Of a stretch of DNA of 64,000 nt, positions 1 through 64,000 are shown piece by piece (position 1 is the first letter of the stretch; each line of letters starts with the position of its first letter). The translations under genes and the position numbers were made by a program. Below the pieces are notes generated by a model. The model saw only the letters and a list, made by a program, of their open reading frames with translations. It was not told the DNA's origin and searched no databases. Source of the DNA: a virus (taxonomy: Duplodnaviria; Heunggongvirae; Uroviricota; Caudoviricetes); IMG/VR virus record IMGVR_UViG_3300044712_000568, positions 38,155 through 102,154 of that record; one strand, written 5' to 3'.

Positions 1-158
1 CATCATCCGGTCAGCTAAACTTTGTTTCTGTTGGATATAATATCTACAGTAACGCTAAGTTTGGTAAATTTCCAACTGAATTGGCTACATTATCAGCTAC
101 CCATTATAATTATCGTAGCACTTATTCTTTTACTGGAAGACAATGTTACCATATTTAT

Positions 159-632
159 ATGAATAATTTTATTGGTGAGGATGAAGCACTAACTAAGTCA
201 GTAGAAATGAGAAAGAATGACGATTATCTTGGAGTTACAACCAATTTCGTCACCGCATCTACTGCTTATACTTTCAGCCAAGCTGGATTAGATACTCTTA
301 CTGCACTCAAAAAGTGCAAGACTTTCAAAGATTATCAAACTTGGTTTGATGGAGTAAAGCCAGAACTTGAATCACGATTAACTACCTTATTGGTTCAAGA
401 TTTAGCAGTTAGAAAAGCTACTATTCTCATGCTTGATCATTTCCAACACCTTTTAACCCAGCTTGCTATCAATGAAGCTAACTATCTTCCAAAGGAAGAA
501 AAAAAGGTGAGAGGAAAGAAAAAGAAGGAAGAGGAAGCTGAGGCAGAGGACGATACTTCTATTGAAGAAGTTGTCCCAAATGAAACAGACGCAGCAGCAA
601 TTTTAGCTGCTATCACAGGAGAAAGTAAATGA
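159..632 (+). CDS. hypothetical protein with basic/acidic C-terminal tail
   Basis: ORF 81..632; the ATG at 159 is the more plausible start; stop overlaps the next ATG (ATGA coupling). Confidence 0.6.
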   Translation: MNNFIGEDEALTKSVEMRKNDDYLGVTTNFVTASTAYTFSQAGLDTLTALKKCKTFKDYQTWFDGVKPELESRLTTLLVQDLAVRKATILMLDHFQHLLTQLAINEANYLPKEEKKVRGKKKKEEEAEAEDDTSIEEVVPNETDAAAILAAITGESK

Positions 633-1273
633 CACAATTCACAGACGAGGATGAAGGAATCGTCAGTGATCCTAAATTTACAGTTCGATACACTCTCGGA
701 CTGTTCTGTTTAGCAAACTGGCTTTACAATACGCTTATCGTTGGTCCTGAAGGTATTGCTGATTTCAGCACTATCTCTGATGAGGTATTCAATGATAAGA
801 TGTTCTTTGTTGGTGCTTATCAGCAAATTACTGACTTAGTAGCGGATCTCAGTGATCCTCGTATCGTAACTGAAATGATGGATTCCAAGACACTTCTTCT
901 TGATCGACATAAGCTCAAGGAAATGTTCTCTTTGGATGAAACCAAAATGAAGAGTCTTGCCGAACAGGGAGTATCTGTTTATTCCATGTTAGTAGCTAAG
1001 AAGCTAGCAGAGAATACTATCTTTGACGAAGAAATCGTCCCAGAGTCTTACACGACTATTGATGGTTCTGATAAGAATGCAAGTGACTTATCAGTTCCCA
1101 TTTCTTTGGTATTCTCGGTAGATAGCGAGCTACTGGATCGCATTTCTAGGCTTTTGTCTTTGAACGATACAACAATCGTAGGCGAAACTCTCGCTGAATT
1201 GGCAAAGGATGAGAAGATGAGTTGCTTTAAGAACTCTTTCGACTTCCTTTCTCGCATCGACTCAACTCACTAA
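629..1273 (+). CDS. hypothetical protein
   Basis: 214-aa acidic ORF, GGAG RBS, coupled to upstream gene. Confidence 0.7.
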   Translation: MTQFTDEDEGIVSDPKFTVRYTLGLFCLANWLYNTLIVGPEGIADFSTISDEVFNDKMFFVGAYQQITDLVADLSDPRIVTEMMDSKTLLLDRHKLKEMFSLDETKMKSLAEQGVSVYSMLVAKKLAENTIFDEEIVPESYTTIDGSDKNASDLSVPISLVFSVDSELLDRISRLLSLNDTTIVGETLAELAKDEKMSCFKNSFDFLSRIDSTH

Positions 1274-1280
1274 TTCACTT

Positions 1281-1304
1281 ATATTAATAACAATATTAAT
1301 AACA
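1281..1304 (+). repeat. tandem 12-bp direct repeat (ATATTAATAACA x2) upstream of the MoxR RBS
   Basis: seen directly at 1281-1292 and 1293-1304. Confidence 0.7.
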
Positions 1305-1321
1305 ATCATAGGAGAAACATA

Positions 1322-2608
1322 ATGGCTGCTAAGAACCAGACTCTGAGCAAGGACTTTTTCACTAACGCTACTCGCATGACTCTCGCTCAGGTCCAGCAGT
1401 TCCTAACCAATGTGGTTTTGAACACCAATCCTCGTGATCTCGCTCCCATCATTCTTTGGGGTGCTCCTGGTATTGCTAAGTCGGCAATCATTGATTACGT
1501 TTTCGGTAACTCTGATCGCGGTGTGAAAACCGTGATTCTGTCTCAGGTCGGCCCTCTCGATTCTAACGGTCTGCCTCACATCGAGAAGGATGATAACGGC
1601 GTGGATATCACCCGTTTCAGCCAGACCGATACTTTCGGTCGCGGTAAGTTCCACCTTTTCCTCGATGAGCTTAACAACGCTGCTCCCAGCACTCTTGCTG
1701 CTGCTCAGAACTTGCTGAGTTCTAAGTGGATGGGTGGACACTCTTTCGAAGATGTGCATATCATCGCAGCTTGTAATCCTCCTAGCACTAACTCGCTGGC
1801 TAACGATCTGAACTATCCTACCATCAGCCGCTGCATCAACATCGTTGTGGATTATACCCTCGACGATTTCATCAGCTACGCTATGTCTAGCGGTAAGGTT
1901 CATCCTGCCATTACTGCCTTCCACAAGAAGACTTCTGGCCGTTACCTTCAGTGCAAGTGGGCTATCTATCCTGGCACTTCTTACGAGGTTCCTGAGCCTA
2001 TGGCGAATGAGCCTTTCCCTTGCCCTCGTTCTTGGACTCTGGCTTCTAACGCTGTGAATGCTCTCAGTGGTGCGAAGACTAATGCTGTGGTAGATTACTC
2101 GCTTCTGAAGCCTCTGGTTGAAGGTGCGGTTGGTATTCAGGCTGCGTCTGAGTTCGCTACTACTTACGCTTACATGAACCGGATTCCTGATATCGAGAAG
2201 ATTTTCGATGGTTCTCTTGATCCTAAGAAGACCAAGCTCGAAGATAACATCGCTGTTCAGTTCCTTACCATGATGAGCTGCATCAACCACTGCATCGCTA
2301 ACATCAATGAATCTGTCCAGAAGGGTGTATCTGCTCGTGTGGATTCTGATAAGAGCCCTGCCTATAAGCTGCTTGCGGGTATTCACTACTGCATCCGTTT
2401 CATGGGTATTGCTTCTTCTCCTGAACTCGCTACCATGACTCTCCAGGCTGTGACTCGTTCCATGCGTGAGAGCAAGATGTCTCCTGAATTCATGCAGAAG
2501 CTTCTCGGCGGTATTGATAAGGCTAAGGGTCTTAGCCGTGAAGATATCATCCAGTATTCTCGCACCACTAGCTCTAACCAGCTGGACATTCAGGGCTCTA
2601 TCGGGTAA
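1322..2608 (+). CDS. MoxR-family AAA+ ATPase
   Basis: Walker A GAPGIAKS, Walker B LFLDELN, sensor AACNP, C-terminal PCPRSW motif; strong AGGAGA RBS; VWA partner downstream. Confidence 0.9.
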   Translation: MAAKNQTLSKDFFTNATRMTLAQVQQFLTNVVLNTNPRDLAPIILWGAPGIAKSAIIDYVFGNSDRGVKTVILSQVGPLDSNGLPHIEKDDNGVDITRFSQTDTFGRGKFHLFLDELNNAAPSTLAAAQNLLSSKWMGGHSFEDVHIIAACNPPSTNSLANDLNYPTISRCINIVVDYTLDDFISYAMSSGKVHPAITAFHKKTSGRYLQCKWAIYPGTSYEVPEPMANEPFPCPRSWTLASNAVNALSGAKTNAVVDYSLLKPLVEGAVGIQAASEFATTYAYMNRIPDIEKIFDGSLDPKKTKLEDNIAVQFLTMMSCINHCIANINESVQKGVSARVDSDKSPAYKLLAGIHYCIRFMGIASSPELATMTLQAVTRSMRESKMSPEFMQKLLGGIDKAKGLSREDIIQYSRTTSSNQLDIQGSIG

Positions 2609-2628
2609 TTAGCCGGGAGTTGATTTTC

Positions 2629-2673
2629 AATGGTAGTTACTGTGTTTGTAAGAATTCCACAGTAACTACCATT
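2629..2673 (+). terminator. 16-bp perfect hairpin downstream of MoxR (terminator or RNA stability/processing element)
   Basis: AATGGTAGTTACTGTG-N13-CACAGTAACTACCATT; only a short U tract follows. Confidence 0.55.
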
Positions 2674-2706
2674 TGGAAATTAGTAAAAATTTTCTTGGGA
2701 AGATTT

Positions 2707-2940
2707 ATGCCCTTTGTAGTAATAAGCATTCTTTCTGGAGAACAGTGTAATCTATTTCCAAATGAGTTTTGCGCGTATTCTGAATTTCCTTCTGAATGTG
2801 CTGCAGAAACTATTTTAAATTTATGTATAGAAACACATAATGCTAAAGCAGTGATTCATAATGTGGAAAAAAGATTTATGCGAGAAGAATTTCTAATCCT
2901 AGAGAGATCTTCTATTTCAAATACTCCAGAAAAAACATAG
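2707..2940 (+). CDS. small 'IPxG...EF' paralog family member (divergent)
   Basis: MPFVVISILSGE...FPSECAAETIL...EEFLILE; start moved to the ATG at 2707, after the hairpin. Confidence 0.55.
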   Translation: MPFVVISILSGEQCNLFPNEFCAYSEFPSECAAETILNLCIETHNAKAVIHNVEKRFMREEFLILERSSISNTPEKT

Positions 2941-2947
2941 GAGATTT

Positions 2948-3253
2948 ATGGCATGGGAAGTGTTATGCCTAGTTACAAATGAAACCATCATCATGAATAT
3001 TCCAAACGATGATGGAATTATGGTTAGCACAAGTAGTTGGCGTAGTAAAGCAGACGCTAATTGGGCGATAAAAAAACTAGTAATATATTACAATGACATG
3101 TTAGAGATCTTCTTAGAAGGATACCCTGGAGAAACATCTAGGAAATTTGAAATCTCTAATCATCAACCGCTAACAATTTTTGATTTTGAGGCGGTTAAAG
3201 CACACAAGAAAGAACCTTCATCAAAGAAGAGGAGAACCAAAAATGTCAGCTAA
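2948..3253 (+). CDS. small 'IPxG...EF' paralog family member (divergent)
   Basis: MAWEVLCLVTNE...WRSKADANWAI...FDFEAVK; AGGAG RBS. Confidence 0.55.
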   Translation: MAWEVLCLVTNETIIMNIPNDDGIMVSTSSWRSKADANWAIKKLVIYYNDMLEIFLEGYPGETSRKFEISNHQPLTIFDFEAVKAHKKEPSSKKRRTKNVS

Positions 3254-4607
3254 AGTTGGCGAGGACATTAAGGCATTTTACGAAGATCTGATTAATAATC
3301 AGTGGGATAAGATTGATGAGCCTAATGTCAATCTTCCAGCTCTTCGTTCATTCATTATCAAAACGATCCCGTTCTATGCTTCTGCTTTGCAGTTGGTAGA
3401 TATTGAGATCATCAATAACAAAAAGAATCTTCCTAGCTTTGGTTTTACCAATGGCTATAAGATTTTCATCAGTCCTAAGCTCTACAAGATTCATGGAATG
3501 GTGGTAGAAAAGTCTGGCAAGCCTTGGTTCAAAACTCCAGAGCTTGGTATTACTTTCACTATTCTTCACGAAATCGGACATCTGGTGTTTGATTCCTTTG
3601 GTAGACTTCAGCATCGCTCTCATGAACTTTGGAATGTTGCTACTGATTATCAGATCAATCAATTCGTTGCACGAATCATGAAGGAATCTGGAGTTTTCAA
3701 GTCTGATAAGTCTTACACAGACTTCATGGAAGTAATCAATAAGAACTTCGTGTTCGATCCAGGTAAATATTCTAAGCTTAGTGCCGAAGCCACTTATGAC
3801 GATCTGTATAAGGTCGGTATGAGAGGTAAGGATTACGGTGGTTGGAGTATGAATGGAGATATGGTTGGTGACGGTTCCGGCGCTGATGAAGATGGTAAGC
3901 CTTTGACTCCAGAAGAGCAGATGGCTAGAGATATCATCAAATCTGAATTGAAGGACTATTCAACTAAGAATGCTACTAAGCTTCCCGGTCACGGTTCTTC
4001 ATATGGTCGTGAATTTGAACTTCAGCTTGAACCTCCAAAGGTTAATCTGAGACAGATTCTCAAACATATCACTGATCGTGAAAATACGGAAGATTACGGT
4101 TATAGTCGCCGTGGTTCTCGTATGGATCACATGATGAGTGGTAATATTCGACTTCCTTCGGTTGTCGAATCTAACCCCGATAAGATTCGTAAGGTCATGG
4201 TGGTTCTTGATTGTTCTGGCTCGATGAGTTCAGAACAGCTTAATGATGCGCTTAACATTATCCGTGAGGTTATGGCTAAGCACACCAAGAATCCAGTCCA
4301 TTTGATTCTTCATACGGATACGGTTAACTTCTCTGCTGCCATTAAGGATTACTCAGAAGTTCCTCGCAACATTACTGGTGGCACTGCTTTCCAGCCTGTG
4401 TTGGATGAAATCGAGCGCCTTAGGAAGAAAGAGAATGTTATTCCGAGTGCTGTGATTTGGGTGACTGACCTTTACGGTGAGCTCTCTCAGGAAGATTACA
4501 ATGTTCGGAAGTTCCCGTTCTATAAGAAGCTCAGCTGGATTATCTCCGGATCTAATCTGGAAAGTCCTATCGGTCGTAACTATTGGATCGATGAAGTTGG
4601 CGATTAA
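3243..4607 (+). CDS. HExxH metallopeptidase-like + VWA domain protein (DUF2201-type MoxR partner)
   Basis: FTNG, ILHEIGH, WNVATDYQIN; MIDAS DCSGS, GGTAF, VTD; AGGAG RBS before ATG 3243. Confidence 0.88.
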   Translation: MSAKVGEDIKAFYEDLINNQWDKIDEPNVNLPALRSFIIKTIPFYASALQLVDIEIINNKKNLPSFGFTNGYKIFISPKLYKIHGMVVEKSGKPWFKTPELGITFTILHEIGHLVFDSFGRLQHRSHELWNVATDYQINQFVARIMKESGVFKSDKSYTDFMEVINKNFVFDPGKYSKLSAEATYDDLYKVGMRGKDYGGWSMNGDMVGDGSGADEDGKPLTPEEQMARDIIKSELKDYSTKNATKLPGHGSSYGREFELQLEPPKVNLRQILKHITDRENTEDYGYSRRGSRMDHMMSGNIRLPSVVESNPDKIRKVMVVLDCSGSMSSEQLNDALNIIREVMAKHTKNPVHLILHTDTVNFSAAIKDYSEVPRNITGGTAFQPVLDEIERLRKKENVIPSAVIWVTDLYGELSQEDYNVRKFPFYKKLSWIISGSNLESPIGRNYWIDEVGD

Positions 4608-4615
4608 TGCTGATC

Positions 4616-4650
4616 GGGAGAGTCGTAATAATGCGGCTCTCCCTTTCCTT
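4616..4650 (+). terminator. Rho-independent terminator
   Basis: GGGAGAGTCG-loop-CGGCTCTCCC followed by TTTCCTTT. Confidence 0.7.
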
Positions 4651-4661
4651 TGGAGGATTTG

Positions 4662-5003
4662 ATGAAAACTTCGCGTGTTTACTGGGAAATGACTAAGTTA
4701 GTTGGATCTGGCGGAAAGGCTTCTGTTAAGACTGTGTCTAAGGGAACTTTACCTTATGGTATTACCAAAGTTATGAATGATTATATTCTTACTAGGTATA
4801 ATTGGGATAGAATTGAACGAGTGAATTATTATCCGACCCCATCTGGTAGTAATACTTTCCGTCTTTATGGAAATCATGGAGTAGTTTTAGTTGATAAACT
4901 TACTACTCTCCATATTCATGTAGTTCAAGAAGATGACGATCGTTACGATATGCCTTTTGATATTGCTTTAGACAAAGCCTTAGAAAAGGCTGCATCGCTA
5001 TAA
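4662..5003 (+). CDS. hypothetical protein
   Basis: ORF with GGAGG RBS before ATG 4662. Confidence 0.65.
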   Translation: MKTSRVYWEMTKLVGSGGKASVKTVSKGTLPYGITKVMNDYILTRYNWDRIERVNYYPTPSGSNTFRLYGNHGVVLVDKLTTLHIHVVQEDDDRYDMPFDIALDKALEKAASL

Positions 5004-5025
5004 TTCTAAATACTTGTGGAAGTAT

Positions 5026-5265
5026 ATGATTAAGATTTTGTATGTTCCTGCAGGACAATATCTACATTTTATGATCGATGGTGCTGGAAGGCTTACTGTA
5101 GATTTCGAATCCTCTTCTCTACATATTCGTAATGGATGGTATCCAGATAGATTGTTTAATTCTATATGCCAAGAAGATTCTCTTACTTGGGCTGTTTTGT
5201 GCAGAAACAACAAAATACCGCCATCAACTCCAGTAAGAGAAGAATTTGAAGTAATTTACGACTAG
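5026..5265 (+). CDS. small 'IPxG...EF' paralog family member
   Basis: MIKILYVPAGQY...REEFEVIYD*. Confidence 0.75.
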   Translation: MIKILYVPAGQYLHFMIDGAGRLTVDFESSSLHIRNGWYPDRLFNSICQEDSLTWAVLCRNNKIPPSTPVREEFEVIYD

Positions 5266-5340
5266 GATTAATACCAGGGTGGTGCCTATCAAGATTCATT
5301 GGATAGCGACGATACTATAGGCACTTGAGGAGAACTCTTT

Positions 5341-5796
5341 ATGAGTGATGCATTTATGAGACTTGTTCAATATGACAAGCTATCCAAACTTTCATCGGAT
5401 GACCTTAAAAATGTGAAAAATATTCACGTTCTTTTTGACGAGTCCGATCCAAATTCTGTAATGGCAACTTTATCTGTTGATGAAAACGGTAAGATTTCTA
5501 GAGCAGAACATTACGAATCTTTAAAAGAGTTTTCTACTGTAGCTATGAAAGAATTGCTAACACTTTACGCTAAGCGTGTGATTATCGATTCTGACACAGA
5601 GTATTATACTGCGGATGATCCAAAGCTACATTCATTTTTATCAAAGCTTTCTTATCCTGGTGTAGAAATGGTTTGTCATAATCTGACAGATTTTTCGACC
5701 CAGTTTAAGTCAGGTAAGGTAACTCTGAAACTTCCGCGATCTGGAACAACTAGGCCTAATTCTAAGAGGCCGATGAAATCTACTGCGGCCAATTAA
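5341..5796 (+). CDS. hypothetical protein
   Basis: 151-aa ORF, GAGGAG RBS. Confidence 0.7.
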   Translation: MSDAFMRLVQYDKLSKLSSDDLKNVKNIHVLFDESDPNSVMATLSVDENGKISRAEHYESLKEFSTVAMKELLTLYAKRVIIDSDTEYYTADDPKLHSFLSKLSYPGVEMVCHNLTDFSTQFKSGKVTLKLPRSGTTRPNSKRPMKSTAAN

Positions 5797-5815
5797 TAGG
5801 TCATTTGGAGGAAAC

Positions 5816-6646
5816 ATGCTAGGATTTGACGATATCAAAAATGATATTCCCAAAGTTATTGATTACTTGGACAGAGAATTTTTCTCTGATTCTACTGTGA
5901 CAATGATGAATGATGAGTATCTAAAGAAGGCTATTCGTGAACGCCTTTGCCAGATCGTCTTTAAACATGAGGGATTAGCTCCTCTTAATACTGACGGACA
6001 TGCGCTTTCTAAGGCTATGTTACGTTCGTCCTTGTCACCCGAGGATATTAATTTCATTCTTAATGCTACACTGAAAGTATCAGATGTTCAGATTAGCATT
6101 AAGGCTACAGCAGATGAAGCTACTGCTGAAGATGGCGACAAAAAGAAGGATAGTGAAGAGGAAACTGTAGAAAATGCTAATGCTATGATTAAGGCCAAGA
6201 TGGAATCTATGGGTTCCATTGAAAACTTGATCGGTATCATTAGGGATAATCTCGGAACTTCTCGAATTGTTCCTGTCCCATCAGCAGAGTCTGCTATGGA
6301 AGCTATGATGGCTAAGATGGCGGGCAATCCGCAGGCAGAACCTGTATTGGATATGCTTTCTATTGAGCGCCCTTTAGAGCTAAATTTGAATTTTGTTGAT
6401 CTCACAAAGATTAGCAATACTCAGATTTTTCAGTTCTTGAATGTTCTCATGGCATCTGATTCAAATAGCTCTCTTGAAGTTACTCTTCCAATTGATGCCT
6501 TTATTGATCCAGTAAAGGATTTTCTTAGGACTGATTTAGAACCTGTGCTACAAGCGGCTGTTGATTTTGCGCATAATTCTGCAAAGAATTCAATTAGCTT
6601 TACTGCTGCTCCGGATCCATATAAGGCTCTTTTCGAAACGCTATGA
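5816..6646 (+). CDS. hypothetical protein
   Basis: 276-aa ORF, GGAGG RBS. Confidence 0.7.
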   Translation: MLGFDDIKNDIPKVIDYLDREFFSDSTVTMMNDEYLKKAIRERLCQIVFKHEGLAPLNTDGHALSKAMLRSSLSPEDINFILNATLKVSDVQISIKATADEATAEDGDKKKDSEEETVENANAMIKAKMESMGSIENLIGIIRDNLGTSRIVPVPSAESAMEAMMAKMAGNPQAEPVLDMLSIERPLELNLNFVDLTKISNTQIFQFLNVLMASDSNSSLEVTLPIDAFIDPVKDFLRTDLEPVLQAAVDFAHNSAKNSISFTAAPDPYKALFETL

Positions 6647-7075
6647 AGCATGACGTAAAAGATATGCTATCATATTTTGTAATGTGGTAGCATTTTCTTT
6701 TACTAGTCCAAGAGCAGTATTGCAATTAGAGCATAATAATCCTCTAATATTCAAAGTAGTATGATCATGATCGACGCAAAGTTTATCTTTACTTAAACAA
6801 ATAGCACATTGTTCTTGTTGGTTATTTAACAAAGATAAATATTGTTCTTCGCTTAATTTATAAGTATACCAACGATATTTTGAGCTAGTTCTTGGGTGAG
6901 TTTTACGATAGTTTTTATTTTTTTGTGTTTCTCTTTCAATATTATCGTAATAACTTTGTTTCCGTCTAGCATTACTGCATTGTTTGCAATAGTTACTTAA
7001 CTTATCCTTATTTGTTTTAGACTTATGAAATTCGGTGAGTTCTTTAGTTATTTTACAAGTGATGCATTGTTTCAT
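6641..7075 (-). CDS. endonuclease VII-family (His-Me finger) nuclease with N-terminal zinc finger, homing-endonuclease-like
   Basis: CxxC...CxxC N-terminus; QQEQCAIC...VDHDH...IRGLLCSNCNTALG. Confidence 0.88.
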   Translation of the reverse strand: MKQCITCKITKELTEFHKSKTNKDKLSNYCKQCSNARRKQSYYDNIERETQKNKNYRKTHPRTSSKYRWYTYKLSEEQYLSLLNNQQEQCAICLSKDKLCVDHDHTTLNIRGLLCSNCNTALGLVKENATTLQNMIAYLLRHAS

Positions 7076-7086
7076 TTTGTAACCCC

Positions 7087-7099
7087 ATTTAATTTAATT
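7087..7099 (-). promoter_or_regulatory. putative late promoter box (AATTAAAT, two overlapping copies) for the EndoVII gene
   Basis: same box and spacing as upstream of minus-strand virion genes. Confidence 0.45.
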
Positions 7100-7122
7100 A
7101 ACCCCAAGTGCGGATGCATTCC

Positions 7123-8250
7123 ATGTCTTTAACTATATTCACAGAATCTAATGGAGTCTATGCTGGGTCTAATACTCCACAGTTCACTCAATTAGAATAC
7201 TTAGTATCTACGGCCATCAAAACTAAAACCCAAATACCTTCACTCGGACTTTTCGGGGAAGCATCTACTGGTAAAACCTCTTCAGCTAAGTTACTAGCTC
7301 AGGCCGCTGGGTATCGTTATTTGTATTTTAATGCCTCGTCACTCTCATTAGCGAATTTTTACAAGACAATTTCTGCTCCAGCCATTGATTTAATGGTTGA
7401 AAAGAAAGATTGTAAGGTTCGAAACAGGGCCTTCGAACGAGTTTATATTTATGAGTCTCAGACACCTTTTCTGATTCTTATCGATGAAGCTCACGATCTT
7501 AGTAAGGATTTACAAACATTATTTTTGTCTCTTTTAGACCAGAAAGATGTGTTAAATCCAAATGAAGAAGTAAATACAATTAGCATCAGAAATGTTACTT
7601 TTGTGTTTGCTACTACAGATTCTTCGAAACTCTCATATCCATTGACGACACGGCTTTTTAATATTACATTTGACCAGTATTCTAAAGAAGATATTATGAA
7701 TATTGTGCGAATGAAATATAAGCTGATCTCCAACGGTGGCTTACAAATTATTGCCCAATGTGCAAAGTTAGTCCCAAGAGTTGCAATTTCCTATGCGGAA
7801 CAATTGACAAGTATGCATCCAGACAAACCAATCACAGAACAGCAAGTAGAAGAATTTGCTAAGAAAGCCTTAGCAATGGAAACCAACGGAATTGACGCTA
7901 TTGATAAGAGAATCCTTCTCTATCTAGCAAATAACAAAAAGAGAATTGCTCCAGTTGATGAAATTTCATTGCAGGCATTTAAGGAAGTAGTAGCAAGATT
8001 TGAAAAGAAGGGCGTAGATAAACTGTCTAGCTCTGAGCATAAGGAATATAATCGCAATGTATTTAATGTAGCAATGCTTGAGCATAAACTCGCTACTGCT
8101 GAGTATGTTGCAAAGTCTCGCCAAGATATTTCCCTGGCTTGTCGAGTGTTAGATCTAGGAGATCTGGAAAAGAGACTTTCGTATCTTGAGAAATTAAGTA
8201 TGATAGTCAAGACTCCTAAGGGAATAATGTTAGATGAGCAATACAGGTAA
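7123..8250 (+). CDS. ruvB: RuvB-like Holliday junction branch-migration AAA+ ATPase
   Basis: GEASTGKT, ILIDEAH, FATT, PLTTR, FDQYSKEDIMNIV, PRVA, GIDAIDKRIL all match RuvB motif order; start uncertain. Confidence 0.8.
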   Translation: MSLTIFTESNGVYAGSNTPQFTQLEYLVSTAIKTKTQIPSLGLFGEASTGKTSSAKLLAQAAGYRYLYFNASSLSLANFYKTISAPAIDLMVEKKDCKVRNRAFERVYIYESQTPFLILIDEAHDLSKDLQTLFLSLLDQKDVLNPNEEVNTISIRNVTFVFATTDSSKLSYPLTTRLFNITFDQYSKEDIMNIVRMKYKLISNGGLQIIAQCAKLVPRVAISYAEQLTSMHPDKPITEQQVEEFAKKALAMETNGIDAIDKRILLYLANNKKRIAPVDEISLQAFKEVVARFEKKGVDKLSSSEHKEYNRNVFNVAMLEHKLATAEYVAKSRQDISLACRVLDLGDLEKRLSYLEKLSMIVKTPKGIMLDEQYR

Positions 8251-8704
8251 TATAATGTCAGAATTGAGTGAGGATCATATAAAGTTTTTGGTCCTTACTG
8301 CTGATATAGTGGGCCATACTATCTCTAACCAAGGCTGGATTAGGGCTAAATCATACCTCTCGCCAGCTGAGAAGTTTAGGATTACTGACCCAATAATGAT
8401 GGCACCTGAGTTGTTTGCGAAGGCTACAATACAGCCTTTTAATCATATTGTTTACAAAGAGCGTGAGAAGATCCGAATCTATGTAAAATATGACTTTCTA
8501 ACATACGAAAATGCGGCTTGCAACGAATTTCTTCTTCGGGGGGCCCCATTCGATAAACCGCAAAGTATTGATTTGCCGGGTGTTACCCATGTTGTGAGTA
8601 GGTCGGTTGATGACCCTAACAAAATTATTGGAATAGTCTCTGTAGAAAAAACGGAACTTGCCGATATATACAATAGGTTGTTAGAAATACTACCAACAAG
8701 GTAG
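8234..8704 (+). CDS. hypothetical protein
   Basis: 156-aa ORF overlapping the RuvB-like gene; no RuvA motifs recognised. Confidence 0.6.
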   Translation: MSNTGNIMSELSEDHIKFLVLTADIVGHTISNQGWIRAKSYLSPAEKFRITDPIMMAPELFAKATIQPFNHIVYKEREKIRIYVKYDFLTYENAACNEFLLRGAPFDKPQSIDLPGVTHVVSRSVDDPNKIIGIVSVEKTELADIYNRLLEILPTR

Positions 8705-8744
8705 GAAAGATACATCCGATTAATATTCGAAAATGGAGGTCGTA

Positions 8745-9017
8745 ATGACTAAGAAAGAACTCGCAATTGCCATTGCCGAAAAGGGCAATGTATCTCAGGC
8801 TAAGGCTGCTGAGATGATCGATATGGTTATTGATACCATTCGTGAGAGCCTGGAAGCTGGCTCAGAAGTAACCGTTCGTGGCTTTGGTGCCTTTAAGCCC
8901 GTTAAGTCCGCTCCTCGTAGCGGTCGTAACCTTCGCACTAAGGAACGTGTCGTGATTCCTGCCAAGACACGCGTCAAGTTTAAGAGCTACATGGAAGAGA
9001 AGGAAGTCGCTGAGTAA
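8745..9017 (+). CDS. hup: HU/IHF-family DNA-binding protein
   Basis: MTKKELAIAIA...VRGFGAF...GRNLRT...IPAK...KFK; GGAGG RBS. Confidence 0.95.
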   Translation: MTKKELAIAIAEKGNVSQAKAAEMIDMVIDTIRESLEAGSEVTVRGFGAFKPVKSAPRSGRNLRTKERVVIPAKTRVKFKSYMEEKEVAE

Positions 9018-9709
9018 TGGTAAGAAAATCCTCACAACCACGTAGAATTATGGTTTCAGAGGAGGAACTCCAACTTACTACATCATCTCACGACGATAAG
9101 TATAGTCTGGTAACAGATGAAGCCGTAGCTAGGAGACAGGTTCATATCATTGACGAAGTCACCGATGTTACATTTGAGCAAGTTAAAAATCTGTATGACC
9201 AGATGATCGAAGAAGACTCCACCAAGCCAGTTCATTTCATTATTGGAACTGCTGGTGGAGACGTTCGATCCATGCTAGGTATTATGAACCTTATGCTTCT
9301 TAGTAAGGCTCCTTGTTATACCTATCTACTTGGTGAGACTTGTTCAGCAGGAGCATGGATCTACTTATGTGGCCATAAACGTTTCGCTCCCGAAACTAAT
9401 CTGGTTTCTTTTATGTTGCATCCTATGGAATGGAATAGATCAGATAGTTTAGGAAACCACGATTCGCACAATAAATATGTTGAGAAACTGTCCCAACAGT
9501 TAATCAAATTAACAGCTAGTCGCACAAAGCTAAGTATCCAGAAGTTGAGAAAGTTAGCAACTACAGAAACTTGTTATTTTGTAGGCGAAGAGCTATTCGA
9601 ACACGGTATTGCTACCGATGTGCTTAACTCTGTAGTTTTCTGGCATTCCGAAAAACCTGTAAAAAAGGAAAAGAAGGAAAAGCCTCAACCATTAATGGAA
9701 CAAAAGTAA
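9017..9709 (+). CDS. ClpP-like serine protease
   Basis: IGTAGGDV, GETCSAG (nucleophile Ser), KRFA, FMLHP (His), HGIATDV. Confidence 0.82.
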   Translation: MVRKSSQPRRIMVSEEELQLTTSSHDDKYSLVTDEAVARRQVHIIDEVTDVTFEQVKNLYDQMIEEDSTKPVHFIIGTAGGDVRSMLGIMNLMLLSKAPCYTYLLGETCSAGAWIYLCGHKRFAPETNLVSFMLHPMEWNRSDSLGNHDSHNKYVEKLSQQLIKLTASRTKLSIQKLRKLATTETCYFVGEELFEHGIATDVLNSVVFWHSEKPVKKEKKEKPQPLMEQK

Positions 9710-9721
9710 TAGGATAACAAA

Positions 9722-9940
9722 ATGGCAGTTGTAAAGATTTCTCCAGCGGTTGGTAAGGACATTATTTATGTCTGCACTCATTGCCAAAATCGTGAAAAGG
9801 AATTTGCCTACTCTGATAGACAGTATAAATACTGTTCTAAGTGTGGAAGCACTTCAGTAAAGTCCACTCTTACCGATTCTTTTAACTATGTGTCATCTTC
9901 ATTTACTGATACCTCTTTAACCGAAGATACCTATGAGTAA
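9722..9940 (+). CDS. zinc-ribbon protein
   Basis: YVCTHC...YCSKCGS. Confidence 0.65.
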   Translation: MAVVKISPAVGKDIIYVCTHCQNREKEFAYSDRQYKYCSKCGSTSVKSTLTDSFNYVSSSFTDTSLTEDTYE

Positions 9941-10496
9941 GGTTACAAAAGAACTGGTCCAAGAGAAATTGGGAGAGTGGACCCCTTCCACAAAAGTCCA
10001 AGAAACGCTTGGCCTCTCATCCATGGATGAGGCTCTTTTTAAGAAAGAGTTTCAGGCCCTTGAATCTAAGGGTATTATTGAGAGAGAAGGAGCTAAGAAG
10101 GGTCTTAAGTTTAAATTTAAGATTCCTAAGGAATCTAAGGATGCCTCACCTTCGGATCTCTTGGCATTAATGGGCACTCCTAAGACGGAAAGTCATACAT
10201 CAAAACCTAAATCGAAGAAAGCTGAGAAGCCGGTTGATGTTACTGAACTTGCTGCGGAAGTAACCATTATTCCAAAACACGAGTATCACTCTGAAGTAAC
10301 TAATGTGCCGCTATCTAACCTGTTTTCCTTCATCTTGAAGGGATCTTCTGATGTTGATCGCACTATTGCTTTAAAGCGAACTCAGAAAGGTGTAGTTGTA
10401 AAAACTTACAATGGCATCTATTTACTTTCTGAAGTTCTCTATACAAAGGAAAACTTCAACAAGTTATTAAAAGCATCTGGTATTTCATTGGAATAA
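9933..10496 (+). CDS. hypothetical protein, possible N-terminal winged helix
   Basis: ...FQALESKGIIEREG... resembles a wHTH wing. Confidence 0.55.
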   Translation: MSKVTKELVQEKLGEWTPSTKVQETLGLSSMDEALFKKEFQALESKGIIEREGAKKGLKFKFKIPKESKDASPSDLLALMGTPKTESHTSKPKSKKAEKPVDVTELAAEVTIIPKHEYHSEVTNVPLSNLFSFILKGSSDVDRTIALKRTQKGVVVKTYNGIYLLSEVLYTKENFNKLLKASGISLE

Positions 10497-10498
10497 AG

Positions 10499-11221
10499 AT
10501 GGGCAGCAAGAAGAAAGAAACTGCTACACCGGAATTTCCTGAATCGTTTAAAGCAGCCAGAAAGAACTTTGCAAAGAACTTAACTAAATTATTGACTCAC
10601 TTGGGATATACTGCGGCAACGCTTTCTCTCAAAGTCAATACAATTTGTGAGAGCGATACCATTGCCACTAGTGATGTGTATGAATGGTTAGCTGGAACAA
10701 AGATTCCAAGTGTTTATCACTTATATAAGTTAAGTGTTTGGCTCCATATTCCAATGGATGCCTTATTCACAAGTTCTTTTGACTCAACTACGGTGGACGG
10801 ACGTTCGTTTGCTAAGCAGTCAATTACATACTCTGTATCGGAGGAAGAATTAGTAGAGGCCGAACCGGCCACAACCAAGGAGAACACATCAATGGCTAAG
10901 AATACCGCAATCGTTTCTATTTCTCGCACTTCTAAGAAGCAGATGGAGCAGATCGTTTCTGCTAGAACTGACAGTAAGAGCTATAACCTTCTGTTAGCCA
11001 ACAAGCTTTACAATACTGATATGCAGCTTAAGGAAATTGCTGCTAAGGTTGGCGTGTCCACCCGCAGTCTTCGTGATTATGCCTTCTACAATACTAGCGT
11101 TCCTGCTACTGTAGCTGAAAAGCTCGTCAAGCTCTTTAAGACCAGCTATCGTAATCTCGGCCTTCAGTATGATTCTGATCGTGATCGTTATACTCATATG
11201 ACTGTCAAGATCAAGGCCTAA
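10499..11221 (+). CDS. double XRE/HTH-domain DNA-binding protein
   Basis: N-domain FAKNL...VYEWLAGTKIPS...LSVWL; C-domain LKEIAAKVGVSTRSL...AEKLVKLF. Confidence 0.72.
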   Translation: MGSKKKETATPEFPESFKAARKNFAKNLTKLLTHLGYTAATLSLKVNTICESDTIATSDVYEWLAGTKIPSVYHLYKLSVWLHIPMDALFTSSFDSTTVDGRSFAKQSITYSVSEEELVEAEPATTKENTSMAKNTAIVSISRTSKKQMEQIVSARTDSKSYNLLLANKLYNTDMQLKEIAAKVGVSTRSLRDYAFYNTSVPATVAEKLVKLFKTSYRNLGLQYDSDRDRYTHMTVKIKA

Positions 11222-11240
11222 TTGTTTAGGCATGTTTTCT

Positions 11241-11277
11241 AAGAGGGCTGGCCAAAAGCTGGCCCTCTTATTTTATT
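11241..11277 (+). terminator. Rho-independent terminator
   Basis: AAGAGGGCTGGC-CAAAA-GCTGGCCCTCTT then ATTTTATT. Confidence 0.7.
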
Positions 11278-11294
11278 CAGAAAGAAGGTTTTTC

Positions 11295-11672
11295 ATGGCT
11301 AAAAGAATTCAAAAATACTATTGTTTATTGCATATTCCTACTGGAACTATGATTAAAACTATTAGATTTAATAAAAAAATTCACGGTGAGAATTTTTTAG
11401 ATTTTCTTCCAGTTACTACTAGTAAACAATTCCAAGATCCTGAAACACTTTATTCTATTGTATGGCAGTCAAAAGAATTTAGACGTAGAAAGTATTTGTA
11501 TTTACTCGAAGAAGCTTTATATCCTGATGTTTATAGTGATCCATATCATCAAGAAGATAGAGGTCAATACATACAAGAGCATTTCAGAGAAGAATTTATA
11601 GTTGCATCATATCCAATTTGGGATACTGATGTGAAAAGTTCTCTTGAGTCATTTGAATTGTTTCGTCCGTAA
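11295..11672 (+). CDS. small 'IPxG...EF' paralog family member
   Basis: YCLLHIPTGT...REEFIVAS; start at MAKR after the terminator. Confidence 0.72.
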   Translation: MAKRIQKYYCLLHIPTGTMIKTIRFNKKIHGENFLDFLPVTTSKQFQDPETLYSIVWQSKEFRRRKYLYLLEEALYPDVYSDPYHQEDRGQYIQEHFREEFIVASYPIWDTDVKSSLESFELFRP

Positions 11673-11683
11673 TTGGAGATTTT

Positions 11684-11938
11684 ATGTTACCTAGACCAGC
11701 AATGCGAAGTCAAATTATGCATATTCCAACTGGATTATATTTACATTATTGCTTTTTTCCTCACGATGGACATATACATTTAGTCTTATCTAAAGAACCA
11801 GCATTATATAATCGTAATAATTTAGATTTATTTGAACAAGTATCAAATCCTTCTTGGGATAGATATGTAATTCATAACGGCGATGATCTATTTGATGGAA
11901 CCTGTGACGAATTTGTTTTGGTAGAACAACGTGTTTAA
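11684..11938 (+). CDS. small 'IPxG...EF' paralog family member
   Basis: QIMHIPTGLY...DEFVLVE. Confidence 0.75.
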   Translation: MLPRPAMRSQIMHIPTGLYLHYCFFPHDGHIHLVLSKEPALYNRNNLDLFEQVSNPSWDRYVIHNGDDLFDGTCDEFVLVEQRV

Positions 11939-12182
11939 ATATATGCTTTTACATATCCCAAGTGGAAATTATGTTTCTAAAGTTACAATTGACATAGAGA
12001 AAAAAATGTCATGGAATACTTTTGCCAGAGGGCCCGAATTGATAACAGTTTGGGGATTTGATGTTCCAGCAGATGCAAAACCAATAAAATTTGATTCTAA
12101 AACAAAGGCCAAGACTTGGTTACGTCAAAAAGCTCCCGGCAAACGCGGAACTCTTTTTACAATAATTGAGATACGAGAATGA
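11931..12182 (+). CDS. small 'IPxG...EF' paralog family member
   Basis: MLLHIPSGNY...FDSKTKAKTWL...LFTIIE. Confidence 0.75.
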   Translation: MFKYMLLHIPSGNYVSKVTIDIEKKMSWNTFARGPELITVWGFDVPADAKPIKFDSKTKAKTWLRQKAPGKRGTLFTIIEIRE

Positions 12183-12442
12183 GCAAGTGGCGTATACTTC
12201 ATATTCCATCAGGTAGATTTGTAACTAAAACTGAAAAATTAGCTATTGGAAAATTTGGCTTACAGTTCGAAAATGAATATAGTATTGGAAAATATACTAC
12301 GGGAAAAGTATACGAAGCATGGTTTAAATGGAGAGCAGAAACTATGTTAGAAAATATTTTCGCTGGCTCTGTTAGACCAGACACGGAACTTTTGTGGTTT
12401 AGTGATAATAATAAATGCGAATTTGAAGTGGTAAAAGCATGA
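12179..12442 (+). CDS. small 'IPxG...EF' paralog family member
   Basis: RILHIPSGRF...CEFEVVKA. Confidence 0.75.
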   Translation: MSKWRILHIPSGRFVTKTEKLAIGKFGLQFENEYSIGKYTTGKVYEAWFKWRAETMLENIFAGSVRPDTELLWFSDNNKCEFEVVKA

Positions 12443-12708
12443 AATATCAAATTTTATGTTTAGAATCTTTTGAATTGCTTTACGAAAGAACAGTTGAAAT
12501 AGAAGAAATATGGGAAGACCTGCGGTATACTTATACGGATCATCGGTATTGTTTATCTTCTGATATCCCCAAAGATGCTATTTCTTACTCAGAAGCTAAA
12601 ATAGTAACATTTATGAGTCTTAAAAAAGCTGAAAAATGGATTAAAATTTATTCTACAGAAAACAATTATCCGGCTAATCTATTTGAAATAGTTAGAGCAG
12701 ATGGCTAA
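12439..12708 (+). CDS. small 'IPxG...EF' paralog family member (variant)
   Basis: YQILCLESFE...FMSLKKAEKWI...LFEIVR. Confidence 0.68.
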   Translation: MKYQILCLESFELLYERTVEIEEIWEDLRYTYTDHRYCLSSDIPKDAISYSEAKIVTFMSLKKAEKWIKIYSTENNYPANLFEIVRADG

Positions 12709-12994
12709 GTATAGAGTATTATCACTGATCAGTTTTGAATTTATTGTGGAACTTGATTGTATGGTATTGGATACTAATACTCCAAGTGGCATTAAAATTA
12801 TAAAGCGATATTGCGAAATTAGTGATCTAGGACGTAGAAATTTAATCCCTGGTAAGATGTTAAATCCTTTAGCGTCTACCCCAAAAGTAGCAGAATTTAT
12901 GAGCCGAAAGAAGGCTGAAAAATGGCTACAAAATTATTGTGCGACAAAAAGTTTAGACCCAGTTTTATTTGAATTGGTAAAACAAAATGGCTAA
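12701..12994 (+). CDS. small 'IPxG...EF' paralog family member (variant)
   Basis: YRVLSLISFE...FMSRKKAEKWL...LFELVK. Confidence 0.68.
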   Translation: MAKYRVLSLISFEFIVELDCMVLDTNTPSGIKIIKRYCEISDLGRRNLIPGKMLNPLASTPKVAEFMSRKKAEKWLQNYCATKSLDPVLFELVKQNG

Positions 12995-13397
12995 AGAAAA
13001 ATATACAATTATGCATATTCCATCTGGATATCTTTGGCACAGTAGTTTAATTTTTGATAAGAAAAGCAAAGCTATTGGTTTTTTAAATAGTCTTCCAACT
13101 AAAGATGGACGTTTAGATTTTAGTGAAACTCATGGACTAGATTCTTTTCGTGGAATCAAAGCTAAAAAATTAGATATGGCTCGAAAATTACGTTTAATTG
13201 AAATTAGAAAAATTGAGGGTCTTCTTAGTATGGCTGTTTATACAAATAGCAAAGATCCCAGGAATGTCTATAGAGATTTAATAAATTCTAGACGAGCCGT
13301 GAATGAAATGCTTTTAGTAGAACTAGCGGTAGTTCCAATAAAAGAGTCACATTTAGAAATGTTAAATAATATAGTTAAACCAGAAGAGGACGAATGA
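12987..13397 (+). CDS. small 'IPxG...EF' paralog family member
   Basis: YTIMHIPSGY...FDKKSKAIGFL...VELAVVP. Confidence 0.7.
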   Translation: MAKEKYTIMHIPSGYLWHSSLIFDKKSKAIGFLNSLPTKDGRLDFSETHGLDSFRGIKAKKLDMARKLRLIEIRKIEGLLSMAVYTNSKDPRNVYRDLINSRRAVNEMLLVELAVVPIKESHLEMLNNIVKPEEDE

Positions 13398-13843
13398 AAA
13401 GATACATGGTAACATTAAACGGTAATCCATTTTATGGATTAACTTATACTCATACTAAGACTAATGTTAGATATTTTTATGATTATATTACAATGCAGGT
13501 GGAAGGAGCTTTTGATACATTAGTTGATTTTCCATCTGAACGAGAGGCTAAATTATGGCTGATTTCAAAATCATCCATTCAAAGTCTTAAACATTATATG
13601 TATGCTTTAGCGTGTTTACCCGATGAAGAACTCGATAAAATTATAGCTAAAGGTAAATATAAACTAAGCAAAGCAATGATGAGAGAATGCGATATAAATA
13701 TCAGCAACTCTAGCACTCGAACTTCGTTTTCGAGAGCAGATTATCCATTGCTTTGTGAATTTGTTATTGTGGAGTATGAGGCGAATGTCTTACAATCGAA
13801 ACAAGGGAACGATGTGGATAGTATTGAATCTTCTGACAAATGA
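13394..13843 (+). CDS. small 'IPxG...EF' paralog family member (divergent)
   Basis: RYMVTLNGN...FPSEREAKLWL...CEFVIVEY. Confidence 0.6.
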   Translation: MKRYMVTLNGNPFYGLTYTHTKTNVRYFYDYITMQVEGAFDTLVDFPSEREAKLWLISKSSIQSLKHYMYALACLPDEELDKIIAKGKYKLSKAMMRECDINISNSSTRTSFSRADYPLLCEFVIVEYEANVLQSKQGNDVDSIESSDK

Positions 13844-14144
13844 AGTATTAAGCGAAGTTACTCCAGATAAGGAAAAATATCGTAATTCTGTAATAAAAGA
13901 CTTAGCTTTTAATTTAGATAAATATACAGGAAAATATCAAGAGCAGGCATTTAAATTAGTGCTAGTGCCTAAAAAATTTCTATTACTACATGATGCTAGA
14001 AAAGCATTATTTGAATGTGTTAAACCAACTCAAGACGAATTACTTCACTATGAATTCGTCCTTTTAGGAAAAGACGGAGAGCCTGTGGGATCTATCTTTC
14101 CGAGGAATAAAGATGAGGCTAGTTATACTAAGCGACACCCATAG
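13785..14144 (+). CDS. small 'IPxG...EF' paralog family member (divergent)
   Basis: WIVLNLLTNE...FLLLHDARKAL...YEFVLL; GAGG RBS before 13785. Confidence 0.58.
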   Translation: MSYNRNKGTMWIVLNLLTNEVLSEVTPDKEKYRNSVIKDLAFNLDKYTGKYQEQAFKLVLVPKKFLLLHDARKALFECVKPTQDELLHYEFVLLGKDGEPVGSIFPRNKDEASYTKRHP

Positions 14145-14781
14145 TAATTTAATAAACGATCTTATACCGAATGGTGATGTTCTTATTCACGCTGGCGATT
14201 TGTCAGTCTCTGGATCTATTCCAGAGCTTAATAGAGTTGGACAAGAACTCGGCAAGTTACCACATCCAGTTAAGCTTGTCATTCCAGGCAATCATGATTT
14301 CTTATTCCAACATTCTCCGAGACTTGCAAGAGATTTAATGGGAGCTGATGTTACTGTTTTAATTGATGAAGCCATAGAAATTAATGGCATCAAATTTTAT
14401 GGCAGTCCCTGGCAACCTGAATTTTTTAATTGGGCTTTTAATTTACCACGTTTAGGTTATGAACTTGAAGAAGTCTGGAAAAAGATACCTGACGATACTG
14501 ATGTGCTTATTACACATGGTCCAGCAAAAGAACGTCTGGACTTTGTTCCTAGAGGCCAGTTTGTAGGCTGTGAAGCGTTAAAGGCCAGAATTGAACAATT
14601 GGATAAGCTTAAACTCCATTGTTTCGGTCATATTCATTATGGATATGGTTACGAATATTATCGCAATAAGTTATATGTAAATGCGGCTCTTTGTGATAAC
14701 AGAGATTGGATTGTGAACAAGCCAATTGTAGTAGACATTGATGAAGTTACCAAAGAAACGAAGGTAATACAATATGAGTAA
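14113..14781 (+). CDS. calcineurin-like metallophosphoesterase
   Basis: SDTH, HAGD, GNHD, THGP, FGHIH motifs. Confidence 0.93.
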   Translation: MRLVILSDTHSNLINDLIPNGDVLIHAGDLSVSGSIPELNRVGQELGKLPHPVKLVIPGNHDFLFQHSPRLARDLMGADVTVLIDEAIEINGIKFYGSPWQPEFFNWAFNLPRLGYELEEVWKKIPDDTDVLITHGPAKERLDFVPRGQFVGCEALKARIEQLDKLKLHCFGHIHYGYGYEYYRNKLYVNAALCDNRDWIVNKPIVVDIDEVTKETKVIQYE

Positions 14782-15334
14782 AGATTATTGGTATATTTTA
14801 CATATTCCAACTGGTGGTATTTTAGAATATCATAATAAAAATTATTCTAAAGTTAGACACGCGAATTGGAAAAAAGCACAAAAAACTCTTAAAATTAGTG
14901 GAACAGAAAATAAACTCTTACATAAATTAGGACTATATCCAGAAGTAGACGATTGGTCTTATTCGAATATTCCTAATTCGTCTCAGCAATCAGATGACGA
15001 TTTTGTAGCTTGGGTAGCATTGCCAATAAAAACTACTACTACTTCTGAAGTAGACTACATTTTTAGAATTCAGGCTATGCATTTTGCTACATTACTTGAT
15101 ACCAGACGAAGTAATTCTATAATGAAATTTGTTGATAAACTTGATGCTAGAGATTGTCTTAAATTTATATTACTTAATGCTAAAATGATGGGCTATTCTA
15201 AATATTCCATAGATGAATTTGCTGTTCTGTGTTCTGATGGAAGTATGTATGATTTCCAATCACAAACTTTGGCAGCAAAACGAAAGGCAAAGCAACTACA
15301 AACGCAACAAGATACTGTAGTAGAAACTACCTAA
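14774..15334 (+). CDS. 'IPxG...EF' paralog family member (long insert)
   Basis: YILHIPTGG...FVDKLDARDCL...DEFAVL. Confidence 0.7.
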   Translation: MSKDYWYILHIPTGGILEYHNKNYSKVRHANWKKAQKTLKISGTENKLLHKLGLYPEVDDWSYSNIPNSSQQSDDDFVAWVALPIKTTTTSEVDYIFRIQAMHFATLLDTRRSNSIMKFVDKLDARDCLKFILLNAKMMGYSKYSIDEFAVLCSDGSMYDFQSQTLAAKRKAKQLQTQQDTVVETT

Positions 15335-15360
15335 ATTAGTCCTAAAGATAATAGGCTTAT

Positions 15361-15654
15361 ATGTTTAAAAAACCTAAACTCCGTCTTGGAAGACAACCGT
15401 CAAATAGAAATCTTCCAGCAAAATCAAGTGATGGTAAATATTGTATTCTAATTGTAACCTCAAGCAGAATTCTTAGATGGCCATATCGAGCTACTGAAAA
15501 TGCTCCTATGTATAATACTAGGAAAGACGCTGAAAAAATCCTTAAAGCATATGTCACATTTGCCAATAATAATAGGGATACACATATCAAACGCATGATC
15601 GAAGAGTTTGAGATTGTTGAGTTTAATGAGGAAACAAAAGAATTAATTTCATGA
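15361..15654 (+). CDS. small 'IPxG...EF' paralog family member (divergent)
   Basis: YCILIVTSSR...YNTRKDAEKIL...EEFEIVEF. Confidence 0.6.
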   Translation: MFKKPKLRLGRQPSNRNLPAKSSDGKYCILIVTSSRILRWPYRATENAPMYNTRKDAEKILKAYVTFANNNRDTHIKRMIEEFEIVEFNEETKELIS

Positions 15655-17102
15655 AAGCAACCAAGAAGTCTAACACTAGAATCCAGCTAGAATTTGATGA
15701 TGAAAAACAAAGAGAACAGCTGGCAAAACTAGTATCCTACACAATCCCAGGCTATCAGCATACGGTAGCCTATAAATCTCGAAAATGGGACGGGACAAAA
15801 TGTTTTTTGACTCCAGCTAATACTCTACCTATTGGTTTGTTTAAGACGATCTTTCCCGACCACTCACTGGTCTTCGATAAAGACTTCAGGGATATTGGGT
15901 TTGACGATATGGATTTGTTTATGAGATTGCCGTTAGAACGCAGAGAGTATCAGCTTGAAGCTATCAATACTATACTTAGAAATAAGATGGGAATTGTAAA
16001 TGCTATTATGGGAGCTGGTAAAACTCTGATAGCTGCTGGAGTATGTTCATATCATTTATCGTGCAACCCAAAGAATAAAATTCTTTTTGTTGTATATGAT
16101 CGGAACATACTCTCTCAGACTATAACTAACTTTAAAAAATATGGATTTAATGTAAGTCAATTTGGAAGTGGTGTTAAGGACTTGGGTGGTGACATTGTAG
16201 TTGCTACCATCCAGTCTCTTAACAATATTGAGAAACCAAAGGAGGTTTTGAAACATGTTAGTTTTGTAATAATGGATGAAGCGCATCACTCTGGATCAAA
16301 GACCTCAAAATCTATGATCACTAAATTACCCAATTGCCAATATTTTATAGGCCTTACTGCTACACCACACGTAAAAAGAAGCCTTGAAACAGCAGAACTT
16401 ATGTCTGTTTTAGGGCCAGTTATTTACGAATATGGATTTAGTGAAGGTATTCAAGATAAAAAAGTAGCTCCGGTTAAGGCATTTTTTCTAGATGTTGATC
16501 CTGATTGGGATATTAAAGAAATAGTATTTCCCAGAAAAAATTATAAACTCATTTGGGATACGGCCATTCAGAATAATGCGACGAGAAACCAGCTTATAGC
16601 TGACGTTCTTCATTATTGTGTTGATCTACTCGAAACACCAAACCTCGTTTTAATCGACCGTGTGGAGCATGGAGTGACCTTGTGCGACTCGCTTAAAACA
16701 CGCGGAGTAATCAAAGCAACAACCATGTATGGATCTGACGATATTGGGATGAGAGAGATCAAGAAGTCCCATCTGATGACCGATACTATCAATACCATCG
16801 TTAGCACCGTCATCAAGGAGGGTGTTGATTTTAAGATAAGTCCAGTAGTTGCGGTGAACGCATCTGGTCGAAAGAGTTTCGTAAGTCTCATTCAATTTTT
16901 GGGTCGAGTAACCAGACCTAATGAAAAGTTTAAAACTTTTAGATGCTACATAGATTTTATAGATCACTACCACCCATTTCTCAGGGAGCATTCTCTTGAG
17001 AGAATTGAAGCGTGTAAAAGCTTCGGAGTAGAAGTAGTAGTTTGTAAATCTCTCAAAGAACTGATTACAGAAATAGTCAAACACTACAAAGAACATAATT
17101 AG
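15651..17102 (+). CDS. SF2 DEAH-box DNA helicase (UvsW-like)
   Basis: KWDG N-motif, REYQ, GAGKT, DEAHH, TATP, QFLGRVTR. Confidence 0.9.
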   Translation: MKATKKSNTRIQLEFDDEKQREQLAKLVSYTIPGYQHTVAYKSRKWDGTKCFLTPANTLPIGLFKTIFPDHSLVFDKDFRDIGFDDMDLFMRLPLERREYQLEAINTILRNKMGIVNAIMGAGKTLIAAGVCSYHLSCNPKNKILFVVYDRNILSQTITNFKKYGFNVSQFGSGVKDLGGDIVVATIQSLNNIEKPKEVLKHVSFVIMDEAHHSGSKTSKSMITKLPNCQYFIGLTATPHVKRSLETAELMSVLGPVIYEYGFSEGIQDKKVAPVKAFFLDVDPDWDIKEIVFPRKNYKLIWDTAIQNNATRNQLIADVLHYCVDLLETPNLVLIDRVEHGVTLCDSLKTRGVIKATTMYGSDDIGMREIKKSHLMTDTINTIVSTVIKEGVDFKISPVVAVNASGRKSFVSLIQFLGRVTRPNEKFKTFRCYIDFIDHYHPFLREHSLERIEACKSFGVEVVVCKSLKELITEIVKHYKEHN

Positions 17103-17109
17103 AGGCATT

Positions 17110-17337
17110 ATGGATTGGGATATTTTACATTACGACATAGATGTTGAAGATAGACCCAAAAGTAAAAAGCTCTCTGCAATAATTTTGGCTCACTATTGTA
17201 AAGACGGACTCCTTAAAAAAGGAACTTCTAATTCTTGTAATAGATGCAGTGGTAGTTTAGTTTCGTTTAGAATAACTAATTTAGAATTTCAAAAACGTAA
17301 AGCAACGGAACGAAGTCAAAAGAACAAAATCTATTAG
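17110..17337 (+). CDS. hypothetical small Cys-containing protein
   Basis: 75-aa ORF with HYC...CNRC. Confidence 0.45.
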   Translation: MDWDILHYDIDVEDRPKSKKLSAIILAHYCKDGLLKKGTSNSCNRCSGSLVSFRITNLEFQKRKATERSQKNKIY

Positions 17338-17360
17338 TATTAAGTTAACTTAAAGTAGTT

Positions 17361-18725
17361 ATGGAAACCACAACATTACCGTTTGACGGAAAATTTCAGA
17401 GCGGTCTACTCTATCTGTTAATCACGGATTACGAATTCTTACGCAATAGTATAGAGGATCTCAGCCAAAAGCATTTTGACGCTGGAGAAACTCATATTAA
17501 ATTGTTTAAGTTAATCAAGTTAGTCTATGAAAAGACTAAGAAGCCTCTCTCATTAAGTATTATTAAAAACTCTATTCTTCAACTCCAACTTCGCGGAACT
17601 TATTCTGAGGGTGATACTTTCGGAATGACTAATATTCTCGATGCTGGTAAACTCATGACTCCCTCAGAGTATGAATTTATTAGAGAGAATTGCTATAACT
17701 TCTTAAAGAAGCAAACTATGGCTCTGGCATATGCGGAGTCTCTTGCTTATTATGAGAAGGGTGATTATGATGAGCTTTATTCAATTATTGGCAAAGCTTA
17801 TAAGAAATCATTTGGAATTGAAAACAGCCTTGGAATCGACTATTTAAATGATTCAGTTCACGACCGCTACTCTGAGCCTCCCAGAACCGGAATCTGGTCA
17901 ACCGGATTTGAACGTCTTGATAGCTTTATTGATGGAGGAATGGCTAAAAAAGAATGTTATACAATCCTGGCCCCAACCGGACGAGGCAAGACTGCGTTAC
18001 TATGTAACTTTGCAGTATCTGCGATCAAACAAAAACTCAAGACTCTATTCATTACACTTGAGATGTCTGAGCGACAGATATGTCAACGGTTTGATGCTAT
18101 TATTAGCGGCTTCTCTCCATCGGAATTAGCTTCTTTACCAGAAGCTCGTGTTGAGCTTCAGAGACGCATTTCAGAAGAACTTCACGGATCTATGCCTTTT
18201 GTAAAGGGATTTGATCGAGGAAAATTAACTGTTGCCGGTCTTAAGACATATCTTGAGAGATTCTCTATGGAGAATGGAACTCCTGAAGTTGTCATTCTCG
18301 ATTGGTTCGGCTGTCTAAAACTTCCTACTAATACTGATAAGAAACATGAAGCTCTTGCAGAAGTAGCTGATGAAATCATCAATATGAGTCGTGAGTTCAA
18401 TTGTTCTATTCTAGGGGCGCATCAGACTAACCGAGGCGCAGTAGGATCTGACGTATTTGGTTACGATAAGGTATCTGAATCATTCTCAAGCTTGTTTGGT
18501 ATGGATGCCGTATTCGCATTAGGCGCATCTGACAAGGCCAAAGATGCCGGAAAGCGAACTCTTAGTATTGCTAAGAATCGTATGGGTCCAGATTCGGTTT
18601 ATGTAAATCTTATGGGTAATAAACCCAGTGAACCTTTAACTTTTAAATTTACGGAAGTTCCTTCTGAGGAAGAAGAAGCTTCTTTATTATATCCTGATTC
18701 GGAGTCTGACAAAAACTCCGACTAG
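17361..18725 (+). CDS. replicative SF4 DNA helicase (DnaB/T4 gp41-like)
   Basis: STGFERLD, APTGRGKT, ITLEM, ILDW, HQTNR, SES, KNRMG. Confidence 0.92.
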   Translation: METTTLPFDGKFQSGLLYLLITDYEFLRNSIEDLSQKHFDAGETHIKLFKLIKLVYEKTKKPLSLSIIKNSILQLQLRGTYSEGDTFGMTNILDAGKLMTPSEYEFIRENCYNFLKKQTMALAYAESLAYYEKGDYDELYSIIGKAYKKSFGIENSLGIDYLNDSVHDRYSEPPRTGIWSTGFERLDSFIDGGMAKKECYTILAPTGRGKTALLCNFAVSAIKQKLKTLFITLEMSERQICQRFDAIISGFSPSELASLPEARVELQRRISEELHGSMPFVKGFDRGKLTVAGLKTYLERFSMENGTPEVVILDWFGCLKLPTNTDKKHEALAEVADEIINMSREFNCSILGAHQTNRGAVGSDVFGYDKVSESFSSLFGMDAVFALGASDKAKDAGKRTLSIAKNRMGPDSVYVNLMGNKPSEPLTFKFTEVPSEEEEASLLYPDSESDKNSD

Positions 18726-18734
18726 TGGAGTTTT

Positions 18735-19214
18735 ATGCCATACGGAATTTTACATATCCCAACTGGGAATTTAGTTTATAGTGAATTTCATTGCGATCTT
18801 CAACATAAACTCTTTAGAGACGAATACAAAGCATGGCTTCATAACGATAAACAGTCTGATAAATCTGAAGAAGACCGAGAGGGTCTTGTATCTATGGATT
18901 TATACGGATTCTTTTTAGGAACGGATCTTTCAACTGAAGTTGGAACTCCGTTCTTCTTTTTGGTAGCTCTTGAAAATAAGAAATTTCTTAATAGAATAAT
19001 TCACCTAAGAGATTTTAGAGAGCAGTTAGGATTGGATCTAAATCCAGGAATGGAATGGGATCAATTATCACATGCCCTAACACAAAATCCGCAACTACTT
19101 CCAGATGTTTCTGAATTCGAAGTCGTTGAATTGCCAAAAGATACTGCAACTATGCAGGATAATTATCGCTTAATGTGGAAGGAAGTAGAAGAACTTAATA
19201 CTGAGAGTGCATAA
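18735..19214 (+). CDS. 'IPxG...EF' paralog family member
   Basis: YGILHIPTGN...SEFEVVE. Confidence 0.75.
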   Translation: MPYGILHIPTGNLVYSEFHCDLQHKLFRDEYKAWLHNDKQSDKSEEDREGLVSMDLYGFFLGTDLSTEVGTPFFFLVALENKKFLNRIIHLRDFREQLGLDLNPGMEWDQLSHALTQNPQLLPDVSEFEVVELPKDTATMQDNYRLMWKEVEELNTESA

Positions 19215-19215
19215 T

Positions 19216-19440
19216 ATGACAAAAATTCTTTGTGTAGTTACTGGAGAATATGTTCATTTTTTAACATCCACTGAATTTGATGAAAAGTGCAGAGCTTCTA
19301 AAAAATCTGTTGATGAGATAACTATTAATTGGGAAGAATCATTTTCTCGCACTGCTGGAAGAAGCTTATCGGATCATATAGCCATACTTGCTGATCAAAT
19401 TGAGTTACCTATAGAAGCATTTGAGATTCAATATGACTAA
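19216..19440 (+). CDS. small 'IPxG...EF' paralog family member
   Basis: MTKILCVVTGEYVHF...WEES...EAFEIQYD*. Confidence 0.72.
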   Translation: MTKILCVVTGEYVHFLTSTEFDEKCRASKKSVDEITINWEESFSRTAGRSLSDHIAILADQIELPIEAFEIQYD

Positions 19441-19645
19441 GATACTTTATATACCAACTGGTGAATTTGTCATATTTTATACTTGTTTTAGTGGTGGTGC
19501 AACTACTACTTACGAAGAAACCGCATATCATAATGTAAAACATTTATCTCCACAAGAATTTATTGACAAGCAGATTGTTCAATATTTTAAAGAGGGTAAT
19601 GGAAGTAATGTAACTCCATTAGAATTTACTGTGGTGACAATATGA
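19433..19645 (+). CDS. small 'IPxG...EF' paralog family member
   Basis: MTKILYIPTGEFVIF...YEET...LEFTVVTI*. Confidence 0.72.
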   Translation: MTKILYIPTGEFVIFYTCFSGGATTTYEETAYHNVKHLSPQEFIDKQIVQYFKEGNGSNVTPLEFTVVTI

Positions 19646-19848
19646 CTAAAGTGTTAGATTTAACTGATCATGAATTTTTACTATTTATAACATCTGTTGA
19701 ATACGACAATTTACACGGATTAAAAGTAACAGATGAGAATTATACATTAATATGGGAAGAGTCTTATGCATATTCTGTTGGAGAATCTTTAGAAGAGTGG
19801 TTAGAAGATTGTCAGCCACTTTATTTATTTGAGATAATGTATGACTAA
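19642..19848 (+). CDS. small 'IPxG...EF' paralog family member
   Basis: MTKVLDLTDHEFLLF...WEES...LFEIMYD*. Confidence 0.7.
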   Translation: MTKVLDLTDHEFLLFITSVEYDNLHGLKVTDENYTLIWEESYAYSVGESLEEWLEDCQPLYLFEIMYD

Positions 19849-20095
19849 ACTTTTATATCTTCCTACTAATGAATATCTTAAATTTTGGATTGAGGATGGA
19901 GATAATGGAACCGGTTTTAATACTACAAAAATAGAATCTGCTGGCAGTTATCTTACTCCAAGATATCGTTCAGTTGAAGAAGCTGTTGAGGCTGTTGTTA
20001 AAGCTTCTCCTGGATCTATTCTTTTTTTAGAAGTAAACAATATACAACATTTACCAATCTTACGAGAAGAATTAGAGGTAATCTACGATGAGTAG
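19841..20095 (+). CDS. small 'IPxG...EF' paralog family member
   Basis: MTKLLYLPTNEYLKF...REELEVIYDE*. Confidence 0.75.
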   Translation: MTKLLYLPTNEYLKFWIEDGDNGTGFNTTKIESAGSYLTPRYRSVEEAVEAVVKASPGSILFLEVNNIQHLPILREELEVIYDE

Positions 20096-21002
20096 ACTCA
20101 TATTTAAAACACTAGCTGGATCTAGATTATACGGAGTAGCAACAACTGATTCTGACTATGATTACAAAGGAGTCTTTTTAGAAGATCTACATGAGCTTTT
20201 AAACAAAGACGATGATGTTAACAGAACTACAGATCCGACTAAAAATACTGAATCTGAATTATTTAGTTTAAATTATTACATGAAGTTATTGGGGCAAGGT
20301 CAAGTAATACCTTTGGATATGTTATTTGCTCCAAAAGAATTTTGGACAGATTCTTCAGATGAATGGAAAACAATTCAGAAGCATAGAAAACTAATGGTAT
20401 CTTCTAACATAACTCCTTTCGTTGGGTATGCTAAAGGCCAAGCTATGAAATATGGCTTGAAAGGAAATAAAATTCAAACCATAGAAGTAGCAATGGGTTT
20501 AGTTGATGCTGGCCTTGATTTTGATGCTATTTGCCAAGGGTTAAAAGGCATGGATGGAGTTGTATTTGAAGTAGAAAAAACAACCAATAAAGATATACGA
20601 CATATTGTTATATGTGGTAAATCTTTTGGGGAAACTACTAAACTTGATCTCTGGAAAGGCCCGTTAAACAAACTAAGAAAATCTTTTGGTAGACGCGCAG
20701 AACAAGCCGCTGATGGTGTTGATCTTAAAGCACAATACCATACTGTAAGAATATGTTCTGAGGCAATAGAGCTTTTAACCACTGGAGAGCTTACATTCCC
20801 TAGGCCAGAAGCCGATACTCTAATCAAGATACGGGAGGGTCATTACTCTACCACTCAACTTGAAGAAATGGTTGAATCTTATTTTGATCAAGTTAAAGAA
20901 GCAGAACTTGTTACAAGACTTACCCCTAAGCCAGACTTTGCTAAAATGGATGAATTGGTATATAAATTACAAGCATCCTATCTATTGGAGGTTATGCAGT
21001 GA
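20088..21002 (+). CDS. DNA polymerase beta-superfamily nucleotidyltransferase (T4 NrdC.11/RlaP-like)
   Basis: AGSRLYG...DSDYDYKGVF; GYAKGQ; K..YHTVR...ELLTTGELTFPRP. Confidence 0.85.
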   Translation: MSRLIFKTLAGSRLYGVATTDSDYDYKGVFLEDLHELLNKDDDVNRTTDPTKNTESELFSLNYYMKLLGQGQVIPLDMLFAPKEFWTDSSDEWKTIQKHRKLMVSSNITPFVGYAKGQAMKYGLKGNKIQTIEVAMGLVDAGLDFDAICQGLKGMDGVVFEVEKTTNKDIRHIVICGKSFGETTKLDLWKGPLNKLRKSFGRRAEQAADGVDLKAQYHTVRICSEAIELLTTGELTFPRPEADTLIKIREGHYSTTQLEEMVESYFDQVKEAELVTRLTPKPDFAKMDELVYKLQASYLLEVMQ

Positions 21003-21307
21003 AAATTTGGGTAGTTTATGGATATAATGAAATAGAAAAAGTTTGGGATGAACTAGATTATAACTCTAATTTTCGTAATATTAGATATTTTATGAATCCC
21101 AAAAGTAGGCGACTTAGGACAGCCAGAGAGCACGGATTCGCTAAGTTTGTTTTTGTAAGACGAAGCAAAGAAGCTCTTTGGTGTTATAATCCTATTCATA
21201 ATAAGCCATTAATTCCATACAAAGAGTATTTTACATCACCGAGAGTAGATGTCCTTCTCAGAAAGTTAGCTAAACATGAGAGAATTGCTTTACATACCGG
21301 GAGGTAG
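20999..21307 (+). CDS. hypothetical basic protein
   Basis: GTG start with GGAGG RBS, coupled to neighbours. Confidence 0.55.
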   Translation: MKIWVVYGYNEIEKVWDELDYNSNFRNIRYFMNPKSRRLRTAREHGFAKFVFVRRSKEALWCYNPIHNKPLIPYKEYFTSPRVDVLLRKLAKHERIALHTGR

Positions 21308-21548
21308 AATTATCCGGTTTACGGATAGACGGCCATTTGATACTTCATTCGAAGATCGGCTCGTTGAACTCTCATTAATGAAACACCAAATAACTTCCGA
21401 ATATGGTTTTTTATTAGCCATTGTTTGTGGAGAGCTTTCTCCAGACTTTTATGAAATGCACGATATTAAATTACCTGCATTACTAGATGAATTCGAAGTT
21501 ATTAATTTACCAGACCCTCCGGAATCAACCGAGCATGAAGAATCTTGA
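21276..21548 (+). CDS. small 'IPxG...EF' paralog family member
   Basis: ELLYIPGGRIIRF...DEFEVIN. Confidence 0.7.
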   Translation: MRELLYIPGGRIIRFTDRRPFDTSFEDRLVELSLMKHQITSEYGFLLAIVCGELSPDFYEMHDIKLPALLDEFEVINLPDPPESTEHEES

Positions 21549-22272
21549 TACTCCTATTAATTTTCAATGGTTAAGTTTTATATTTTTAGCAATAATCTCT
21601 TCCTACTTTACTTACACTTTATCTTATGAATTGGGAACAACGCCCGTAGAGAAGACCGCTCTTATTGCTGGAAGTTTAGCTATTGAAGTTATTAAGATGT
21701 ATTCATTGATTCATGCTAATACTTTACTTTCTACAAAAAAGAAGTATAAAACTCCTAAACTATTAGTGTTATATGGCACTTATAGTTTTGTTGCTTTTTA
21801 TTCACTCTTAGCTAGTTTTGGTTATGCCCTTTCCACCGTTGACAAACTCGTAGAAACGTCAACTATCGTATCAAATGAAGATTCGATTAGTGTGGACCGT
21901 CAGAATATGAACCTCTTGGATAGGTCGATTGAGCAAGTTAATTTTAATATTAAATTAAAGCAGGACTTAATTTCCGCCTTGCCAATGGACAATATCAACA
22001 GACGCTTGTCATTATTAAATTTAATAAAAACAGACGTTGCCTCTCTGGAAGAGTATTCGCAAAAGAAAACTGAATTGCAAGCTAAGATTAGTAAAAAGCA
22101 ATTAGAAGCCCAAGCTCAAAAAGTAACAGTAAAGAAAACAATGTATCAAGTTATTGGAACTACTTTAGGAATAACTCCAAGGTGGGTAGCCTTTGCTGTA
22201 TTGTTTTTATTTGCGTTATCAATTGAGCTTGGGATATTCATAACATCACCACACAATTTCTTGTATCAGTAG
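21535..22272 (+). CDS. membrane protein (three N-terminal TM helices, coiled coil, C-terminal TM helix)
   Basis: hydrophobic segments flanking a heptad-rich region. Confidence 0.7.
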   Translation: MKNLDTPINFQWLSFIFLAIISSYFTYTLSYELGTTPVEKTALIAGSLAIEVIKMYSLIHANTLLSTKKKYKTPKLLVLYGTYSFVAFYSLLASFGYALSTVDKLVETSTIVSNEDSISVDRQNMNLLDRSIEQVNFNIKLKQDLISALPMDNINRRLSLLNLIKTDVASLEEYSQKKTELQAKISKKQLEAQAQKVTVKKTMYQVIGTTLGITPRWVAFAVLFLFALSIELGIFITSPHNFLYQ

Positions 22273-22275
22273 GTT

Positions 22276-22587
22276 ATGTCCGTTCAAATAATGACTGTAA
22301 CTTTCGAAGAATTAGAATCAGGTGCGCCAGCTATCAATCTGTGTTCTGAATTCTCAATTCCTATTTCTAACAAAACTTTTGTAAAATCTTTCATCAGCTA
22401 TTATACAAATGACCTTAAATTTCGCTTAGAGACTATCTCTGGTAATAAATTATCATTTAAATGGTTATCCGAAGATGACGATATTATAGAAGTTTATTTC
22501 AAAGGTGATATGGTTGGATACGCAATGGGAGCCGATGTTAAACAGGCTTTTGTTGGAGTTCTCCAATGTATGCTTTCGGAGAAATAA
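22276..22587 (+). CDS. hypothetical protein
   Basis: 103-aa ORF in the operon. Confidence 0.55.
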   Translation: MSVQIMTVTFEELESGAPAINLCSEFSIPISNKTFVKSFISYYTNDLKFRLETISGNKLSFKWLSEDDDIIEVYFKGDMVGYAMGADVKQAFVGVLQCMLSEK

Positions 22588-22943
22588 TGCTTGCTCTATT
22601 ACACATCCCTTCAGGGCAATTAGTAAAACTTTCCTTTACCGGAACTGGAGTAAAACCTCCAGTTGTAGATCTTGAATTCATTTATAAGAATGAGTTTTAT
22701 CGCGGTGATGTAAAATATTCTTTTTCAGTATGGCTGGAAAAGTTACAAGCAAAAATTATAGCAGATGCTATGCCAAGTTATGACGCATTTATTAAACAAA
22801 ATCCAATGCTAAAAAATGCTGATACTGTTCACGCAGAATTTGCTATTGTTGAAATAGATCAAGCCACTGGATATCCAAATATGTCATTAGAAAATGTTAA
22901 GATACACACCAAAGAAGAATTTAAGGAGACGGTGCAAAAATGA
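22587..22943 (+). CDS. 'IPxG...EF' paralog family member
   Basis: MLALLHIPSGQLV...AEFAIVE; GGAG RBS. Confidence 0.72.
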   Translation: MLALLHIPSGQLVKLSFTGTGVKPPVVDLEFIYKNEFYRGDVKYSFSVWLEKLQAKIIADAMPSYDAFIKQNPMLKNADTVHAEFAIVEIDQATGYPNMSLENVKIHTKEEFKETVQK

Positions 22944-23209
22944 TTAAACTTTTATATGTGCCATCTGGCGAATGTATTCAATGGCAAGCATGTCAAGAAG
23001 AATTTGCTAAAACTGGAAATGAATTCACTGTAGACTATAACAAGTCTCATTGGAAAGAGGCTTGGGGAGACTCTCCCGATACTCTGATTCCTCATTTTTG
23101 CAATCCGGATAATGAGGAAGATACTAAAAAGATGCATAAGATTCCCATCAAAATTGAATTGGATCCGAAAGAGTTTGAACTTATCTATGAGAACGAGACG
23201 GCGCCTTAA
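22940..23209 (+). CDS. small 'IPxG...EF' paralog family member
   Basis: MIKLLYVPSGE...KEFELIYE; AAGGAG RBS. Confidence 0.75.
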   Translation: MIKLLYVPSGECIQWQACQEEFAKTGNEFTVDYNKSHWKEAWGDSPDTLIPHFCNPDNEEDTKKMHKIPIKIELDPKEFELIYENETAP

Positions 23210-23321
23210 TAAGCACCCAATGGGCCTAAAACGGCCCGAATGCACCTGATGGACCTCTGGATGGGTAAAACCATCCAGACGTATTTAAAGCCATTTATAG
23301 CATATTTCAATTGGAGAAATA

Positions 23322-24209
23322 ATGAGTGTTATTACCGAGCCCATGTTAGCTGGGACTTGTGAAGATAAGAAGAAAATTAAGTATCCTGTTGCAGCGACAC
23401 CCAAATTAGATGGTATTCGATGCTTAGGAAGAAATGGAATAGCCGAAAGCCGGAAGTTCAAAAAGATACCTAACACTTACATCAAGACGGAGTTAGAAAA
23501 GATCTTTGGTTTGGAAATTTCCAAAAATTTTGACGGGGAAATTATGTCGGGTTCTACATTCCAGGAATGTTCCGGGAATGTAATGCGGGAAGATGGCACA
23601 CCCGACTTCAAATACTATCTCTTCGATTTAGTTGGAGATAATCTGACTGAAACTTATGAAGATCGTATGAAAAATCTCAAGGCTCTTACGATCACAGATT
23701 CTAGATTTGTTAAAGTTCTACCAGTTATTGTTAATAACGAAGCAGAACTTAATGAGTTTGAAGAAAAATGTCTTGCTGAGGGTTACGAAGGAGTGATGAT
23801 TAGATCACTATCTAGCCCGTATAAGTGCGGTCGTAGCACAGCTAGGGAAGGCTATCTTCTTAAGATTAAACGCTTTAGCGATTCTGAAGCTGAAATTATT
23901 GGTTTTGAGGAACTCAAGCACAATAATAATGTAGCTGTCAAAAACAAGGTGGGACGCTCCGAGCGCTCTACCAGTAAGAAGAACATGGTTCCTGGCAATA
24001 CTTTAGGTAAGATTTTAGTTCGAGATTTAAAATCTAAAGTTGAGTTTGGAATTGGTAGCGGATTTGACGATACTATGCGTAGACTCATTTGGGATAATCG
24101 CAGTGAGTGGATGGGAAAAATTGTGAAATACAAGTATTTCTCAGTTGGAGTAAAAGATGCTCCACGGTTCCCAGTATTTTTGGGTGAACGCTCTGTAGAT
24201 GATATGTGA
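23322..24209 (+). CDS. lig: ATP-dependent DNA ligase (minimal adenylation + OB domains)
   Basis: PKLDGIR (KxDG), DGEI, YLFD, EGVMIR, LKIK, GSGF, PRFP. Confidence 0.95.
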   Translation: MSVITEPMLAGTCEDKKKIKYPVAATPKLDGIRCLGRNGIAESRKFKKIPNTYIKTELEKIFGLEISKNFDGEIMSGSTFQECSGNVMREDGTPDFKYYLFDLVGDNLTETYEDRMKNLKALTITDSRFVKVLPVIVNNEAELNEFEEKCLAEGYEGVMIRSLSSPYKCGRSTAREGYLLKIKRFSDSEAEIIGFEELKHNNNVAVKNKVGRSERSTSKKNMVPGNTLGKILVRDLKSKVEFGIGSGFDDTMRRLIWDNRSEWMGKIVKYKYFSVGVKDAPRFPVFLGERSVDDM

Positions 24210-24222
24210 TAGGAGAAATAAA

Positions 24223-24531
24223 ATGTCTATAAACTTACCATATCTACCAACTTCTTATAACTTAAAAGAATTAGCAGAGCAATACAGATTGATGAACAAT
24301 CCTTGTAGTGAAGTTCGTCTTGACGGTTCTTCATATTTTCCTAGACCAAATGTTGATCGATTAAAAGAATTGGTAATTCATGTTAATGACGATGAAGCTA
24401 AACAAATTCTCAGTGTTTTATTAACCGAGGCTACCAAAGAAAATGGTATTGTTCTATCTAAGAACGTTGTAGATGCTCTAATATTAATGGTAACTGATTC
24501 TTGCGGCGGGCCTCCAGAAGGAGCTTTATGA
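24223..24531 (+). CDS. hypothetical protein
   Basis: AGGAG RBS before ATG 24223. Confidence 0.55.
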   Translation: MSINLPYLPTSYNLKELAEQYRLMNNPCSEVRLDGSSYFPRPNVDRLKELVIHVNDDEAKQILSVLLTEATKENGIVLSKNVVDALILMVTDSCGGPPEGAL

Positions 24532-25022
24532 TAGGATGCCACATTGGTGATGATGACAAATGGATGGATGGTGATATGAGAAAGAAATATGAAATAACAG
24601 ATGAATTTATTCCAACTCAAGAAGAGTATGCGGATAGACCAGATTATGCTAATTATCCAGGCCAATATACAGCCTGGGAAGAAGAGATGATATCGCAAGA
24701 AAAGGAGACAGCTACGACTATGGCAGAATTACAAAAGATTTTACAAGGGTCTATGTCGCAGCCCAAAGCAACTAGTAAAGTCAAAAAGATGTCTTTTGAC
24801 GATGTGGCTCAAAAACAAGACATGAATAACTTTGAAAAATATATGCCCGGCCCTGAGTTTTTTAAACCTGCTATGGGAAGACTTATGCAGTATATGAGTG
24901 AAGATGACTGTAAAGCTATCTTAGATCATTTATTTAAAGAGCTCTCCAAAGATGATAGAGAGCTTCATATTTCTCCTCGAATTGAAACAACCATTATTTC
25001 TATGATGGTAGATAGGGCCTAA
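24528..25022 (+). CDS. hypothetical protein
   Basis: AAGGAG RBS before ATG 24528; stop coupled to the polymerase start. Confidence 0.55.
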   Translation: MIGCHIGDDDKWMDGDMRKKYEITDEFIPTQEEYADRPDYANYPGQYTAWEEEMISQEKETATTMAELQKILQGSMSQPKATSKVKKMSFDDVAQKQDMNNFEKYMPGPEFFKPAMGRLMQYMSEDDCKAILDHLFKELSKDDRELHISPRIETTIISMMVDRA

Positions 25023-26863
25023 TGAATCGTGAAATTGTAGTTGCTTTAGTTTGCAATATATCTTCGGATAAAGCAGATCATAAAATTGTTAAATCCTTGG
25101 AGGAGTTTATTCCGACTCCTCCAAGCTGTAATCTTACAACAAAAACTTTTTGTTTAACTGAAGATACGACTGAATTTATTCAAGAATTAGTTGGATTTAA
25201 TCCGGATCTTATAGTTCATTATGGGTTGGGTCAAGGAACATTTTGGTCCGATCATACACAGGAAGTAGAAGTCATAGAAAAACAATTCAAGGTTCCTTTG
25301 CTTCAAGATAATCATGATGCTCAAGAACTTTTCTATTCTGAGAAATATCTTTATACTACATTCTTTGATGTAATTAAAGAAAAGATTTTACAGCTTGATC
25401 TAATTAAAAGCCGTCCTTCAAAATTAAGAATTGCAACAACGGAAGAAGATCTGATTTATTTACGTGACCGTTGTTTTAAAGAACCCTTTGGATTTGACAC
25501 TGAAACAAATTTCCTCAATCCTTTTATCAAGGATCCAGAGCCTAAACTCCTCTGTTATTCTTTGGCGTGGTTAACTGACGAAGAAGAGGGATGGTGTATC
25601 CCTACTTCCGACATGCTGATGAAAAGTGGAAATTGCACCTTCACTAAGGAAACTGTAATGAAATATACTGAAGAGATTTTATTTGAATCTCCTCAGGGTA
25701 TGTTTATTCACAATGCAGCGTATGATTTGTTAGTATTACATGAACTATTTAAGGGCAAGCAGCCAAAGAATTTTATGGCTGATACTATGGTTTTATTAAA
25801 TTTATATCACCATGCAAATAAATCTGCTGCTCTAAAAGAAAATACGCATCTTATTAATCTTCCGTCTTACAAAGATCCAATTAAGGATTGGATTGAGGCT
25901 CAGCCAAAAGATAAAAATACAAAGCGCAGTCTTGGATTTGAAGATGTGCCGTTAGATATCATTGCGCCATATGCTGCAATGGATGCTATTGCTGTAATAC
26001 GATTAATGAATTATCTCAAAAAGAATATGGCAAGAAGTTTGTGGAAATTCTATTTTATGATTCCGCACAAACTTATTCTTACTGCTAATGAGTTAGCCTG
26101 CGAAGGTTATGTATTGTCTAGAGATCGATTCAACTTCACTAAGTTTTCACTAGAAAAACAAATTAGTGAAACTTATAAAGAAGCACACGAATCGGTTGCA
26201 GAGCATGTGGATGCCAATTTTAACATGGGTTCTAATCAGCAACTTGCTGTGTTGCTTTTTGACAAACATAAGCTAAATCTTCCCATCTTTAGTAAGACTA
26301 AAGGTGGAGCAGCAGCTACTGGTCAAAAAGCATTAGACGATCTAATGTTGTTCCATCCGTTTATTTTCAAACTTTCTAAATTAAAGAAGCTTCAAAAACT
26401 ATATTCTACATATTCTTATAAAGGATACGCTGGAGTATTAAATGAAGGTTCTAGACAATACAAAAGAGTTGGTCATTGGACTATGAATGCCCAATACAAA
26501 CAAACCAATAGAACTGCCAGACTTGCATCATCTAATTTTAATATGCATCACGGCGTTAAGAAAAAGGGCGGTAATGTATTAACTTTACCTGCTCAAGGAT
26601 CTATGGTTAAACATTACTTTAGTCCAAACATTGTTGCAGAATCCGAGAATATTCTTTACGATAAGATTGTGGCAACACTTTCCGATGAAGATCGTGAGAA
26701 GCTCCATGCTGCCGAAGTATTTGATATCGCTGCTGAAACTAAGCCGGCAAAACCAGTTAAACCTCCCAAGCCACCGAAAGTAGCAACAGCAAAACCAGCA
26801 AGGAAATCGAAACAAAATGCAAAACCTACCGTTAATACTGAAGATACCGAGTCAGAAGTATAG
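25022..26863 (+). CDS. polA: family A DNA polymerase, N-terminal part (UDG-like remnant, 3'-5' exonuclease, thumb, first palm strand)
   Basis: ExoI FDTET, ExoII HNAAYD, ExoIII YAAMDA; FNMGSNQQLAVLLF, KLYSTY, TARLASS, NVLTLP; ends before motif A in a Lys/Pro tail. Confidence 0.88.
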   Translation: MNREIVVALVCNISSDKADHKIVKSLEEFIPTPPSCNLTTKTFCLTEDTTEFIQELVGFNPDLIVHYGLGQGTFWSDHTQEVEVIEKQFKVPLLQDNHDAQELFYSEKYLYTTFFDVIKEKILQLDLIKSRPSKLRIATTEEDLIYLRDRCFKEPFGFDTETNFLNPFIKDPEPKLLCYSLAWLTDEEEGWCIPTSDMLMKSGNCTFTKETVMKYTEEILFESPQGMFIHNAAYDLLVLHELFKGKQPKNFMADTMVLLNLYHHANKSAALKENTHLINLPSYKDPIKDWIEAQPKDKNTKRSLGFEDVPLDIIAPYAAMDAIAVIRLMNYLKKNMARSLWKFYFMIPHKLILTANELACEGYVLSRDRFNFTKFSLEKQISETYKEAHESVAEHVDANFNMGSNQQLAVLLFDKHKLNLPIFSKTKGGAAATGQKALDDLMLFHPFIFKLSKLKKLQKLYSTYSYKGYAGVLNEGSRQYKRVGHWTMNAQYKQTNRTARLASSNFNMHHGVKKKGGNVLTLPAQGSMVKHYFSPNIVAESENILYDKIVATLSDEDREKLHAAEVFDIAAETKPAKPVKPPKPPKVATAKPARKSKQNAKPTVNTEDTESEV

Positions 26864-27488
26864 TAATATAACCTACTCGGTATACATCAACTCATTCGAT
26901 CCCGAATCAGGAACATTGAATCATGCGCTATTGCGTAATAATGTTAATGTGTCTTGTCACATAAATGTCAAAGATTCGTTATTGGATGATTATGAATACG
27001 CTATTATTACTCTAGCATATAAACAAGTTAAAACAAAGGCTAAAAGATATAAATCTTTATTGGCTTCTCCATTACATAACTCTAATGTATTGTATAGAAA
27101 TAGTCTTAATGAATTAATCGAACAGTATAAGCCTTTGGTAGTAAAAGAAGACTATTCAGAATTTCGAGCACTTTTGTTAAATGACATCAATTCAACGCAA
27201 GACGCAAAAGTAGGAGACACTGGACTTCAGTGCATGTTCCGATTCCAAAAGTTTGACGGCTCAAGCGAGTTTTTTCTATCTCCTGGTAGTCCATTAAGTC
27301 ATTTATCTTCTGTAATTGGTCTATCGGTATTTGAAGCGGCATCAGTAAATGAAGTGTTAGATGCTATAATTTTCGATATGTCAGATCTACTCAAACAACA
27401 TGTATTACCGAAATCAGGATTGAATAACTCAGTAGATCTTGATACAGACATTAAAAGATACTTACGCTTTTCTTTTTACGGAGAATAA
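26817..27488 (+). CDS. hypothetical protein inserted between the two polymerase halves
   Basis: 223-aa ORF overlapping polA-N by 47 nt; no nuclease or intein motifs recognised. Confidence 0.6.
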   Translation: MQNLPLILKIPSQKYSNITYSVYINSFDPESGTLNHALLRNNVNVSCHINVKDSLLDDYEYAIITLAYKQVKTKAKRYKSLLASPLHNSNVLYRNSLNELIEQYKPLVVKEDYSEFRALLLNDINSTQDAKVGDTGLQCMFRFQKFDGSSEFFLSPGSPLSHLSSVIGLSVFEAASVNEVLDAIIFDMSDLLKQHVLPKSGLNNSVDLDTDIKRYLRFSFYGE

Positions 27489-27489
27489 T

Positions 27490-28797
27490 TTGGACGAAAC
27501 CGAGAAAGCTAGATTAAAAAATTTGGACTCTCTTTCGTTCCAATCGCTATCTTTAGCAGGAATTGATTGGCGGAAGATAGTAAGAGAAAATCCAGAACTT
27601 CAGAAGGAATATTTTAAACTTCTGAATCTTAAGAAGGACTGGATTATAGTAAATATGGACTATTCACAGTTGGAATTGTATGTGTTGGCTTCGATTTCTG
27701 GAGACAAGAATATGATTGCAACTGTGATGTCTGGTAAAGATATTCATTCGGAAAATACAAAAAAGATTCATGGTATTGACTATGAAGACTTGGATGCTAG
27801 ATTCAAAAAAGCAGTTCCTGGAACCGATGAATATAAACAATTGGAATATGCTTTAAAGGATTTCAAAGCTAAACGTAAGTCTACAAAAGCTCTATCATTC
27901 TCTCTATCATATGGAGCAGGAAAAGAAAAGATTGCTATGGATAATAGAATCACAAATGATGAGGCTAATGATCTCATTAATGGATTCTATGATATTTATC
28001 CCGAGGTAAAAACTTGGCAGAATGCAACGTTCCTAACTGCAATTCAGACAGGCTACATTGAAACACCATTCGGTAGACGAAGAGCCACTTCTAAAGTCCA
28101 TAATCGTATGGACGCCTACTATGCCCTAGTAGAAGAAAAGGCTAGATTCATTTCGTCTCTTAAAAAGAGCGGTGAGTATTGGAAACTGAGAGAAGAATTT
28201 AAGACCTGCAAAAATACTCCCATTCAGTCCGTAGCTTCTGATATGTGTTCCTTAGCGGCAATCAAATTTAAAGAATGGCTAAAGACTGCAGGGCAACGTG
28301 CCGAAATGTATTTTTGGGTGCATGACGCTATTGTATTCGCCGTTCATATAGATGATGCTGTCAATGTAATTGAAAATCTCCGCAGTATTATGGAGAATGA
28401 TGTAAAGTATCCAGGAGATCCTGTAACCTATCGTGCTGCATTAGATGTAGGTTATAATTATGAATGGACAGTTGAAATTGAACGCAATGAATGGCTTTCC
28501 GGAGAAGATCAAAAAGCTCTTCTGCTTAAGAAACTTGATGAAGCTTTAGAAAAAGATAAGAAGAAGAAGTTTAAACTAATTGTAAAGTCTTCCTCATTAG
28601 AAATGGATGAGTCTTATCTTAAGAAAATTAAAGAAGCAAAGGAAGATTATTTCGAAAACTTAGTAGATAAATTAGGAATTGACGGCATTCATACTCCACA
28701 AGAGTATATGGCATATATGAATGATATGTCTCCAGAAGAATATTTAGAAGCCATGCAGCTGCAAGACGATTGGGATGAGGATGAAGAAGATAATTAA
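27490..28797 (+). CDS. polA: family A DNA polymerase, C-terminal catalytic part (motifs A, B, C)
   Basis: DYSQLELYVLA, DIH, RKSTKALSFSLSYG, GYIETPFGRRR, NTPIQSVASD, VHDA; GGAG RBS before TTG 27490. Confidence 0.9.
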   Translation: MDETEKARLKNLDSLSFQSLSLAGIDWRKIVRENPELQKEYFKLLNLKKDWIIVNMDYSQLELYVLASISGDKNMIATVMSGKDIHSENTKKIHGIDYEDLDARFKKAVPGTDEYKQLEYALKDFKAKRKSTKALSFSLSYGAGKEKIAMDNRITNDEANDLINGFYDIYPEVKTWQNATFLTAIQTGYIETPFGRRRATSKVHNRMDAYYALVEEKARFISSLKKSGEYWKLREEFKTCKNTPIQSVASDMCSLAAIKFKEWLKTAGQRAEMYFWVHDAIVFAVHIDDAVNVIENLRSIMENDVKYPGDPVTYRAALDVGYNYEWTVEIERNEWLSGEDQKALLLKKLDEALEKDKKKKFKLIVKSSSLEMDESYLKKIKEAKEDYFENLVDKLGIDGIHTPQEYMAYMNDMSPEEYLEAMQLQDDWDEDEEDN

Positions 28798-29083
28798 AAT
28801 TCATAAAACTCCTTGGCTTCTTCCGTGCGGTCATCCAAATACAAATATAAAATCTGATTATTACGATTCTTGGTGTAATGCTTGTGGCATGAATACAGCT
28901 GGTGTAAAACTTCCGGAAGATCATCAAAAAGCATTAAAAGTTCTTAATGAAGATTACGAAAAGAAAAAATTAGCTAGAACTGTAATAACAGAACAAGTTG
29001 AAATAGATATCAAAAAGTTTTTACAATACAACCCGTATGGAACAATCGAAGAATTTTATAATTACATTATTACTACGAAGTAG
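28775..29083 (+). CDS. hypothetical zinc-binding protein
   Basis: LPCGH...WCNACG. Confidence 0.55.
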   Translation: MRMKKIIKIHKTPWLLPCGHPNTNIKSDYYDSWCNACGMNTAGVKLPEDHQKALKVLNEDYEKKKLARTVITEQVEIDIKKFLQYNPYGTIEEFYNYIITTK

Positions 29084-29089
29084 GAACTA

Positions 29090-29365
29090 ATGAGTAATTT
29101 ACGTAATTACATTGCATTTATGATCTTTCTTCATGATTATTGGTTAGAATATGATGATGATTTGGCCGATCTTTCCGAAGAAGATATCGCTAAATATTAT
29201 GACAAATGGAATAAGGAATGGCTTCCAGAACTTCATGCTAAACATAGTGGAGATTGTATTAAAGCGCCAGCTCCATGCACAAGATGTCATCTTGAAAATC
29301 TGTTTGAAAGTGCAGATAAGATGCTGAAGGTAATGGGAAAGAATAAAAATATTAATATAAAGTAA
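29090..29365 (+). CDS. hypothetical phage protein
   Basis: HSGDC...PCTRC motif. Confidence 0.6.
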   Translation: MSNLRNYIAFMIFLHDYWLEYDDDLADLSEEDIAKYYDKWNKEWLPELHAKHSGDCIKAPAPCTRCHLENLFESADKMLKVMGKNKNINIK

Positions 29366-29381
29366 CCAATAAGGCTATTGG

Positions 29382-30044
29382 ATGACAGAACTAAATGTTT
29401 CACCTAAGAACACTAAGCTGGGCGCTATTCCCAGCTTTTCTCTTCCTTCTATTACTTCTTGCCCCGGAGCAACCGATGAATGCAAGAATATTTGTTATGC
29501 CGCTAAAGTAGAACGTATTTATAAGAATGCGGAAAAAGCATACAAGATTAACTTAGAAGGAACTAAGGATCCGGAGTTTGTCGAACAACTTGTAATTAAA
29601 TTAACAAAGTTGTCTACAAAAAAGAAGAACCCAATGACCACTTTTAGATGGCATGTTAGTGGAGACATTAACGATATTGCTTATCTATATAAGATGGAAA
29701 GTGTTATGAAAAAGCTACCGGATGTAAGATTTTATGCGTATACGAGAAATTGGGCTGTAAAAGGATGGATGTCCCATCTTGAAACTTTACGAAAGTTGCC
29801 TAATTTTACATTAATAGCATCACTAGATGATGAGCATTTAACAGCTAATATATTACCTCCAGCTGACTGGCGAGTCGCCTATGTTGGAGCCAAATCTGTT
29901 ACAGATATTGGTAAAGTTTTAGGAAAGAAAACAATTGTATGTCCCAATCAAGTTAAGGGAACTGTGTTATGTGATACATGCCAATATTGTTTTAATCCGA
30001 AATTAAATGCTACAACATCTTCTGTTTACTTTATCAAACACTAA
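29382..30044 (+). CDS. GP88-like protein (radical-SAM-like Cys cluster)
   Basis: NTKLG...FSLP...CPGATDECKNICYA, FRWHVSGD, YAYTR, ASLD, CP...CDTCQYC. Confidence 0.8.
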   Translation: MTELNVSPKNTKLGAIPSFSLPSITSCPGATDECKNICYAAKVERIYKNAEKAYKINLEGTKDPEFVEQLVIKLTKLSTKKKNPMTTFRWHVSGDINDIAYLYKMESVMKKLPDVRFYAYTRNWAVKGWMSHLETLRKLPNFTLIASLDDEHLTANILPPADWRVAYVGAKSVTDIGKVLGKKTIVCPNQVKGTVLCDTCQYCFNPKLNATTSSVYFIKH

Positions 30045-30052
30045 GGTAAAAT

Positions 30053-30235
30053 ATGGAAAATGTCATTGCTAGTTTACGAGCTAGACGAAAGACTCTTCAG
30101 ACAGAGCTTGACGCTATAGATAATGCGATTAACGCTCTACAAAAGGTATGCAAACATGATTGGATTCCTGACGGGCATGACTCGCATCACGAATACGAAG
30201 TTTGTAAAATTTGCGGAGAAACCGCTAAAATTTAA
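30053..30235 (+). CDS. small coiled-coil + zinc-finger protein
   Basis: CKHDW...CKICG. Confidence 0.6.
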   Translation: MENVIASLRARRKTLQTELDAIDNAINALQKVCKHDWIPDGHDSHHEYEVCKICGETAKI

Positions 30236-30266
30236 AGTATTAAATAGAAAGTTTATAAGGATTCAC

Positions 30267-30923
30267 ATGACTCAGGCTGCAACATATGAGGGATTAGATA
30301 AATATTTTGATATGGTTAAAATTAGCGCCACTAAGATTTACAATACCGCTAAGAAGAGTGGCGCTAAAGCTGTTCAGCCCGAGCTAAAAGAAGATTTATA
30401 TCAATCTGGTATGATTGCTTTGATGGAAGCATGGAATAATTACGATCCTTCCAAAGAAGCATCGTTTAGAACATATGCTTTTTATCGTATTCGTGGTGCA
30501 ATGTTGGATTATCTTCGTAATGAAGATACTGTATCTAGATCTACTAGAGCCGCATTGAAAAAGATAGAAACTAATATTAACAACACAATGACTTCATCTG
30601 AATTAACTGATGAAGAAATTGCTAAAACTATTAAAAATAGCGTTGTAGTGTTTCAGTATATTTCTCCAAATGAGACAGATGGTTCTGAATCTCCAATGGA
30701 ATTTCCAGATTCTACCGATCATTTTAAAGCAGTTGAAGCACAAGAAACTATTTCAAAGTTATTTAAAATCTGTCCACTCACCGAAAAAGAAAAAGCAGTA
30801 GTGCAAGATCATTATTTTCAGAATAAGAATTTTTCAGCTATCGGTGATTCTTTAGGTATCACTGAAAGTCGAGTGTCACAGATTCATAAAACAGCTCTTA
30901 AAAAATTGGCTAAATATGTCTAA
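30267..30923 (+). CDS. RNA polymerase sigma-70 family factor, FliA/WhiG (sigma-28)-like
   Basis: region 2 EDLYQSGMIAL...YDPSK..SFRTYAFYRIRGAMLDYLR; region 4 LTEKEK...IGDSLGITESRVSQIH. Confidence 0.92.
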   Translation: MTQAATYEGLDKYFDMVKISATKIYNTAKKSGAKAVQPELKEDLYQSGMIALMEAWNNYDPSKEASFRTYAFYRIRGAMLDYLRNEDTVSRSTRAALKKIETNINNTMTSSELTDEEIAKTIKNSVVVFQYISPNETDGSESPMEFPDSTDHFKAVEAQETISKLFKICPLTEKEKAVVQDHYFQNKNFSAIGDSLGITESRVSQIHKTALKKLAKYV

Positions 30924-31206
30924 CAAAATAGAATCAACTAAAGTAACTTTAGATACGGTGCAGAAATACATATTAGAGCATCCAGATAAAGCCCATCCGG
31001 ATTTCGACATTATTCTAGATGCTTTGATTAAGTTAGAGCAAACGAATCAAACAATTTTGGCGCAATCAGATAAATATCCTGAGCTAAATACTTTAATTAC
31101 TTCTGTTTCAGACACATTAAAACAGGCTCAGCGTGGATTAGCTGATGCCGCAATTCTCCATGAGTCTCTGCCAAATGAAGGAAACAAGACAAGAAATAAC
31201 CAGTAA
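30916..31206 (+). CDS. hypothetical protein
   Basis: 96-aa helical ORF coupled to the sigma gene. Confidence 0.55.
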   Translation: MSNKIESTKVTLDTVQKYILEHPDKAHPDFDIILDALIKLEQTNQTILAQSDKYPELNTLITSVSDTLKQAQRGLADAAILHESLPNEGNKTRNNQ

Positions 31207-31693
31207 AGACACCTGCATTAAAAATTTTCCTAGGCTATTTAGATTAGAGAAAACATTCCCCGAGCTCTTTAAGTCGGGGAATATTAATTTAGACTATGGT
31301 GGTGGTAAATACGATTTAATCACAAACTCACTATCGCTATTAGGAGTTACTAATTTAGTATTCGATCCATTCAATAGACCGTCTGATGTAAATGTTAATA
31401 TTCAAACTTCATTGATGTTTGAAAAAGGTGCTGATACTTGTACTATGTCTAACGTTCTTAATGTAATTAAAGAAGAAGAGTTCAGACATAGAGCATTAGT
31501 AAATGCTAGGCATATGATGAAAAAAGGTGCTAGTATTTATATCACAGTTCATGATGGTAATAGATCAGGTGTAGGAAAAGAAACATCAAAAGGCTGGCAA
31601 GAAAATAGAGCTACTAAAACATATTTAGAGGAAGTTCAAAAAGTATTTCCTAATGCCAGTATTAAAAAAGATGTAATTGTAGGAGTTAAATAA
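31175..31693 (+). CDS. class I SAM-dependent methyltransferase
   Basis: LDYGGG motif I, FDPF, SNVLNVI, GWQ. Confidence 0.8.
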   Translation: MKETRQEITSKDTCIKNFPRLFRLEKTFPELFKSGNINLDYGGGKYDLITNSLSLLGVTNLVFDPFNRPSDVNVNIQTSLMFEKGADTCTMSNVLNVIKEEEFRHRALVNARHMMKKGASIYITVHDGNRSGVGKETSKGWQENRATKTYLEEVQKVFPNASIKKDVIVGVK

Positions 31694-31695
31694 TA

Positions 31696-32199
31696 ATGTT
31701 AGAACAAAAAGAACAGCACAATAAGAATACAAGAGCTATTACGGAATCAATGAAGCTCCAAGATGCTTGGTATGATGAAGCTAGTAATATGACTTTAGAT
31801 AAATTGCCAGAGTTTTTAGAAAGACTTCAAACTTTCTATGAACATGATTACGGCACAATTTGTCACGCTATTGCTGCATCTGCAATAGCAACAGCTTGGG
31901 CAATGAATAAAGGACCTCAAGGTGGAATTACAGGTTTTCAAGCCGGTGCTGTAATGTGGGAATTTATTAAACATTGGGGACACATAAATGGCCCAGCCAG
32001 AATGTTATCTTACGATGATATGCTTTATCCACAACTAGAGTATAAATATAAAACTATTAGTCAAGATACTTTTGAGTATCTTCAAGAACAAGCAAAAGAA
32101 CATCTAGCCAATCCTGATACAGCTTCTGAGGAAGTTCGTAAACATTGGCAAAGTATTGTGGACGGAGTCATACCGTTCGGATACACTATAGAAAACTAA
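31696..32199 (+). CDS. hypothetical phage protein
   Basis: HDYGTICHA...GGITGFQAG; AGGAG RBS. Confidence 0.65.
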   Translation: MLEQKEQHNKNTRAITESMKLQDAWYDEASNMTLDKLPEFLERLQTFYEHDYGTICHAIAASAIATAWAMNKGPQGGITGFQAGAVMWEFIKHWGHINGPARMLSYDDMLYPQLEYKYKTISQDTFEYLQEQAKEHLANPDTASEEVRKHWQSIVDGVIPFGYTIEN

Positions 32200-32203
32200 C
32201 ACT

Positions 32204-32253
32204 AAAGCCGCCGTCTGGATTCTGAAAAAGAGTCTGGACGGCGGCTTTTTTTT
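32204..32253 (+). terminator. Rho-independent terminator ending the early/replication arm
   Basis: AAAGCCGCCGTCTGGATTC-loop-GAGTCTGGACGGCGGCTTTTTTTT; stem completed by G:U pairs. Confidence 0.88.
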
Positions 32254-32272
32254 GGTTTTTTGAAAAATCGGC

Positions 32273-32326
32273 AAAAAATTAGCGCTAAATTTTCCATTCT
32301 TTATTGGACATTAGCGCTAAATTTTT
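32273..32326 (-). terminator. probable terminator ending the late arm (two TTAGCGCTAA palindromes)
   Basis: copies at 32279-32288 and 32311-32320 pair on the minus strand and are followed by U6. Confidence 0.6.
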
Positions 32327-32328
32327 AT

Positions 32329-33252
32329 TTAGAAGCGACCTACAAATTTGCTTAAAGCTTGATTTACTGCGGGACCATCGCTAAGTGAAATTTCTGTTGC
32401 ACCCTCTGGTAATCCAGTAGGATTACCAATGACTAGAAGTGGCTCCCCAGCAATTGCCATTCTACCCTGAATTGCATTTTGACCAGGACCTTGAAACAAT
32501 TTAACATTCCCAGTCTTTAAGCTCAACTGTAAAGCCTCTAGTTTGGCATCAGCATCTACCACGTGTAGTTGATTAAATATATCAGTTACTGCTGCAACAT
32601 TAAATACGCCTTTTCTAGTGCTGGCAGCAGTTTGAATAAAACGTTTTACTAATTCCATTGGTGATGCAGCTTCTTCTAAAACGTCTTCCTCATCTTCTGA
32701 TACAGTTTCGGAAACAGATAGAATAGGATTATATGCCTCATCTTCATCTTCTACTAATTCTTCGGTAGAAAAAGCGTCAGGATGAGTAAAATGGCTCTTA
32801 TGTCTTGGAATAATTGAAGCAGTGGGATCTGTCATTGCATCAATGGACAGAATCGCAAATACTGGATATTCACCTTCCTCTGAGCCCTCTTCTTTTTCCT
32901 CTTCTCCGTCTAATACTTTTTCAGCATGCTCGGAATTTTCATCCTTTTCACTGTCATTATCAAGATCCTGACCAACCTCTTCTTCCAGATCTTCTAAGGA
33001 GATGTCATATTTATTTTCAAAATCTTCTAATGAATTAGTGATGGAATCTTCGCTGCCGGATTCTGCCGATGGAAACATTTTATCAATAATCTTTTCCACG
33101 GCCTCTTTTTCGTCTTCGTTTTTCAAAGACAATACGCTGTCAGCCTCATCTTCGGATTTAGCCGGAACTTCACCCGATTTGATAAGAATTACCTTATCGT
33201 CTTCATCTCGATATAATAGGGTAAATGTAAAAACTTCATTTTTATTGATCAC
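32329..33252 (-). CDS. hypothetical highly acidic protein
   Basis: 307 aa, Glu/Asp-rich; AAGGA RBS and AATTAAGT box upstream. Confidence 0.7.
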   Translation of the reverse strand: MINKNEVFTFTLLYRDEDDKVILIKSGEVPAKSEDEADSVLSLKNEDEKEAVEKIIDKMFPSAESGSEDSITNSLEDFENKYDISLEDLEEEVGQDLDNDSEKDENSEHAEKVLDGEEEKEEGSEEGEYPVFAILSIDAMTDPTASIIPRHKSHFTHPDAFSTEELVEDEDEAYNPILSVSETVSEDEEDVLEEAASPMELVKRFIQTAASTRKGVFNVAAVTDIFNQLHVVDADAKLEALQLSLKTGNVKLFQGPGQNAIQGRMAIAGEPLLVIGNPTGLPEGATEISLSDGPAVNQALSKFVGRF

Positions 33253-33270
33253 GGGAAAATCCTTATCTGC

Positions 33271-33278
33271 ACTTAATT
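33271..33278 (-). promoter_or_regulatory. putative late promoter box AATTAAGT
   Basis: recurrent motif directly upstream of the RBS. Confidence 0.5.
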
Positions 33279-33282
33279 CTTA

Positions 33283-34830
33283 TTAAACGTGTGCCCACGC
33301 AGTAGGATCCGTTAGATCCTTTTTGGGTAAATCTTCTGGATTAACTTCTGGTAACTTATTGGGATCTGCTGGGTTAATCACGTTTGGTTGAGGAGGACGA
33401 GGAGTTCCTGCTGCTGCAGCTTGAGCGGCGGCAACAGAATCTTCTATAGTTCCTTGTGGCTGATTAGCTAATTGAGTAGCTAAAGGACCGTTAGGAGAAA
33501 CTCCGGGAGTTGCGGGAAGAGCGGGCTGCTCTCCACCAGTGGCTACAGCTGGCTCTGGAACTGGTGTATTTGATGGTAATGGAGTAGCTGCTGGAGCAGT
33601 TGGAGTTCCACTAAAATTAAAATTTCCAGATTGAGGCAAAGAAGCGGACTGCATTCCAGGATTTAATGTCACTTGTGTCCCGTCTTGCGCGGCTTGTTCC
33701 GCATTAATGGGAGTAGTTGATAGACCTTTCGCTGAAGTGGCTAATTCCCCAGCCTGATTCTGTAATGAAGATAATGTAGGCATTTGTCCAGGCTGAACAG
33801 CGGCTGTTGATCCAGTTGGTGGAATATATTCAGATGGAGTAATAACATCTGTTGCTGGAGTTTGACTAGTAGCCTGCTGTTGCGCTTGCATATCAGCAGC
33901 CGATTGTATTTTAGAAGTTTCTTGTTGATATGCATTAGGAGCATCAGCTGCTTGCTGAGTTTGTCCAGCTGGAGCAGCAGCGGCCTGTTCTGCATCTTGT
34001 GTCATTGTTTGCGCGTCTGCTTGAGTTTCATTTTGAGCAGCGTTTATTGTTTGAGCCGCTTGTCCAGCTGACGCCGCAATTTCTTTCTGAAGTCCAGCTA
34101 ATTCCTCAGCTGACATAAAACTATATTTAGACACAGCATCTTTATTTTTAGTAACTAAATCTTCTAATTGCTGTAAGGCTGCTTCAACCGCTTGCTTTTT
34201 ATTTTCTCCGGAATCGGGAGTACTAATTTCTGCATAGTTTCCAGCCTGTTGTGCTGCAGCTCTTTCCGGAGCTGCTACATTGATTTGCTGTGCTTGACGC
34301 CCATCTTTACTCATGCCTTGAATAATAGTATCTAAGACTCTCTTATGTCCAGGTCGTTCTAAATCTAAATCGGGGAATGCTATATATTTTGTAATACCTT
34401 TAGCATTGTCATCAACTCTAACCATAGGACTATTACGTAATGCAGATCCTTTAGTATTAAAGAAATCTTGTACTCCCTGTCCTACTTTCTTTACAGGATT
34501 AGTCCAAGGCTGTGAAACTTTAGGCGCATTTCCAGTAGAACCTACTCCAAACTTATTCTGTGCAGAGGATCTAATTCTATCACCATACTGAGAGGCCTTA
34601 CTTTGTCCCCAACGCTGAAAAGTATCTCCCCAATTATCTTCTTTTAAATAAATAATGGGCATATCTGACATTAACTCTTTGGAAACAGATACAGTTTCTT
34701 CCAGAGGTAATCCGAGGTAATCATTACAAAATTCCACAATGCTATATTTCTTACCCTTATCTAATCTAGTGGTAGAAACATGTAGCTCCTGTAAAGATTG
34801 TTCTAGAGCCTGTTTAGCATTCGAATTCAT
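33283..34830 (-). CDS. hypothetical Gln/Ala/Pro-rich low-complexity protein (possible virion/ejected protein)
   Basis: 515-aa ORF; C-terminal half looks disordered by composition. Confidence 0.65.
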   Translation of the reverse strand: MNSNAKQALEQSLQELHVSTTRLDKGKKYSIVEFCNDYLGLPLEETVSVSKELMSDMPIIYLKEDNWGDTFQRWGQSKASQYGDRIRSSAQNKFGVGSTGNAPKVSQPWTNPVKKVGQGVQDFFNTKGSALRNSPMVRVDDNAKGITKYIAFPDLDLERPGHKRVLDTIIQGMSKDGRQAQQINVAAPERAAAQQAGNYAEISTPDSGENKKQAVEAALQQLEDLVTKNKDAVSKYSFMSAEELAGLQKEIAASAGQAAQTINAAQNETQADAQTMTQDAEQAAAAPAGQTQQAADAPNAYQQETSKIQSAADMQAQQQATSQTPATDVITPSEYIPPTGSTAAVQPGQMPTLSSLQNQAGELATSAKGLSTTPINAEQAAQDGTQVTLNPGMQSASLPQSGNFNFSGTPTAPAATPLPSNTPVPEPAVATGGEQPALPATPGVSPNGPLATQLANQPQGTIEDSVAAAQAAAAGTPRPPQPNVINPADPNKLPEVNPEDLPKKDLTDPTAWAHV

Positions 34831-35402
34831 TAGTGACCGCCTTTATAGTGTGTAACTGCAATAATAGCTAAATGATAAATAGCCGCTCCAATAAACATAA
34901 CCCAAAGTTCATGGGAGAGTATCTCTTTAATCTTAAGAATTAGTCTATCGGTTGGACCATACTGTTGACCCTGTTTTGTTAGACCAGCATTTTCAAACAA
35001 TGCTTCAAACTTAGAATCCATGTAAGATTTCTGAGTTCCTAAATGTTTTGTCATAGTGTCATTTAAGAATTCTTTATACTCATCATTTAATGTTTCGATA
35101 AGTTTATATAAAGCTTCCTGACTAGAAATAAGTTTTCTAGTGTGTTCCAACAGTTCTTTTGAATTTTCACTTAACTGTTCTACACTCTGCTCTCTGGAAA
35201 GGTCGTTTTCTAAAAGTGCTGATACACTTCTTGCATATTCACTATTGCTTGACAGCACTAACGAAAGGGCATGAAGTAGAGCATCATCTACTCTACGATT
35301 TTCACCGAGTATTTGTTCTACCGGATTAACACCAGGACGCAAGAGAGGATTTCTCTTGCTATCTGATTCTCCCGTGGAAAATTTAAAATCATCTTTGCCC
35401 AT
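34830..35402 (-). CDS. coiled-coil protein with C-terminal transmembrane helix
   Basis: heptad region followed by LWVMFIGAAIYHLAIIAV; GAGG RBS before ATG 35402. Confidence 0.65.
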   Translation of the reverse strand: MGKDDFKFSTGESDSKRNPLLRPGVNPVEQILGENRRVDDALLHALSLVLSSNSEYARSVSALLENDLSREQSVEQLSENSKELLEHTRKLISSQEALYKLIETLNDEYKEFLNDTMTKHLGTQKSYMDSKFEALFENAGLTKQGQQYGPTDRLILKIKEILSHELWVMFIGAAIYHLAIIAVTHYKGGH

Positions 35403-35417
35403 TAATAACAACCTCTA

Positions 35418-35425
35418 ACTTAATT
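35418..35425 (-). promoter_or_regulatory. putative late promoter box AATTAAGT
   Basis: recurrent motif upstream of the RBS. Confidence 0.45.
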
Positions 35426-35618
35426 AGTTCAATTTGCTGGTTTTTTTGCTATTTACGATATACTGTGACAGACTTTGCTTTAATCGTAAGTAGTTCAGTT
35501 CCAACTCATTATAAGCTTCTAGAAAAGCTTCTTTAGCTTCCTCTGAGATACTCGGTTCAGAGTATATAACTTTCATGTCCTTTTTAGGAGGTACAGTAGT
35601 CTGTCGTTCCTTAGGCAT
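35424..35618 (-). CDS. hypothetical protein
   Basis: 64-aa ORF coupled to upstream gene. Confidence 0.5.
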   Translation of the reverse strand: MPKERQTTVPPKKDMKVIYSEPSISEEAKEAFLEAYNELELNYLRLKQSLSQYIVNSKKTSKLN

Positions 35619-35896
35619 TAGTCTGTTACCTTATCGGAACCTTGTGTTCCAGGCACAATAGCCACATATCCTATGCCAGCTCCTGATGTACTATTTAAAG
35701 AATTGGTAATGGGTATGACAACTTGTGATAACCATGTTTGATATTCCAATACTGATGGGAAAGTTAGAGCCCCACCATTAAAAGTAATCTTAATATTTCC
35801 AACTCTCAGATTAGTAGCAGTATCAAATTCTACAGCGCCTGATCCTTTTAAGTCATCGGTCTTGATTAGAATAGAAGTAGTCTTAGTTGTAGTCAT
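35618..35896 (-). CDS. hypothetical (possible small virion) protein
   Basis: GGAG RBS, AATTAAAT box at 35911-35918. Confidence 0.6.
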   Translation of the reverse strand: MTTTKTTSILIKTDDLKGSGAVEFDTATNLRVGNIKITFNGGALTFPSVLEYQTWLSQVVIPITNSLNSTSGAGIGYVAIVPGTQGSDKVTD

Positions 35897-35921
35897 TATC
35901 TAAACTCCATATTTAATTGTA

Positions 35922-36449
35922 TTATAGATTTTTATTATGAGCACTTACAATAGTCACATCATCTTTAATAGGATCTCCAATAGTATCCTGATAAAGTCTT
36001 ACTTTACAATTGTATCGAATAGGTCTTCCGAGTCTGTGTGTTTCTTTTGATATAGCATAAATTTCAAATTTTTGTTTAATCTGAACATTTTCTACAACAT
36101 CTCCAATTATTGGAGTTCTTCCAAGTAAATAATCAATTTTGGATATATTAAACCAAATTGTTCCAGTTCTTTCTGCTACCTGTCCAATACCAGTCTCACT
36201 CATTCCGTGTTCCGTACTTTCGTCTACCTTAAAAAAAGAACGGACTTGTAAAGGCTCTTTAAAATTCTTTGCCCCTAACAAATCTCTATAGACAGGATCA
36301 TAATTTGTTTGAAATAATTCTAATGCATAATATGTTGTAGCTACACCAAATAGCTCAAATTCTTCTTGATCGGTAGAATTGATATAGTTAATATCTCTCA
36401 TTCCGTCAGGAGTCTGATCTGAATAATTAAAAGCGGATCTGCGATACAC
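35922..36449 (-). CDS. head-closure/neck protein (T4 gp14-like)
   Basis: ELFG...YY...DPVY.D...F, RTPIIGDVV...FEI pattern typical of gp14-like neck proteins; late region; box at 36463-36470. Confidence 0.6.
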   Translation of the reverse strand: MYRRSAFNYSDQTPDGMRDINYINSTDQEEFELFGVATTYYALELFQTNYDPVYRDLLGAKNFKEPLQVRSFFKVDESTEHGMSETGIGQVAERTGTIWFNISKIDYLLGRTPIIGDVVENVQIKQKFEIYAISKETHRLGRPIRYNCKVRLYQDTIGDPIKDDVTIVSAHNKNL

Positions 36450-36481
36450 AATTGCCTCGTAAACTTAATTCAATAAGCCGA

Positions 36482-36931
36482 TTATGTGCTAGACTCTGTT
36501 ACTTCATCTAACCATTGTTTAATACAAGCGGAAATAAAATGAGTTGCCGGTCTGTAAAAATCACCAAATTCCAAAGAAAAAATATACGGACTGATTGAAA
36601 TAAATCCTTCATCATCTAATACTAAAGCTTTATCTAAATTATTCATTAGTTCTTCTCTAATAGCTTTAGCATAGGCTTCTCGTATTTGTTTATTAAATGG
36701 AATACCCTTAGATACCATATGCTCTTCAGCTTCACCGAAAAAGTTAGCATATGTTAATAAGCCAGGTATTTCTCTAATTACTTTTTCTTTCATTACATAA
36801 AATAAATCTTTAGTTGCTACTTGATTTAGTTTAAATAATTCATCTTCAGTCAGAGCAGTATATTCTAAATCGCAGGTAAACTGTCCTGCCTCAGAGGACG
36901 GCGATTTTATTTTTATCGAACTATTAGTCAT
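36482..36931 (-). CDS. hypothetical virion-morphogenesis protein
   Basis: ...LEFGD..RPA..FI... resembles tail-completion motifs; context. Confidence 0.45.
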   Translation of the reverse strand: MTNSSIKIKSPSSEAGQFTCDLEYTALTEDELFKLNQVATKDLFYVMKEKVIREIPGLLTYANFFGEAEEHMVSKGIPFNKQIREAYAKAIREELMNNLDKALVLDDEGFISISPYIFSLEFGDFYRPATHFISACIKQWLDEVTESST

Positions 36932-37343
36932 CTAATAAAGTCTCATTTGGATATTCATTTTTATATTGTTCTATTAATGATTTATCATATTTGAATATAT
37001 GCTCTAACCACATATTTACAGAATTTTTAAAGGCTATTTGATAATCTATAATTTCTTGTTGTAGTTTATGTCTATAATGAGTAATACTTTGTATTACCAA
37101 TCTGTGTTCCAAAATATGCAAATCCCTATCTGGGTAATCTGTTACAGCTTCCATCAAACGTTCTTCTATTGCATAATGTCTGACTGTGCGTTCTATTAGA
37201 CCATCTAATAATTTTATCAATGTTGCATCCTCAGTTCTTTTTGAGATTAAATTATTTATCTCATTTAACTGAGCAATTATTTCTTCATGCTCTTTATCTA
37301 TATCTGGATGCCCTAATGAGGTATATTTTAATGTATGTTTCAT
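36924..37343 (-). CDS. bacteriohemerythrin
   Basis: GHPDIDKEH, HYAIEERLM, YP....HILEH, WLEHIFKYD: complete di-iron ligand set. Confidence 0.9.
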   Translation of the reverse strand: MKHTLKYTSLGHPDIDKEHEEIIAQLNEINNLISKRTEDATLIKLLDGLIERTVRHYAIEERLMEAVTDYPDRDLHILEHRLVIQSITHYRHKLQQEIIDYQIAFKNSVNMWLEHIFKYDKSLIEQYKNEYPNETLLDD

Positions 37344-37355
37344 ATATAATCCTAT

Positions 37356-37874
37356 CTATTTGTATTTTGTTAAAATCCATGGTGCTTGTGTAAAATCATC
37401 TGGCTCTACTAAACTTGGAATATTGCACTTATACTTACTAATTAATGTTAATACTTCAGCTACTAAAGAAGAACATGTATATTTATTAGTCACTGTTAAA
37501 TATTCTTTATATTTGTGAGAAGGTTTCAAAAAGCCTAATAAATGATTAATCAATGAATTTATTAAAGCTTTAATAGAATATTTTTTATTTATTAAATATG
37601 AAATTACTTGAGGAGAATTGGGTAAGGATTCTGGTATTGTAAGTGTGGGATTGGTAGCTATAAAAATCTCATCAGAATAATGCAGTGTATCTAACAGTTG
37701 TACTAAACGTACTTTAGAAGAAGCATTTTCTATTTCTAAACATATTGGATTGACATCATCGGCTATTAAAACGATAGAGCAATGAGTTATTTCATTGCCT
37801 TCGATTAATCTAATAGCTTTTGAAATAATATTAGGTCCATTAGTATATAAAATAACTTGCCCTGGTACAAACAT
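37356..37874 (-). CDS. permuted papain-like amidase (YiiX/YebB-like NlpC/P60)
   Basis: PGQVIL...ISKAIR...THCSI (His)...YTCSSLVA (Cys)...PDDF; start reassigned to ATG 37874 (GAGG RBS; box at 37887-37894). Confidence 0.7.
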   Translation of the reverse strand: MFVPGQVILYTNGPNIISKAIRLIEGNEITHCSIVLIADDVNPICLEIENASSKVRLVQLLDTLHYSDEIFIATNPTLTIPESLPNSPQVISYLINKKYSIKALINSLINHLLGFLKPSHKYKEYLTVTNKYTCSSLVAEVLTLISKYKCNIPSLVEPDDFTQAPWILTKYK

Positions 37875-37895
37875 AACACCTCTCATACTTAATTG

Positions 37896-37928
37896 AATAA
37901 AATGGGCCATAGGTTCATCTATGGCCCA
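37896..37928 (-). terminator. Rho-independent terminator
   Basis: TGGGCCATAG-N6-CTATGGCCCA followed by TTTTATT on the minus strand. Confidence 0.7.
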
Positions 37929-37949
37929 GTATAACTTTGACTCGTATTA

Positions 37950-38339
37950 TTAAGTTAGTTTGTTAATTTCTATTTGAATTGCATCAATAGCAGCTTGCTT
38001 AGACTTAGCTGCCCATAGGTAATTCCAGCTAGATAAAGCCTCTCCATAACTGGCTAATGACTGTGGTGCTACACTCGGATTAAAGTGTAAATTATCGTAT
38101 TGTAATTCTTTTGCAATAGCTTCGGCTTCCATAGCTAATCTAAATTGTCTGGAAAAAATATATTTTAAAATCCACTTATATTTTCCAGTACTTTGTTGTT
38201 TAAGATGCACAGTTTCGTGTGCAATTATTTCAGGATATCTTTTCGGATCAATTCCTTTTGGATAATAAATATTTGGAGAAATAGTAATCCAAAAATTTCT
38301 AGGTAACCAGAATAACCACCAAGTATGAGGTTTTAACAT
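37950..38339 (-). CDS. small HExxH zincin-like protein (DUF4157-like)
   Basis: WITISPNIY...IAHETVHLKQQ...MEAEA. Confidence 0.7.
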   Translation of the reverse strand: MLKPHTWWLFWLPRNFWITISPNIYYPKGIDPKRYPEIIAHETVHLKQQSTGKYKWILKYIFSRQFRLAMEAEAIAKELQYDNLHFNPSVAPQSLASYGEALSSWNYLWAAKSKQAAIDAIQIEINKLT

Positions 38340-38392
38340 TTTAATCTCCTTTTAATGTAATTGAATATCATAAACATTCATCCAAACTGTTT

Positions 38393-38980
38393 TTATGAAC
38401 CAAAAGTAATGTCGTATACATCTATAGTAGCATATCCATAACCACCTGAAGTACATGTAACTCTAACTCGTAAATTACTCATAGTCACACTACTTAATGA
38501 AATTGAACCCGTAGTCACAGCCTGACTAGAAGAAACTCCAGTATTAGATGCTCCCAAAAAGCCTGACCAACTACTTCCACCATTTACAGAATAATCCACA
38601 GTTGCAGTTGCATCACCATCTAAACCATCTGCAGTAAAACTATATTTAACTCGTAAATAACCGGTTATTACTCCACCAGAAAATCCGGTATACGTAGTAA
38701 CTCCAGGGGAAGCTCCATTTTGAGAAGTCCAAGTAGCTAAAGTAGCTGGATCGGTATCATAGGCATTTGCTGGAGTACTAACTGTACCTACAGTGGATGA
38801 GGATGTAGGTCTATATATAGAGACAGCTGATTTACCATACCCATTACTCAACGCTATCTGACCACTGGCTACACCAAATAAAGTCCTAACACTGGTCTGT
38901 CCCAAGCTAATCTGTGCAGATGCACTCAATTCAGTTCGCACCTGAGACATTGATATTTGTCCACTTGCTGGTAAAGTCAT
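38393..38980 (-). CDS. putative tail-fibre tip adhesin 2
   Basis: N-terminal MTLPASGQISMSQVRTEL...YGKS module; C-terminal YRPT...YDITF beta domain; downstream of an S74 fibre. Confidence 0.65.
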   Translation of the reverse strand: MTLPASGQISMSQVRTELSASAQISLGQTSVRTLFGVASGQIALSNGYGKSAVSIYRPTSSSTVGTVSTPANAYDTDPATLATWTSQNGASPGVTTYTGFSGGVITGYLRVKYSFTADGLDGDATATVDYSVNGGSSWSGFLGASNTGVSSSQAVTTGSISLSSVTMSNLRVRVTCTSGGYGYATIDVYDITFGS

Positions 38981-39579
38981 TAGATAACCTGTATTTGCGA
39001 TGTTTCAAAAATATTAGGATCTTTATTGTATATAGCTTTACATCTAATAGTGAATGGTTTAGAAGCAACTGTTACTACTACAGTATTTGTTACTGACGGG
39101 GCTAAAGTAACATCTCCATTTACAATTGACCATTCGTATACAACATCCGATTGATTGACTGCGGTAACTGTTACAGTATTATCTGGATTATTTACAAAAC
39201 TTAATAATGGAGTTATTCTAGCTTTAAGTTTATTTAAAATATCAGCTGCTATCAATTTATCCGCTTCGTCTCCTATTAAATCGCCTAAAATTTTAACCGA
39301 AGTATCTGGAAGTGTTAAAGGCATACCGAATAATGAAATTACTTGATCCATGGTTAGAACAAAAGCTCCAGAATCTAATGTTCTAATTGTGTCTGTTCTA
39401 TCGTTAGCTGAAGTTCCTTGATATTCCTGTGTAGAATACGATACAGAAACCATAAATATGATATTAACTTTTCCAGTAGATGGATCTTTTACAGGGACTC
39501 GTCTAATAGTAATTTCATCCGCTGCAGTTTCCTGTATAGTTGTAATTGTTTGTGTTGATATTATTTGATCTACGGCCAT
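38980..39579 (-). CDS. hypothetical tail-fibre-associated protein
   Basis: coupled between fibre and adhesin; C-terminal Ig-like strands. Confidence 0.55.
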   Translation of the reverse strand: MAVDQIISTQTITTIQETAADEITIRRVPVKDPSTGKVNIIFMVSVSYSTQEYQGTSANDRTDTIRTLDSGAFVLTMDQVISLFGMPLTLPDTSVKILGDLIGDEADKLIAADILNKLKARITPLLSFVNNPDNTVTVTAVNQSDVVYEWSIVNGDVTLAPSVTNTVVVTVASKPFTIRCKAIYNKDPNIFETSQIQVI

Positions 39580-42440
39580 TATTTAATCCTTTTCTTTAAT
39601 TCATCAATTTCTAATTGTTGTTCTTTAATCGCTTCCACTAGAAGAGCTACAATACGATCATATTTAAGACCTTTGTATCCAGTATCTTTAGTTACTACAA
39701 GTTCTGGCAATACCATTTCAACTTCCTGTGCAATAAGACCAATGTCTCGTTTATTATTAACGGCTCTTAGTGGCTCAGGAATAGTATTAAGATATAATTG
39801 ATTCCAATTATATGATACACCATTTAATCTTTTAACTTTGTCTATTGCATTTTCTATTGGCTTGATATTTTCTTTTAATCTCTTATCAGAAGTGTAATAT
39901 GCTATTACATCACCAGTGGCGTAAAGAGTTCCGTTGACCTGCAGACTGCTAGAATTATAAGTCTGAACTAACTGGCTTGAAGTGGCATATAATCCAGCGG
40001 ACCACGATGAGAAATAGACTCCAACGTTCCCGGTAGTTCTATACCAATCAGTGTTATTCTGGCTAGCTATGGCTGTAAATACTTGAGATGAAGTTAAAGC
40101 CTGAGCAGTGAAATTGCTTGTATCTATTAGTTTATACCAAGATCCCCAGGTCCCGGTAACTTTAGCTCTTCTATAAATTTCTCCTGTTCCAACCATAGCG
40201 TTTGCTAACTGAGTTATATAGTTAGTGTCATTGGAAGGCCAGTTCATTACACTGTTCCATGTTCCAGCTACTGCACCATTAACAGGAGTATTTACATCGA
40301 AGATCTCAAATAATGTCCTAGTATTTAAATCTGTACTTGCTGTAAGTCTATTAGCTGCACTTGTGATATAACTAGAGAATGTTCCTGTAGTAGCTGAGAT
40401 AGAGCTAGAAAAGCCACCTGTAGTAGCAGATAGGGCACCCATAGATAGAGATGCACCATTGAAAGCAACTGCATTGGCAGCACCTAGGCCAACAGTTATC
40501 CTGCATGTTGTCCCTCTACCCATGTAAAGGTCCATACCATAACCATCTGCGTTGGTTTGAATGATATTTGAACCAACAGCACCAGTAGTATCAAATTTCA
40601 AGGTGCTTTCTACACCTAAAATGTTAACACCATTTCCAGTGTATGCACCAGGAGTTGTTACCAGACCACTGGTTTTGTTAATAGTGAAGGTTCCAAAGTC
40701 ACAAGTGATACCAAAATTTGTTCCACCAGAATCCCCAATACCTATTCTCCAATTGCTAGACCCAGCTGTTTGAAGATTGATAAGGGAAGTATAGGAGGTG
40801 GATGTTCCACCTATGTATGCTACATTCTTTACAGTTAGTGTGTCGTTAGTAGTTATGGCACCCACAAAAGTTGAGGTTCCAACTGCAGCAAACCTAACAC
40901 GTTCCGTAAAGGCTGCACCATTATCTGTTCCAAATACTAAATCATCACTATTCGCTTGTCTACCTATGAGATAATCAACAGCTACACCATTTCCAAAACT
41001 CATCAAGTGGCTGTCTGTTGTTGGAGTAGCTCTGGTTAATTTAATCTGAGGATCTGTATTCCTAAATGTTGTAGTCAACTTGGATGTTGATACAGTGATA
41101 GGTGTAATGTTGCTTAACCCAATAGTTAAGGCTGGGGTTGTAGTAGCAGTTGCCCACGTAGCTGTAACGCCGTTATTGGCTGCAGCAGTGGATACACTGG
41201 TTACAGTTCCACCTCCAGCTACCCAGCTTAAAACACCAGCACCGTTATTAGATAAAACACCAGAGGCGTTAGCTAAAGTGCCAAAAGTGGTCAATAACGT
41301 GTATGCAGCTTGTCTGCTAGTGTCGGTTGGGTGAATGTGTCCTTCTCTAGCCACTAGAGTAGAAGTTCCTACGGTAGCTGTTCCATCCATCAAAGGGGAA
41401 GCTGTTGATAGCCCTGTTATGGAATTAAAGGATGTTCCAGTTAAAGCACCCAGAGTTAATGTAATAGCAGGAGTTGAGGTTGCAGTTGCTACTGTTCCTG
41501 AGATACCATTTGCAGAAACCACAGATACGCTTGTTACAGTTCCTGGTCTGGCATTAATTTGAGCTTGGACTTTTCCGAAGGCACCTAGGATAGAATCGGT
41601 AGCAGCCAAGGCTGTATTAGTTCCTGCAGCATATCCTGTTAGCAATTTTCCAGTTGCAGTAGCATCAGTTAAAGTTGTAGCATTCCCAACTGAAGTTATA
41701 TCTCCAGTTAAATTAGCATTAGTAGTAACTGTAGCAGCATTTCCTGTGATGCTAATACCATATGAGGCAGCATCTTCTTTGAGTATTCTTGTCCATGGCC
41801 CCCAGACAGCATTATAATAATTTCTAACCCAATATTTAGCAGTAGCGGAAGAGGGATATTCATGCAAAAACTGTATATATCCTGCTGATTGAATTACAAC
41901 CATGCCAAAGGCATTAGCTGTAGGACAGTTAACAAGGGTGGCAACAGTAACATTAGCAGGACAGTAGTAGATTCCTGGTGTTTGTATAGAGTTTAAATCA
42001 GTAGAAGCAGCAATAATATTACTTGTAGGATTAGCTGTTAAAGTGATATTTGCAGAGCCATTGAAGGATACACCATTGATGGTTCTAGCAGTAGTCAAGG
42101 TAGCTGCTGAACCATCAATGGAAGTAATACCTGTGAGAGCTTGAGCTGCTGATCCTCTATTTAATGCTATCGCAGTAGTACCAATATATACAGAAGAAGA
42201 GCCCAAGACACCAGACGGTAAAGTACCAGTCAGGTTCCCAGCGGGTAAACTTGTAAGATTGGCACCAGACCCTGAAAATCCAGTAGCTGTAATAGAAGAT
42301 GAAAATGTCAGTAGGTTGGCACTAGTGTGTGTTACAGTTATAGTGTTAGCTGCAGAAGAATTAAAAGAAGATAAAAATGGAACTGAACCATTAGTCTGGA
42401 TAGTGATTGGATCTGTATTGGATAAAAAACCTAATGGCAT
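39579..42440 (-). CDS. tail fibre 2 with pyocin-knob-like domains and C-terminal peptidase S74 chaperone
   Basis: DLNSIQTPGIYY...WGPW and DLN...WGSW knobs; SDKRLKENI...GLIAQEVE..LPELV...LLVEAIKE. Confidence 0.88.
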   Translation of the reverse strand: MPLGFLSNTDPITIQTNGSVPFLSSFNSSAANTITVTHTSANLLTFSSSITATGFSGSGANLTSLPAGNLTGTLPSGVLGSSSVYIGTTAIALNRGSAAQALTGITSIDGSAATLTTARTINGVSFNGSANITLTANPTSNIIAASTDLNSIQTPGIYYCPANVTVATLVNCPTANAFGMVVIQSAGYIQFLHEYPSSATAKYWVRNYYNAVWGPWTRILKEDAASYGISITGNAATVTTNANLTGDITSVGNATTLTDATATGKLLTGYAAGTNTALAATDSILGAFGKVQAQINARPGTVTSVSVVSANGISGTVATATSTPAITLTLGALTGTSFNSITGLSTASPLMDGTATVGTSTLVAREGHIHPTDTSRQAAYTLLTTFGTLANASGVLSNNGAGVLSWVAGGGTVTSVSTAAANNGVTATWATATTTPALTIGLSNITPITVSTSKLTTTFRNTDPQIKLTRATPTTDSHLMSFGNGVAVDYLIGRQANSDDLVFGTDNGAAFTERVRFAAVGTSTFVGAITTNDTLTVKNVAYIGGTSTSYTSLINLQTAGSSNWRIGIGDSGGTNFGITCDFGTFTINKTSGLVTTPGAYTGNGVNILGVESTLKFDTTGAVGSNIIQTNADGYGMDLYMGRGTTCRITVGLGAANAVAFNGASLSMGALSATTGGFSSSISATTGTFSSYITSAANRLTASTDLNTRTLFEIFDVNTPVNGAVAGTWNSVMNWPSNDTNYITQLANAMVGTGEIYRRAKVTGTWGSWYKLIDTSNFTAQALTSSQVFTAIASQNNTDWYRTTGNVGVYFSSWSAGLYATSSQLVQTYNSSSLQVNGTLYATGDVIAYYTSDKRLKENIKPIENAIDKVKRLNGVSYNWNQLYLNTIPEPLRAVNNKRDIGLIAQEVEMVLPELVVTKDTGYKGLKYDRIVALLVEAIKEQQLEIDELKKRIK

Positions 42441-42461
42441 TTTCGCCTCTTAAAATGAATT

Positions 42462-42725
42462 CTAAAGTTTCTTAGCTAAATCTAATGCGTGCAGACACAC
42501 AGGACCACCGCGTAGAGTATCACGACATATTTGAGGTCTTATATCATAGACAGTACAGCATTTATTAGCGTCTACGAATGGGCACCACCATGTGTCAGTA
42601 CCTATCACGGTTCTGACTCCATCTATAATCTGTATATGTTCTACCTGATCAGGTAGTTCTCCATCTTTCAATGGCATAAAATCAAATCGACAACAAGCAC
42701 TACAACCCATACATTCCGGAATCAT
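42462..42725 (-). CDS. YkgJ-family cysteine-cluster protein
   Basis: CMGCSACC...CPFV...CTVYDIRPQICR. Confidence 0.85.
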   Translation of the reverse strand: MIPECMGCSACCRFDFMPLKDGELPDQVEHIQIIDGVRTVIGTDTWWCPFVDANKCCTVYDIRPQICRDTLRGGPVCLHALDLAKKL

Positions 42726-42727
42726 AT

Positions 42728-43357
42728 TTACCCCACGAAGACCATATCTGTAATAGCAACAGATGTATCATTAGAATAGTCGGTACCAAACTTGATTGAA
42801 CCACCCTGGATGTGGTTGTTATTGACATGTAAGATCAAGTTTGCAAGAGATATACCAGACAAAGCAATAGAATATACTGCATAAGATTGAGTTAAAGTAG
42901 CTAATGCATTGAATGTTGACCCATTATCTGTACTATATGTCAGAGAAGCAGGTCCAGGATCAGTTCCTGGGACAGATCCGAAGCGATCTATACCATAAGT
43001 AGCGTTGATATATAGAGTTCCAGTCTTACCAGTAGCTGTCCCCCAATTTGTGAAATTAAGTATGCTATTTCCGTCACCGAAGGAACTAACACCAAAAGTA
43101 GTTGTAGATGTATCTAATGTTGCTCCCGTTCCATCATAGGCCCCAGATTGAAGACCAACAGTTCCAGCATACGTAGTAGGTCTATACCCAGTTGTAGCTG
43201 ACTTTCCATAGCCATCTGTTAACTTAATTGTTCCAGATGGGACACCAAATAAAGCTCTAACTCTGGAATCTGTTAGAGTCAGAATTGTTCCAGAAGAGAG
43301 ACCTAGTTCAGTCTTAACCATAGTCATCGTTATAGTACCACTAGCAGGAAGAGTCAT
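42728..43357 (-). CDS. putative tail-fibre tip adhesin 1
   Basis: MTLPASGTITMTMVKTEL...YGKS module; YRPT...TDMVF domain; coupled to an S74 fibre. Confidence 0.65.
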   Translation of the reverse strand: MTLPASGTITMTMVKTELGLSSGTILTLTDSRVRALFGVPSGTIKLTDGYGKSATTGYRPTTYAGTVGLQSGAYDGTGATLDTSTTTFGVSSFGDGNSILNFTNWGTATGKTGTLYINATYGIDRFGSVPGTDPGPASLTYSTDNGSTFNALATLTQSYAVYSIALSGISLANLILHVNNNHIQGGSIKFGTDYSNDTSVAITDMVFVG

Positions 43358-46300
43358 TATCTACCTCCTTTTAAGATTTCAATCTCAGCTTTTAATTCCT
43401 TAATAGCTTCTATTAAAAGAGGTACAATTTTTCCATAGGAAACTGACATATAGCCGTCTTCATTAGTTTCTACAGCTTGTGGTAAAACTTCTATAACTTC
43501 TTGTGCTAATACACCTACTTGTTCTTTAGTATCTGAATGAGGTGCTTGTGAATTCCATTTATAAGTAACTCCATTTATTTTATCAAGTTTATCTAAAGCA
43601 TTAGTTATTTTAGTTATTTCTTTCTTATATCTTGCATCAGACGAAGCACTGAAATCAGAAGCATATACAATTCCTCCGCTATATATTGCTCCATTAATAC
43701 CAGCTCCTCCTGTTACAACAAGAGCTCCAGTACTTACAGAAGTAGATGCAGCTGTAGATAATACCTGAAATGCACCGGAAGCAAAGCTGTTTATAGTATT
43801 TCCATAGACTCCGAAAACACTTGCTGCATTTCTATTTAGCAATAGAAAATCGTATGAACCACTTCCAATTCCTTGTATATTAGGACTTGATGCTGATATG
43901 GTTATACCAGTTGTTGAAACGGTGCCACCAGAAACATTGGTAGCAGTTCCTGAAGTAGATGCATAGTTAACGCTTATCGAACCACGAGCAGCTAAATAAG
44001 AAGAGCCATTAGAATCAGTAGCCCACAAATAAGTTGGAGAGTTACTGGAGTTAGAATAGGCAAAGGTATTAGATACTCCCGAGGTCATTAATGCAGTAGC
44101 AGTGGCTGCGTTGCCAGTGCAAGATGCTGATGAACCTGTTACAGAAATTCCCCAAGATCCCGATGCACCTGTTCCAGTAAGAGATGGCGCATAAGAATTA
44201 TAATTATTATTATTTAAAGCTACTCTCCAACCAGGAGAATATCCAGCTCCCTGATCATTATAAACTAACTCGGTTGACGGTCCTGTACCAGTATTTGGAC
44301 GAATGATTCTAATTGTATATTGAGCACCGTCCGAAAAAGTTTCAACGGTACATCCAGCCATTTCAATAGCACCAACAACGGTATCTGAGATATCGTTATT
44401 ACCCGCGTAATCCCAAGTACATTTACCAAAAGTATACATATAATTTTTAAAATTATATATAGATTGTAACCAAGTAATAAACTGAGCAGTTGTACAGGAT
44501 TGATTAGTACCAGCTACCGCTTGTACAGCAAATGATCCTAGGTTTCTTATATCGGTTATAGCATATCCGAGTAATGTAGTTGGTTTTGAGGTAATACCAG
44601 TCCAAACCACATTAGTAGCAGTAGCTGCATTACCATCAATAGAAACACCAGTCAAAGATAAGGCAGAAGATGCTCTATTTATAGCAACAGCTGTAGTACC
44701 AATATACATCGTCTGATTAGTTAATGCGTATGAGTTATTATCATAGGATACTGTTGTTCCAGACATGCGAACAAGACCAGTCCCATTTAAAGCAGCCTGT
44801 CTACTAGTATCAGTGGCATGAACATGGTCCTGCTTAGCTACTAGAGTAGATGTACCTATTGCAGCTACCCCATTCATTAATGGATTAGATGTGGCTAATC
44901 CAGTAATAGAATTAAAAGACAACCCAGTTATTGGACGAGCAGCTGAGAATGCTATTGTTGAACCAGCGGCACGAGGAATAGTAAGGATGTCATCAATCAT
45001 TAACCCGGCATCATCGTGCGATCTAACTACTAAGGAAGAACCAACACTAGCACCAGTTTCTGCCACACTATTTGCAAAAATAGCCCAACGATTACTTCCA
45101 GAGGAAGTAAATCGTAAAATACGATATTGCGAGGAAACGCCATTAATTTGCAGTTCTGTGTCAGCTGCAATATTTGCACCAAATTTACTAATTCCATTTC
45201 CAGCTGTTAGTGTGCCACCTATAGTCAATGCATTAGTTGATGCATTGAATGTATAGTTAACATTTGTTCCTAATACAACAGAGATTCCTTGTGATGTAGC
45301 AAATACTGGATAATATGTGGCAGCTGTTGTATTGTTAGGAGCCGAAACTGCTATAGTTACTGCACTAGAACCATTGAAAGAAGTTCCAGATAATCCATTT
45401 CCAATTGTAAGAGTTGCTGTAGTACTTCCAATAGGAGCAGACCAAGTTCCATCAGCTCGTAAGAAGTTTACAGTTCCTCCACCTGACGCTGGAACATATC
45501 CATTTATTGCATTAGTAAATAGATTTGCAGTAAATGTTGATCCACTTTGCATTACTATAATTCGTAAAGAATTTAAAGCTGGGGCAGAATTGAAAATCAA
45601 TGAGACATTATTTGCATCTACTGATCGAATTTCAATACCGGAATCTACTTTTCTTTTACTTCCAGTCAATTCATATACTGCTACAGTTATGTCAGTAGTA
45701 TTTAAACTATGATTAACTGTTATAGTTGTATTTGTTCCGTCTCCTATTGTAGCAGCATAAGATGTTATTGATGACCAGCTTAATATGCCGGATCCATTAT
45801 TTGTTAATACACCTGGAGAATTAGTAAGAGCAGATAATGAAGTAAGGGTAGTATTTAATGGCTGCATTGCTGCCCAAGATCTAACACCAAGAGTGGTAGA
45901 TGTTAGAGCATAACCATCAATTGTTGGATTACCTAAAGAAGGTTCTGCACTAATTGCAGTTCTAAGCGCAGTTGCAGATAATGTGCTGACAGTATTATCT
46001 GCATTTATTCTAATATAAGAAACTGCAGCGGGATCTACTAGGGTAAATAAATTACTACCGGTAGTAGTGGCACCCAATGAAATACGTCCAGTAGAAGCTA
46101 CTAATCCAGTAGATCCTCCATCCCATTTCATTCTATCAGTATAAGCGGTATCCCAATTAGTTTGACTAGCTGTAGTAGGTATTGCATAACCAGTTGTTAA
46201 TGAGATAGCCAATGTTCCAGATGTTGTAATTGGAGAACCCGAAATAGATAATCCAATTGGAGTAGTTAATGCCACACTAGTTACTGTACCAACATTTGTA

Positions 46301-49300
46301 GTATATGCGGTAGAATCTACAGAACCATCTGCCTTTAAGAATTGTGAGCTAGTTCCTCCAGTCTTAACAAACGAAGATGCTGTTACTGAATTAACAAATG
46401 TTGTTGCTCCAGTCGATGTTATATTAACAGCATTCACATCATTTGCTGAAACATTTGATGTTTGTATTACAATGGATCCACCAATTCCCATTTGATTTAT
46501 ATACGATACACCAACTCTATTAAACATAAAGTTGTTAGCACCCATTGTGGTAAAGTATCCCAATCCAGTATTAACGAGAAGGGATCCAGTCATTGTATCA
46601 CCAATCTTATTAACTGGTGTATAAGTTAAGGCCGTAGTAACATCTGTACTAGTTAGGGTAATAGCTCCTAATCTAGTATTAAATGAAGTTACACCATCTG
46701 TAGTTAAAGCTAAAGTTCCAGATTTATCTTGAAGAGTAAATGTTCTATTTGCAGTAGCGGTAGATATAATTTCCGAACTGAATGATGATGCGCCAGGAGT
46801 CATCATTATAGTTCCAGATTTAGTTGGAGTTTCCATTACCCAAGAAGATCGGGTATTCCCAATTTTAATATACCCTGAAATAGCTGAGTTTTCTTCTACT
46901 TCTATTCCAGCACCATCACCGGAAGATGCAGCTCCACCTTTATTTACAGTAACTAACTTATCCGTGACTTGTAAATTAGTAGTATTAACGTAAGCTAATG
47001 TTCCTGCTATATTTACTGTATCACCAGATCCACCGATATTGATTGTAGTGATACCCGATCCGGTTCCAATATTTACTACTTGTGTTGTGGAAGCCGTACC
47101 TAAAGAAACAGTTGATGCAGTAGTACCACCAAGAGTTAAGACAGAACCATCAATAGATGTTATTCCAGTTAAATCCTGTTCTGCGCTACTTCTATTTATA
47201 GGAGTAGCTGTTGTCCCTATATACATGGTCTGATTATATGGAGCATATGTGGTATTATCATAAGAAATAGTTGTTCCAGCTATTTTGACAAACCCCGTTC
47301 CATTTAATGCTGGTTGTTTAGCATTAAATGTATTCCAATCAGTATTAGTTAATAACCCTGTTAAAGTAGTTGATGCATTCTGAGTTGCTAAGCTATGTTG
47401 AGTTGAAGTTAAATGGAAATACTCAGTAGCTGCGCCACCTTGTAAGCCTGCTAAATCATTATGACTTCCACCAAGAGAATTGGTAAATGGAGTTACGAAA
47501 GCGCTATCAATTTGTGTTGCAACATTGGCACCTTGTAGAACAATAATTCTTCCTACAAGAATAGCATGTGATGAAATTAAAGGCGGAACTGGGCCCGGCT
47601 GACTATTAACAGCTTCTGCCAAAGTTCCATAATTTCCTGTGCCAAGAGTAATATAAGCTTCAGATCTAGATTCTACTCCAATGTAAACATAATTTACAAC
47701 ATATCTATTTGGATTTACTGTTACTCGGTCAGTTCCATTATCATAATATAAATTATCATACTGATGAACTAATGTCGTAGTCCATACCCCACCCACATGA
47801 TAATTTATAAAAATGTTGTCTGTAGTAGAATTAAAATTCCCCAATACTGTCTTAACGGCACCAATCCAAACAGTACCTCCGGCTACAGTTACATTTCTAG
47901 TTCCAGTTTCTCCTAATCCTAAACCGGCTTCTCGTCTATATCTTTGAGTTTTAACAATAGACTGGTGAATTTTATTAGTTAATCCTAATCCTAAATTATC
48001 CCATTCTAATATATGTAAAGAAGTACCTCCACGATATAGTGTTAAAACTGGAATAATAGTAGTTTCATTAATAATAGTAACATCTTGAGTTACTCTTAAA
48101 ATAGGAGAACCATTATTATAATCTGCTACAAGATAATTAGTAACACCATCTACTGGAGTATATGTAGTTCCAGTTATAGAAAAGGCTGAAATAGAACCCA
48201 ATCCATTAGCATTTCTATATAAATTAAAGAAGCCAGTACCGACAGTAAAAGTCCCATTGTTATTATCTGTATAAGGAGGAGCTGCCTGAATACCTGCGGA
48301 GAGCAACGCATGTTTTGATATAATATCCCATCTACCAGAACCATTTGAAACTAATATCAAAGATTCGAACGGTCCAGTCATATTTGTATATGCTGTAGTT
48401 TCTATAACATCTGTTCCAGCACATGCGATATGTAAATAAGAAGTTGGGGATAATTTTCCAGATTCATCTACAATTTGTATTTGCTGATTAGGGATTGAAG
48501 CTGGAGGAAGGTATAGATTTCGAGTAGTTAAAATATTAGATATAGTAACTACTTTATCTTTAATATCAGTTAAAGTTATATCTGTATCATTAATTTCAAC
48601 ATGTTCATTTGGAATATGATAACTTACGGAATGTCCAAATTTAGATACATCAAAAAATTTAACTTTAGTATCATCTAAAAGACTAGTAACTCCTTGGCCT
48701 ACAATTAAATATCCTCTTAGAATACCATTATCTTTTATATTTTGTTCTGTAATAAAAGATTCGCCTAAATAAGACGCAATAGCCTCAGACAAAGAGCTAT
48801 ACAGTGCCTGACCATATTGAATTCTAGTTATACCAGATTGAAATAATGTAATTCTCTGTACTGTAAATTTATTTGCTGGTACAGAAGTTAGAACTCCATT
48901 TAGATCATAATTATTAGGATCTATGTAAGTAGTATTAGAATATTCCGTAGAATTTTGTAATCGGTATCTAAAAGTTACTGCAAGTTGTTGTGATATGGAT
49001 AAAGTATTTGGATCGTTATGTGCATTTTGAAAATTTGATCCAAATTTAAATAAACTACCTTGAGATTTATCAATTAATAAATTTGGTCCGTTAGCGGAAT
49101 AAATATTTCCTTCAATATTTAATGCTCCAACAGATACCATTAAGTCATGAATCTGAAGATTTGGATCTATGGCAGATGCACCAATATTGTTGATTGTATT
49201 TATATTTATTCTATTGCTATGAATTACAGCGCCAATACTTATTATTGTACGAGATTGTGCAGTAGTGAATGGAGATCCTTGCTGGATTATCGCTCCAGTA

Positions 49301-49713
49301 TTATCTATTCCAATATATGTAGCATTTTGTGTAGCTATATTGGTTACAGGAATTGCAGAAACTGCTGCGAATAAATGAAAACTACCAGTAGGTGCAATTG
49401 GATTACTATAATCTGTAAAATACAATATACTGCTACCAATATCAAATTTTGTATTATCTACATTGATAGATAATACTCCACCCGATAATAGTCCAGTATT
49501 AATAGGTTCTTTATTATTTAGTTGAGCTTGTAATTTATCAAAAGCTTGGTTTAAAGAATCAGATGGAGTTAATTGCAGATTATTACCAGTTGATGTATAA
49601 CCATTTAACACAGTAGTTTGTGCTATATCTGTTAAAGATGCTCCGGAACCAATAAAGTTACTGGCTGCAACTGTGCCATCTACTTGAACTGAATCTCTGA
49701 TTTGTTTTGCCAT
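43357..49713 (-). CDS. long mosaic tail fibre 1 (2118 aa) with C-terminal peptidase S74 chaperone
   Basis: Thr/Gly/Ser-rich repeats; SDARYK...GVLAQEV..VLP...LLIEAIKEL. Confidence 0.88.
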   Translation of the reverse strand: MAKQIRDSVQVDGTVAASNFIGSGASLTDIAQTTVLNGYTSTGNNLQLTPSDSLNQAFDKLQAQLNNKEPINTGLLSGGVLSINVDNTKFDIGSSILYFTDYSNPIAPTGSFHLFAAVSAIPVTNIATQNATYIGIDNTGAIIQQGSPFTTAQSRTIISIGAVIHSNRININTINNIGASAIDPNLQIHDLMVSVGALNIEGNIYSANGPNLLIDKSQGSLFKFGSNFQNAHNDPNTLSISQQLAVTFRYRLQNSTEYSNTTYIDPNNYDLNGVLTSVPANKFTVQRITLFQSGITRIQYGQALYSSLSEAIASYLGESFITEQNIKDNGILRGYLIVGQGVTSLLDDTKVKFFDVSKFGHSVSYHIPNEHVEINDTDITLTDIKDKVVTISNILTTRNLYLPPASIPNQQIQIVDESGKLSPTSYLHIACAGTDVIETTAYTNMTGPFESLILVSNGSGRWDIISKHALLSAGIQAAPPYTDNNNGTFTVGTGFFNLYRNANGLGSISAFSITGTTYTPVDGVTNYLVADYNNGSPILRVTQDVTIINETTIIPVLTLYRGGTSLHILEWDNLGLGLTNKIHQSIVKTQRYRREAGLGLGETGTRNVTVAGGTVWIGAVKTVLGNFNSTTDNIFINYHVGGVWTTTLVHQYDNLYYDNGTDRVTVNPNRYVVNYVYIGVESRSEAYITLGTGNYGTLAEAVNSQPGPVPPLISSHAILVGRIIVLQGANVATQIDSAFVTPFTNSLGGSHNDLAGLQGGAATEYFHLTSTQHSLATQNASTTLTGLLTNTDWNTFNAKQPALNGTGFVKIAGTTISYDNTTYAPYNQTMYIGTTATPINRSSAEQDLTGITSIDGSVLTLGGTTASTVSLGTASTTQVVNIGTGSGITTINIGGSGDTVNIAGTLAYVNTTNLQVTDKLVTVNKGGAASSGDGAGIEVEENSAISGYIKIGNTRSSWVMETPTKSGTIMMTPGASSFSSEIISTATANRTFTLQDKSGTLALTTDGVTSFNTRLGAITLTSTDVTTALTYTPVNKIGDTMTGSLLVNTGLGYFTTMGANNFMFNRVGVSYINQMGIGGSIVIQTSNVSANDVNAVNITSTGATTFVNSVTASSFVKTGGTSSQFLKADGSVDSTAYTTNVGTVTSVALTTPIGLSISGSPITTSGTLAISLTTGYAIPTTASQTNWDTAYTDRMKWDGGSTGLVASTGRISLGATTTGSNLFTLVDPAAVSYIRINADNTVSTLSATALRTAISAEPSLGNPTIDGYALTSTTLGVRSWAAMQPLNTTLTSLSALTNSPGVLTNNGSGILSWSSITSYAATIGDGTNTTITVNHSLNTTDITVAVYELTGSKRKVDSGIEIRSVDANNVSLIFNSAPALNSLRIIVMQSGSTFTANLFTNAINGYVPASGGGTVNFLRADGTWSAPIGSTTATLTIGNGLSGTSFNGSSAVTIAVSAPNNTTAATYYPVFATSQGISVVLGTNVNYTFNASTNALTIGGTLTAGNGISKFGANIAADTELQINGVSSQYRILRFTSSGSNRWAIFANSVAETGASVGSSLVVRSHDDAGLMIDDILTIPRAAGSTIAFSAARPITGLSFNSITGLATSNPLMNGVAAIGTSTLVAKQDHVHATDTSRQAALNGTGLVRMSGTTVSYDNNSYALTNQTMYIGTTAVAINRASSALSLTGVSIDGNAATATNVVWTGITSKPTTLLGYAITDIRNLGSFAVQAVAGTNQSCTTAQFITWLQSIYNFKNYMYTFGKCTWDYAGNNDISDTVVGAIEMAGCTVETFSDGAQYTIRIIRPNTGTGPSTELVYNDQGAGYSPGWRVALNNNNYNSYAPSLTGTGASGSWGISVTGSSASCTGNAATATALMTSGVSNTFAYSNSSNSPTYLWATDSNGSSYLAARGSISVNYASTSGTATNVSGGTVSTTGITISASSPNIQGIGSGSYDFLLLNRNAASVFGVYGNTINSFASGAFQVLSTAASTSVSTGALVVTGGAGINGAIYSGGIVYASDFSASSDARYKKEITKITNALDKLDKINGVTYKWNSQAPHSDTKEQVGVLAQEVIEVLPQAVETNEDGYMSVSYGKIVPLLIEAIKELKAEIEILKGGR

Positions 49714-49744
49714 AATAAACTAATTTCTCTTTAAAAGTATACTA

Positions 49745-50356
49745 TTATTTAACAACCACACGATATTGATTATTGAGCGGAATAGTGGTAAAATGGAGTT
49801 GAATTTCATTTACCGATAAAACACTCACAGAACAATCTACAGCACGTTTAAGGCCCGTTGCCTCCCAAACACCATAGACAATAGATTCAGTGTTTAATCC
49901 ATGATTAACTGTTATAGTGCTATCTACTCCATTTCCTATTAAAGTAGTATAAACAATAACTGGAGGTGTAGCACTTCCAGTTTGATCTGCCCAAACTGCT
50001 TCTGTACTAGAAGTAGCAGTTAAAACTTGACCAACTGTAGGAGCTGTGGTATTAGATATAGTTATAACTGTCTGTCCCGCTGATGTATTAGAAGCAAAAC
50101 TTCCGGCGGTGGCATCATTAATGTATCCCCAAGAACCACCGTCCCATAATAAAAGTTTATGTTGATCGGTATGAAAAATTTTATATCCTGGCTTACCTGT
50201 TACTTGAGCTTGAATTGTTTTAAATTGAAGAGTATTAAATTTTGGAATTAACTCAACTCTACCATTGGTGAGCAAATTACCAAGAATAAATTTAGTTGTA
50301 TCATAGGTTGAACCGACAGGAATTGTCGCATTAACTGAAGATTGAAAAGTTGCCAT
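49745..50356 (-). CDS. tail-fibre-related structural protein
   Basis: GQVLTATS linker; C-terminal TITVNHGLNT domain shared with fibre 1. Confidence 0.65.
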   Translation of the reverse strand: MATFQSSVNATIPVGSTYDTTKFILGNLLTNGRVELIPKFNTLQFKTIQAQVTGKPGYKIFHTDQHKLLLWDGGSWGYINDATAGSFASNTSAGQTVITISNTTAPTVGQVLTATSSTEAVWADQTGSATPPVIVYTTLIGNGVDSTITVNHGLNTESIVYGVWEATGLKRAVDCSVSVLSVNEIQLHFTTIPLNNQYRVVVK

Positions 50357-50386
50357 GTAATTTACCTAAATTATTCCGTCTCTCTA

Positions 50387-50398
50387 ATTTAATTAAAT
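50387..50398. promoter_or_regulatory. palindromic ATTTAATTAAAT: two overlapping divergent late-type boxes
   Basis: perfect 12-bp palindrome between divergent starts at 50356(-) and 50413(+). Confidence 0.55.
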
Positions 50399-50412
50399 AT
50401 AGGAAGAGTGTC

Positions 50413-50811
50413 ATGGCAACCAAAGAGACCTTAGCAACCGCAATTAATCAGGTACTGAACTCAATTCGCAAAGAGAAAGAAGCTGAGCGTATTGATATGG
50501 AACTGTTCGCTAATAACTGCATTAGAGAATTTCAAAGACTTGATCTTCCTTTCTATTCTATTGCTATAAGTACTAAAGATAAAAATAGAATTTCAATTGA
50601 GGCTCCCTTTCTAGTTAATTGCCATATCCAAGTGGAACAATATTTGTTTGGGTCTAAAGAAAAAGCTGCTCTTCTATATGTTAATGGAAGATCGGTTCGT
50701 AAAATTAGATTAGAAGATAATAATCCTGAATATATGGCTAGAATTGCTCATGCTTTATTAGATTATTTAAAACGATATATCATACTTAAAAATAAGTTTG
50801 ACTCTAAATAA
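50413..50811 (+). CDS. hypothetical protein, lone plus-strand gene in the late arm
   Basis: AGGA RBS before ATG 50413; own terminator. Confidence 0.7.
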   Translation: MATKETLATAINQVLNSIRKEKEAERIDMELFANNCIREFQRLDLPFYSIAISTKDKNRISIEAPFLVNCHIQVEQYLFGSKEKAALLYVNGRSVRKIRLEDNNPEYMARIAHALLDYLKRYIILKNKFDSK

Positions 50812-50840
50812 AAACAGCGGCTTTTAGCCGCTGTTCTTTT
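50811..50840. terminator. bidirectional Rho-independent terminator
   Basis: AAAACAGCGGCT-TTT-AGCCGCTGTTCTTTT between convergent genes. Confidence 0.82.
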
Positions 50841-50853
50841 AACTGCTTACTTA

Positions 50854-52833
50854 TTAAGTTAAGAAAACAATATCGTATAAATCTAAATAAGCTGTGGCTA
50901 TAGCTCTATCATCGATAGGACCTAATCGTTCTCCGGTTAAACTTATAGTTACAGTTAATGTGGAAAGATCTACATTAGTTAATGTACCAGTAGTTATTGG
51001 CGTAGTATTTATAATATCACCAATTCCAGATGATGCATCAACTAATGATATAGCCGCTCCACTGTTATATGAGAAATAAATACTAACAGAAGATATTGCA
51101 GTATATGTTCCTAGTGATGATATATTTTCTTCTGTGGTAGAAGTTCCTCTTAAATGTAAAGTTCCAGTTTTAGTTACTGAACCAAATCCAGAAAAACTAT
51201 AAGTTAATGAAGTAGTTGTAAATTTAGTAGAATATGTGGTAGAATCAACTGAAGTAGCCGATCCTGTATCTACTGCATTGGGGAAAATACTCATTGCTGT
51301 TCCAGCAGTTGGTCTATATGCAGAAGGCAATGGAATTGCACTAGGATCTGTTAATGTCCACACACAAGTATTTGAATATGTAGTACCAATACTATTGGAA
51401 CAAGCGCAACGAAGCCAATAAACTCCCGCCGTGATTAACGGTTGACCTGCTGGAGTAGAGAACATATTATAACCTGGAGGACTACTCCAAGAAAGCGTGG
51501 TAGTATTGCCTCCGGACCAAATACTATTCCAATTAATAGTCGGATCTAAATTATACCAAGTAGTTCCAAGATCTGAAGAAATATACCAAAGATATACTAA
51601 AGATCCAGTTCCACTAAAAGAGGCTGATATAGAACTACCAGGATCTCCATAGTTAATATTTAAAGAGGCTGGAGGACTTGATACTAAAGTTGGAGGAGCT
51701 GTTGCAACTGGTACAACATTTACTGTAACTGTTGCAGTAGTTGATCCGTCTCCAGCATACCAACCATTCGCTAAAATATGAATAACTTTTCCATTATCGG
51801 CAGATGTCCATGTTTTTGTGTAGGTGGAAGTTGCTCCAGCTACCCAAAGATACCCACCAGTTCCTGAACTAATACTATTAGGAGATCCTGAAGTTGGTAC
51901 ATCATATTTTAAATTATCAAAAACTAAATCAGTACCATACCAATTAAATACTGAAATAGTTCCAGCAGTAAGTGTAGCAATAATACTCGCAGAACTTCCC
52001 TCATTTACTGTGAGAGTAGAACCAACATTTACTGATAATACTGGAGTAACACTTACATGCTGAGATAAAGTTGCAATACTTGAGGTAGTATTACCATAGG
52101 CATTTGTTACTTTACAAGTATAATCAGCAAAATCCCCTGATACTATACCATTAATTGTAAAAGTTGAGGTAGAACTTACATAAACTGAAGGATCTGTAAA
52201 TACTAAGGTTGTTCCATTTTTATACCATTGTGCTGTTGTACTTCCAGTACTAGTATATACGCAATTAAAAGATACGTTCTGGCCTAAAGCAACTGCTTGA
52301 GAAGCTGGTTGAAGGGTAAATGCTGGGGCAGCAGCAATTGATGTACTAGTTCCAACAAGGTATGCAAATCTTCCAGTACCGTCTTTGCTAAAATGTACTG
52401 GATATGTTCCAAAGCCAAACGCATTAATGGCACTATTAAAAAGTTCATCAGTATATACTTTTCTAGGTGTTCCAGCAGTTGGCGCTATATAATCTAAAAT
52501 AGCCGTATATACTCCAGTAGCATTTCCGCCAGCCACTGTAATTTTAGAAGATAGTTGTTCTGTTGTAGAAGTGATATAAGAATATATACCACCAGTGCTT
52601 AAGGGCCCTATGGTAACATAAATAGTCGGATCTAATGTAACTGGGCCAATATCTATTTCGACACTAGCGCCATTTGCTGGCATTGTAAAAGCAACTGGAA
52701 CCATTTGTGGAGCAATATCCACGGTATAAGAATAGCCATAAACTTTACTAGTATCTGTGATAGAACTAGTTAAAGTCCACTTACCATTAGCTCCTAAAGC
52801 TATGGAGGCATTTACGGGAACTAGAGTAGACAT
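50854..52833 (-). CDS. Ig-domain virion protein with C-terminal adhesin-type domain
   Basis: PAFTLQPASQAV...QWYKNG...DYTCKVTNAYG (I-set Ig); C-terminal YRPT...YDIVF domain. Confidence 0.75.
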   Translation of the reverse strand: MSTLVPVNASIALGANGKWTLTSSITDTSKVYGYSYTVDIAPQMVPVAFTMPANGASVEIDIGPVTLDPTIYVTIGPLSTGGIYSYITSTTEQLSSKITVAGGNATGVYTAILDYIAPTAGTPRKVYTDELFNSAINAFGFGTYPVHFSKDGTGRFAYLVGTSTSIAAAPAFTLQPASQAVALGQNVSFNCVYTSTGSTTAQWYKNGTTLVFTDPSVYVSSTSTFTINGIVSGDFADYTCKVTNAYGNTTSSIATLSQHVSVTPVLSVNVGSTLTVNEGSSASIIATLTAGTISVFNWYGTDLVFDNLKYDVPTSGSPNSISSGTGGYLWVAGATSTYTKTWTSADNGKVIHILANGWYAGDGSTTATVTVNVVPVATAPPTLVSSPPASLNINYGDPGSSISASFSGTGSLVYLWYISSDLGTTWYNLDPTINWNSIWSGGNTTTLSWSSPPGYNMFSTPAGQPLITAGVYWLRCACSNSIGTTYSNTCVWTLTDPSAIPLPSAYRPTAGTAMSIFPNAVDTGSATSVDSTTYSTKFTTTSLTYSFSGFGSVTKTGTLHLRGTSTTEENISSLGTYTAISSVSIYFSYNSGAAISLVDASSGIGDIINTTPITTGTLTNVDLSTLTVTISLTGERLGPIDDRAIATAYLDLYDIVFLT

Positions 52834-52843
52834 TCAATTATCC

Positions 52844-54154
52844 TTATACCAGACCTACAGTTAACACTCCGCTATTAATAAATATTTCATAGCGAGTTCC
52901 TGTTGTTCTATCTGCTAAAATAATAGCAGAACCTCCGGCCCCACCCGAAGATATTTCCATAGAAACTCTATTAGTAGTATAGTTTCTGGTAAGAGTCATT
53001 CCTGGCTGTACCGCTGGAGTAACAAGACCGTTTCCTAGCATTACATCATAAGTTAATGGATCACTAGTACTACCATCTCCACCATTATTAGTAACTCTAA
53101 GAATATCTCCATAATCTTTAATGATTCGTCCATATGGCGCACCACTAGTAGAAGAACGTCTAAACTGTAATTTAGAATCTAATCCTTCTCCACTTGCTAA
53201 TGAACTATTATAATCTAAGTATAAGTCAGCTTGATAAAAATGTTTAGCCGTAAGAATTGTTTCAATACCAGTTAAGTGTACAGCATTAGTATCTGTTCCT
53301 GTAGTGATAGGAGTTGTCCAAACCCACGAGGAACCAGCTTTAGTTAACATTTGACCATCTAATCCTGCTCCAGGAAGAGATAAGCCATCTAAAGAACCTA
53401 TCAAATTACCATTAAATGTAGTAGCATTAACAGTGTTAAATGTTTTAGTTCCAGTAATACTTTGAACAGTTCCAAGAGTAACATAACTTGTAAGAGCAGA
53501 AGTAATATCTGAAGTTAATGCCAAAGTTCCAGAAGTTGTAGGAGAAGTTAAAGATACTGTAGAGGAATTTGGAATTAATGTCATAACTCCTGCGCTAGCT
53601 GGAGCTTTGATATCCCAGCCAGTTCTTCCAGAAGATACTTGAAAATATCCAGTATTAGATCCAGCTTCTTCTACAGAAATACCTGCACCATTACCAGTGC
53701 TAGCTAATCCATTTTTATTTACAACAATATTTTTATCATTTACAGTGACATTAACAACATTCAAAGATGTGGTAGTACCATTTACTACCAGATCTCCACC
53801 TACTGTAAGATTACCTGTGGCATTTACTGAGGTAAAACTAGCAGTTCCAGCAACAATTGTACCAGTAAAATTAGTAGTATTTTGAAATGTGTTTACTGAA
53901 GTATATGTATTTGCTGAATCAATATAAGAAAAATTTAAAGTGGTAGAACCATTCTGTGAAAGAGATAGTTTCCAATTGCCAGAAATCTTTTCCGCCTTGA
54001 TATGAGGGTTGTTATTATACCCAGGAAGATTTGACATTTGAAAGACCAAGTATTTTGGTTGATCCAAGTTTAAATCTGTGGGATCTCCAATTACAAAGTC
54101 TCTATTATTAGTGGTTGTATATCTAAATTGGCTAGGTACTAATTCACCAGACAT
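52844..54154 (-). CDS. tail-fibre-like structural protein
   Basis: GNLTVGGDLVVNGTTT...VNDKNIVVNK, QSITGTKTF fibre motifs; box at 54173-54180. Confidence 0.7.
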   Translation of the reverse strand: MSGELVPSQFRYTTTNNRDFVIGDPTDLNLDQPKYLVFQMSNLPGYNNNPHIKAEKISGNWKLSLSQNGSTTLNFSYIDSANTYTSVNTFQNTTNFTGTIVAGTASFTSVNATGNLTVGGDLVVNGTTTSLNVVNVTVNDKNIVVNKNGLASTGNGAGISVEEAGSNTGYFQVSSGRTGWDIKAPASAGVMTLIPNSSTVSLTSPTTSGTLALTSDITSALTSYVTLGTVQSITGTKTFNTVNATTFNGNLIGSLDGLSLPGAGLDGQMLTKAGSSWVWTTPITTGTDTNAVHLTGIETILTAKHFYQADLYLDYNSSLASGEGLDSKLQFRRSSTSGAPYGRIIKDYGDILRVTNNGGDGSTSDPLTYDVMLGNGLVTPAVQPGMTLTRNYTTNRVSMEISSGGAGGSAIILADRTTGTRYEIFINSGVLTVGLV

Positions 54155-54192
54155 TTGTTTTCCTTTTACTATACTTAATTAAATATTTCATA

Positions 54193-55932
54193 CTACGATA
54201 CGTTAATAACTTTAAGAATTGACTGACCGCCATTTCCTATATATAAAGTATTATTATAATATGTCAAACCCAATGGAGCAATATTTGCAGTTAACCCAGA
54301 ACCTTCGCCATTTCCAGCTGTTCCTGTACCCATTACTGTAGTTATAGTCCCAACTCCTCCAGACATTGCCATACGTCTTATAAAAAGACCACTTTGGATA
54401 TAAAAAATTCCAGGGGCTCCTTCAACTATTGCATAAGGTCTATTAAGTCTTGCCGCATTTCCAGTTCCGTCAATATTTCCTGTAGAACCTGCCAATCCTG
54501 CTACTGTAATAGTAACACCGGCTGGAGTAACTTGACGTATAATAGAATTTTCTGTATCTGCTACATAAATATTACCATCTGATCCCATACAAACGCCTCT
54601 TGGATTATTAAATCTAGCTGCTGAACCTGTACCATCTGTACTTCCTGTGCTACCAGAGGTTCCTGCTATTGTTGTAACCACTGCTCCAGGTATTGTAATT
54701 GCGCATAAAATATGTCTATCAGCATCAAAAAAATATCCAATAGTTCCTGTAGAGTTAAAAACTATATTTCTTACTCCATAGAATCGTGCTGCGGTACCTG
54801 TTCCCATAGTACTACCAGATACTGTATAATTTCCTGCAAATATAGAAGATACTCCACCAGTAATTCTTCTAATAGAATTAGCAGCCCCATTACCGTCAGA
54901 AATATATAAATCTCCAGTAATATTATTATAGCTTGCAGCAAATGGCCAACCGCTTGTAGCTGTGCCTGGAACTGCGCCATCGACAGGTACACCATATTGC
55001 GCTCCCGGAGCGCCTTGTCCAACCATTAAAGTAGTAACTACCCCAGCTTGAGTAGTTTTTCGTACACAGTGCCCGTCATACGGGGCCGCTCCTAAATCCA
55101 AAGAGCCAGTATAGATATCACCATTAGTTGTATTTATAGATAAATGGTATATTTCTGAAAATCTAGCAGCCGTTCCGGTAGCATCTACTCGGCCTTCAGA
55201 TCCATATAATCCAGCTAAAGTAGTACTTACATAGGGAATTACTGGTGGAACATATGGAATTGGGGATATATAAGTTTCATGTATATTTCCGGTGACTGGA
55301 ACTACAGAAGTTGCTCTATAGTGCTGTAAAATTTCGGATCCTGATAACGCTGTAGTATAACATCTAATATCTCGTACAGTTCCGTTTAAATATTCAGTAG
55401 TTGCTGAATTTATTAAATAAGAATTTACAGCAGCCATACTAGCGCCTTGTGCCGCTGAAGTATATCCTAATTTACCATTTATGTATAATTTTGCAGTACT
55501 TCCTGGAATAATAACCCAAGCTAAATGAACCCAAATATTAGAGGGAATATTAATAGTACTTTGAATCCAACCAGTTGTTGAATCCCAATAACTTAAAACT
55601 CGTGTTCCAGATCTACTAATAATAAAAGTACGTCTAGTTCCAGAAGTGCCCCAAGTAAAATAGGTTTCATGACCTCCGGTAGCTGTTCCAGCTTTTAGCC
55701 ATCCCATAACTGTACATGATTGAGTATTTGTTAAAGTCATAGCTGAATTTGTCGAAAAAGAAACGTACTGATTAACAGAAGTAAATTTTATTCCTCCCGT
55801 AGAATCCCATGTGGCTCCTCCAAATAATGATCCTGTTACGGATAATTTTGTGTTTGCTACAGAAGAACCTGAACCTTCTCTACAAGGAATTACAGCGCCT
55901 AAGAAATTTCGTTTTGTTTCTCTAACGGCCAT
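54193..55932 (-). CDS. LamG/concanavalin-like + NHL-repeat beta-propeller virion protein
   Basis: WVHLA...LYING...DIRCYTTALS; AARFNNPRGV...NIYVADTENSIIR repeats. Confidence 0.85.
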   Translation of the reverse strand: MAVRETKRNFLGAVIPCREGSGSSVANTKLSVTGSLFGGATWDSTGGIKFTSVNQYVSFSTNSAMTLTNTQSCTVMGWLKAGTATGGHETYFTWGTSGTRRTFIISRSGTRVLSYWDSTTGWIQSTINIPSNIWVHLAWVIIPGSTAKLYINGKLGYTSAAQGASMAAVNSYLINSATTEYLNGTVRDIRCYTTALSGSEILQHYRATSVVPVTGNIHETYISPIPYVPPVIPYVSTTLAGLYGSEGRVDATGTAARFSEIYHLSINTTNGDIYTGSLDLGAAPYDGHCVRKTTQAGVVTTLMVGQGAPGAQYGVPVDGAVPGTATSGWPFAASYNNITGDLYISDGNGAANSIRRITGGVSSIFAGNYTVSGSTMGTGTAARFYGVRNIVFNSTGTIGYFFDADRHILCAITIPGAVVTTIAGTSGSTGSTDGTGSAARFNNPRGVCMGSDGNIYVADTENSIIRQVTPAGVTITVAGLAGSTGNIDGTGNAARLNRPYAIVEGAPGIFYIQSGLFIRRMAMSGGVGTITTVMGTGTAGNGEGSGLTANIAPLGLTYYNNTLYIGNGGQSILKVINVS

Positions 55933-56924
55933 TAATTTTCCTTAATGCTAAAATCAATAACTTTAGCATCTCCTACCATAGTATCATTACTATCAGTAGC
56001 TAACCGACTTAATTTTATCCAAAGTGGTTGATTTGCAGTTAGTTCGGTAGATGTGGGAGTGAATGATAAAGTACTAATAACTAATTGATTAGTTGTTCCT
56101 GGTGGACCTACTAATACAAAATCTCTAGCTGTTGGAAAAGGCGTACTATCTATAGTAGTTCCTGATGATTTACTTAACATTTGTATTTGCCAGCGCACTC
56201 CGCCAGTAATGGCTGCAGCATACCAACGTAAAGTAAATATGATAGGAGATCCAGAGTAGCCCTGAGTTAATTGTGCTGGAATCATCCATTGTGTACTATT
56301 TACAATAGTATCATTGAACCCTAATTCATCATAATTTAAGTTAGTTCCATTAATAGTTTGTGCATATGGTTCGGAAGATAGGCCAAATAATAAGGCTGAA
56401 GTTGGTGTTAGAGCGGCTGAGAATTTTCCAACATTGCTACTGCCAATATCATCCCAACTTATTCCATTGCTTCTTTGTAATAGTTTTAGTTCATTATCAA
56501 AATAAATATATCCTAAATTAGAAGCATCTGCTATCGGTCTATTCGCAGTTGTTCCTATACCATGTATGTTATTCCAAGGAAAAGCATCTGAGCCAGCTGG
56601 TAAATGAGTCACTTCGTGAGGTTGTGTACCAGCTCCTTCCAAAGTTGTTACTCTATCTGTAGTAGATATTAAATCCGATGAAAGAGTAGTTATATTACTA
56701 CTATGTTGTTCAACAATAGGAGATAGCGTATTTATAGAAGTAGTATGTTGGCCAACTGTTGTTGCCATAGCAGCTATATTACCTTCTAGCGAGTTAGTTT
56801 GACCAGTTAGAACAGTTACATCTGTTTGAACAGAAGCCACAGTTAAAGATAAAGTATCCCAGTTTCCATCCATTTCTTCAAAGGAGAGAGGAGTACCTTT
56901 TGGTATTCTTTTAACAACAACCAT
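55932..56924 (-). CDS. fibre-like structural protein (N-terminal anchor, coiled coil, C-terminal beta-sandwich)
   Basis: RIPKGTPLSFEEMDGNW; heptads; H..TH..GSD motif. Confidence 0.65.
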   Translation of the reverse strand: MVVVKRIPKGTPLSFEEMDGNWDTLSLTVASVQTDVTVLTGQTNSLEGNIAAMATTVGQHTTSINTLSPIVEQHSSNITTLSSDLISTTDRVTTLEGAGTQPHEVTHLPAGSDAFPWNNIHGIGTTANRPIADASNLGYIYFDNELKLLQRSNGISWDDIGSSNVGKFSAALTPTSALLFGLSSEPYAQTINGTNLNYDELGFNDTIVNSTQWMIPAQLTQGYSGSPIIFTLRWYAAAITGGVRWQIQMLSKSSGTTIDSTPFPTARDFVLVGPPGTTNQLVISTLSFTPTSTELTANQPLWIKLSRLATDSNDTMVGDAKVIDFSIKEN

Positions 56925-56926
56925 AA

Positions 56927-57265
56927 TTATCTCTTAATGAAAATGGGAGGATGAATTCGAGCGGAGGTCCAAACTTGTGCGGATGCTCCTAAAGAGGTTT
57001 TATAAATTGGAGGGTATGTAGATAAAATATCTTTTAACCATTGAATTTTTCTTAATGACGGATTAGTTGGAAGTGGAATTAACTGATTTCTTTTGTAGGC
57101 TTTTGGTTGAAATGCGTAATTTAATTTAGTAATACGACTACCAAGTTTCTTTAATCCTAATAAAGCTATTGGTACAGATATACTAATAGCTGAAGTTGGT
57201 ATAGTATTCCAAGAAACTACTTTATCAGTCTTAGTAGGATTTGTATAATTTTTAGTAACAGCCAT
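56927..57265 (-). CDS. hypothetical basic protein
   Basis: 112-aa ORF coupled in the late operon. Confidence 0.5.
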   Translation of the reverse strand: MAVTKNYTNPTKTDKVVSWNTIPTSAISISVPIALLGLKKLGSRITKLNYAFQPKAYKRNQLIPLPTNPSLRKIQWLKDILSTYPPIYKTSLGASAQVWTSARIHPPIFIKR

Positions 57266-58863
57266 TAGTTAGGTCTCACATAGCCACAATGTAATAATCC
57301 AGCATTTATTTTAACAAACCATAAAGTAAGATATGTTGATGTTCCAGATACATGCGTAGTCTGAGTAGATCCGTATTTTCCTCTAGTTACTCCGGTAAAT
57401 GATGTACCAGTTTTTCCAGTATATTCAAATAATTCGGAATCTATAATGAATCCTCCAGAAGCTGGGAAAGAAGAAGTATCCGAAACGTTAATTGTTGTAT
57501 ATGCAGTAGTCGAATCTAACACATCAGTTAAAGAACAATAAGATGTAATACTCTTAGAATAATGGGTAGATTCACTAGTAGATGCAGCGGTAGTTGTCCA
57601 AATATACACATCGTCAAATACTAATCTTGGTAAAATAGTATGACCATAAGTATATGCGCCAGGATGCTTTGTTGTGGTTCCCGCAACTAATACTAAGGAA
57701 GATATGTCAGGGTATCCAAAAACATGGCCATAAGTTGCTGCCAAATCTCCTTCAACTCCTAAAGCTCTAAGTACGGGTGATGCTAAGGCATATCCGTTAA
57801 GATCAGCATTATATGCCCAAGCAACATTATCTTGAATAAATACTGGATCAAATCCATATCCTCTCCAGCGCCCATTCCAAACACAGGTACAAGGTTGTGG
57901 ATCATACCCATCATTCATTGCAGTAATAGCAGTATATCCAGGTTTTGAATCTAAGGTATAAGAAGTATATGACCAATAGTGAGATAAATATGCTCTTGTT
58001 CCAGAAGCAGTTGCAGCAGAAATATCTGCCACTGCTAATTCAATGGGCGCTAATGCGCTATTTGGCAATTGACTAACAGCCTCACTGTTAGAAGCCCAAG
58101 AAGCTACTATAGGGCCATAAAAATTAGTTGTAGTTTTTGTAGCTAACACTATACTTCTAGTATGTATGGCAAGATAATAAATAAATCCAGATACTAAATC
58201 CGTTGTAACAGAAGTTCCTACAAAGCTACTAATCAAAGGAGTAGTATCAGAAGCTACACCGCCAGCAAATAATCCATATGGTGTCATATCACCAGAAGCT
58301 ACTCTGTCTGCTACATGTATTATAGTGCCATTAGCATTTCCAGAAGTTACTGTAGCTGTTGGTGTACTTGCAACTTTTGCTTTTAGATTTACTAAACAGT
58401 TTCCATTAGCTCCAACAGTAAATGTAAATTTTTGAGCTTCTGCATTAGCAGAAGCATTTAAAAAGTTAGTAAATTCTGTAGCATTTTGTAACGCCGTATT
58501 ACCAGCGGATGAAGTCGTATAACTTAAAGTTTGTCCATTTAGAATAAGACTAAATGTTTTAATACCAGTCATACTAGCAGCTAAATAAAATATTTCTTCT
58601 TGTGGAAAATAGGTATTAGATATTAACTGATTTGCAAATGAAATGCTATTTCCAGTAACTTTTATTCTTAATACTTCTTTACCAATGCTATTACCAATAG
58701 TTTCAGTAACTGGCGGCTGAATATATAGAATATTATTTACAGTATCATCTACAAGAATCTGCCAACCTCTAGCAGATACGCGTGTTTTAATTTCATTTTT
58801 AACATCTGCAATTGATGCTCCAATATCGATTAGAAATGAATCATACCCTAATAGTGTTGACAT
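57265..58863 (-). CDS. hypothetical virion structural protein
   Basis: C-terminal TINVSDTSSFP..G...IDSE...YTGKT...FTGVTRG..G.....H motif common in baseplate/tail proteins. Confidence 0.6.
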   Translation of the reverse strand: MSTLLGYDSFLIDIGASIADVKNEIKTRVSARGWQILVDDTVNNILYIQPPVTETIGNSIGKEVLRIKVTGNSISFANQLISNTYFPQEEIFYLAASMTGIKTFSLILNGQTLSYTTSSAGNTALQNATEFTNFLNASANAEAQKFTFTVGANGNCLVNLKAKVASTPTATVTSGNANGTIIHVADRVASGDMTPYGLFAGGVASDTTPLISSFVGTSVTTDLVSGFIYYLAIHTRSIVLATKTTTNFYGPIVASWASNSEAVSQLPNSALAPIELAVADISAATASGTRAYLSHYWSYTSYTLDSKPGYTAITAMNDGYDPQPCTCVWNGRWRGYGFDPVFIQDNVAWAYNADLNGYALASPVLRALGVEGDLAATYGHVFGYPDISSLVLVAGTTTKHPGAYTYGHTILPRLVFDDVYIWTTTAASTSESTHYSKSITSYCSLTDVLDSTTAYTTINVSDTSSFPASGGFIIDSELFEYTGKTGTSFTGVTRGKYGSTQTTHVSGTSTYLTLWFVKINAGLLHCGYVRPN

Positions 58864-58872
58864 TTATCCCTC

Positions 58873-59736
58873 TTAAAATGGTTCCATTGTTACTACAACT
58901 GAAAAAGTGCCTACGGTTGAGCCAGTATTTGTTAAACGTATTTTAAATGTACCAGCTTGTTCAAAATCTCTATAATACCAAGCCTGCGCTGTATCTGATA
59001 GAAGAGCGGGAGTAAATGCAGATTGATACATTAAGGTGTTAAATAAACCAGATGTTTTATTTCCAAAAAATTCTACCTTTAATCCACCAGCTACTGGAAT
59101 ACCTGAAGTTACTACGCTCACACCATAAAATCTTGTATATGAAATAGGTAATTCTAAATTAACTACATCAGATGCATTTAATACTTGACTATTAATATTA
59201 ATAGTAACAGTATTTGGAGAAGCGGCAGAAGAAATATTAGTTACTGTACCAAAAGAATCTTTTAACTTTAATTTGTTTGTAGCAGAATCTAAAAATAAAG
59301 TGAATCCGCTAGGTGGAGTAGAAGGTTCTGTTGTACTATTTAAAAATAATGTACCAGAACTAAGAGATAGGTTTGTAAAACTTTTATTTCCAGTTATAGT
59401 TTGTTGTGTATCCGTAGTTACAAAAGAACTAAGGTCTGACATTTTGGCATAATTTTGTCCAACCACATATGCCGTAGTGGCAAGTTTTGTAGAACTATCT
59501 GATAAAATTGGAGTTGGAGCAATTGGAGAATCTGTAAAAGATCCACCAGACTTAGTAACATAAAGAGAATCTGTTTCTAACTTAGTATAAAATTGTAGGC
59601 TTATAGAACTAGATAATCCACTTACGGTTCCACTTAATGTATTAACCGCATTAGCTAAATCTTGAAAATTATTATCCATTTCCAAATAAGTTAATGGATC
59701 TGGTTTAGGAATTCTTAGAGTTGGATTAACAGTCAT
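58873..59736 (-). CDS. short fibre-like structural protein
   Basis: RIPKPDPLTYLEMDNNF anchor; PTP...STKLATTAYV; QTITGNKSF. Confidence 0.7.
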   Translation of the reverse strand: MTVNPTLRIPKPDPLTYLEMDNNFQDLANAVNTLSGTVSGLSSSISLQFYTKLETDSLYVTKSGGSFTDSPIAPTPILSDSSTKLATTAYVVGQNYAKMSDLSSFVTTDTQQTITGNKSFTNLSLSSGTLFLNSTTEPSTPPSGFTLFLDSATNKLKLKDSFGTVTNISSAASPNTVTININSQVLNASDVVNLELPISYTRFYGVSVVTSGIPVAGGLKVEFFGNKTSGLFNTLMYQSAFTPALLSDTAQAWYYRDFEQAGTFKIRLTNTGSTVGTFSVVVTMEPF

Positions 59737-62111
59737 TAGTAAGTTCCAATAATATAATCAGTATTTACATACTGTGGATATACATAACCAGATACTGTAG
59801 ATAGTATTTGATAGTCAAAATCTAGTACAAGAGGAATTTCAGTTTGTGTCTCTAGTGTATAATTATTTAATGTTACTGTTTCAACAGCACTAAGAAGTAA
59901 TTTCATTCTATTATATTTAGTGCATGCTCTAAGATAATCTCGTAATATCCAACCAGAAATTTCAGCAGCATTTGATGCTACAGCTACATCATATAGGACC
60001 CAATCAAAAGTTCTATTATCAACATAGTTGATTAAATCTGTAATACCTTTAAATATAGCTACGGTTTCACTTTGAGTAGTAGTCAGATATAATTGATCTG
60101 TGTTAGGAGTGATTAAATCATAAACATTATTCTTATTGTATAGTACGGGTGTTCCAGAATTGCCATGAGTATAATTTTTATAGAATTTAGATTTGATAGT
60201 TTTTGATAAAGTTGATAAAAGATTGGTAGTTACTTTAGGAGAAATTGCTAAAGTTCTAACAGGCATACCAAAAGAATTTTTTGAAATTTTATAATTAGTT
60301 ACCAACTCTATTTTTAATCCGCAACTCACAGCAATATTAACTTCCGGAATTACTTGAAAATCTCTAACACTAGTTGAAAATAAATCTTTGCGTAATGCTT
60401 TAGTTCCATTGATGGGTGACATAAAATCATCTGTTGTAGAAACTAAATCAAATGTCATATGTCCTAAATCAGTATTTAAAATTCCAGTGTAATAGTTATT
60501 ACTGGTTGATTTTAATATACCAAAGCCGCGCAATCCACTGATATAACTAGTAGATCCTATGACAGAAAATTTATATTCGGGTGTAATGCGAGTATTCTTT
60601 TCATTTATTGTATCTTGTGCTTCTAACCATTTAGCCCATAAACCCTTATAGAATCTCCAAATAGTTTCGCGTTCTGTAATAAAAATTACATCATTGTAAG
60701 TAGATAATCCAGTAAATCTGTTTGCTTCAATTCCGATAGTAGTACTTAAAGTATTATCTTTAGTAATTACAATTCCTCTTTGTATTTCACTTGCCTCAGT
60801 TGCTACGTGGTTTGTAACAGTAATTTTTAAAAGGTCTATGCAAAATTTACTAAATGTGTCTGAGAATACTGACACTGCTGTTACTATACCAGAGGTAGAT
60901 GTATTAATACTTTGACTAGATTGAATTTGAACACTTTTAACTACATCAACTAAATTGACTGTAGTTGGCAAAGTTACTTGATTCCATACTGGCGCATTTA
61001 AATATGATGGATAAGTTGGTTCCAATTCTTCTCTATAGAGATTATAGATTGGATCCAGTGTAAATTTAGGTGCTTCCGGTAATAGATATTTTGTTAAACA
61101 CTTAGCGTCATTGTCAATATCGACACCAACTTGAGTATGTCCTTTAACGAATACTACAAGAGGAATTCCAGCTGAAATTGGATTATTAACAATTCCTAAA
61201 ATATATACCGGTTCATATTTACCTGGAAAATAAGCATAGATAAGTCCATCAGAAGATATCTGATATTTATATGCTTTATGGTCAGGATCTTCTTGATATA
61301 AATAACGTTTTCCGTCTGACTCAACATCTTCATATGGAACTGGAATTAAACCATCTAATGCTGGAACGGCTTGTTTATTAATCCAAGATTCCTTAAATAA
61401 AAATTTACCTGATAACTTATCTGTCGCATAAGTCAGACTGGAAGGATCTAAAGTATCTGTAGTTTTTTCTAAGTTGCTTTCAGAGATCCATGAAGCGTCT
61501 CCTACTGTATAAGATTTTAGGCCTTCTCTTAAAGTACCGATCCAAATTTTTAATTTGCCTGTATTACTTACAGTTTGAGCATTTTGAATGCCAACTGAAG
61601 TAACTTCAGCTGGATATAATAAACCATTAGATGGAATATTTGTAATTGTATTACCACCATCCATACTAAAAGATAAACCATCTGTATCTCTATAAACTAA
61701 AACTTTTAATTTATCATTAATATCAGTTGTATAGAACACTTCTAAATGATCTTGTTTAGAAGTTTGCGGTGTCTTTTTTAATGTGTTAGAAATAGTATGA
61801 CAACTTCCAGTAATACCGCCAAATTCTGCTGACGGACCTACTGGTTTTACATATATATCAGATAGAATGCCAGTATTTATGTAGTCAGATACAGTAGGTT
61901 CATTATAGAATGGAGATAACTTATCTGTTACTACTACATCATTATAAAATAAAATTTCATCGGATTCTACTTGAGAAACGATATCACGTTGCTCAAGATT
62001 GGATAGGCCAGCATTATAAAATTGCAACATAAGACTACTATCAGTAATATTTGCTAATAGTCTAGTATTGATAAAATTGTTTTGAACTTCTGGCGCAGTG
62101 AATTCAGACAT
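59736..62111 (-). CDS. hypothetical large structural protein (possible baseplate component, beta-propeller-like segments)
   Basis: 791 aa; FSMDGGNT (BNR-like) and IWIGT...GL motifs; late context. Confidence 0.55.
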   Translation of the reverse strand: MSEFTAPEVQNNFINTRLLANITDSSLMLQFYNAGLSNLEQRDIVSQVESDEILFYNDVVVTDKLSPFYNEPTVSDYINTGILSDIYVKPVGPSAEFGGITGSCHTISNTLKKTPQTSKQDHLEVFYTTDINDKLKVLVYRDTDGLSFSMDGGNTITNIPSNGLLYPAEVTSVGIQNAQTVSNTGKLKIWIGTLREGLKSYTVGDASWISESNLEKTTDTLDPSSLTYATDKLSGKFLFKESWINKQAVPALDGLIPVPYEDVESDGKRYLYQEDPDHKAYKYQISSDGLIYAYFPGKYEPVYILGIVNNPISAGIPLVVFVKGHTQVGVDIDNDAKCLTKYLLPEAPKFTLDPIYNLYREELEPTYPSYLNAPVWNQVTLPTTVNLVDVVKSVQIQSSQSINTSTSGIVTAVSVFSDTFSKFCIDLLKITVTNHVATEASEIQRGIVITKDNTLSTTIGIEANRFTGLSTYNDVIFITERETIWRFYKGLWAKWLEAQDTINEKNTRITPEYKFSVIGSTSYISGLRGFGILKSTSNNYYTGILNTDLGHMTFDLVSTTDDFMSPINGTKALRKDLFSTSVRDFQVIPEVNIAVSCGLKIELVTNYKISKNSFGMPVRTLAISPKVTTNLLSTLSKTIKSKFYKNYTHGNSGTPVLYNKNNVYDLITPNTDQLYLTTTQSETVAIFKGITDLINYVDNRTFDWVLYDVAVASNAAEISGWILRDYLRACTKYNRMKLLLSAVETVTLNNYTLETQTEIPLVLDFDYQILSTVSGYVYPQYVNTDYIIGTY

Positions 62112-62126
62112 CCGCTATTTCCTTAG

Positions 62127-63035
62127 CTACAAATTAATTAGGTTTTGTAGGATTGGTACAAGATCCTCATTAAGTTTATGAGAATCTCCGGCATGCGCTT
62201 TTTCGATATGACAAGTTGAACATAATGTTATTAAATTAGATAAATTAGCATGATCTTTTATTTGTCTTGAAATAGGAATAATGTGATGTACTTGTAGCGG
62301 ATTTTCGACTGTATTTTTATTTCCGCAAAGTTTACATTTATAATTATCTCTGTGTAATATTTTTTTATTTACTCCTGAGGCAGTTGCTGTAGCCCTATGT
62401 AATTTAATAATTGGAGTTATATATTCATTTGCTGAATACCCTTTACTGATTCGATATTCAGCATAAGTTTCGTTTATTCTTTGTTTCTTATAGCACCCAC
62501 AACTTGTTGTATCTCCTCCAAGTAGTGCTGTTGTTAACACATATTTTTCAGTTCCGCAATCACATATAACTTTTACATAAGATCGATTGCATCTACCCAT
62601 TTTTTTATAATAGAAATCGTTTTGTGCTATAAGTTTTCCAAACCGTTCTCCTACTATATCTCGTTTAAGTGTGCATCTAATACTACCACAATTTACAATT
62701 CTGCCAGTTCTAAGACGTACAGAATTAGCTTCTATTTCATTACCACAAATACATTTACATTTATATGCAGTTTTTCCAGGAAGATACTCTAGTACTGTAA
62801 GTTTTCCAAAAATAGTATTAGGTAAGATTTCATATTGTTTTTGAAATCCTTCTTTACAACCGCATGAAGTAATTTTACTATTTAAAATATCATATTTATT
62901 AATAAGTTTAGTATTACCACATTCACATTGGCATAATGAGAAAGGAATTGATTTTCTGAAATCTTTATTTGAGGCAATAATCGTAAGATTTCCAAAAACT
63001 TGGCCATCAATGTTAAGATCCTTTTTTGTACCCAT
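62127..63035 (-). CDS. HNH homing endonuclease with three Cys-rich repeats
   Basis: 3x G..FG.L...CxCxCG...SCG-type repeats; RDNYKCKLCG...VHHI...NLITLCSTCH. Confidence 0.88.
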   Translation of the reverse strand: MGTKKDLNIDGQVFGNLTIIASNKDFRKSIPFSLCQCECGNTKLINKYDILNSKITSCGCKEGFQKQYEILPNTIFGKLTVLEYLPGKTAYKCKCICGNEIEANSVRLRTGRIVNCGSIRCTLKRDIVGERFGKLIAQNDFYYKKMGRCNRSYVKVICDCGTEKYVLTTALLGGDTTSCGCYKKQRINETYAEYRISKGYSANEYITPIIKLHRATATASGVNKKILHRDNYKCKLCGNKNTVENPLQVHHIIPISRQIKDHANLSNLITLCSTCHIEKAHAGDSHKLNEDLVPILQNLINL

Positions 63036-63038
63036 ATA

Positions 63039-63070
63039 AAAACTCCTACATTTAATTCTGTAGGAGTTTT
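63039..63070 (-). promoter_or_regulatory. RBS-sequestering hairpin with the late-promoter box in its loop
   Basis: AAAACTCCTACA-N8-TGTAGGAGTTTT perfect 12-bp stem; AATTAAAT at 63050-63057. Confidence 0.75.
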
Positions 63071-63098
63071 AGAAAAAAATTGTATATGTGATAAATAA

Positions 63099-63854
63099 TC
63101 AAGAAAGAAAAAATTGAACATGGGATTTATGATCGTATAATTCCTCTTTCAACTTATCAACTTCTTCTTTAGATTCAGATACCAATTCTTGTGCATTTAG
63201 TGTTTGACTCTCACCGCCAGGACCACCCGATACCTGAGAGTATTTGCCTCTCACTTTACCAAGCATTCCTTTAGCATTGGCTAAAGCCATCTTACGAATC
63301 CAGTTAATGCCCCAAGCATTTGATGTAGAGATTGCTTTGTTGTCTCTATCTACAATTCCAAAAGCATTTTTTGAATATTCAATTAGTAAGTGAGAAGCAT
63401 ATTTTGGAAATGGCCATACGTAAAGTTTATCATCAACTACTTTAAAAGTAATTTGATTACCAATTACTCTGTCTCTATTCTGAAGATATTCATAAAAGAT
63501 TGCAAGATTACTAGAAGCATGCAAATAGCTAGAATACTGAGGACCGATAGGAGATGCAGCCACCGCGAAACTGAAGATATCATCGGCTCCTCCTGCAGCA
63601 GCCTGGAATGGAGTATTAAAAATTACACCTTTAACCGTAGCAACATCCTGAGGAAGAACGAATACATTATTAGTAGGATCCCCTATAGGCAATTCAGCAT
63701 AAGCAATTTCCACAGCTCCAGTAGATAGGTATTCATTAATGGCAGTATCTATAGCCTGTTGAAGCTGTTCTGGAGCTAATTCAACAGATACTACAGGATG
63801 TCCTAACGAGGTTAAGACATATCTGTTAATTTCTTCTCTGGTAATCATTGCCAT
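63099..63854 (-). CDS. neck / head-tail adaptor protein (T4 gp13-like)
   Basis: LGHPVVSVEL..EQL..AID; WIRKMALANAK...G..RGKY...LN. Confidence 0.82.
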   Translation of the reverse strand: MAMITREEINRYVLTSLGHPVVSVELAPEQLQQAIDTAINEYLSTGAVEIAYAELPIGDPTNNVFVLPQDVATVKGVIFNTPFQAAAGGADDIFSFAVAASPIGPQYSSYLHASSNLAIFYEYLQNRDRVIGNQITFKVVDDKLYVWPFPKYASHLLIEYSKNAFGIVDRDNKAISTSNAWGINWIRKMALANAKGMLGKVRGKYSQVSGGPGGESQTLNAQELVSESKEEVDKLKEELYDHKSHVQFFLS

Positions 63855-63856
63855 AA

Positions 63857-64000
63857 TTATTTGCTCACTGTGTTAATAATTAGATTGTCTAATACCAAAA
63901 TTTCATATGGTTTTAACTGTTTTGTTACTGAAGCCATTCCTGTTATAGTATTTCCAAGTGCTGGAAAACTAGTAGAAGTATCAGCAAAAGAAGGAATATC
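63857..64000 (-). CDS. partial CDS (3' end), probable structural/baseplate protein
   Basis: open frame from the window edge: DIPSFADTSTSFPALG...YEILVLDNLIINTVSK*. Confidence 0.5.
   Translation of the reverse strand, partial: DIPSFADTSTSFPALGNTITGMASVTKQLKPYEILVLDNLIINTVSK

Follow-up and report, generated by a model that had tools for sequence, protein, structure and literature searches.

Arrays of small-protein genes in an uncultured giant phage

The window analysed here, a 64,000-nt stretch from an uncultured giant phage (G000; genome 230,154 bp, 93% complete), carries back-to-back genes for small proteins with fixed ends and divergent middles, as do the genomes of its relatives. A sequence-only reading had listed 22 such ORFs, all of which proved open on the plus strand at the starts given in Table 1, with lengths of 68-186 aa as it had reported. 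The genes are interspersed with replication genes and lie away from the virion arm.

Table 1. Listed ORFs and associated features, in window coordinates.
Feature	Position	Strand	Score	Links and remarks
Member, 77 aa, subclass A, weak	2707..2940	+	8.0 bits (independent HMM)	BLAST E 7e-5; E 3.6e-8 with A5, which contains it
Member, 101 aa, subclass A	2948..3253	+		68% to P0055; E 8e-8 to G003 member; counterpart between MoxR and VWA in relatives
Member, 79 aa, subclass B, solitary	5026..5265	+	29.2 bits
HTH_3 gene	10499..11221			Precedes one array in G000, G002 and G003
Terminator-like 13-bp hairpin	11240..11270	+		24 nt ahead of largest array
Member, 125 aa	11295..11672	+	21.7 bits	Opens main array
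Member, 84 aa	11684..11938	+	18.3 bits	Possible start 11702; orthologs 69-83%
Member, 83 aa, subclass A	11931..12182	+	20.3 bits
Member, 87 aa	12179..12442	+	34.3 bits	Orthologs 65-66%
Member, 89 aa, subclass A	12439..12708	+	13.4 bits
Member, 97 aa	12701..12994	+	2.7 bits (independent HMM)	Tandem paralog of 12439 (33% identity, pairwise E 5e-12); BLAST link E 1.5e-9
Member, 136 aa	12987..13397	+	10.9 bits	Family link via N-terminal part only
Divergent member, 149 aa	13394..13843	+	9.6 bits	E 5e-8 to G002 member
Listed ORF, membership unsupported	13785..14144	+	3.0 bits
Member, 186 aa	14774..15334	+	19.1 bits	Long first insert and long tail
Member, 97 aa	15361..15654	+	29.9 bits	Residues from 15433 on modelled; directly upstream of UvsW-like helicase in G000, G002 and G003
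Member, 159 aa	18735..19214	+	24.6 bits	First after DnaB-like helicase
Member, 74 aa, subclass B	19216..19440	+	22.3 bits
Member, 70 aa, subclass B	19433..19645	+	32.8 bits
Member, 68 aa, subclass B	19642..19848	+	7.2 bits	Divergent N-motif; E 3e-9 link
Member, 84 aa, subclass B	19841..20095	+	28.2 bits	Orthologs 59-61%
Member, 90 aa	21276..21548	+	21.3 bits
Member, 118 aa	22587..22943	+	23.7 bits
Member, 89 aa, subclass B	22940..23209	+	25.2 bits	Orthologs 60-87%

Family membership was assessed from both ends of the proteins. The strict motif [HY][IVL]P[TSAG][GN] occurred in 22 ORFs of at least 45 aa in the whole genome, near the N terminus in 21 of them, and the scan recovered all 13 ORFs for which the motif had originally been reported. 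An iterated, leave-one-out position-specific matrix of the N-terminal block returned 31 ORFs at a cut-off of at least 13 bits against 0.8 per shuffled genome. Complementarily, a hidden Markov model trained solely on 116 members from other genomes (the independent HMM) assigned at least 10 bits to 16 of the 22 listed ORFs and to 31 ORFs genome-wide (null 0.2 per genome); at 8 bits or more, 36 ORFs were found (null 1.2). Five of the six listed ORFs scoring below 10 bits were joined to the family by BLAST links. The sixth, ORF 13785, was rejected as a member, with 3.0 bits, a profile probability of 0.9% and no BLAST link at E 0.05; the other eight of nine ORFs initially included on a looser strand-turn pattern were retained by HMM or BLAST links. 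The family is thus real and bigger than first listed, with 21 of the 22 ORFs holding.

At the C terminus, EF-(x)-[IVL] was present in 20 of the 31 ORFs picked by their N terminus alone, compared with 29/209 other small ORFs (p 7e-9), and a pattern tuned after viewing the members in 23/31 versus 14/209. The helix start F/Y-x-S/T-x-x-x-A is likewise present, but it marks a single subclass, occurring in 36 of the 132 pooled sequences that carry both end motifs. Subclasses A and B are homologous end to end (hhalign 98.5%).

Distribution among relatives

Although the family had been described as 22 members spread through the early arm, which does contain them, it is not confined to the window: G000 holds 31-36 copies, with additional members at C1:8476-26974 and C1:184110-197025, one of them on the minus strand. 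Early-arm fragments of two relatives consist largely of family genes (53/84 and 52/75, or 63-69% of called genes), with 53 members in G002. These relatives likewise have dozens of copies, in arrays that occupy differing gaps between conserved core genes. The HTH_3 gene, an uncertain counterpart of the small aca HTH regulator expected in an AcrIC8-type operon, is conserved (226-240 aa) and divided from its array by a hairpin.

Best matches lay within the same genome for 23/49 members in G002 and 25/48 in G003, but only 2/17 in G000, and among 17 window members we found one reciprocal pair of at least 40% identity between G000 and G002 or G003. Public data hold at least 180 clusters at 50% identity. 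Three queried members had no match in cultured phages, the junction pattern gave no hits in GTDB, and Pfam, PHROG, NCBIfam and PADLOC returned no family match, in keeping with the view that this is not a described family. Members with a pI below 5.5 made up 16/33, 33/52 and 32/51 in three sets versus 42/142 other small ORFs, an acidity that stems partly from the Glu-rich end.

Conservation and predicted fold

Across 293 pooled sequences, conserved positions comprised L (95%), G (89%), two Glu (81% and 84%), K/R (71%) and H/Y (84%), with the first 12 residues the most constant part of the family and no conserved residue in the insert columns. For 14 paralog/ortholog pairs, which are not independent and have dS near saturation, dN/dS was 0.15/0.64 at the N end, 0.47/0.80 in the middle and 0.13/0.59 at the C end, that is, about 0.23 for the ends and 0.59 for the middles. 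The ends are therefore under stronger purifying selection; with middle values below 1, positive selection was not detected.

The middles had been called interchangeable and hypervariable. That wording is overstated, because orthologs keep their middles (57-87% identical over length), and the middles are anciently diverged. Fast targeted mutation found no support: reverse transcriptase (PF00078) was absent from G000, whereas the control profile was found in 3/14 genomes; variants of G000 members did not appear in three other samples; and no differences were listed in contigs of four runs, contigs being prone to drop rare variants. A template/variable repeat pair was not seen at family starts in G000 either (0/4 exact tracts of at least 20 nt). 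We accordingly rejected targets of diversity-generating retroelements (DGRs) as a candidate.

Structures were predicted for two members. The AlphaFold2 model based on member 15361 (104-sequence alignment; pLDDT 88.7, pTM 0.76) comprises a strand at residues 2-7, short strands at 12-13 and 27, a helix at 30-46 and a strand at 59-64; the model of member 12179 was poor (pLDDT 61) and confident only at its two ends. The predicted common core is thus a hairpin-helix-strand unit with two insert sites, one between hairpin and helix and one between helix and last strand. Together with the homology of the subclasses, this supports the earlier proposal of a small conserved scaffold carrying variable inserts.

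Among 48,161 solved chains, the best match of this model was 8g9s_A (Z 5.9, rmsd 2.8, 61 aligned of 70 residues, 16% identity), which the second, low-confidence model also listed (Z 2.4). Best matches of unrelated proteins typically reach Z 7-8. The match is thus weak, below the level clear of chance and tied with Tic22 (Z 5.7; Tic22/TTHA0547 fold Z 5.7, 5.3 and 4.4, also in an Atlas search), and Foldseek gave 8g9s_A only at E 5.4. By elimination, 8g9s_A is probably AcrIC8, because its sister entry 8g9t_A aligns like AcrIC9; in sequence comparisons of four family profiles with PDB sequences, 8g9s was not listed at E of at most 10. AcrIC8 is described as contacting Cascade through Y11, the loop G21-E29 and S56/R58 (10.1101/2023.08.05.552134), regions that, by residue number, fall about where the two inserts of the family lie. 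The suggested anti-defence role thereby gains a weak structural lead, but the fold itself reveals no function, because many uncharacterised phage proteins, 10-20% alike, share it.

Gene junctions and array turnover

In G002 and G003, 84 of 86 internal junctions lay within -20 to +3 nt, and 42 were exact 8-nt overlaps. Glu codons 3-13 nt ahead of the next ATG were GAG in 68/88 cases (77%) versus 123/560 (22%) elsewhere (96 junctions, p 1e-23), and the final codons of member 19841 carry both a GAGG and the ATG of the RlaP-like gene at 20088. The codons of the last strand thus double as the ribosome-binding site of the following gene, a feature of the overlapping junctions that the sequence-only reading had missed, as it had the signs of recombination there. 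Stems of at least 10 bp preceded 9/30 array heads but 0/101 internal members, and promoter-like sites numbered 55 versus 68.5 by chance.

Exact tracts of 43-59 nt at junctions of one relative, where gene middles are only 61-69% alike, point to recombination at these sites. Duplication of a single gene left an exact repeat of 239 nt, which was present in two assemblies; a doubled N-motif, a Zn-ribbon fusion and a split copy were also seen. One array stands where two-thirds of an AAA+ gene would lie, and in G002 the second AAA+ gene is without its ATPase part. Two near-identical contigs differ by 9 SNPs, 8 of which fell within family genes, which cover 8,701 of 19,018 bp (p 0.01); all are non-synonymous, although these assembly-derived SNPs are clustered, six of them in two neighbouring genes. 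Recent junction exchange was not seen in G000 (0/4 exact tracts of at least 20 nt).

Interpretation and alternatives

The explanation we prefer, and to which we give about an even chance, is that these genes are diverged copies of one small phage protein whose variable middles bind host proteins, maintained as a birth-and-death library. The fixed ends would form the folded core and the middles loops, each on a different host protein, most likely blunting defences or redirecting the host early in infection. Tandem duplication, together with unequal crossing-over between look-alike junctions of about 50 nt, would drive both growth and turnover of the arrays. Because each copy would end in a ribosome-binding site, and often an ATG, serving the following gene, a new or reshuffled copy could be translated at once and leave the gene behind it unsilenced; useful variants would be kept long as orthologs, while others would decay. 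Host-protein binding and counter-defence are thus proposed functions. An antibody-like version, with an Acr-type scaffold and two free loops in at least 50 copies, reshuffled at junctions, expressed at once and targeting defences, is a more tentative and rather doubtful proposal.

An adaptor repertoire, in which a conserved face docks on one partner (MoxR/VWA, a ClpP-like protease, sigma, RNA polymerase or other members) while different clients are recruited by the variable part, strikes us as unlikely. Conservation does extend beyond the hydrophobic core to the L, G, Glu, K/R and H/Y positions above, while other phage proteins with a comparable fold show a mere 10-20% identity; at 71-79%, MoxR and VWA are better conserved than any other early gene in every relative, and translational coupling would yield matched amounts. 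However, the special link to MoxR/VWA/ClpP put forward earlier is not supported, since arrays in relatives occur in many gaps and adjacency to these genes is non-specific. MoxR homologs occur in 584 cultured-phage records, where three family members had no match; the AAA+ gene lacking its ATPase part coexists in G002 with 53 members; and the conserved polar residues may instead be cross-strand pairs and a turn motif.

Lineage-specific runs, one exactly duplicated copy, others that are split or scarred, a damaged neighbouring gene, few distant one-to-one orthologs and relaxed middles would all suit a neutral or selfish expansion, in which a self-coupling cassette multiplies by slippage at look-alike ends and most copies do little. 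We hold this to be distinctly improbable: almost every copy is an intact ORF that retains its two ends, the ends are under purifying selection, orthologs keep their middles, the 15361 gene holds its place in three lineages, and limited capsid space makes it unlikely that 8.7 of 19 kb would be idle.

There is little reason to expect that the proteins are packaged and injected like T4 Ip1-3, their conserved ends directing them to the capsid: constancy is greatest over the first 12 residues, much as Ips share an N-terminal leader, but both ends are conserved and predicted to lie in one folded core rather than a cleavable leader, the bodies are homologous, and the genes lie away from the virion arm. 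Very improbable, too, are degenerate GIY-YIG nuclease domains or other small binders that act on DNA or RNA, despite a Y-K-I-x-x hairpin and F-E-I strand alike by eye, I-TevI among the structural matches (Z 2.9 and 2.0), one GIY_YIG_2 match among 98 members (E 0.068) and homing endonucleases in these genomes, given hhalign probabilities of 0.3-0.5% in three comparisons, no family counterpart of the invariant glycines (G6, G21) or catalytic Arg (R29), and mostly acidic members.

Small early genes of large phages mostly lack an assigned function, and inhibitors tend to be discovered singly, as proteins unrelated to one another. In this phage and its relatives, a single scaffold is reused dozens of times per genome, and the arrays likely constitute a renewable binder library against host defences, built on an uncatalogued small protein. 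If some members inhibit defence systems, they would offer a ready natural screening library, a direct test of how duplication and altered loops give phages new specificities, and possibly a scaffold of 50-90 residues on which binders could be designed. The double-coded junction would, in turn, be a simple mechanism for array growth inside tightly coupled operons without breaking them.

Comparison with known systems

The Tic22/TTHA0547 fold corresponds to 60 residues within a cellular chaperone of 200-260 aa, with 10-16% identity and no other link. AcrIC8, an anti-CRISPR against type I-C/I-E Cascade, resembles the family in size (about 70-80 aa) and in target contacts at about the insert positions, but shows no detectable sequence similarity; it is reported to occur sparsely, as a lone gene next to aca4 and Tn3 transposases, in an account that also mentions acidity of anti-CRISPRs (PMC7913775), whereas the family forms 30-55 arrayed paralogs.

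Recombination between short look-alike sequences is described as shuffling non-essential genes in the PeSL cassettes of RB49 and phi1 (PMC2839356). As portrayed there, PeSLs do not code for protein but combine a promoter with a terminator on either side of unrelated ORFans; in contrast, the look-alike stretch of the family is coding, made up of the end of a paralog and the beginning of the one after it, and hairpins are confined to some array heads. Amplification of T4 tifA is presented as a case in which recombination adds copies of a counter-defence gene while other parts of the genome are deleted (PMC9391042), involving transient identical copies of a single gene rather than an old, diverged family. 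The zinc ribbon of Bacillus phage G, at about 35 copies, is cited as a lineage-specific expansion in jumbo phages (PMC7824862). G000 likewise exceeds 200 kb and has dozens of small paralogs and duplications within the genome; by that account the phage G expansion involves another fold, and the present family is denser, with two insert sites on a fixed core and junctions that also supply ribosome-binding sites.

T4 internal proteins are reported to share only an N-terminal leader, each blocking a different GmrSD enzyme (PMC12373910). On that description, three to ten Ips with a cleaved leader and non-homologous bodies differ from dozens of copies with homologous subclasses (98.5%), and a common leader on non-homologous bodies was not found here. 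T4 Ip1-3 are small accessory proteins that have one end in common but differ in their bodies, each acting against a different defence variant, and are, by analogy, the closest functional parallel to the family.

Family membership

The strict N-terminal motif marks 21 N-termini across the whole phage genome, and all 13 ORFs to which the sequence-only reading had ascribed it were found. A leave-one-out PSSM of the N-terminal block selected 31 ORFs, compared with 0.8 per shuffled genome. An HMM built from database matches, the genome's own proteins included, retrieved 35 ORFs at a score of at least 10 bits (0.2 under the null), and one built from 116 members of other genomes only retrieved 31 at the same threshold (null 0.2) and 36 at a score of at least 8 bits (null 1.2). 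The three scoring schemes agree in recognizing the family. The grouping of 22 ORFs into one family by the sequence-only reading stood for the most part: 16 were recovered by the independent HMM and five more are joined through BLAST links, leaving the ORF at 13785 without support. The C-terminal motif occurred in 20 of the 31 ORFs selected by their N-terminus versus 29 of 209 others.

The consensus of 293 pooled sequences reads M-(Y/T)-(K/R)-I-L-(H/Y)-I-P-(T/S)-G-x-(Y/F)-(L/I/V), a variable middle and E-F-E-(I/V)-(I/V), the two motifs being 42-133 residues apart (median 62) in the 132 sequences strictly matching both. There are two subclasses: in A the helix starts with aromatic-x-S/T-x-x-x-A, B is of the MTKILYIP...FEIIYD type, and the profiles of the two align at 98.5%; the smallest full member seen has 49 aa (6461 in the relative G002). 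A quick-search tree of 126 members was poorly resolved, with 4 of 122 branches starred, and was left out of any inference on the order of events.

Constrained ends and double-coded junctions

In 14 pairs of members with at least 45% identity, which are not independent and include one identical pair, dN and dS were 0.15 and 0.64 over the first 14 codons, 0.13 and 0.59 at the C-terminal end, and 0.47 and 0.80 in the middle. The low dN at both ends relative to the middle indicates that the ends are constrained as protein. Conservation merely as a DNA repeat or ribosome-binding site was rejected, because the ends differ at synonymous sites (pS 0.43 and 0.41) about as much as the middle does (0.49). 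Further grounds are that GAA usually encodes the motif's first Glu (70/93) and that 16 of 99 members retain the motif with a tail of at least 10 aa.

Among the 86 internal junctions of G002 and G003, 84 lie within -20 to +3 nt, and 42 are 8-nt overlaps, where the codons of the last residues include the next ATG. Of 88 Glu codons located 3-13 nt ahead of a following start, 68 are GAG, compared with 123 of 560 far from a start, and the last strand thus spells a Shine-Dalgarno sequence. Genes outside the family begin at such junctions as well, among them the RlaP-like gene at window 20088. Stems of at least 10 bp ending 18-25 nt ahead of an array were present at nine of 30 arrays and at none of 101 internal members. 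Where a perfect hairpin, T run and ribosome-binding site precede an array (see table), a promoter would not fit in between, and transcription would need read-through or a promoter farther upstream.

Features of the phage genome and of related loci
Feature	Location	Observation
tRNA cluster, first	genome C1:1466-23559	family members scattered between tRNAs
tRNA cluster, second	genome C1:203879-221651	
MoxR AAA+ and metallopeptidase-VWA pair	window 1322-4607	71-79% conserved, though family genes are inserted between (2 here; 8-14 in G002 and G003)
Long imperfect hairpin	window 2620-2690	about 25 bp, between MoxR and first family gene
Perfect 11-15-bp hairpins, T run and near-identical AGAAAGAAGG-type ribosome-binding site	window 11240-11270; L020 (G002):6087-6118, 9917-9945, 18362-18390; L022 (G003):14160-14192	
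RlaP-type nucleotidyltransferase gene	window 20088-21002	
Family A DNA polymerase in three ORFs	window 25022-28797	25022, exonuclease and start of PolA; 26817, 223 aa, without assignment; 27439, rest of PolA; same three ORFs in G001, plus an additional 270-aa ORF ahead of the third
Hemerythrin-domain gene	window 36924-37343	
Two tail-fibre-like genes	window 39579-49713	953 and 2118 aa, C-terminal S74 chaperone domain in both; downstream of each, on the minus strand, similar 195-209-aa genes starting MTLPASG
Sole minus-strand family member found	L002:1013-1321 (genome C1:184510-184821)	

Predicted fold and possible likeness to AcrIC8

AlphaFold2 modelled window 15433-15651 from 104 aligned sequences at a pLDDT of 88.7 and a pTM of 0.76, with strand 2-7, short strands at 12-13 and 27, helix 30-46 and strand 59-64. 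The model of 12179, built from 16 sequences, was poor overall (61.1) and confident at its ends (81 and 84). From these two models and their superposition on solved chains, the last strand probably pairs with the hairpin.

The top match in 48,161 solved chains was PDB chain 8g9s_A (Z 5.9, rmsd 2.8, 61 of 70 residues), followed by Tic22 (Z 5.7, 5.3 and 4.2) and TTHA0547 (4.4), with all others at 3.7 or below (I-TevI 2.9); Z values under 8 may reflect merely a common arrangement. By elimination, 8g9s_A is probably the anti-CRISPR AcrIC8, since its sister entry 8g9t_A aligns like AcrIC9 and both belong to the same paper on AcrIC8- and AcrIC9-bound Cascade. According to the preprint, AcrIC8 wedges into Cascade via Y11, the loop G21-E29 and S56/R58 (10.1101/2023.08.05.552134). 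By residue numbering, these contacts lie after the first strand, in the gap between hairpin and helix and in that between helix and last strand, matching the variable places of the family. No family sequence profile reaches AcrIC8, and the modelled match would offer a precedent for how such a fold can work, not evidence of membership.

Uncharacterised phage proteins of the same fold are numerous in BFVD (best-ranked rows at probability 0.87-1.0, E 0.03-0.1), and Foldseek against PDB or BFVD returned nothing at E<=0.001. The closest ESM Atlas clusters, of unnamed hypothetical viral proteins, scored 0.81 and 0.86, short of the bar of 0.9; DUF2483 and Phage_Y01A reached just 0.75-0.79. Neither Pfam nor PHROGs gave a family match for the 22 listed ORFs. 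No Pfam, PHROG or PADLOC family was matched by more than three, one and one, respectively, of 98 aligned members, no NCBIfam family by more than one of 104, and Rfam had no match in window 1-33000.

Spread and orthologs

A 39-member profile searched against 1.84 billion representatives matched 182 proteins at E<=0.001. Among the 150 matches listed, 147 have 59-137 aa, part of them the phage's own; the three long ones look like chance. A MoxR search (71-77% identity) yielded four long loci, of which two are identical in sequence, and a junction-pattern search four viral contigs with 35, 47, 49 and 34 profile matches. G001, G003 and G004 were counted as one phage, because G001 and G003 share a 19-kb overlap at 99.95% and G004 has the same pattern of profile matches as G001.

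Copy number and order were compared in relatives, as the sequence-only reading had advised. By gene calls, 53 of the 84 genes in 36 kb of G002 and 52 of the 75 in 29 kb of G003 are members (scoring at least 8 bits, for which the null is 0.6 per 230 kb); the related locus L004 has 11 in 21 kb, one doubtful. The order of the core genes is preserved, with about 45-79% identity, and arrays of up to 15 members occupy different gaps in each lineage. For 17 window members tested, reciprocal best matches numbered seven in G002 and five in G003, only one in each at 40% or more. In closer relatives, represented by proteins alone, orthologs align along their whole length: 22940 at 87%, 11684 at 69-83%, 2948 at 67%, 12179 at 65-66%, 15361 at 57-64% and 19841 at 59-61%. 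This argues that the middles are old and selected rather than scrambled. Calling the middles hypervariable, as the sequence-only reading did, goes too far, since they persist in orthologs.

Turnover and recombination marks

Of the exact repeats of at least 20 nt, all 28 in G002 and 24 of 33 in G003 start no more than 30 nt from the beginning of a family gene, versus none of four in the phage studied here and none of one in L004; codon bias and conserved protein sequence can account for short ones. Four exact tracts of 43-59 nt flank middles just 61-69% alike, which points to junctions undergoing exchange or conversion. The relatives further show a one-gene duplication, present in two assemblies, a doubled N-motif and one member split into two ORFs. 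Longer or fused forms were absent among 5,317 candidates, which is weak evidence, yet a small zinc-ribbon ORF, freestanding in G003 (L022:4962-5204), has a similar counterpart fused ahead of a family domain in G002 (L020:7893-8255). At L020:13644-15410 of G002, six family genes stand in place of the N-terminal 254 aa of the window 7108 AAA+ protein, whose C-terminal 126 aa (residues 255-380) form an ORF restarted from a family junction. Nine SNPs separate G001 from G003, and all of them change a residue; eight lie in family genes, which make up 46% of the DNA (p 0.01), but six cluster in two neighbours.

In the phage studied here, the arrays look old and quiet: contigs of four runs showed no differences, indels or credible joints over window 10400-23400 (21-30 of 30 bins covered), and matches of 19-48 nt in other contigs, lacking repeated flanks, were taken as chance. 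The genome has no reverse transcriptase and, given also the lack of differences in the four runs, targeted mutation of the DGR type was rejected.

Phage and host

The phage is a single contig of 230,154 bp, 93% complete (CheckV), of which the window covers bases 38155-102154, with 30 tRNA calls in two clusters and genes for a sigma-70 factor, pieces of a family A polymerase, DnaB- and UvsW-like helicases, a ligase, a ClpP-like protease and the MoxR/VWA pair. Pairs of the latter kind are known from jumbo phages (PMC7824862). Cultured phages are distant (UvsW-like helicase 28-30%, MoxR 24-26%). Four runs of rhizosphere metagenomes, belonging to four studies, contain its sequence; one is possibly the source run, and no RNA dataset is among those listed. 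Neither a MoxR relative nor the junction pattern matched GTDB genomes in the host search, and the best matches of the phage HU, at 40-47%, were taxonomically mixed.

Function and comparison with known systems

As an account of the observed family, its layout, selection pattern, double coding and the recombination marks in relatives, a birth-and-death library of small binders is the reading we favour, at even odds. Arrays would grow by unequal crossing-over at junctions, each new copy would be translated at once via translational coupling, and variable loops on a predicted hairpin-helix-strand core with two insert sites would bind host proteins. The members could instead form an adaptor set docking on a shared partner, which we consider unlikely. 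Neutral expansion, set beside constrained ends and selected middles, is less likely still, and packaging of the products as Ip-like proteins is quite improbable. Decayed GIY-YIG domains are scarcely credible, this identity being rejected at a profile-profile probability of 0.3-0.5%. The small share of probability left over falls to functions outside these readings.

We found no precedent of the family, its array density or its double-coded junction in the libraries and literature searched; mainly open-access work on paralog arrays, variable scaffolds, shared Acr folds and cassette shuffling was covered, and it does not describe the family. The general kind is already known: paralog expansions, as of small paralogs in jumbo phage G (PMC7824862); sets of specific inhibitors having a shared end, as T4 Ip1-3 (PMC12373910); shuffling mediated by repeats, as in PeSL (PMC2839356); and amplification of counter-defence genes (PMC9391042).
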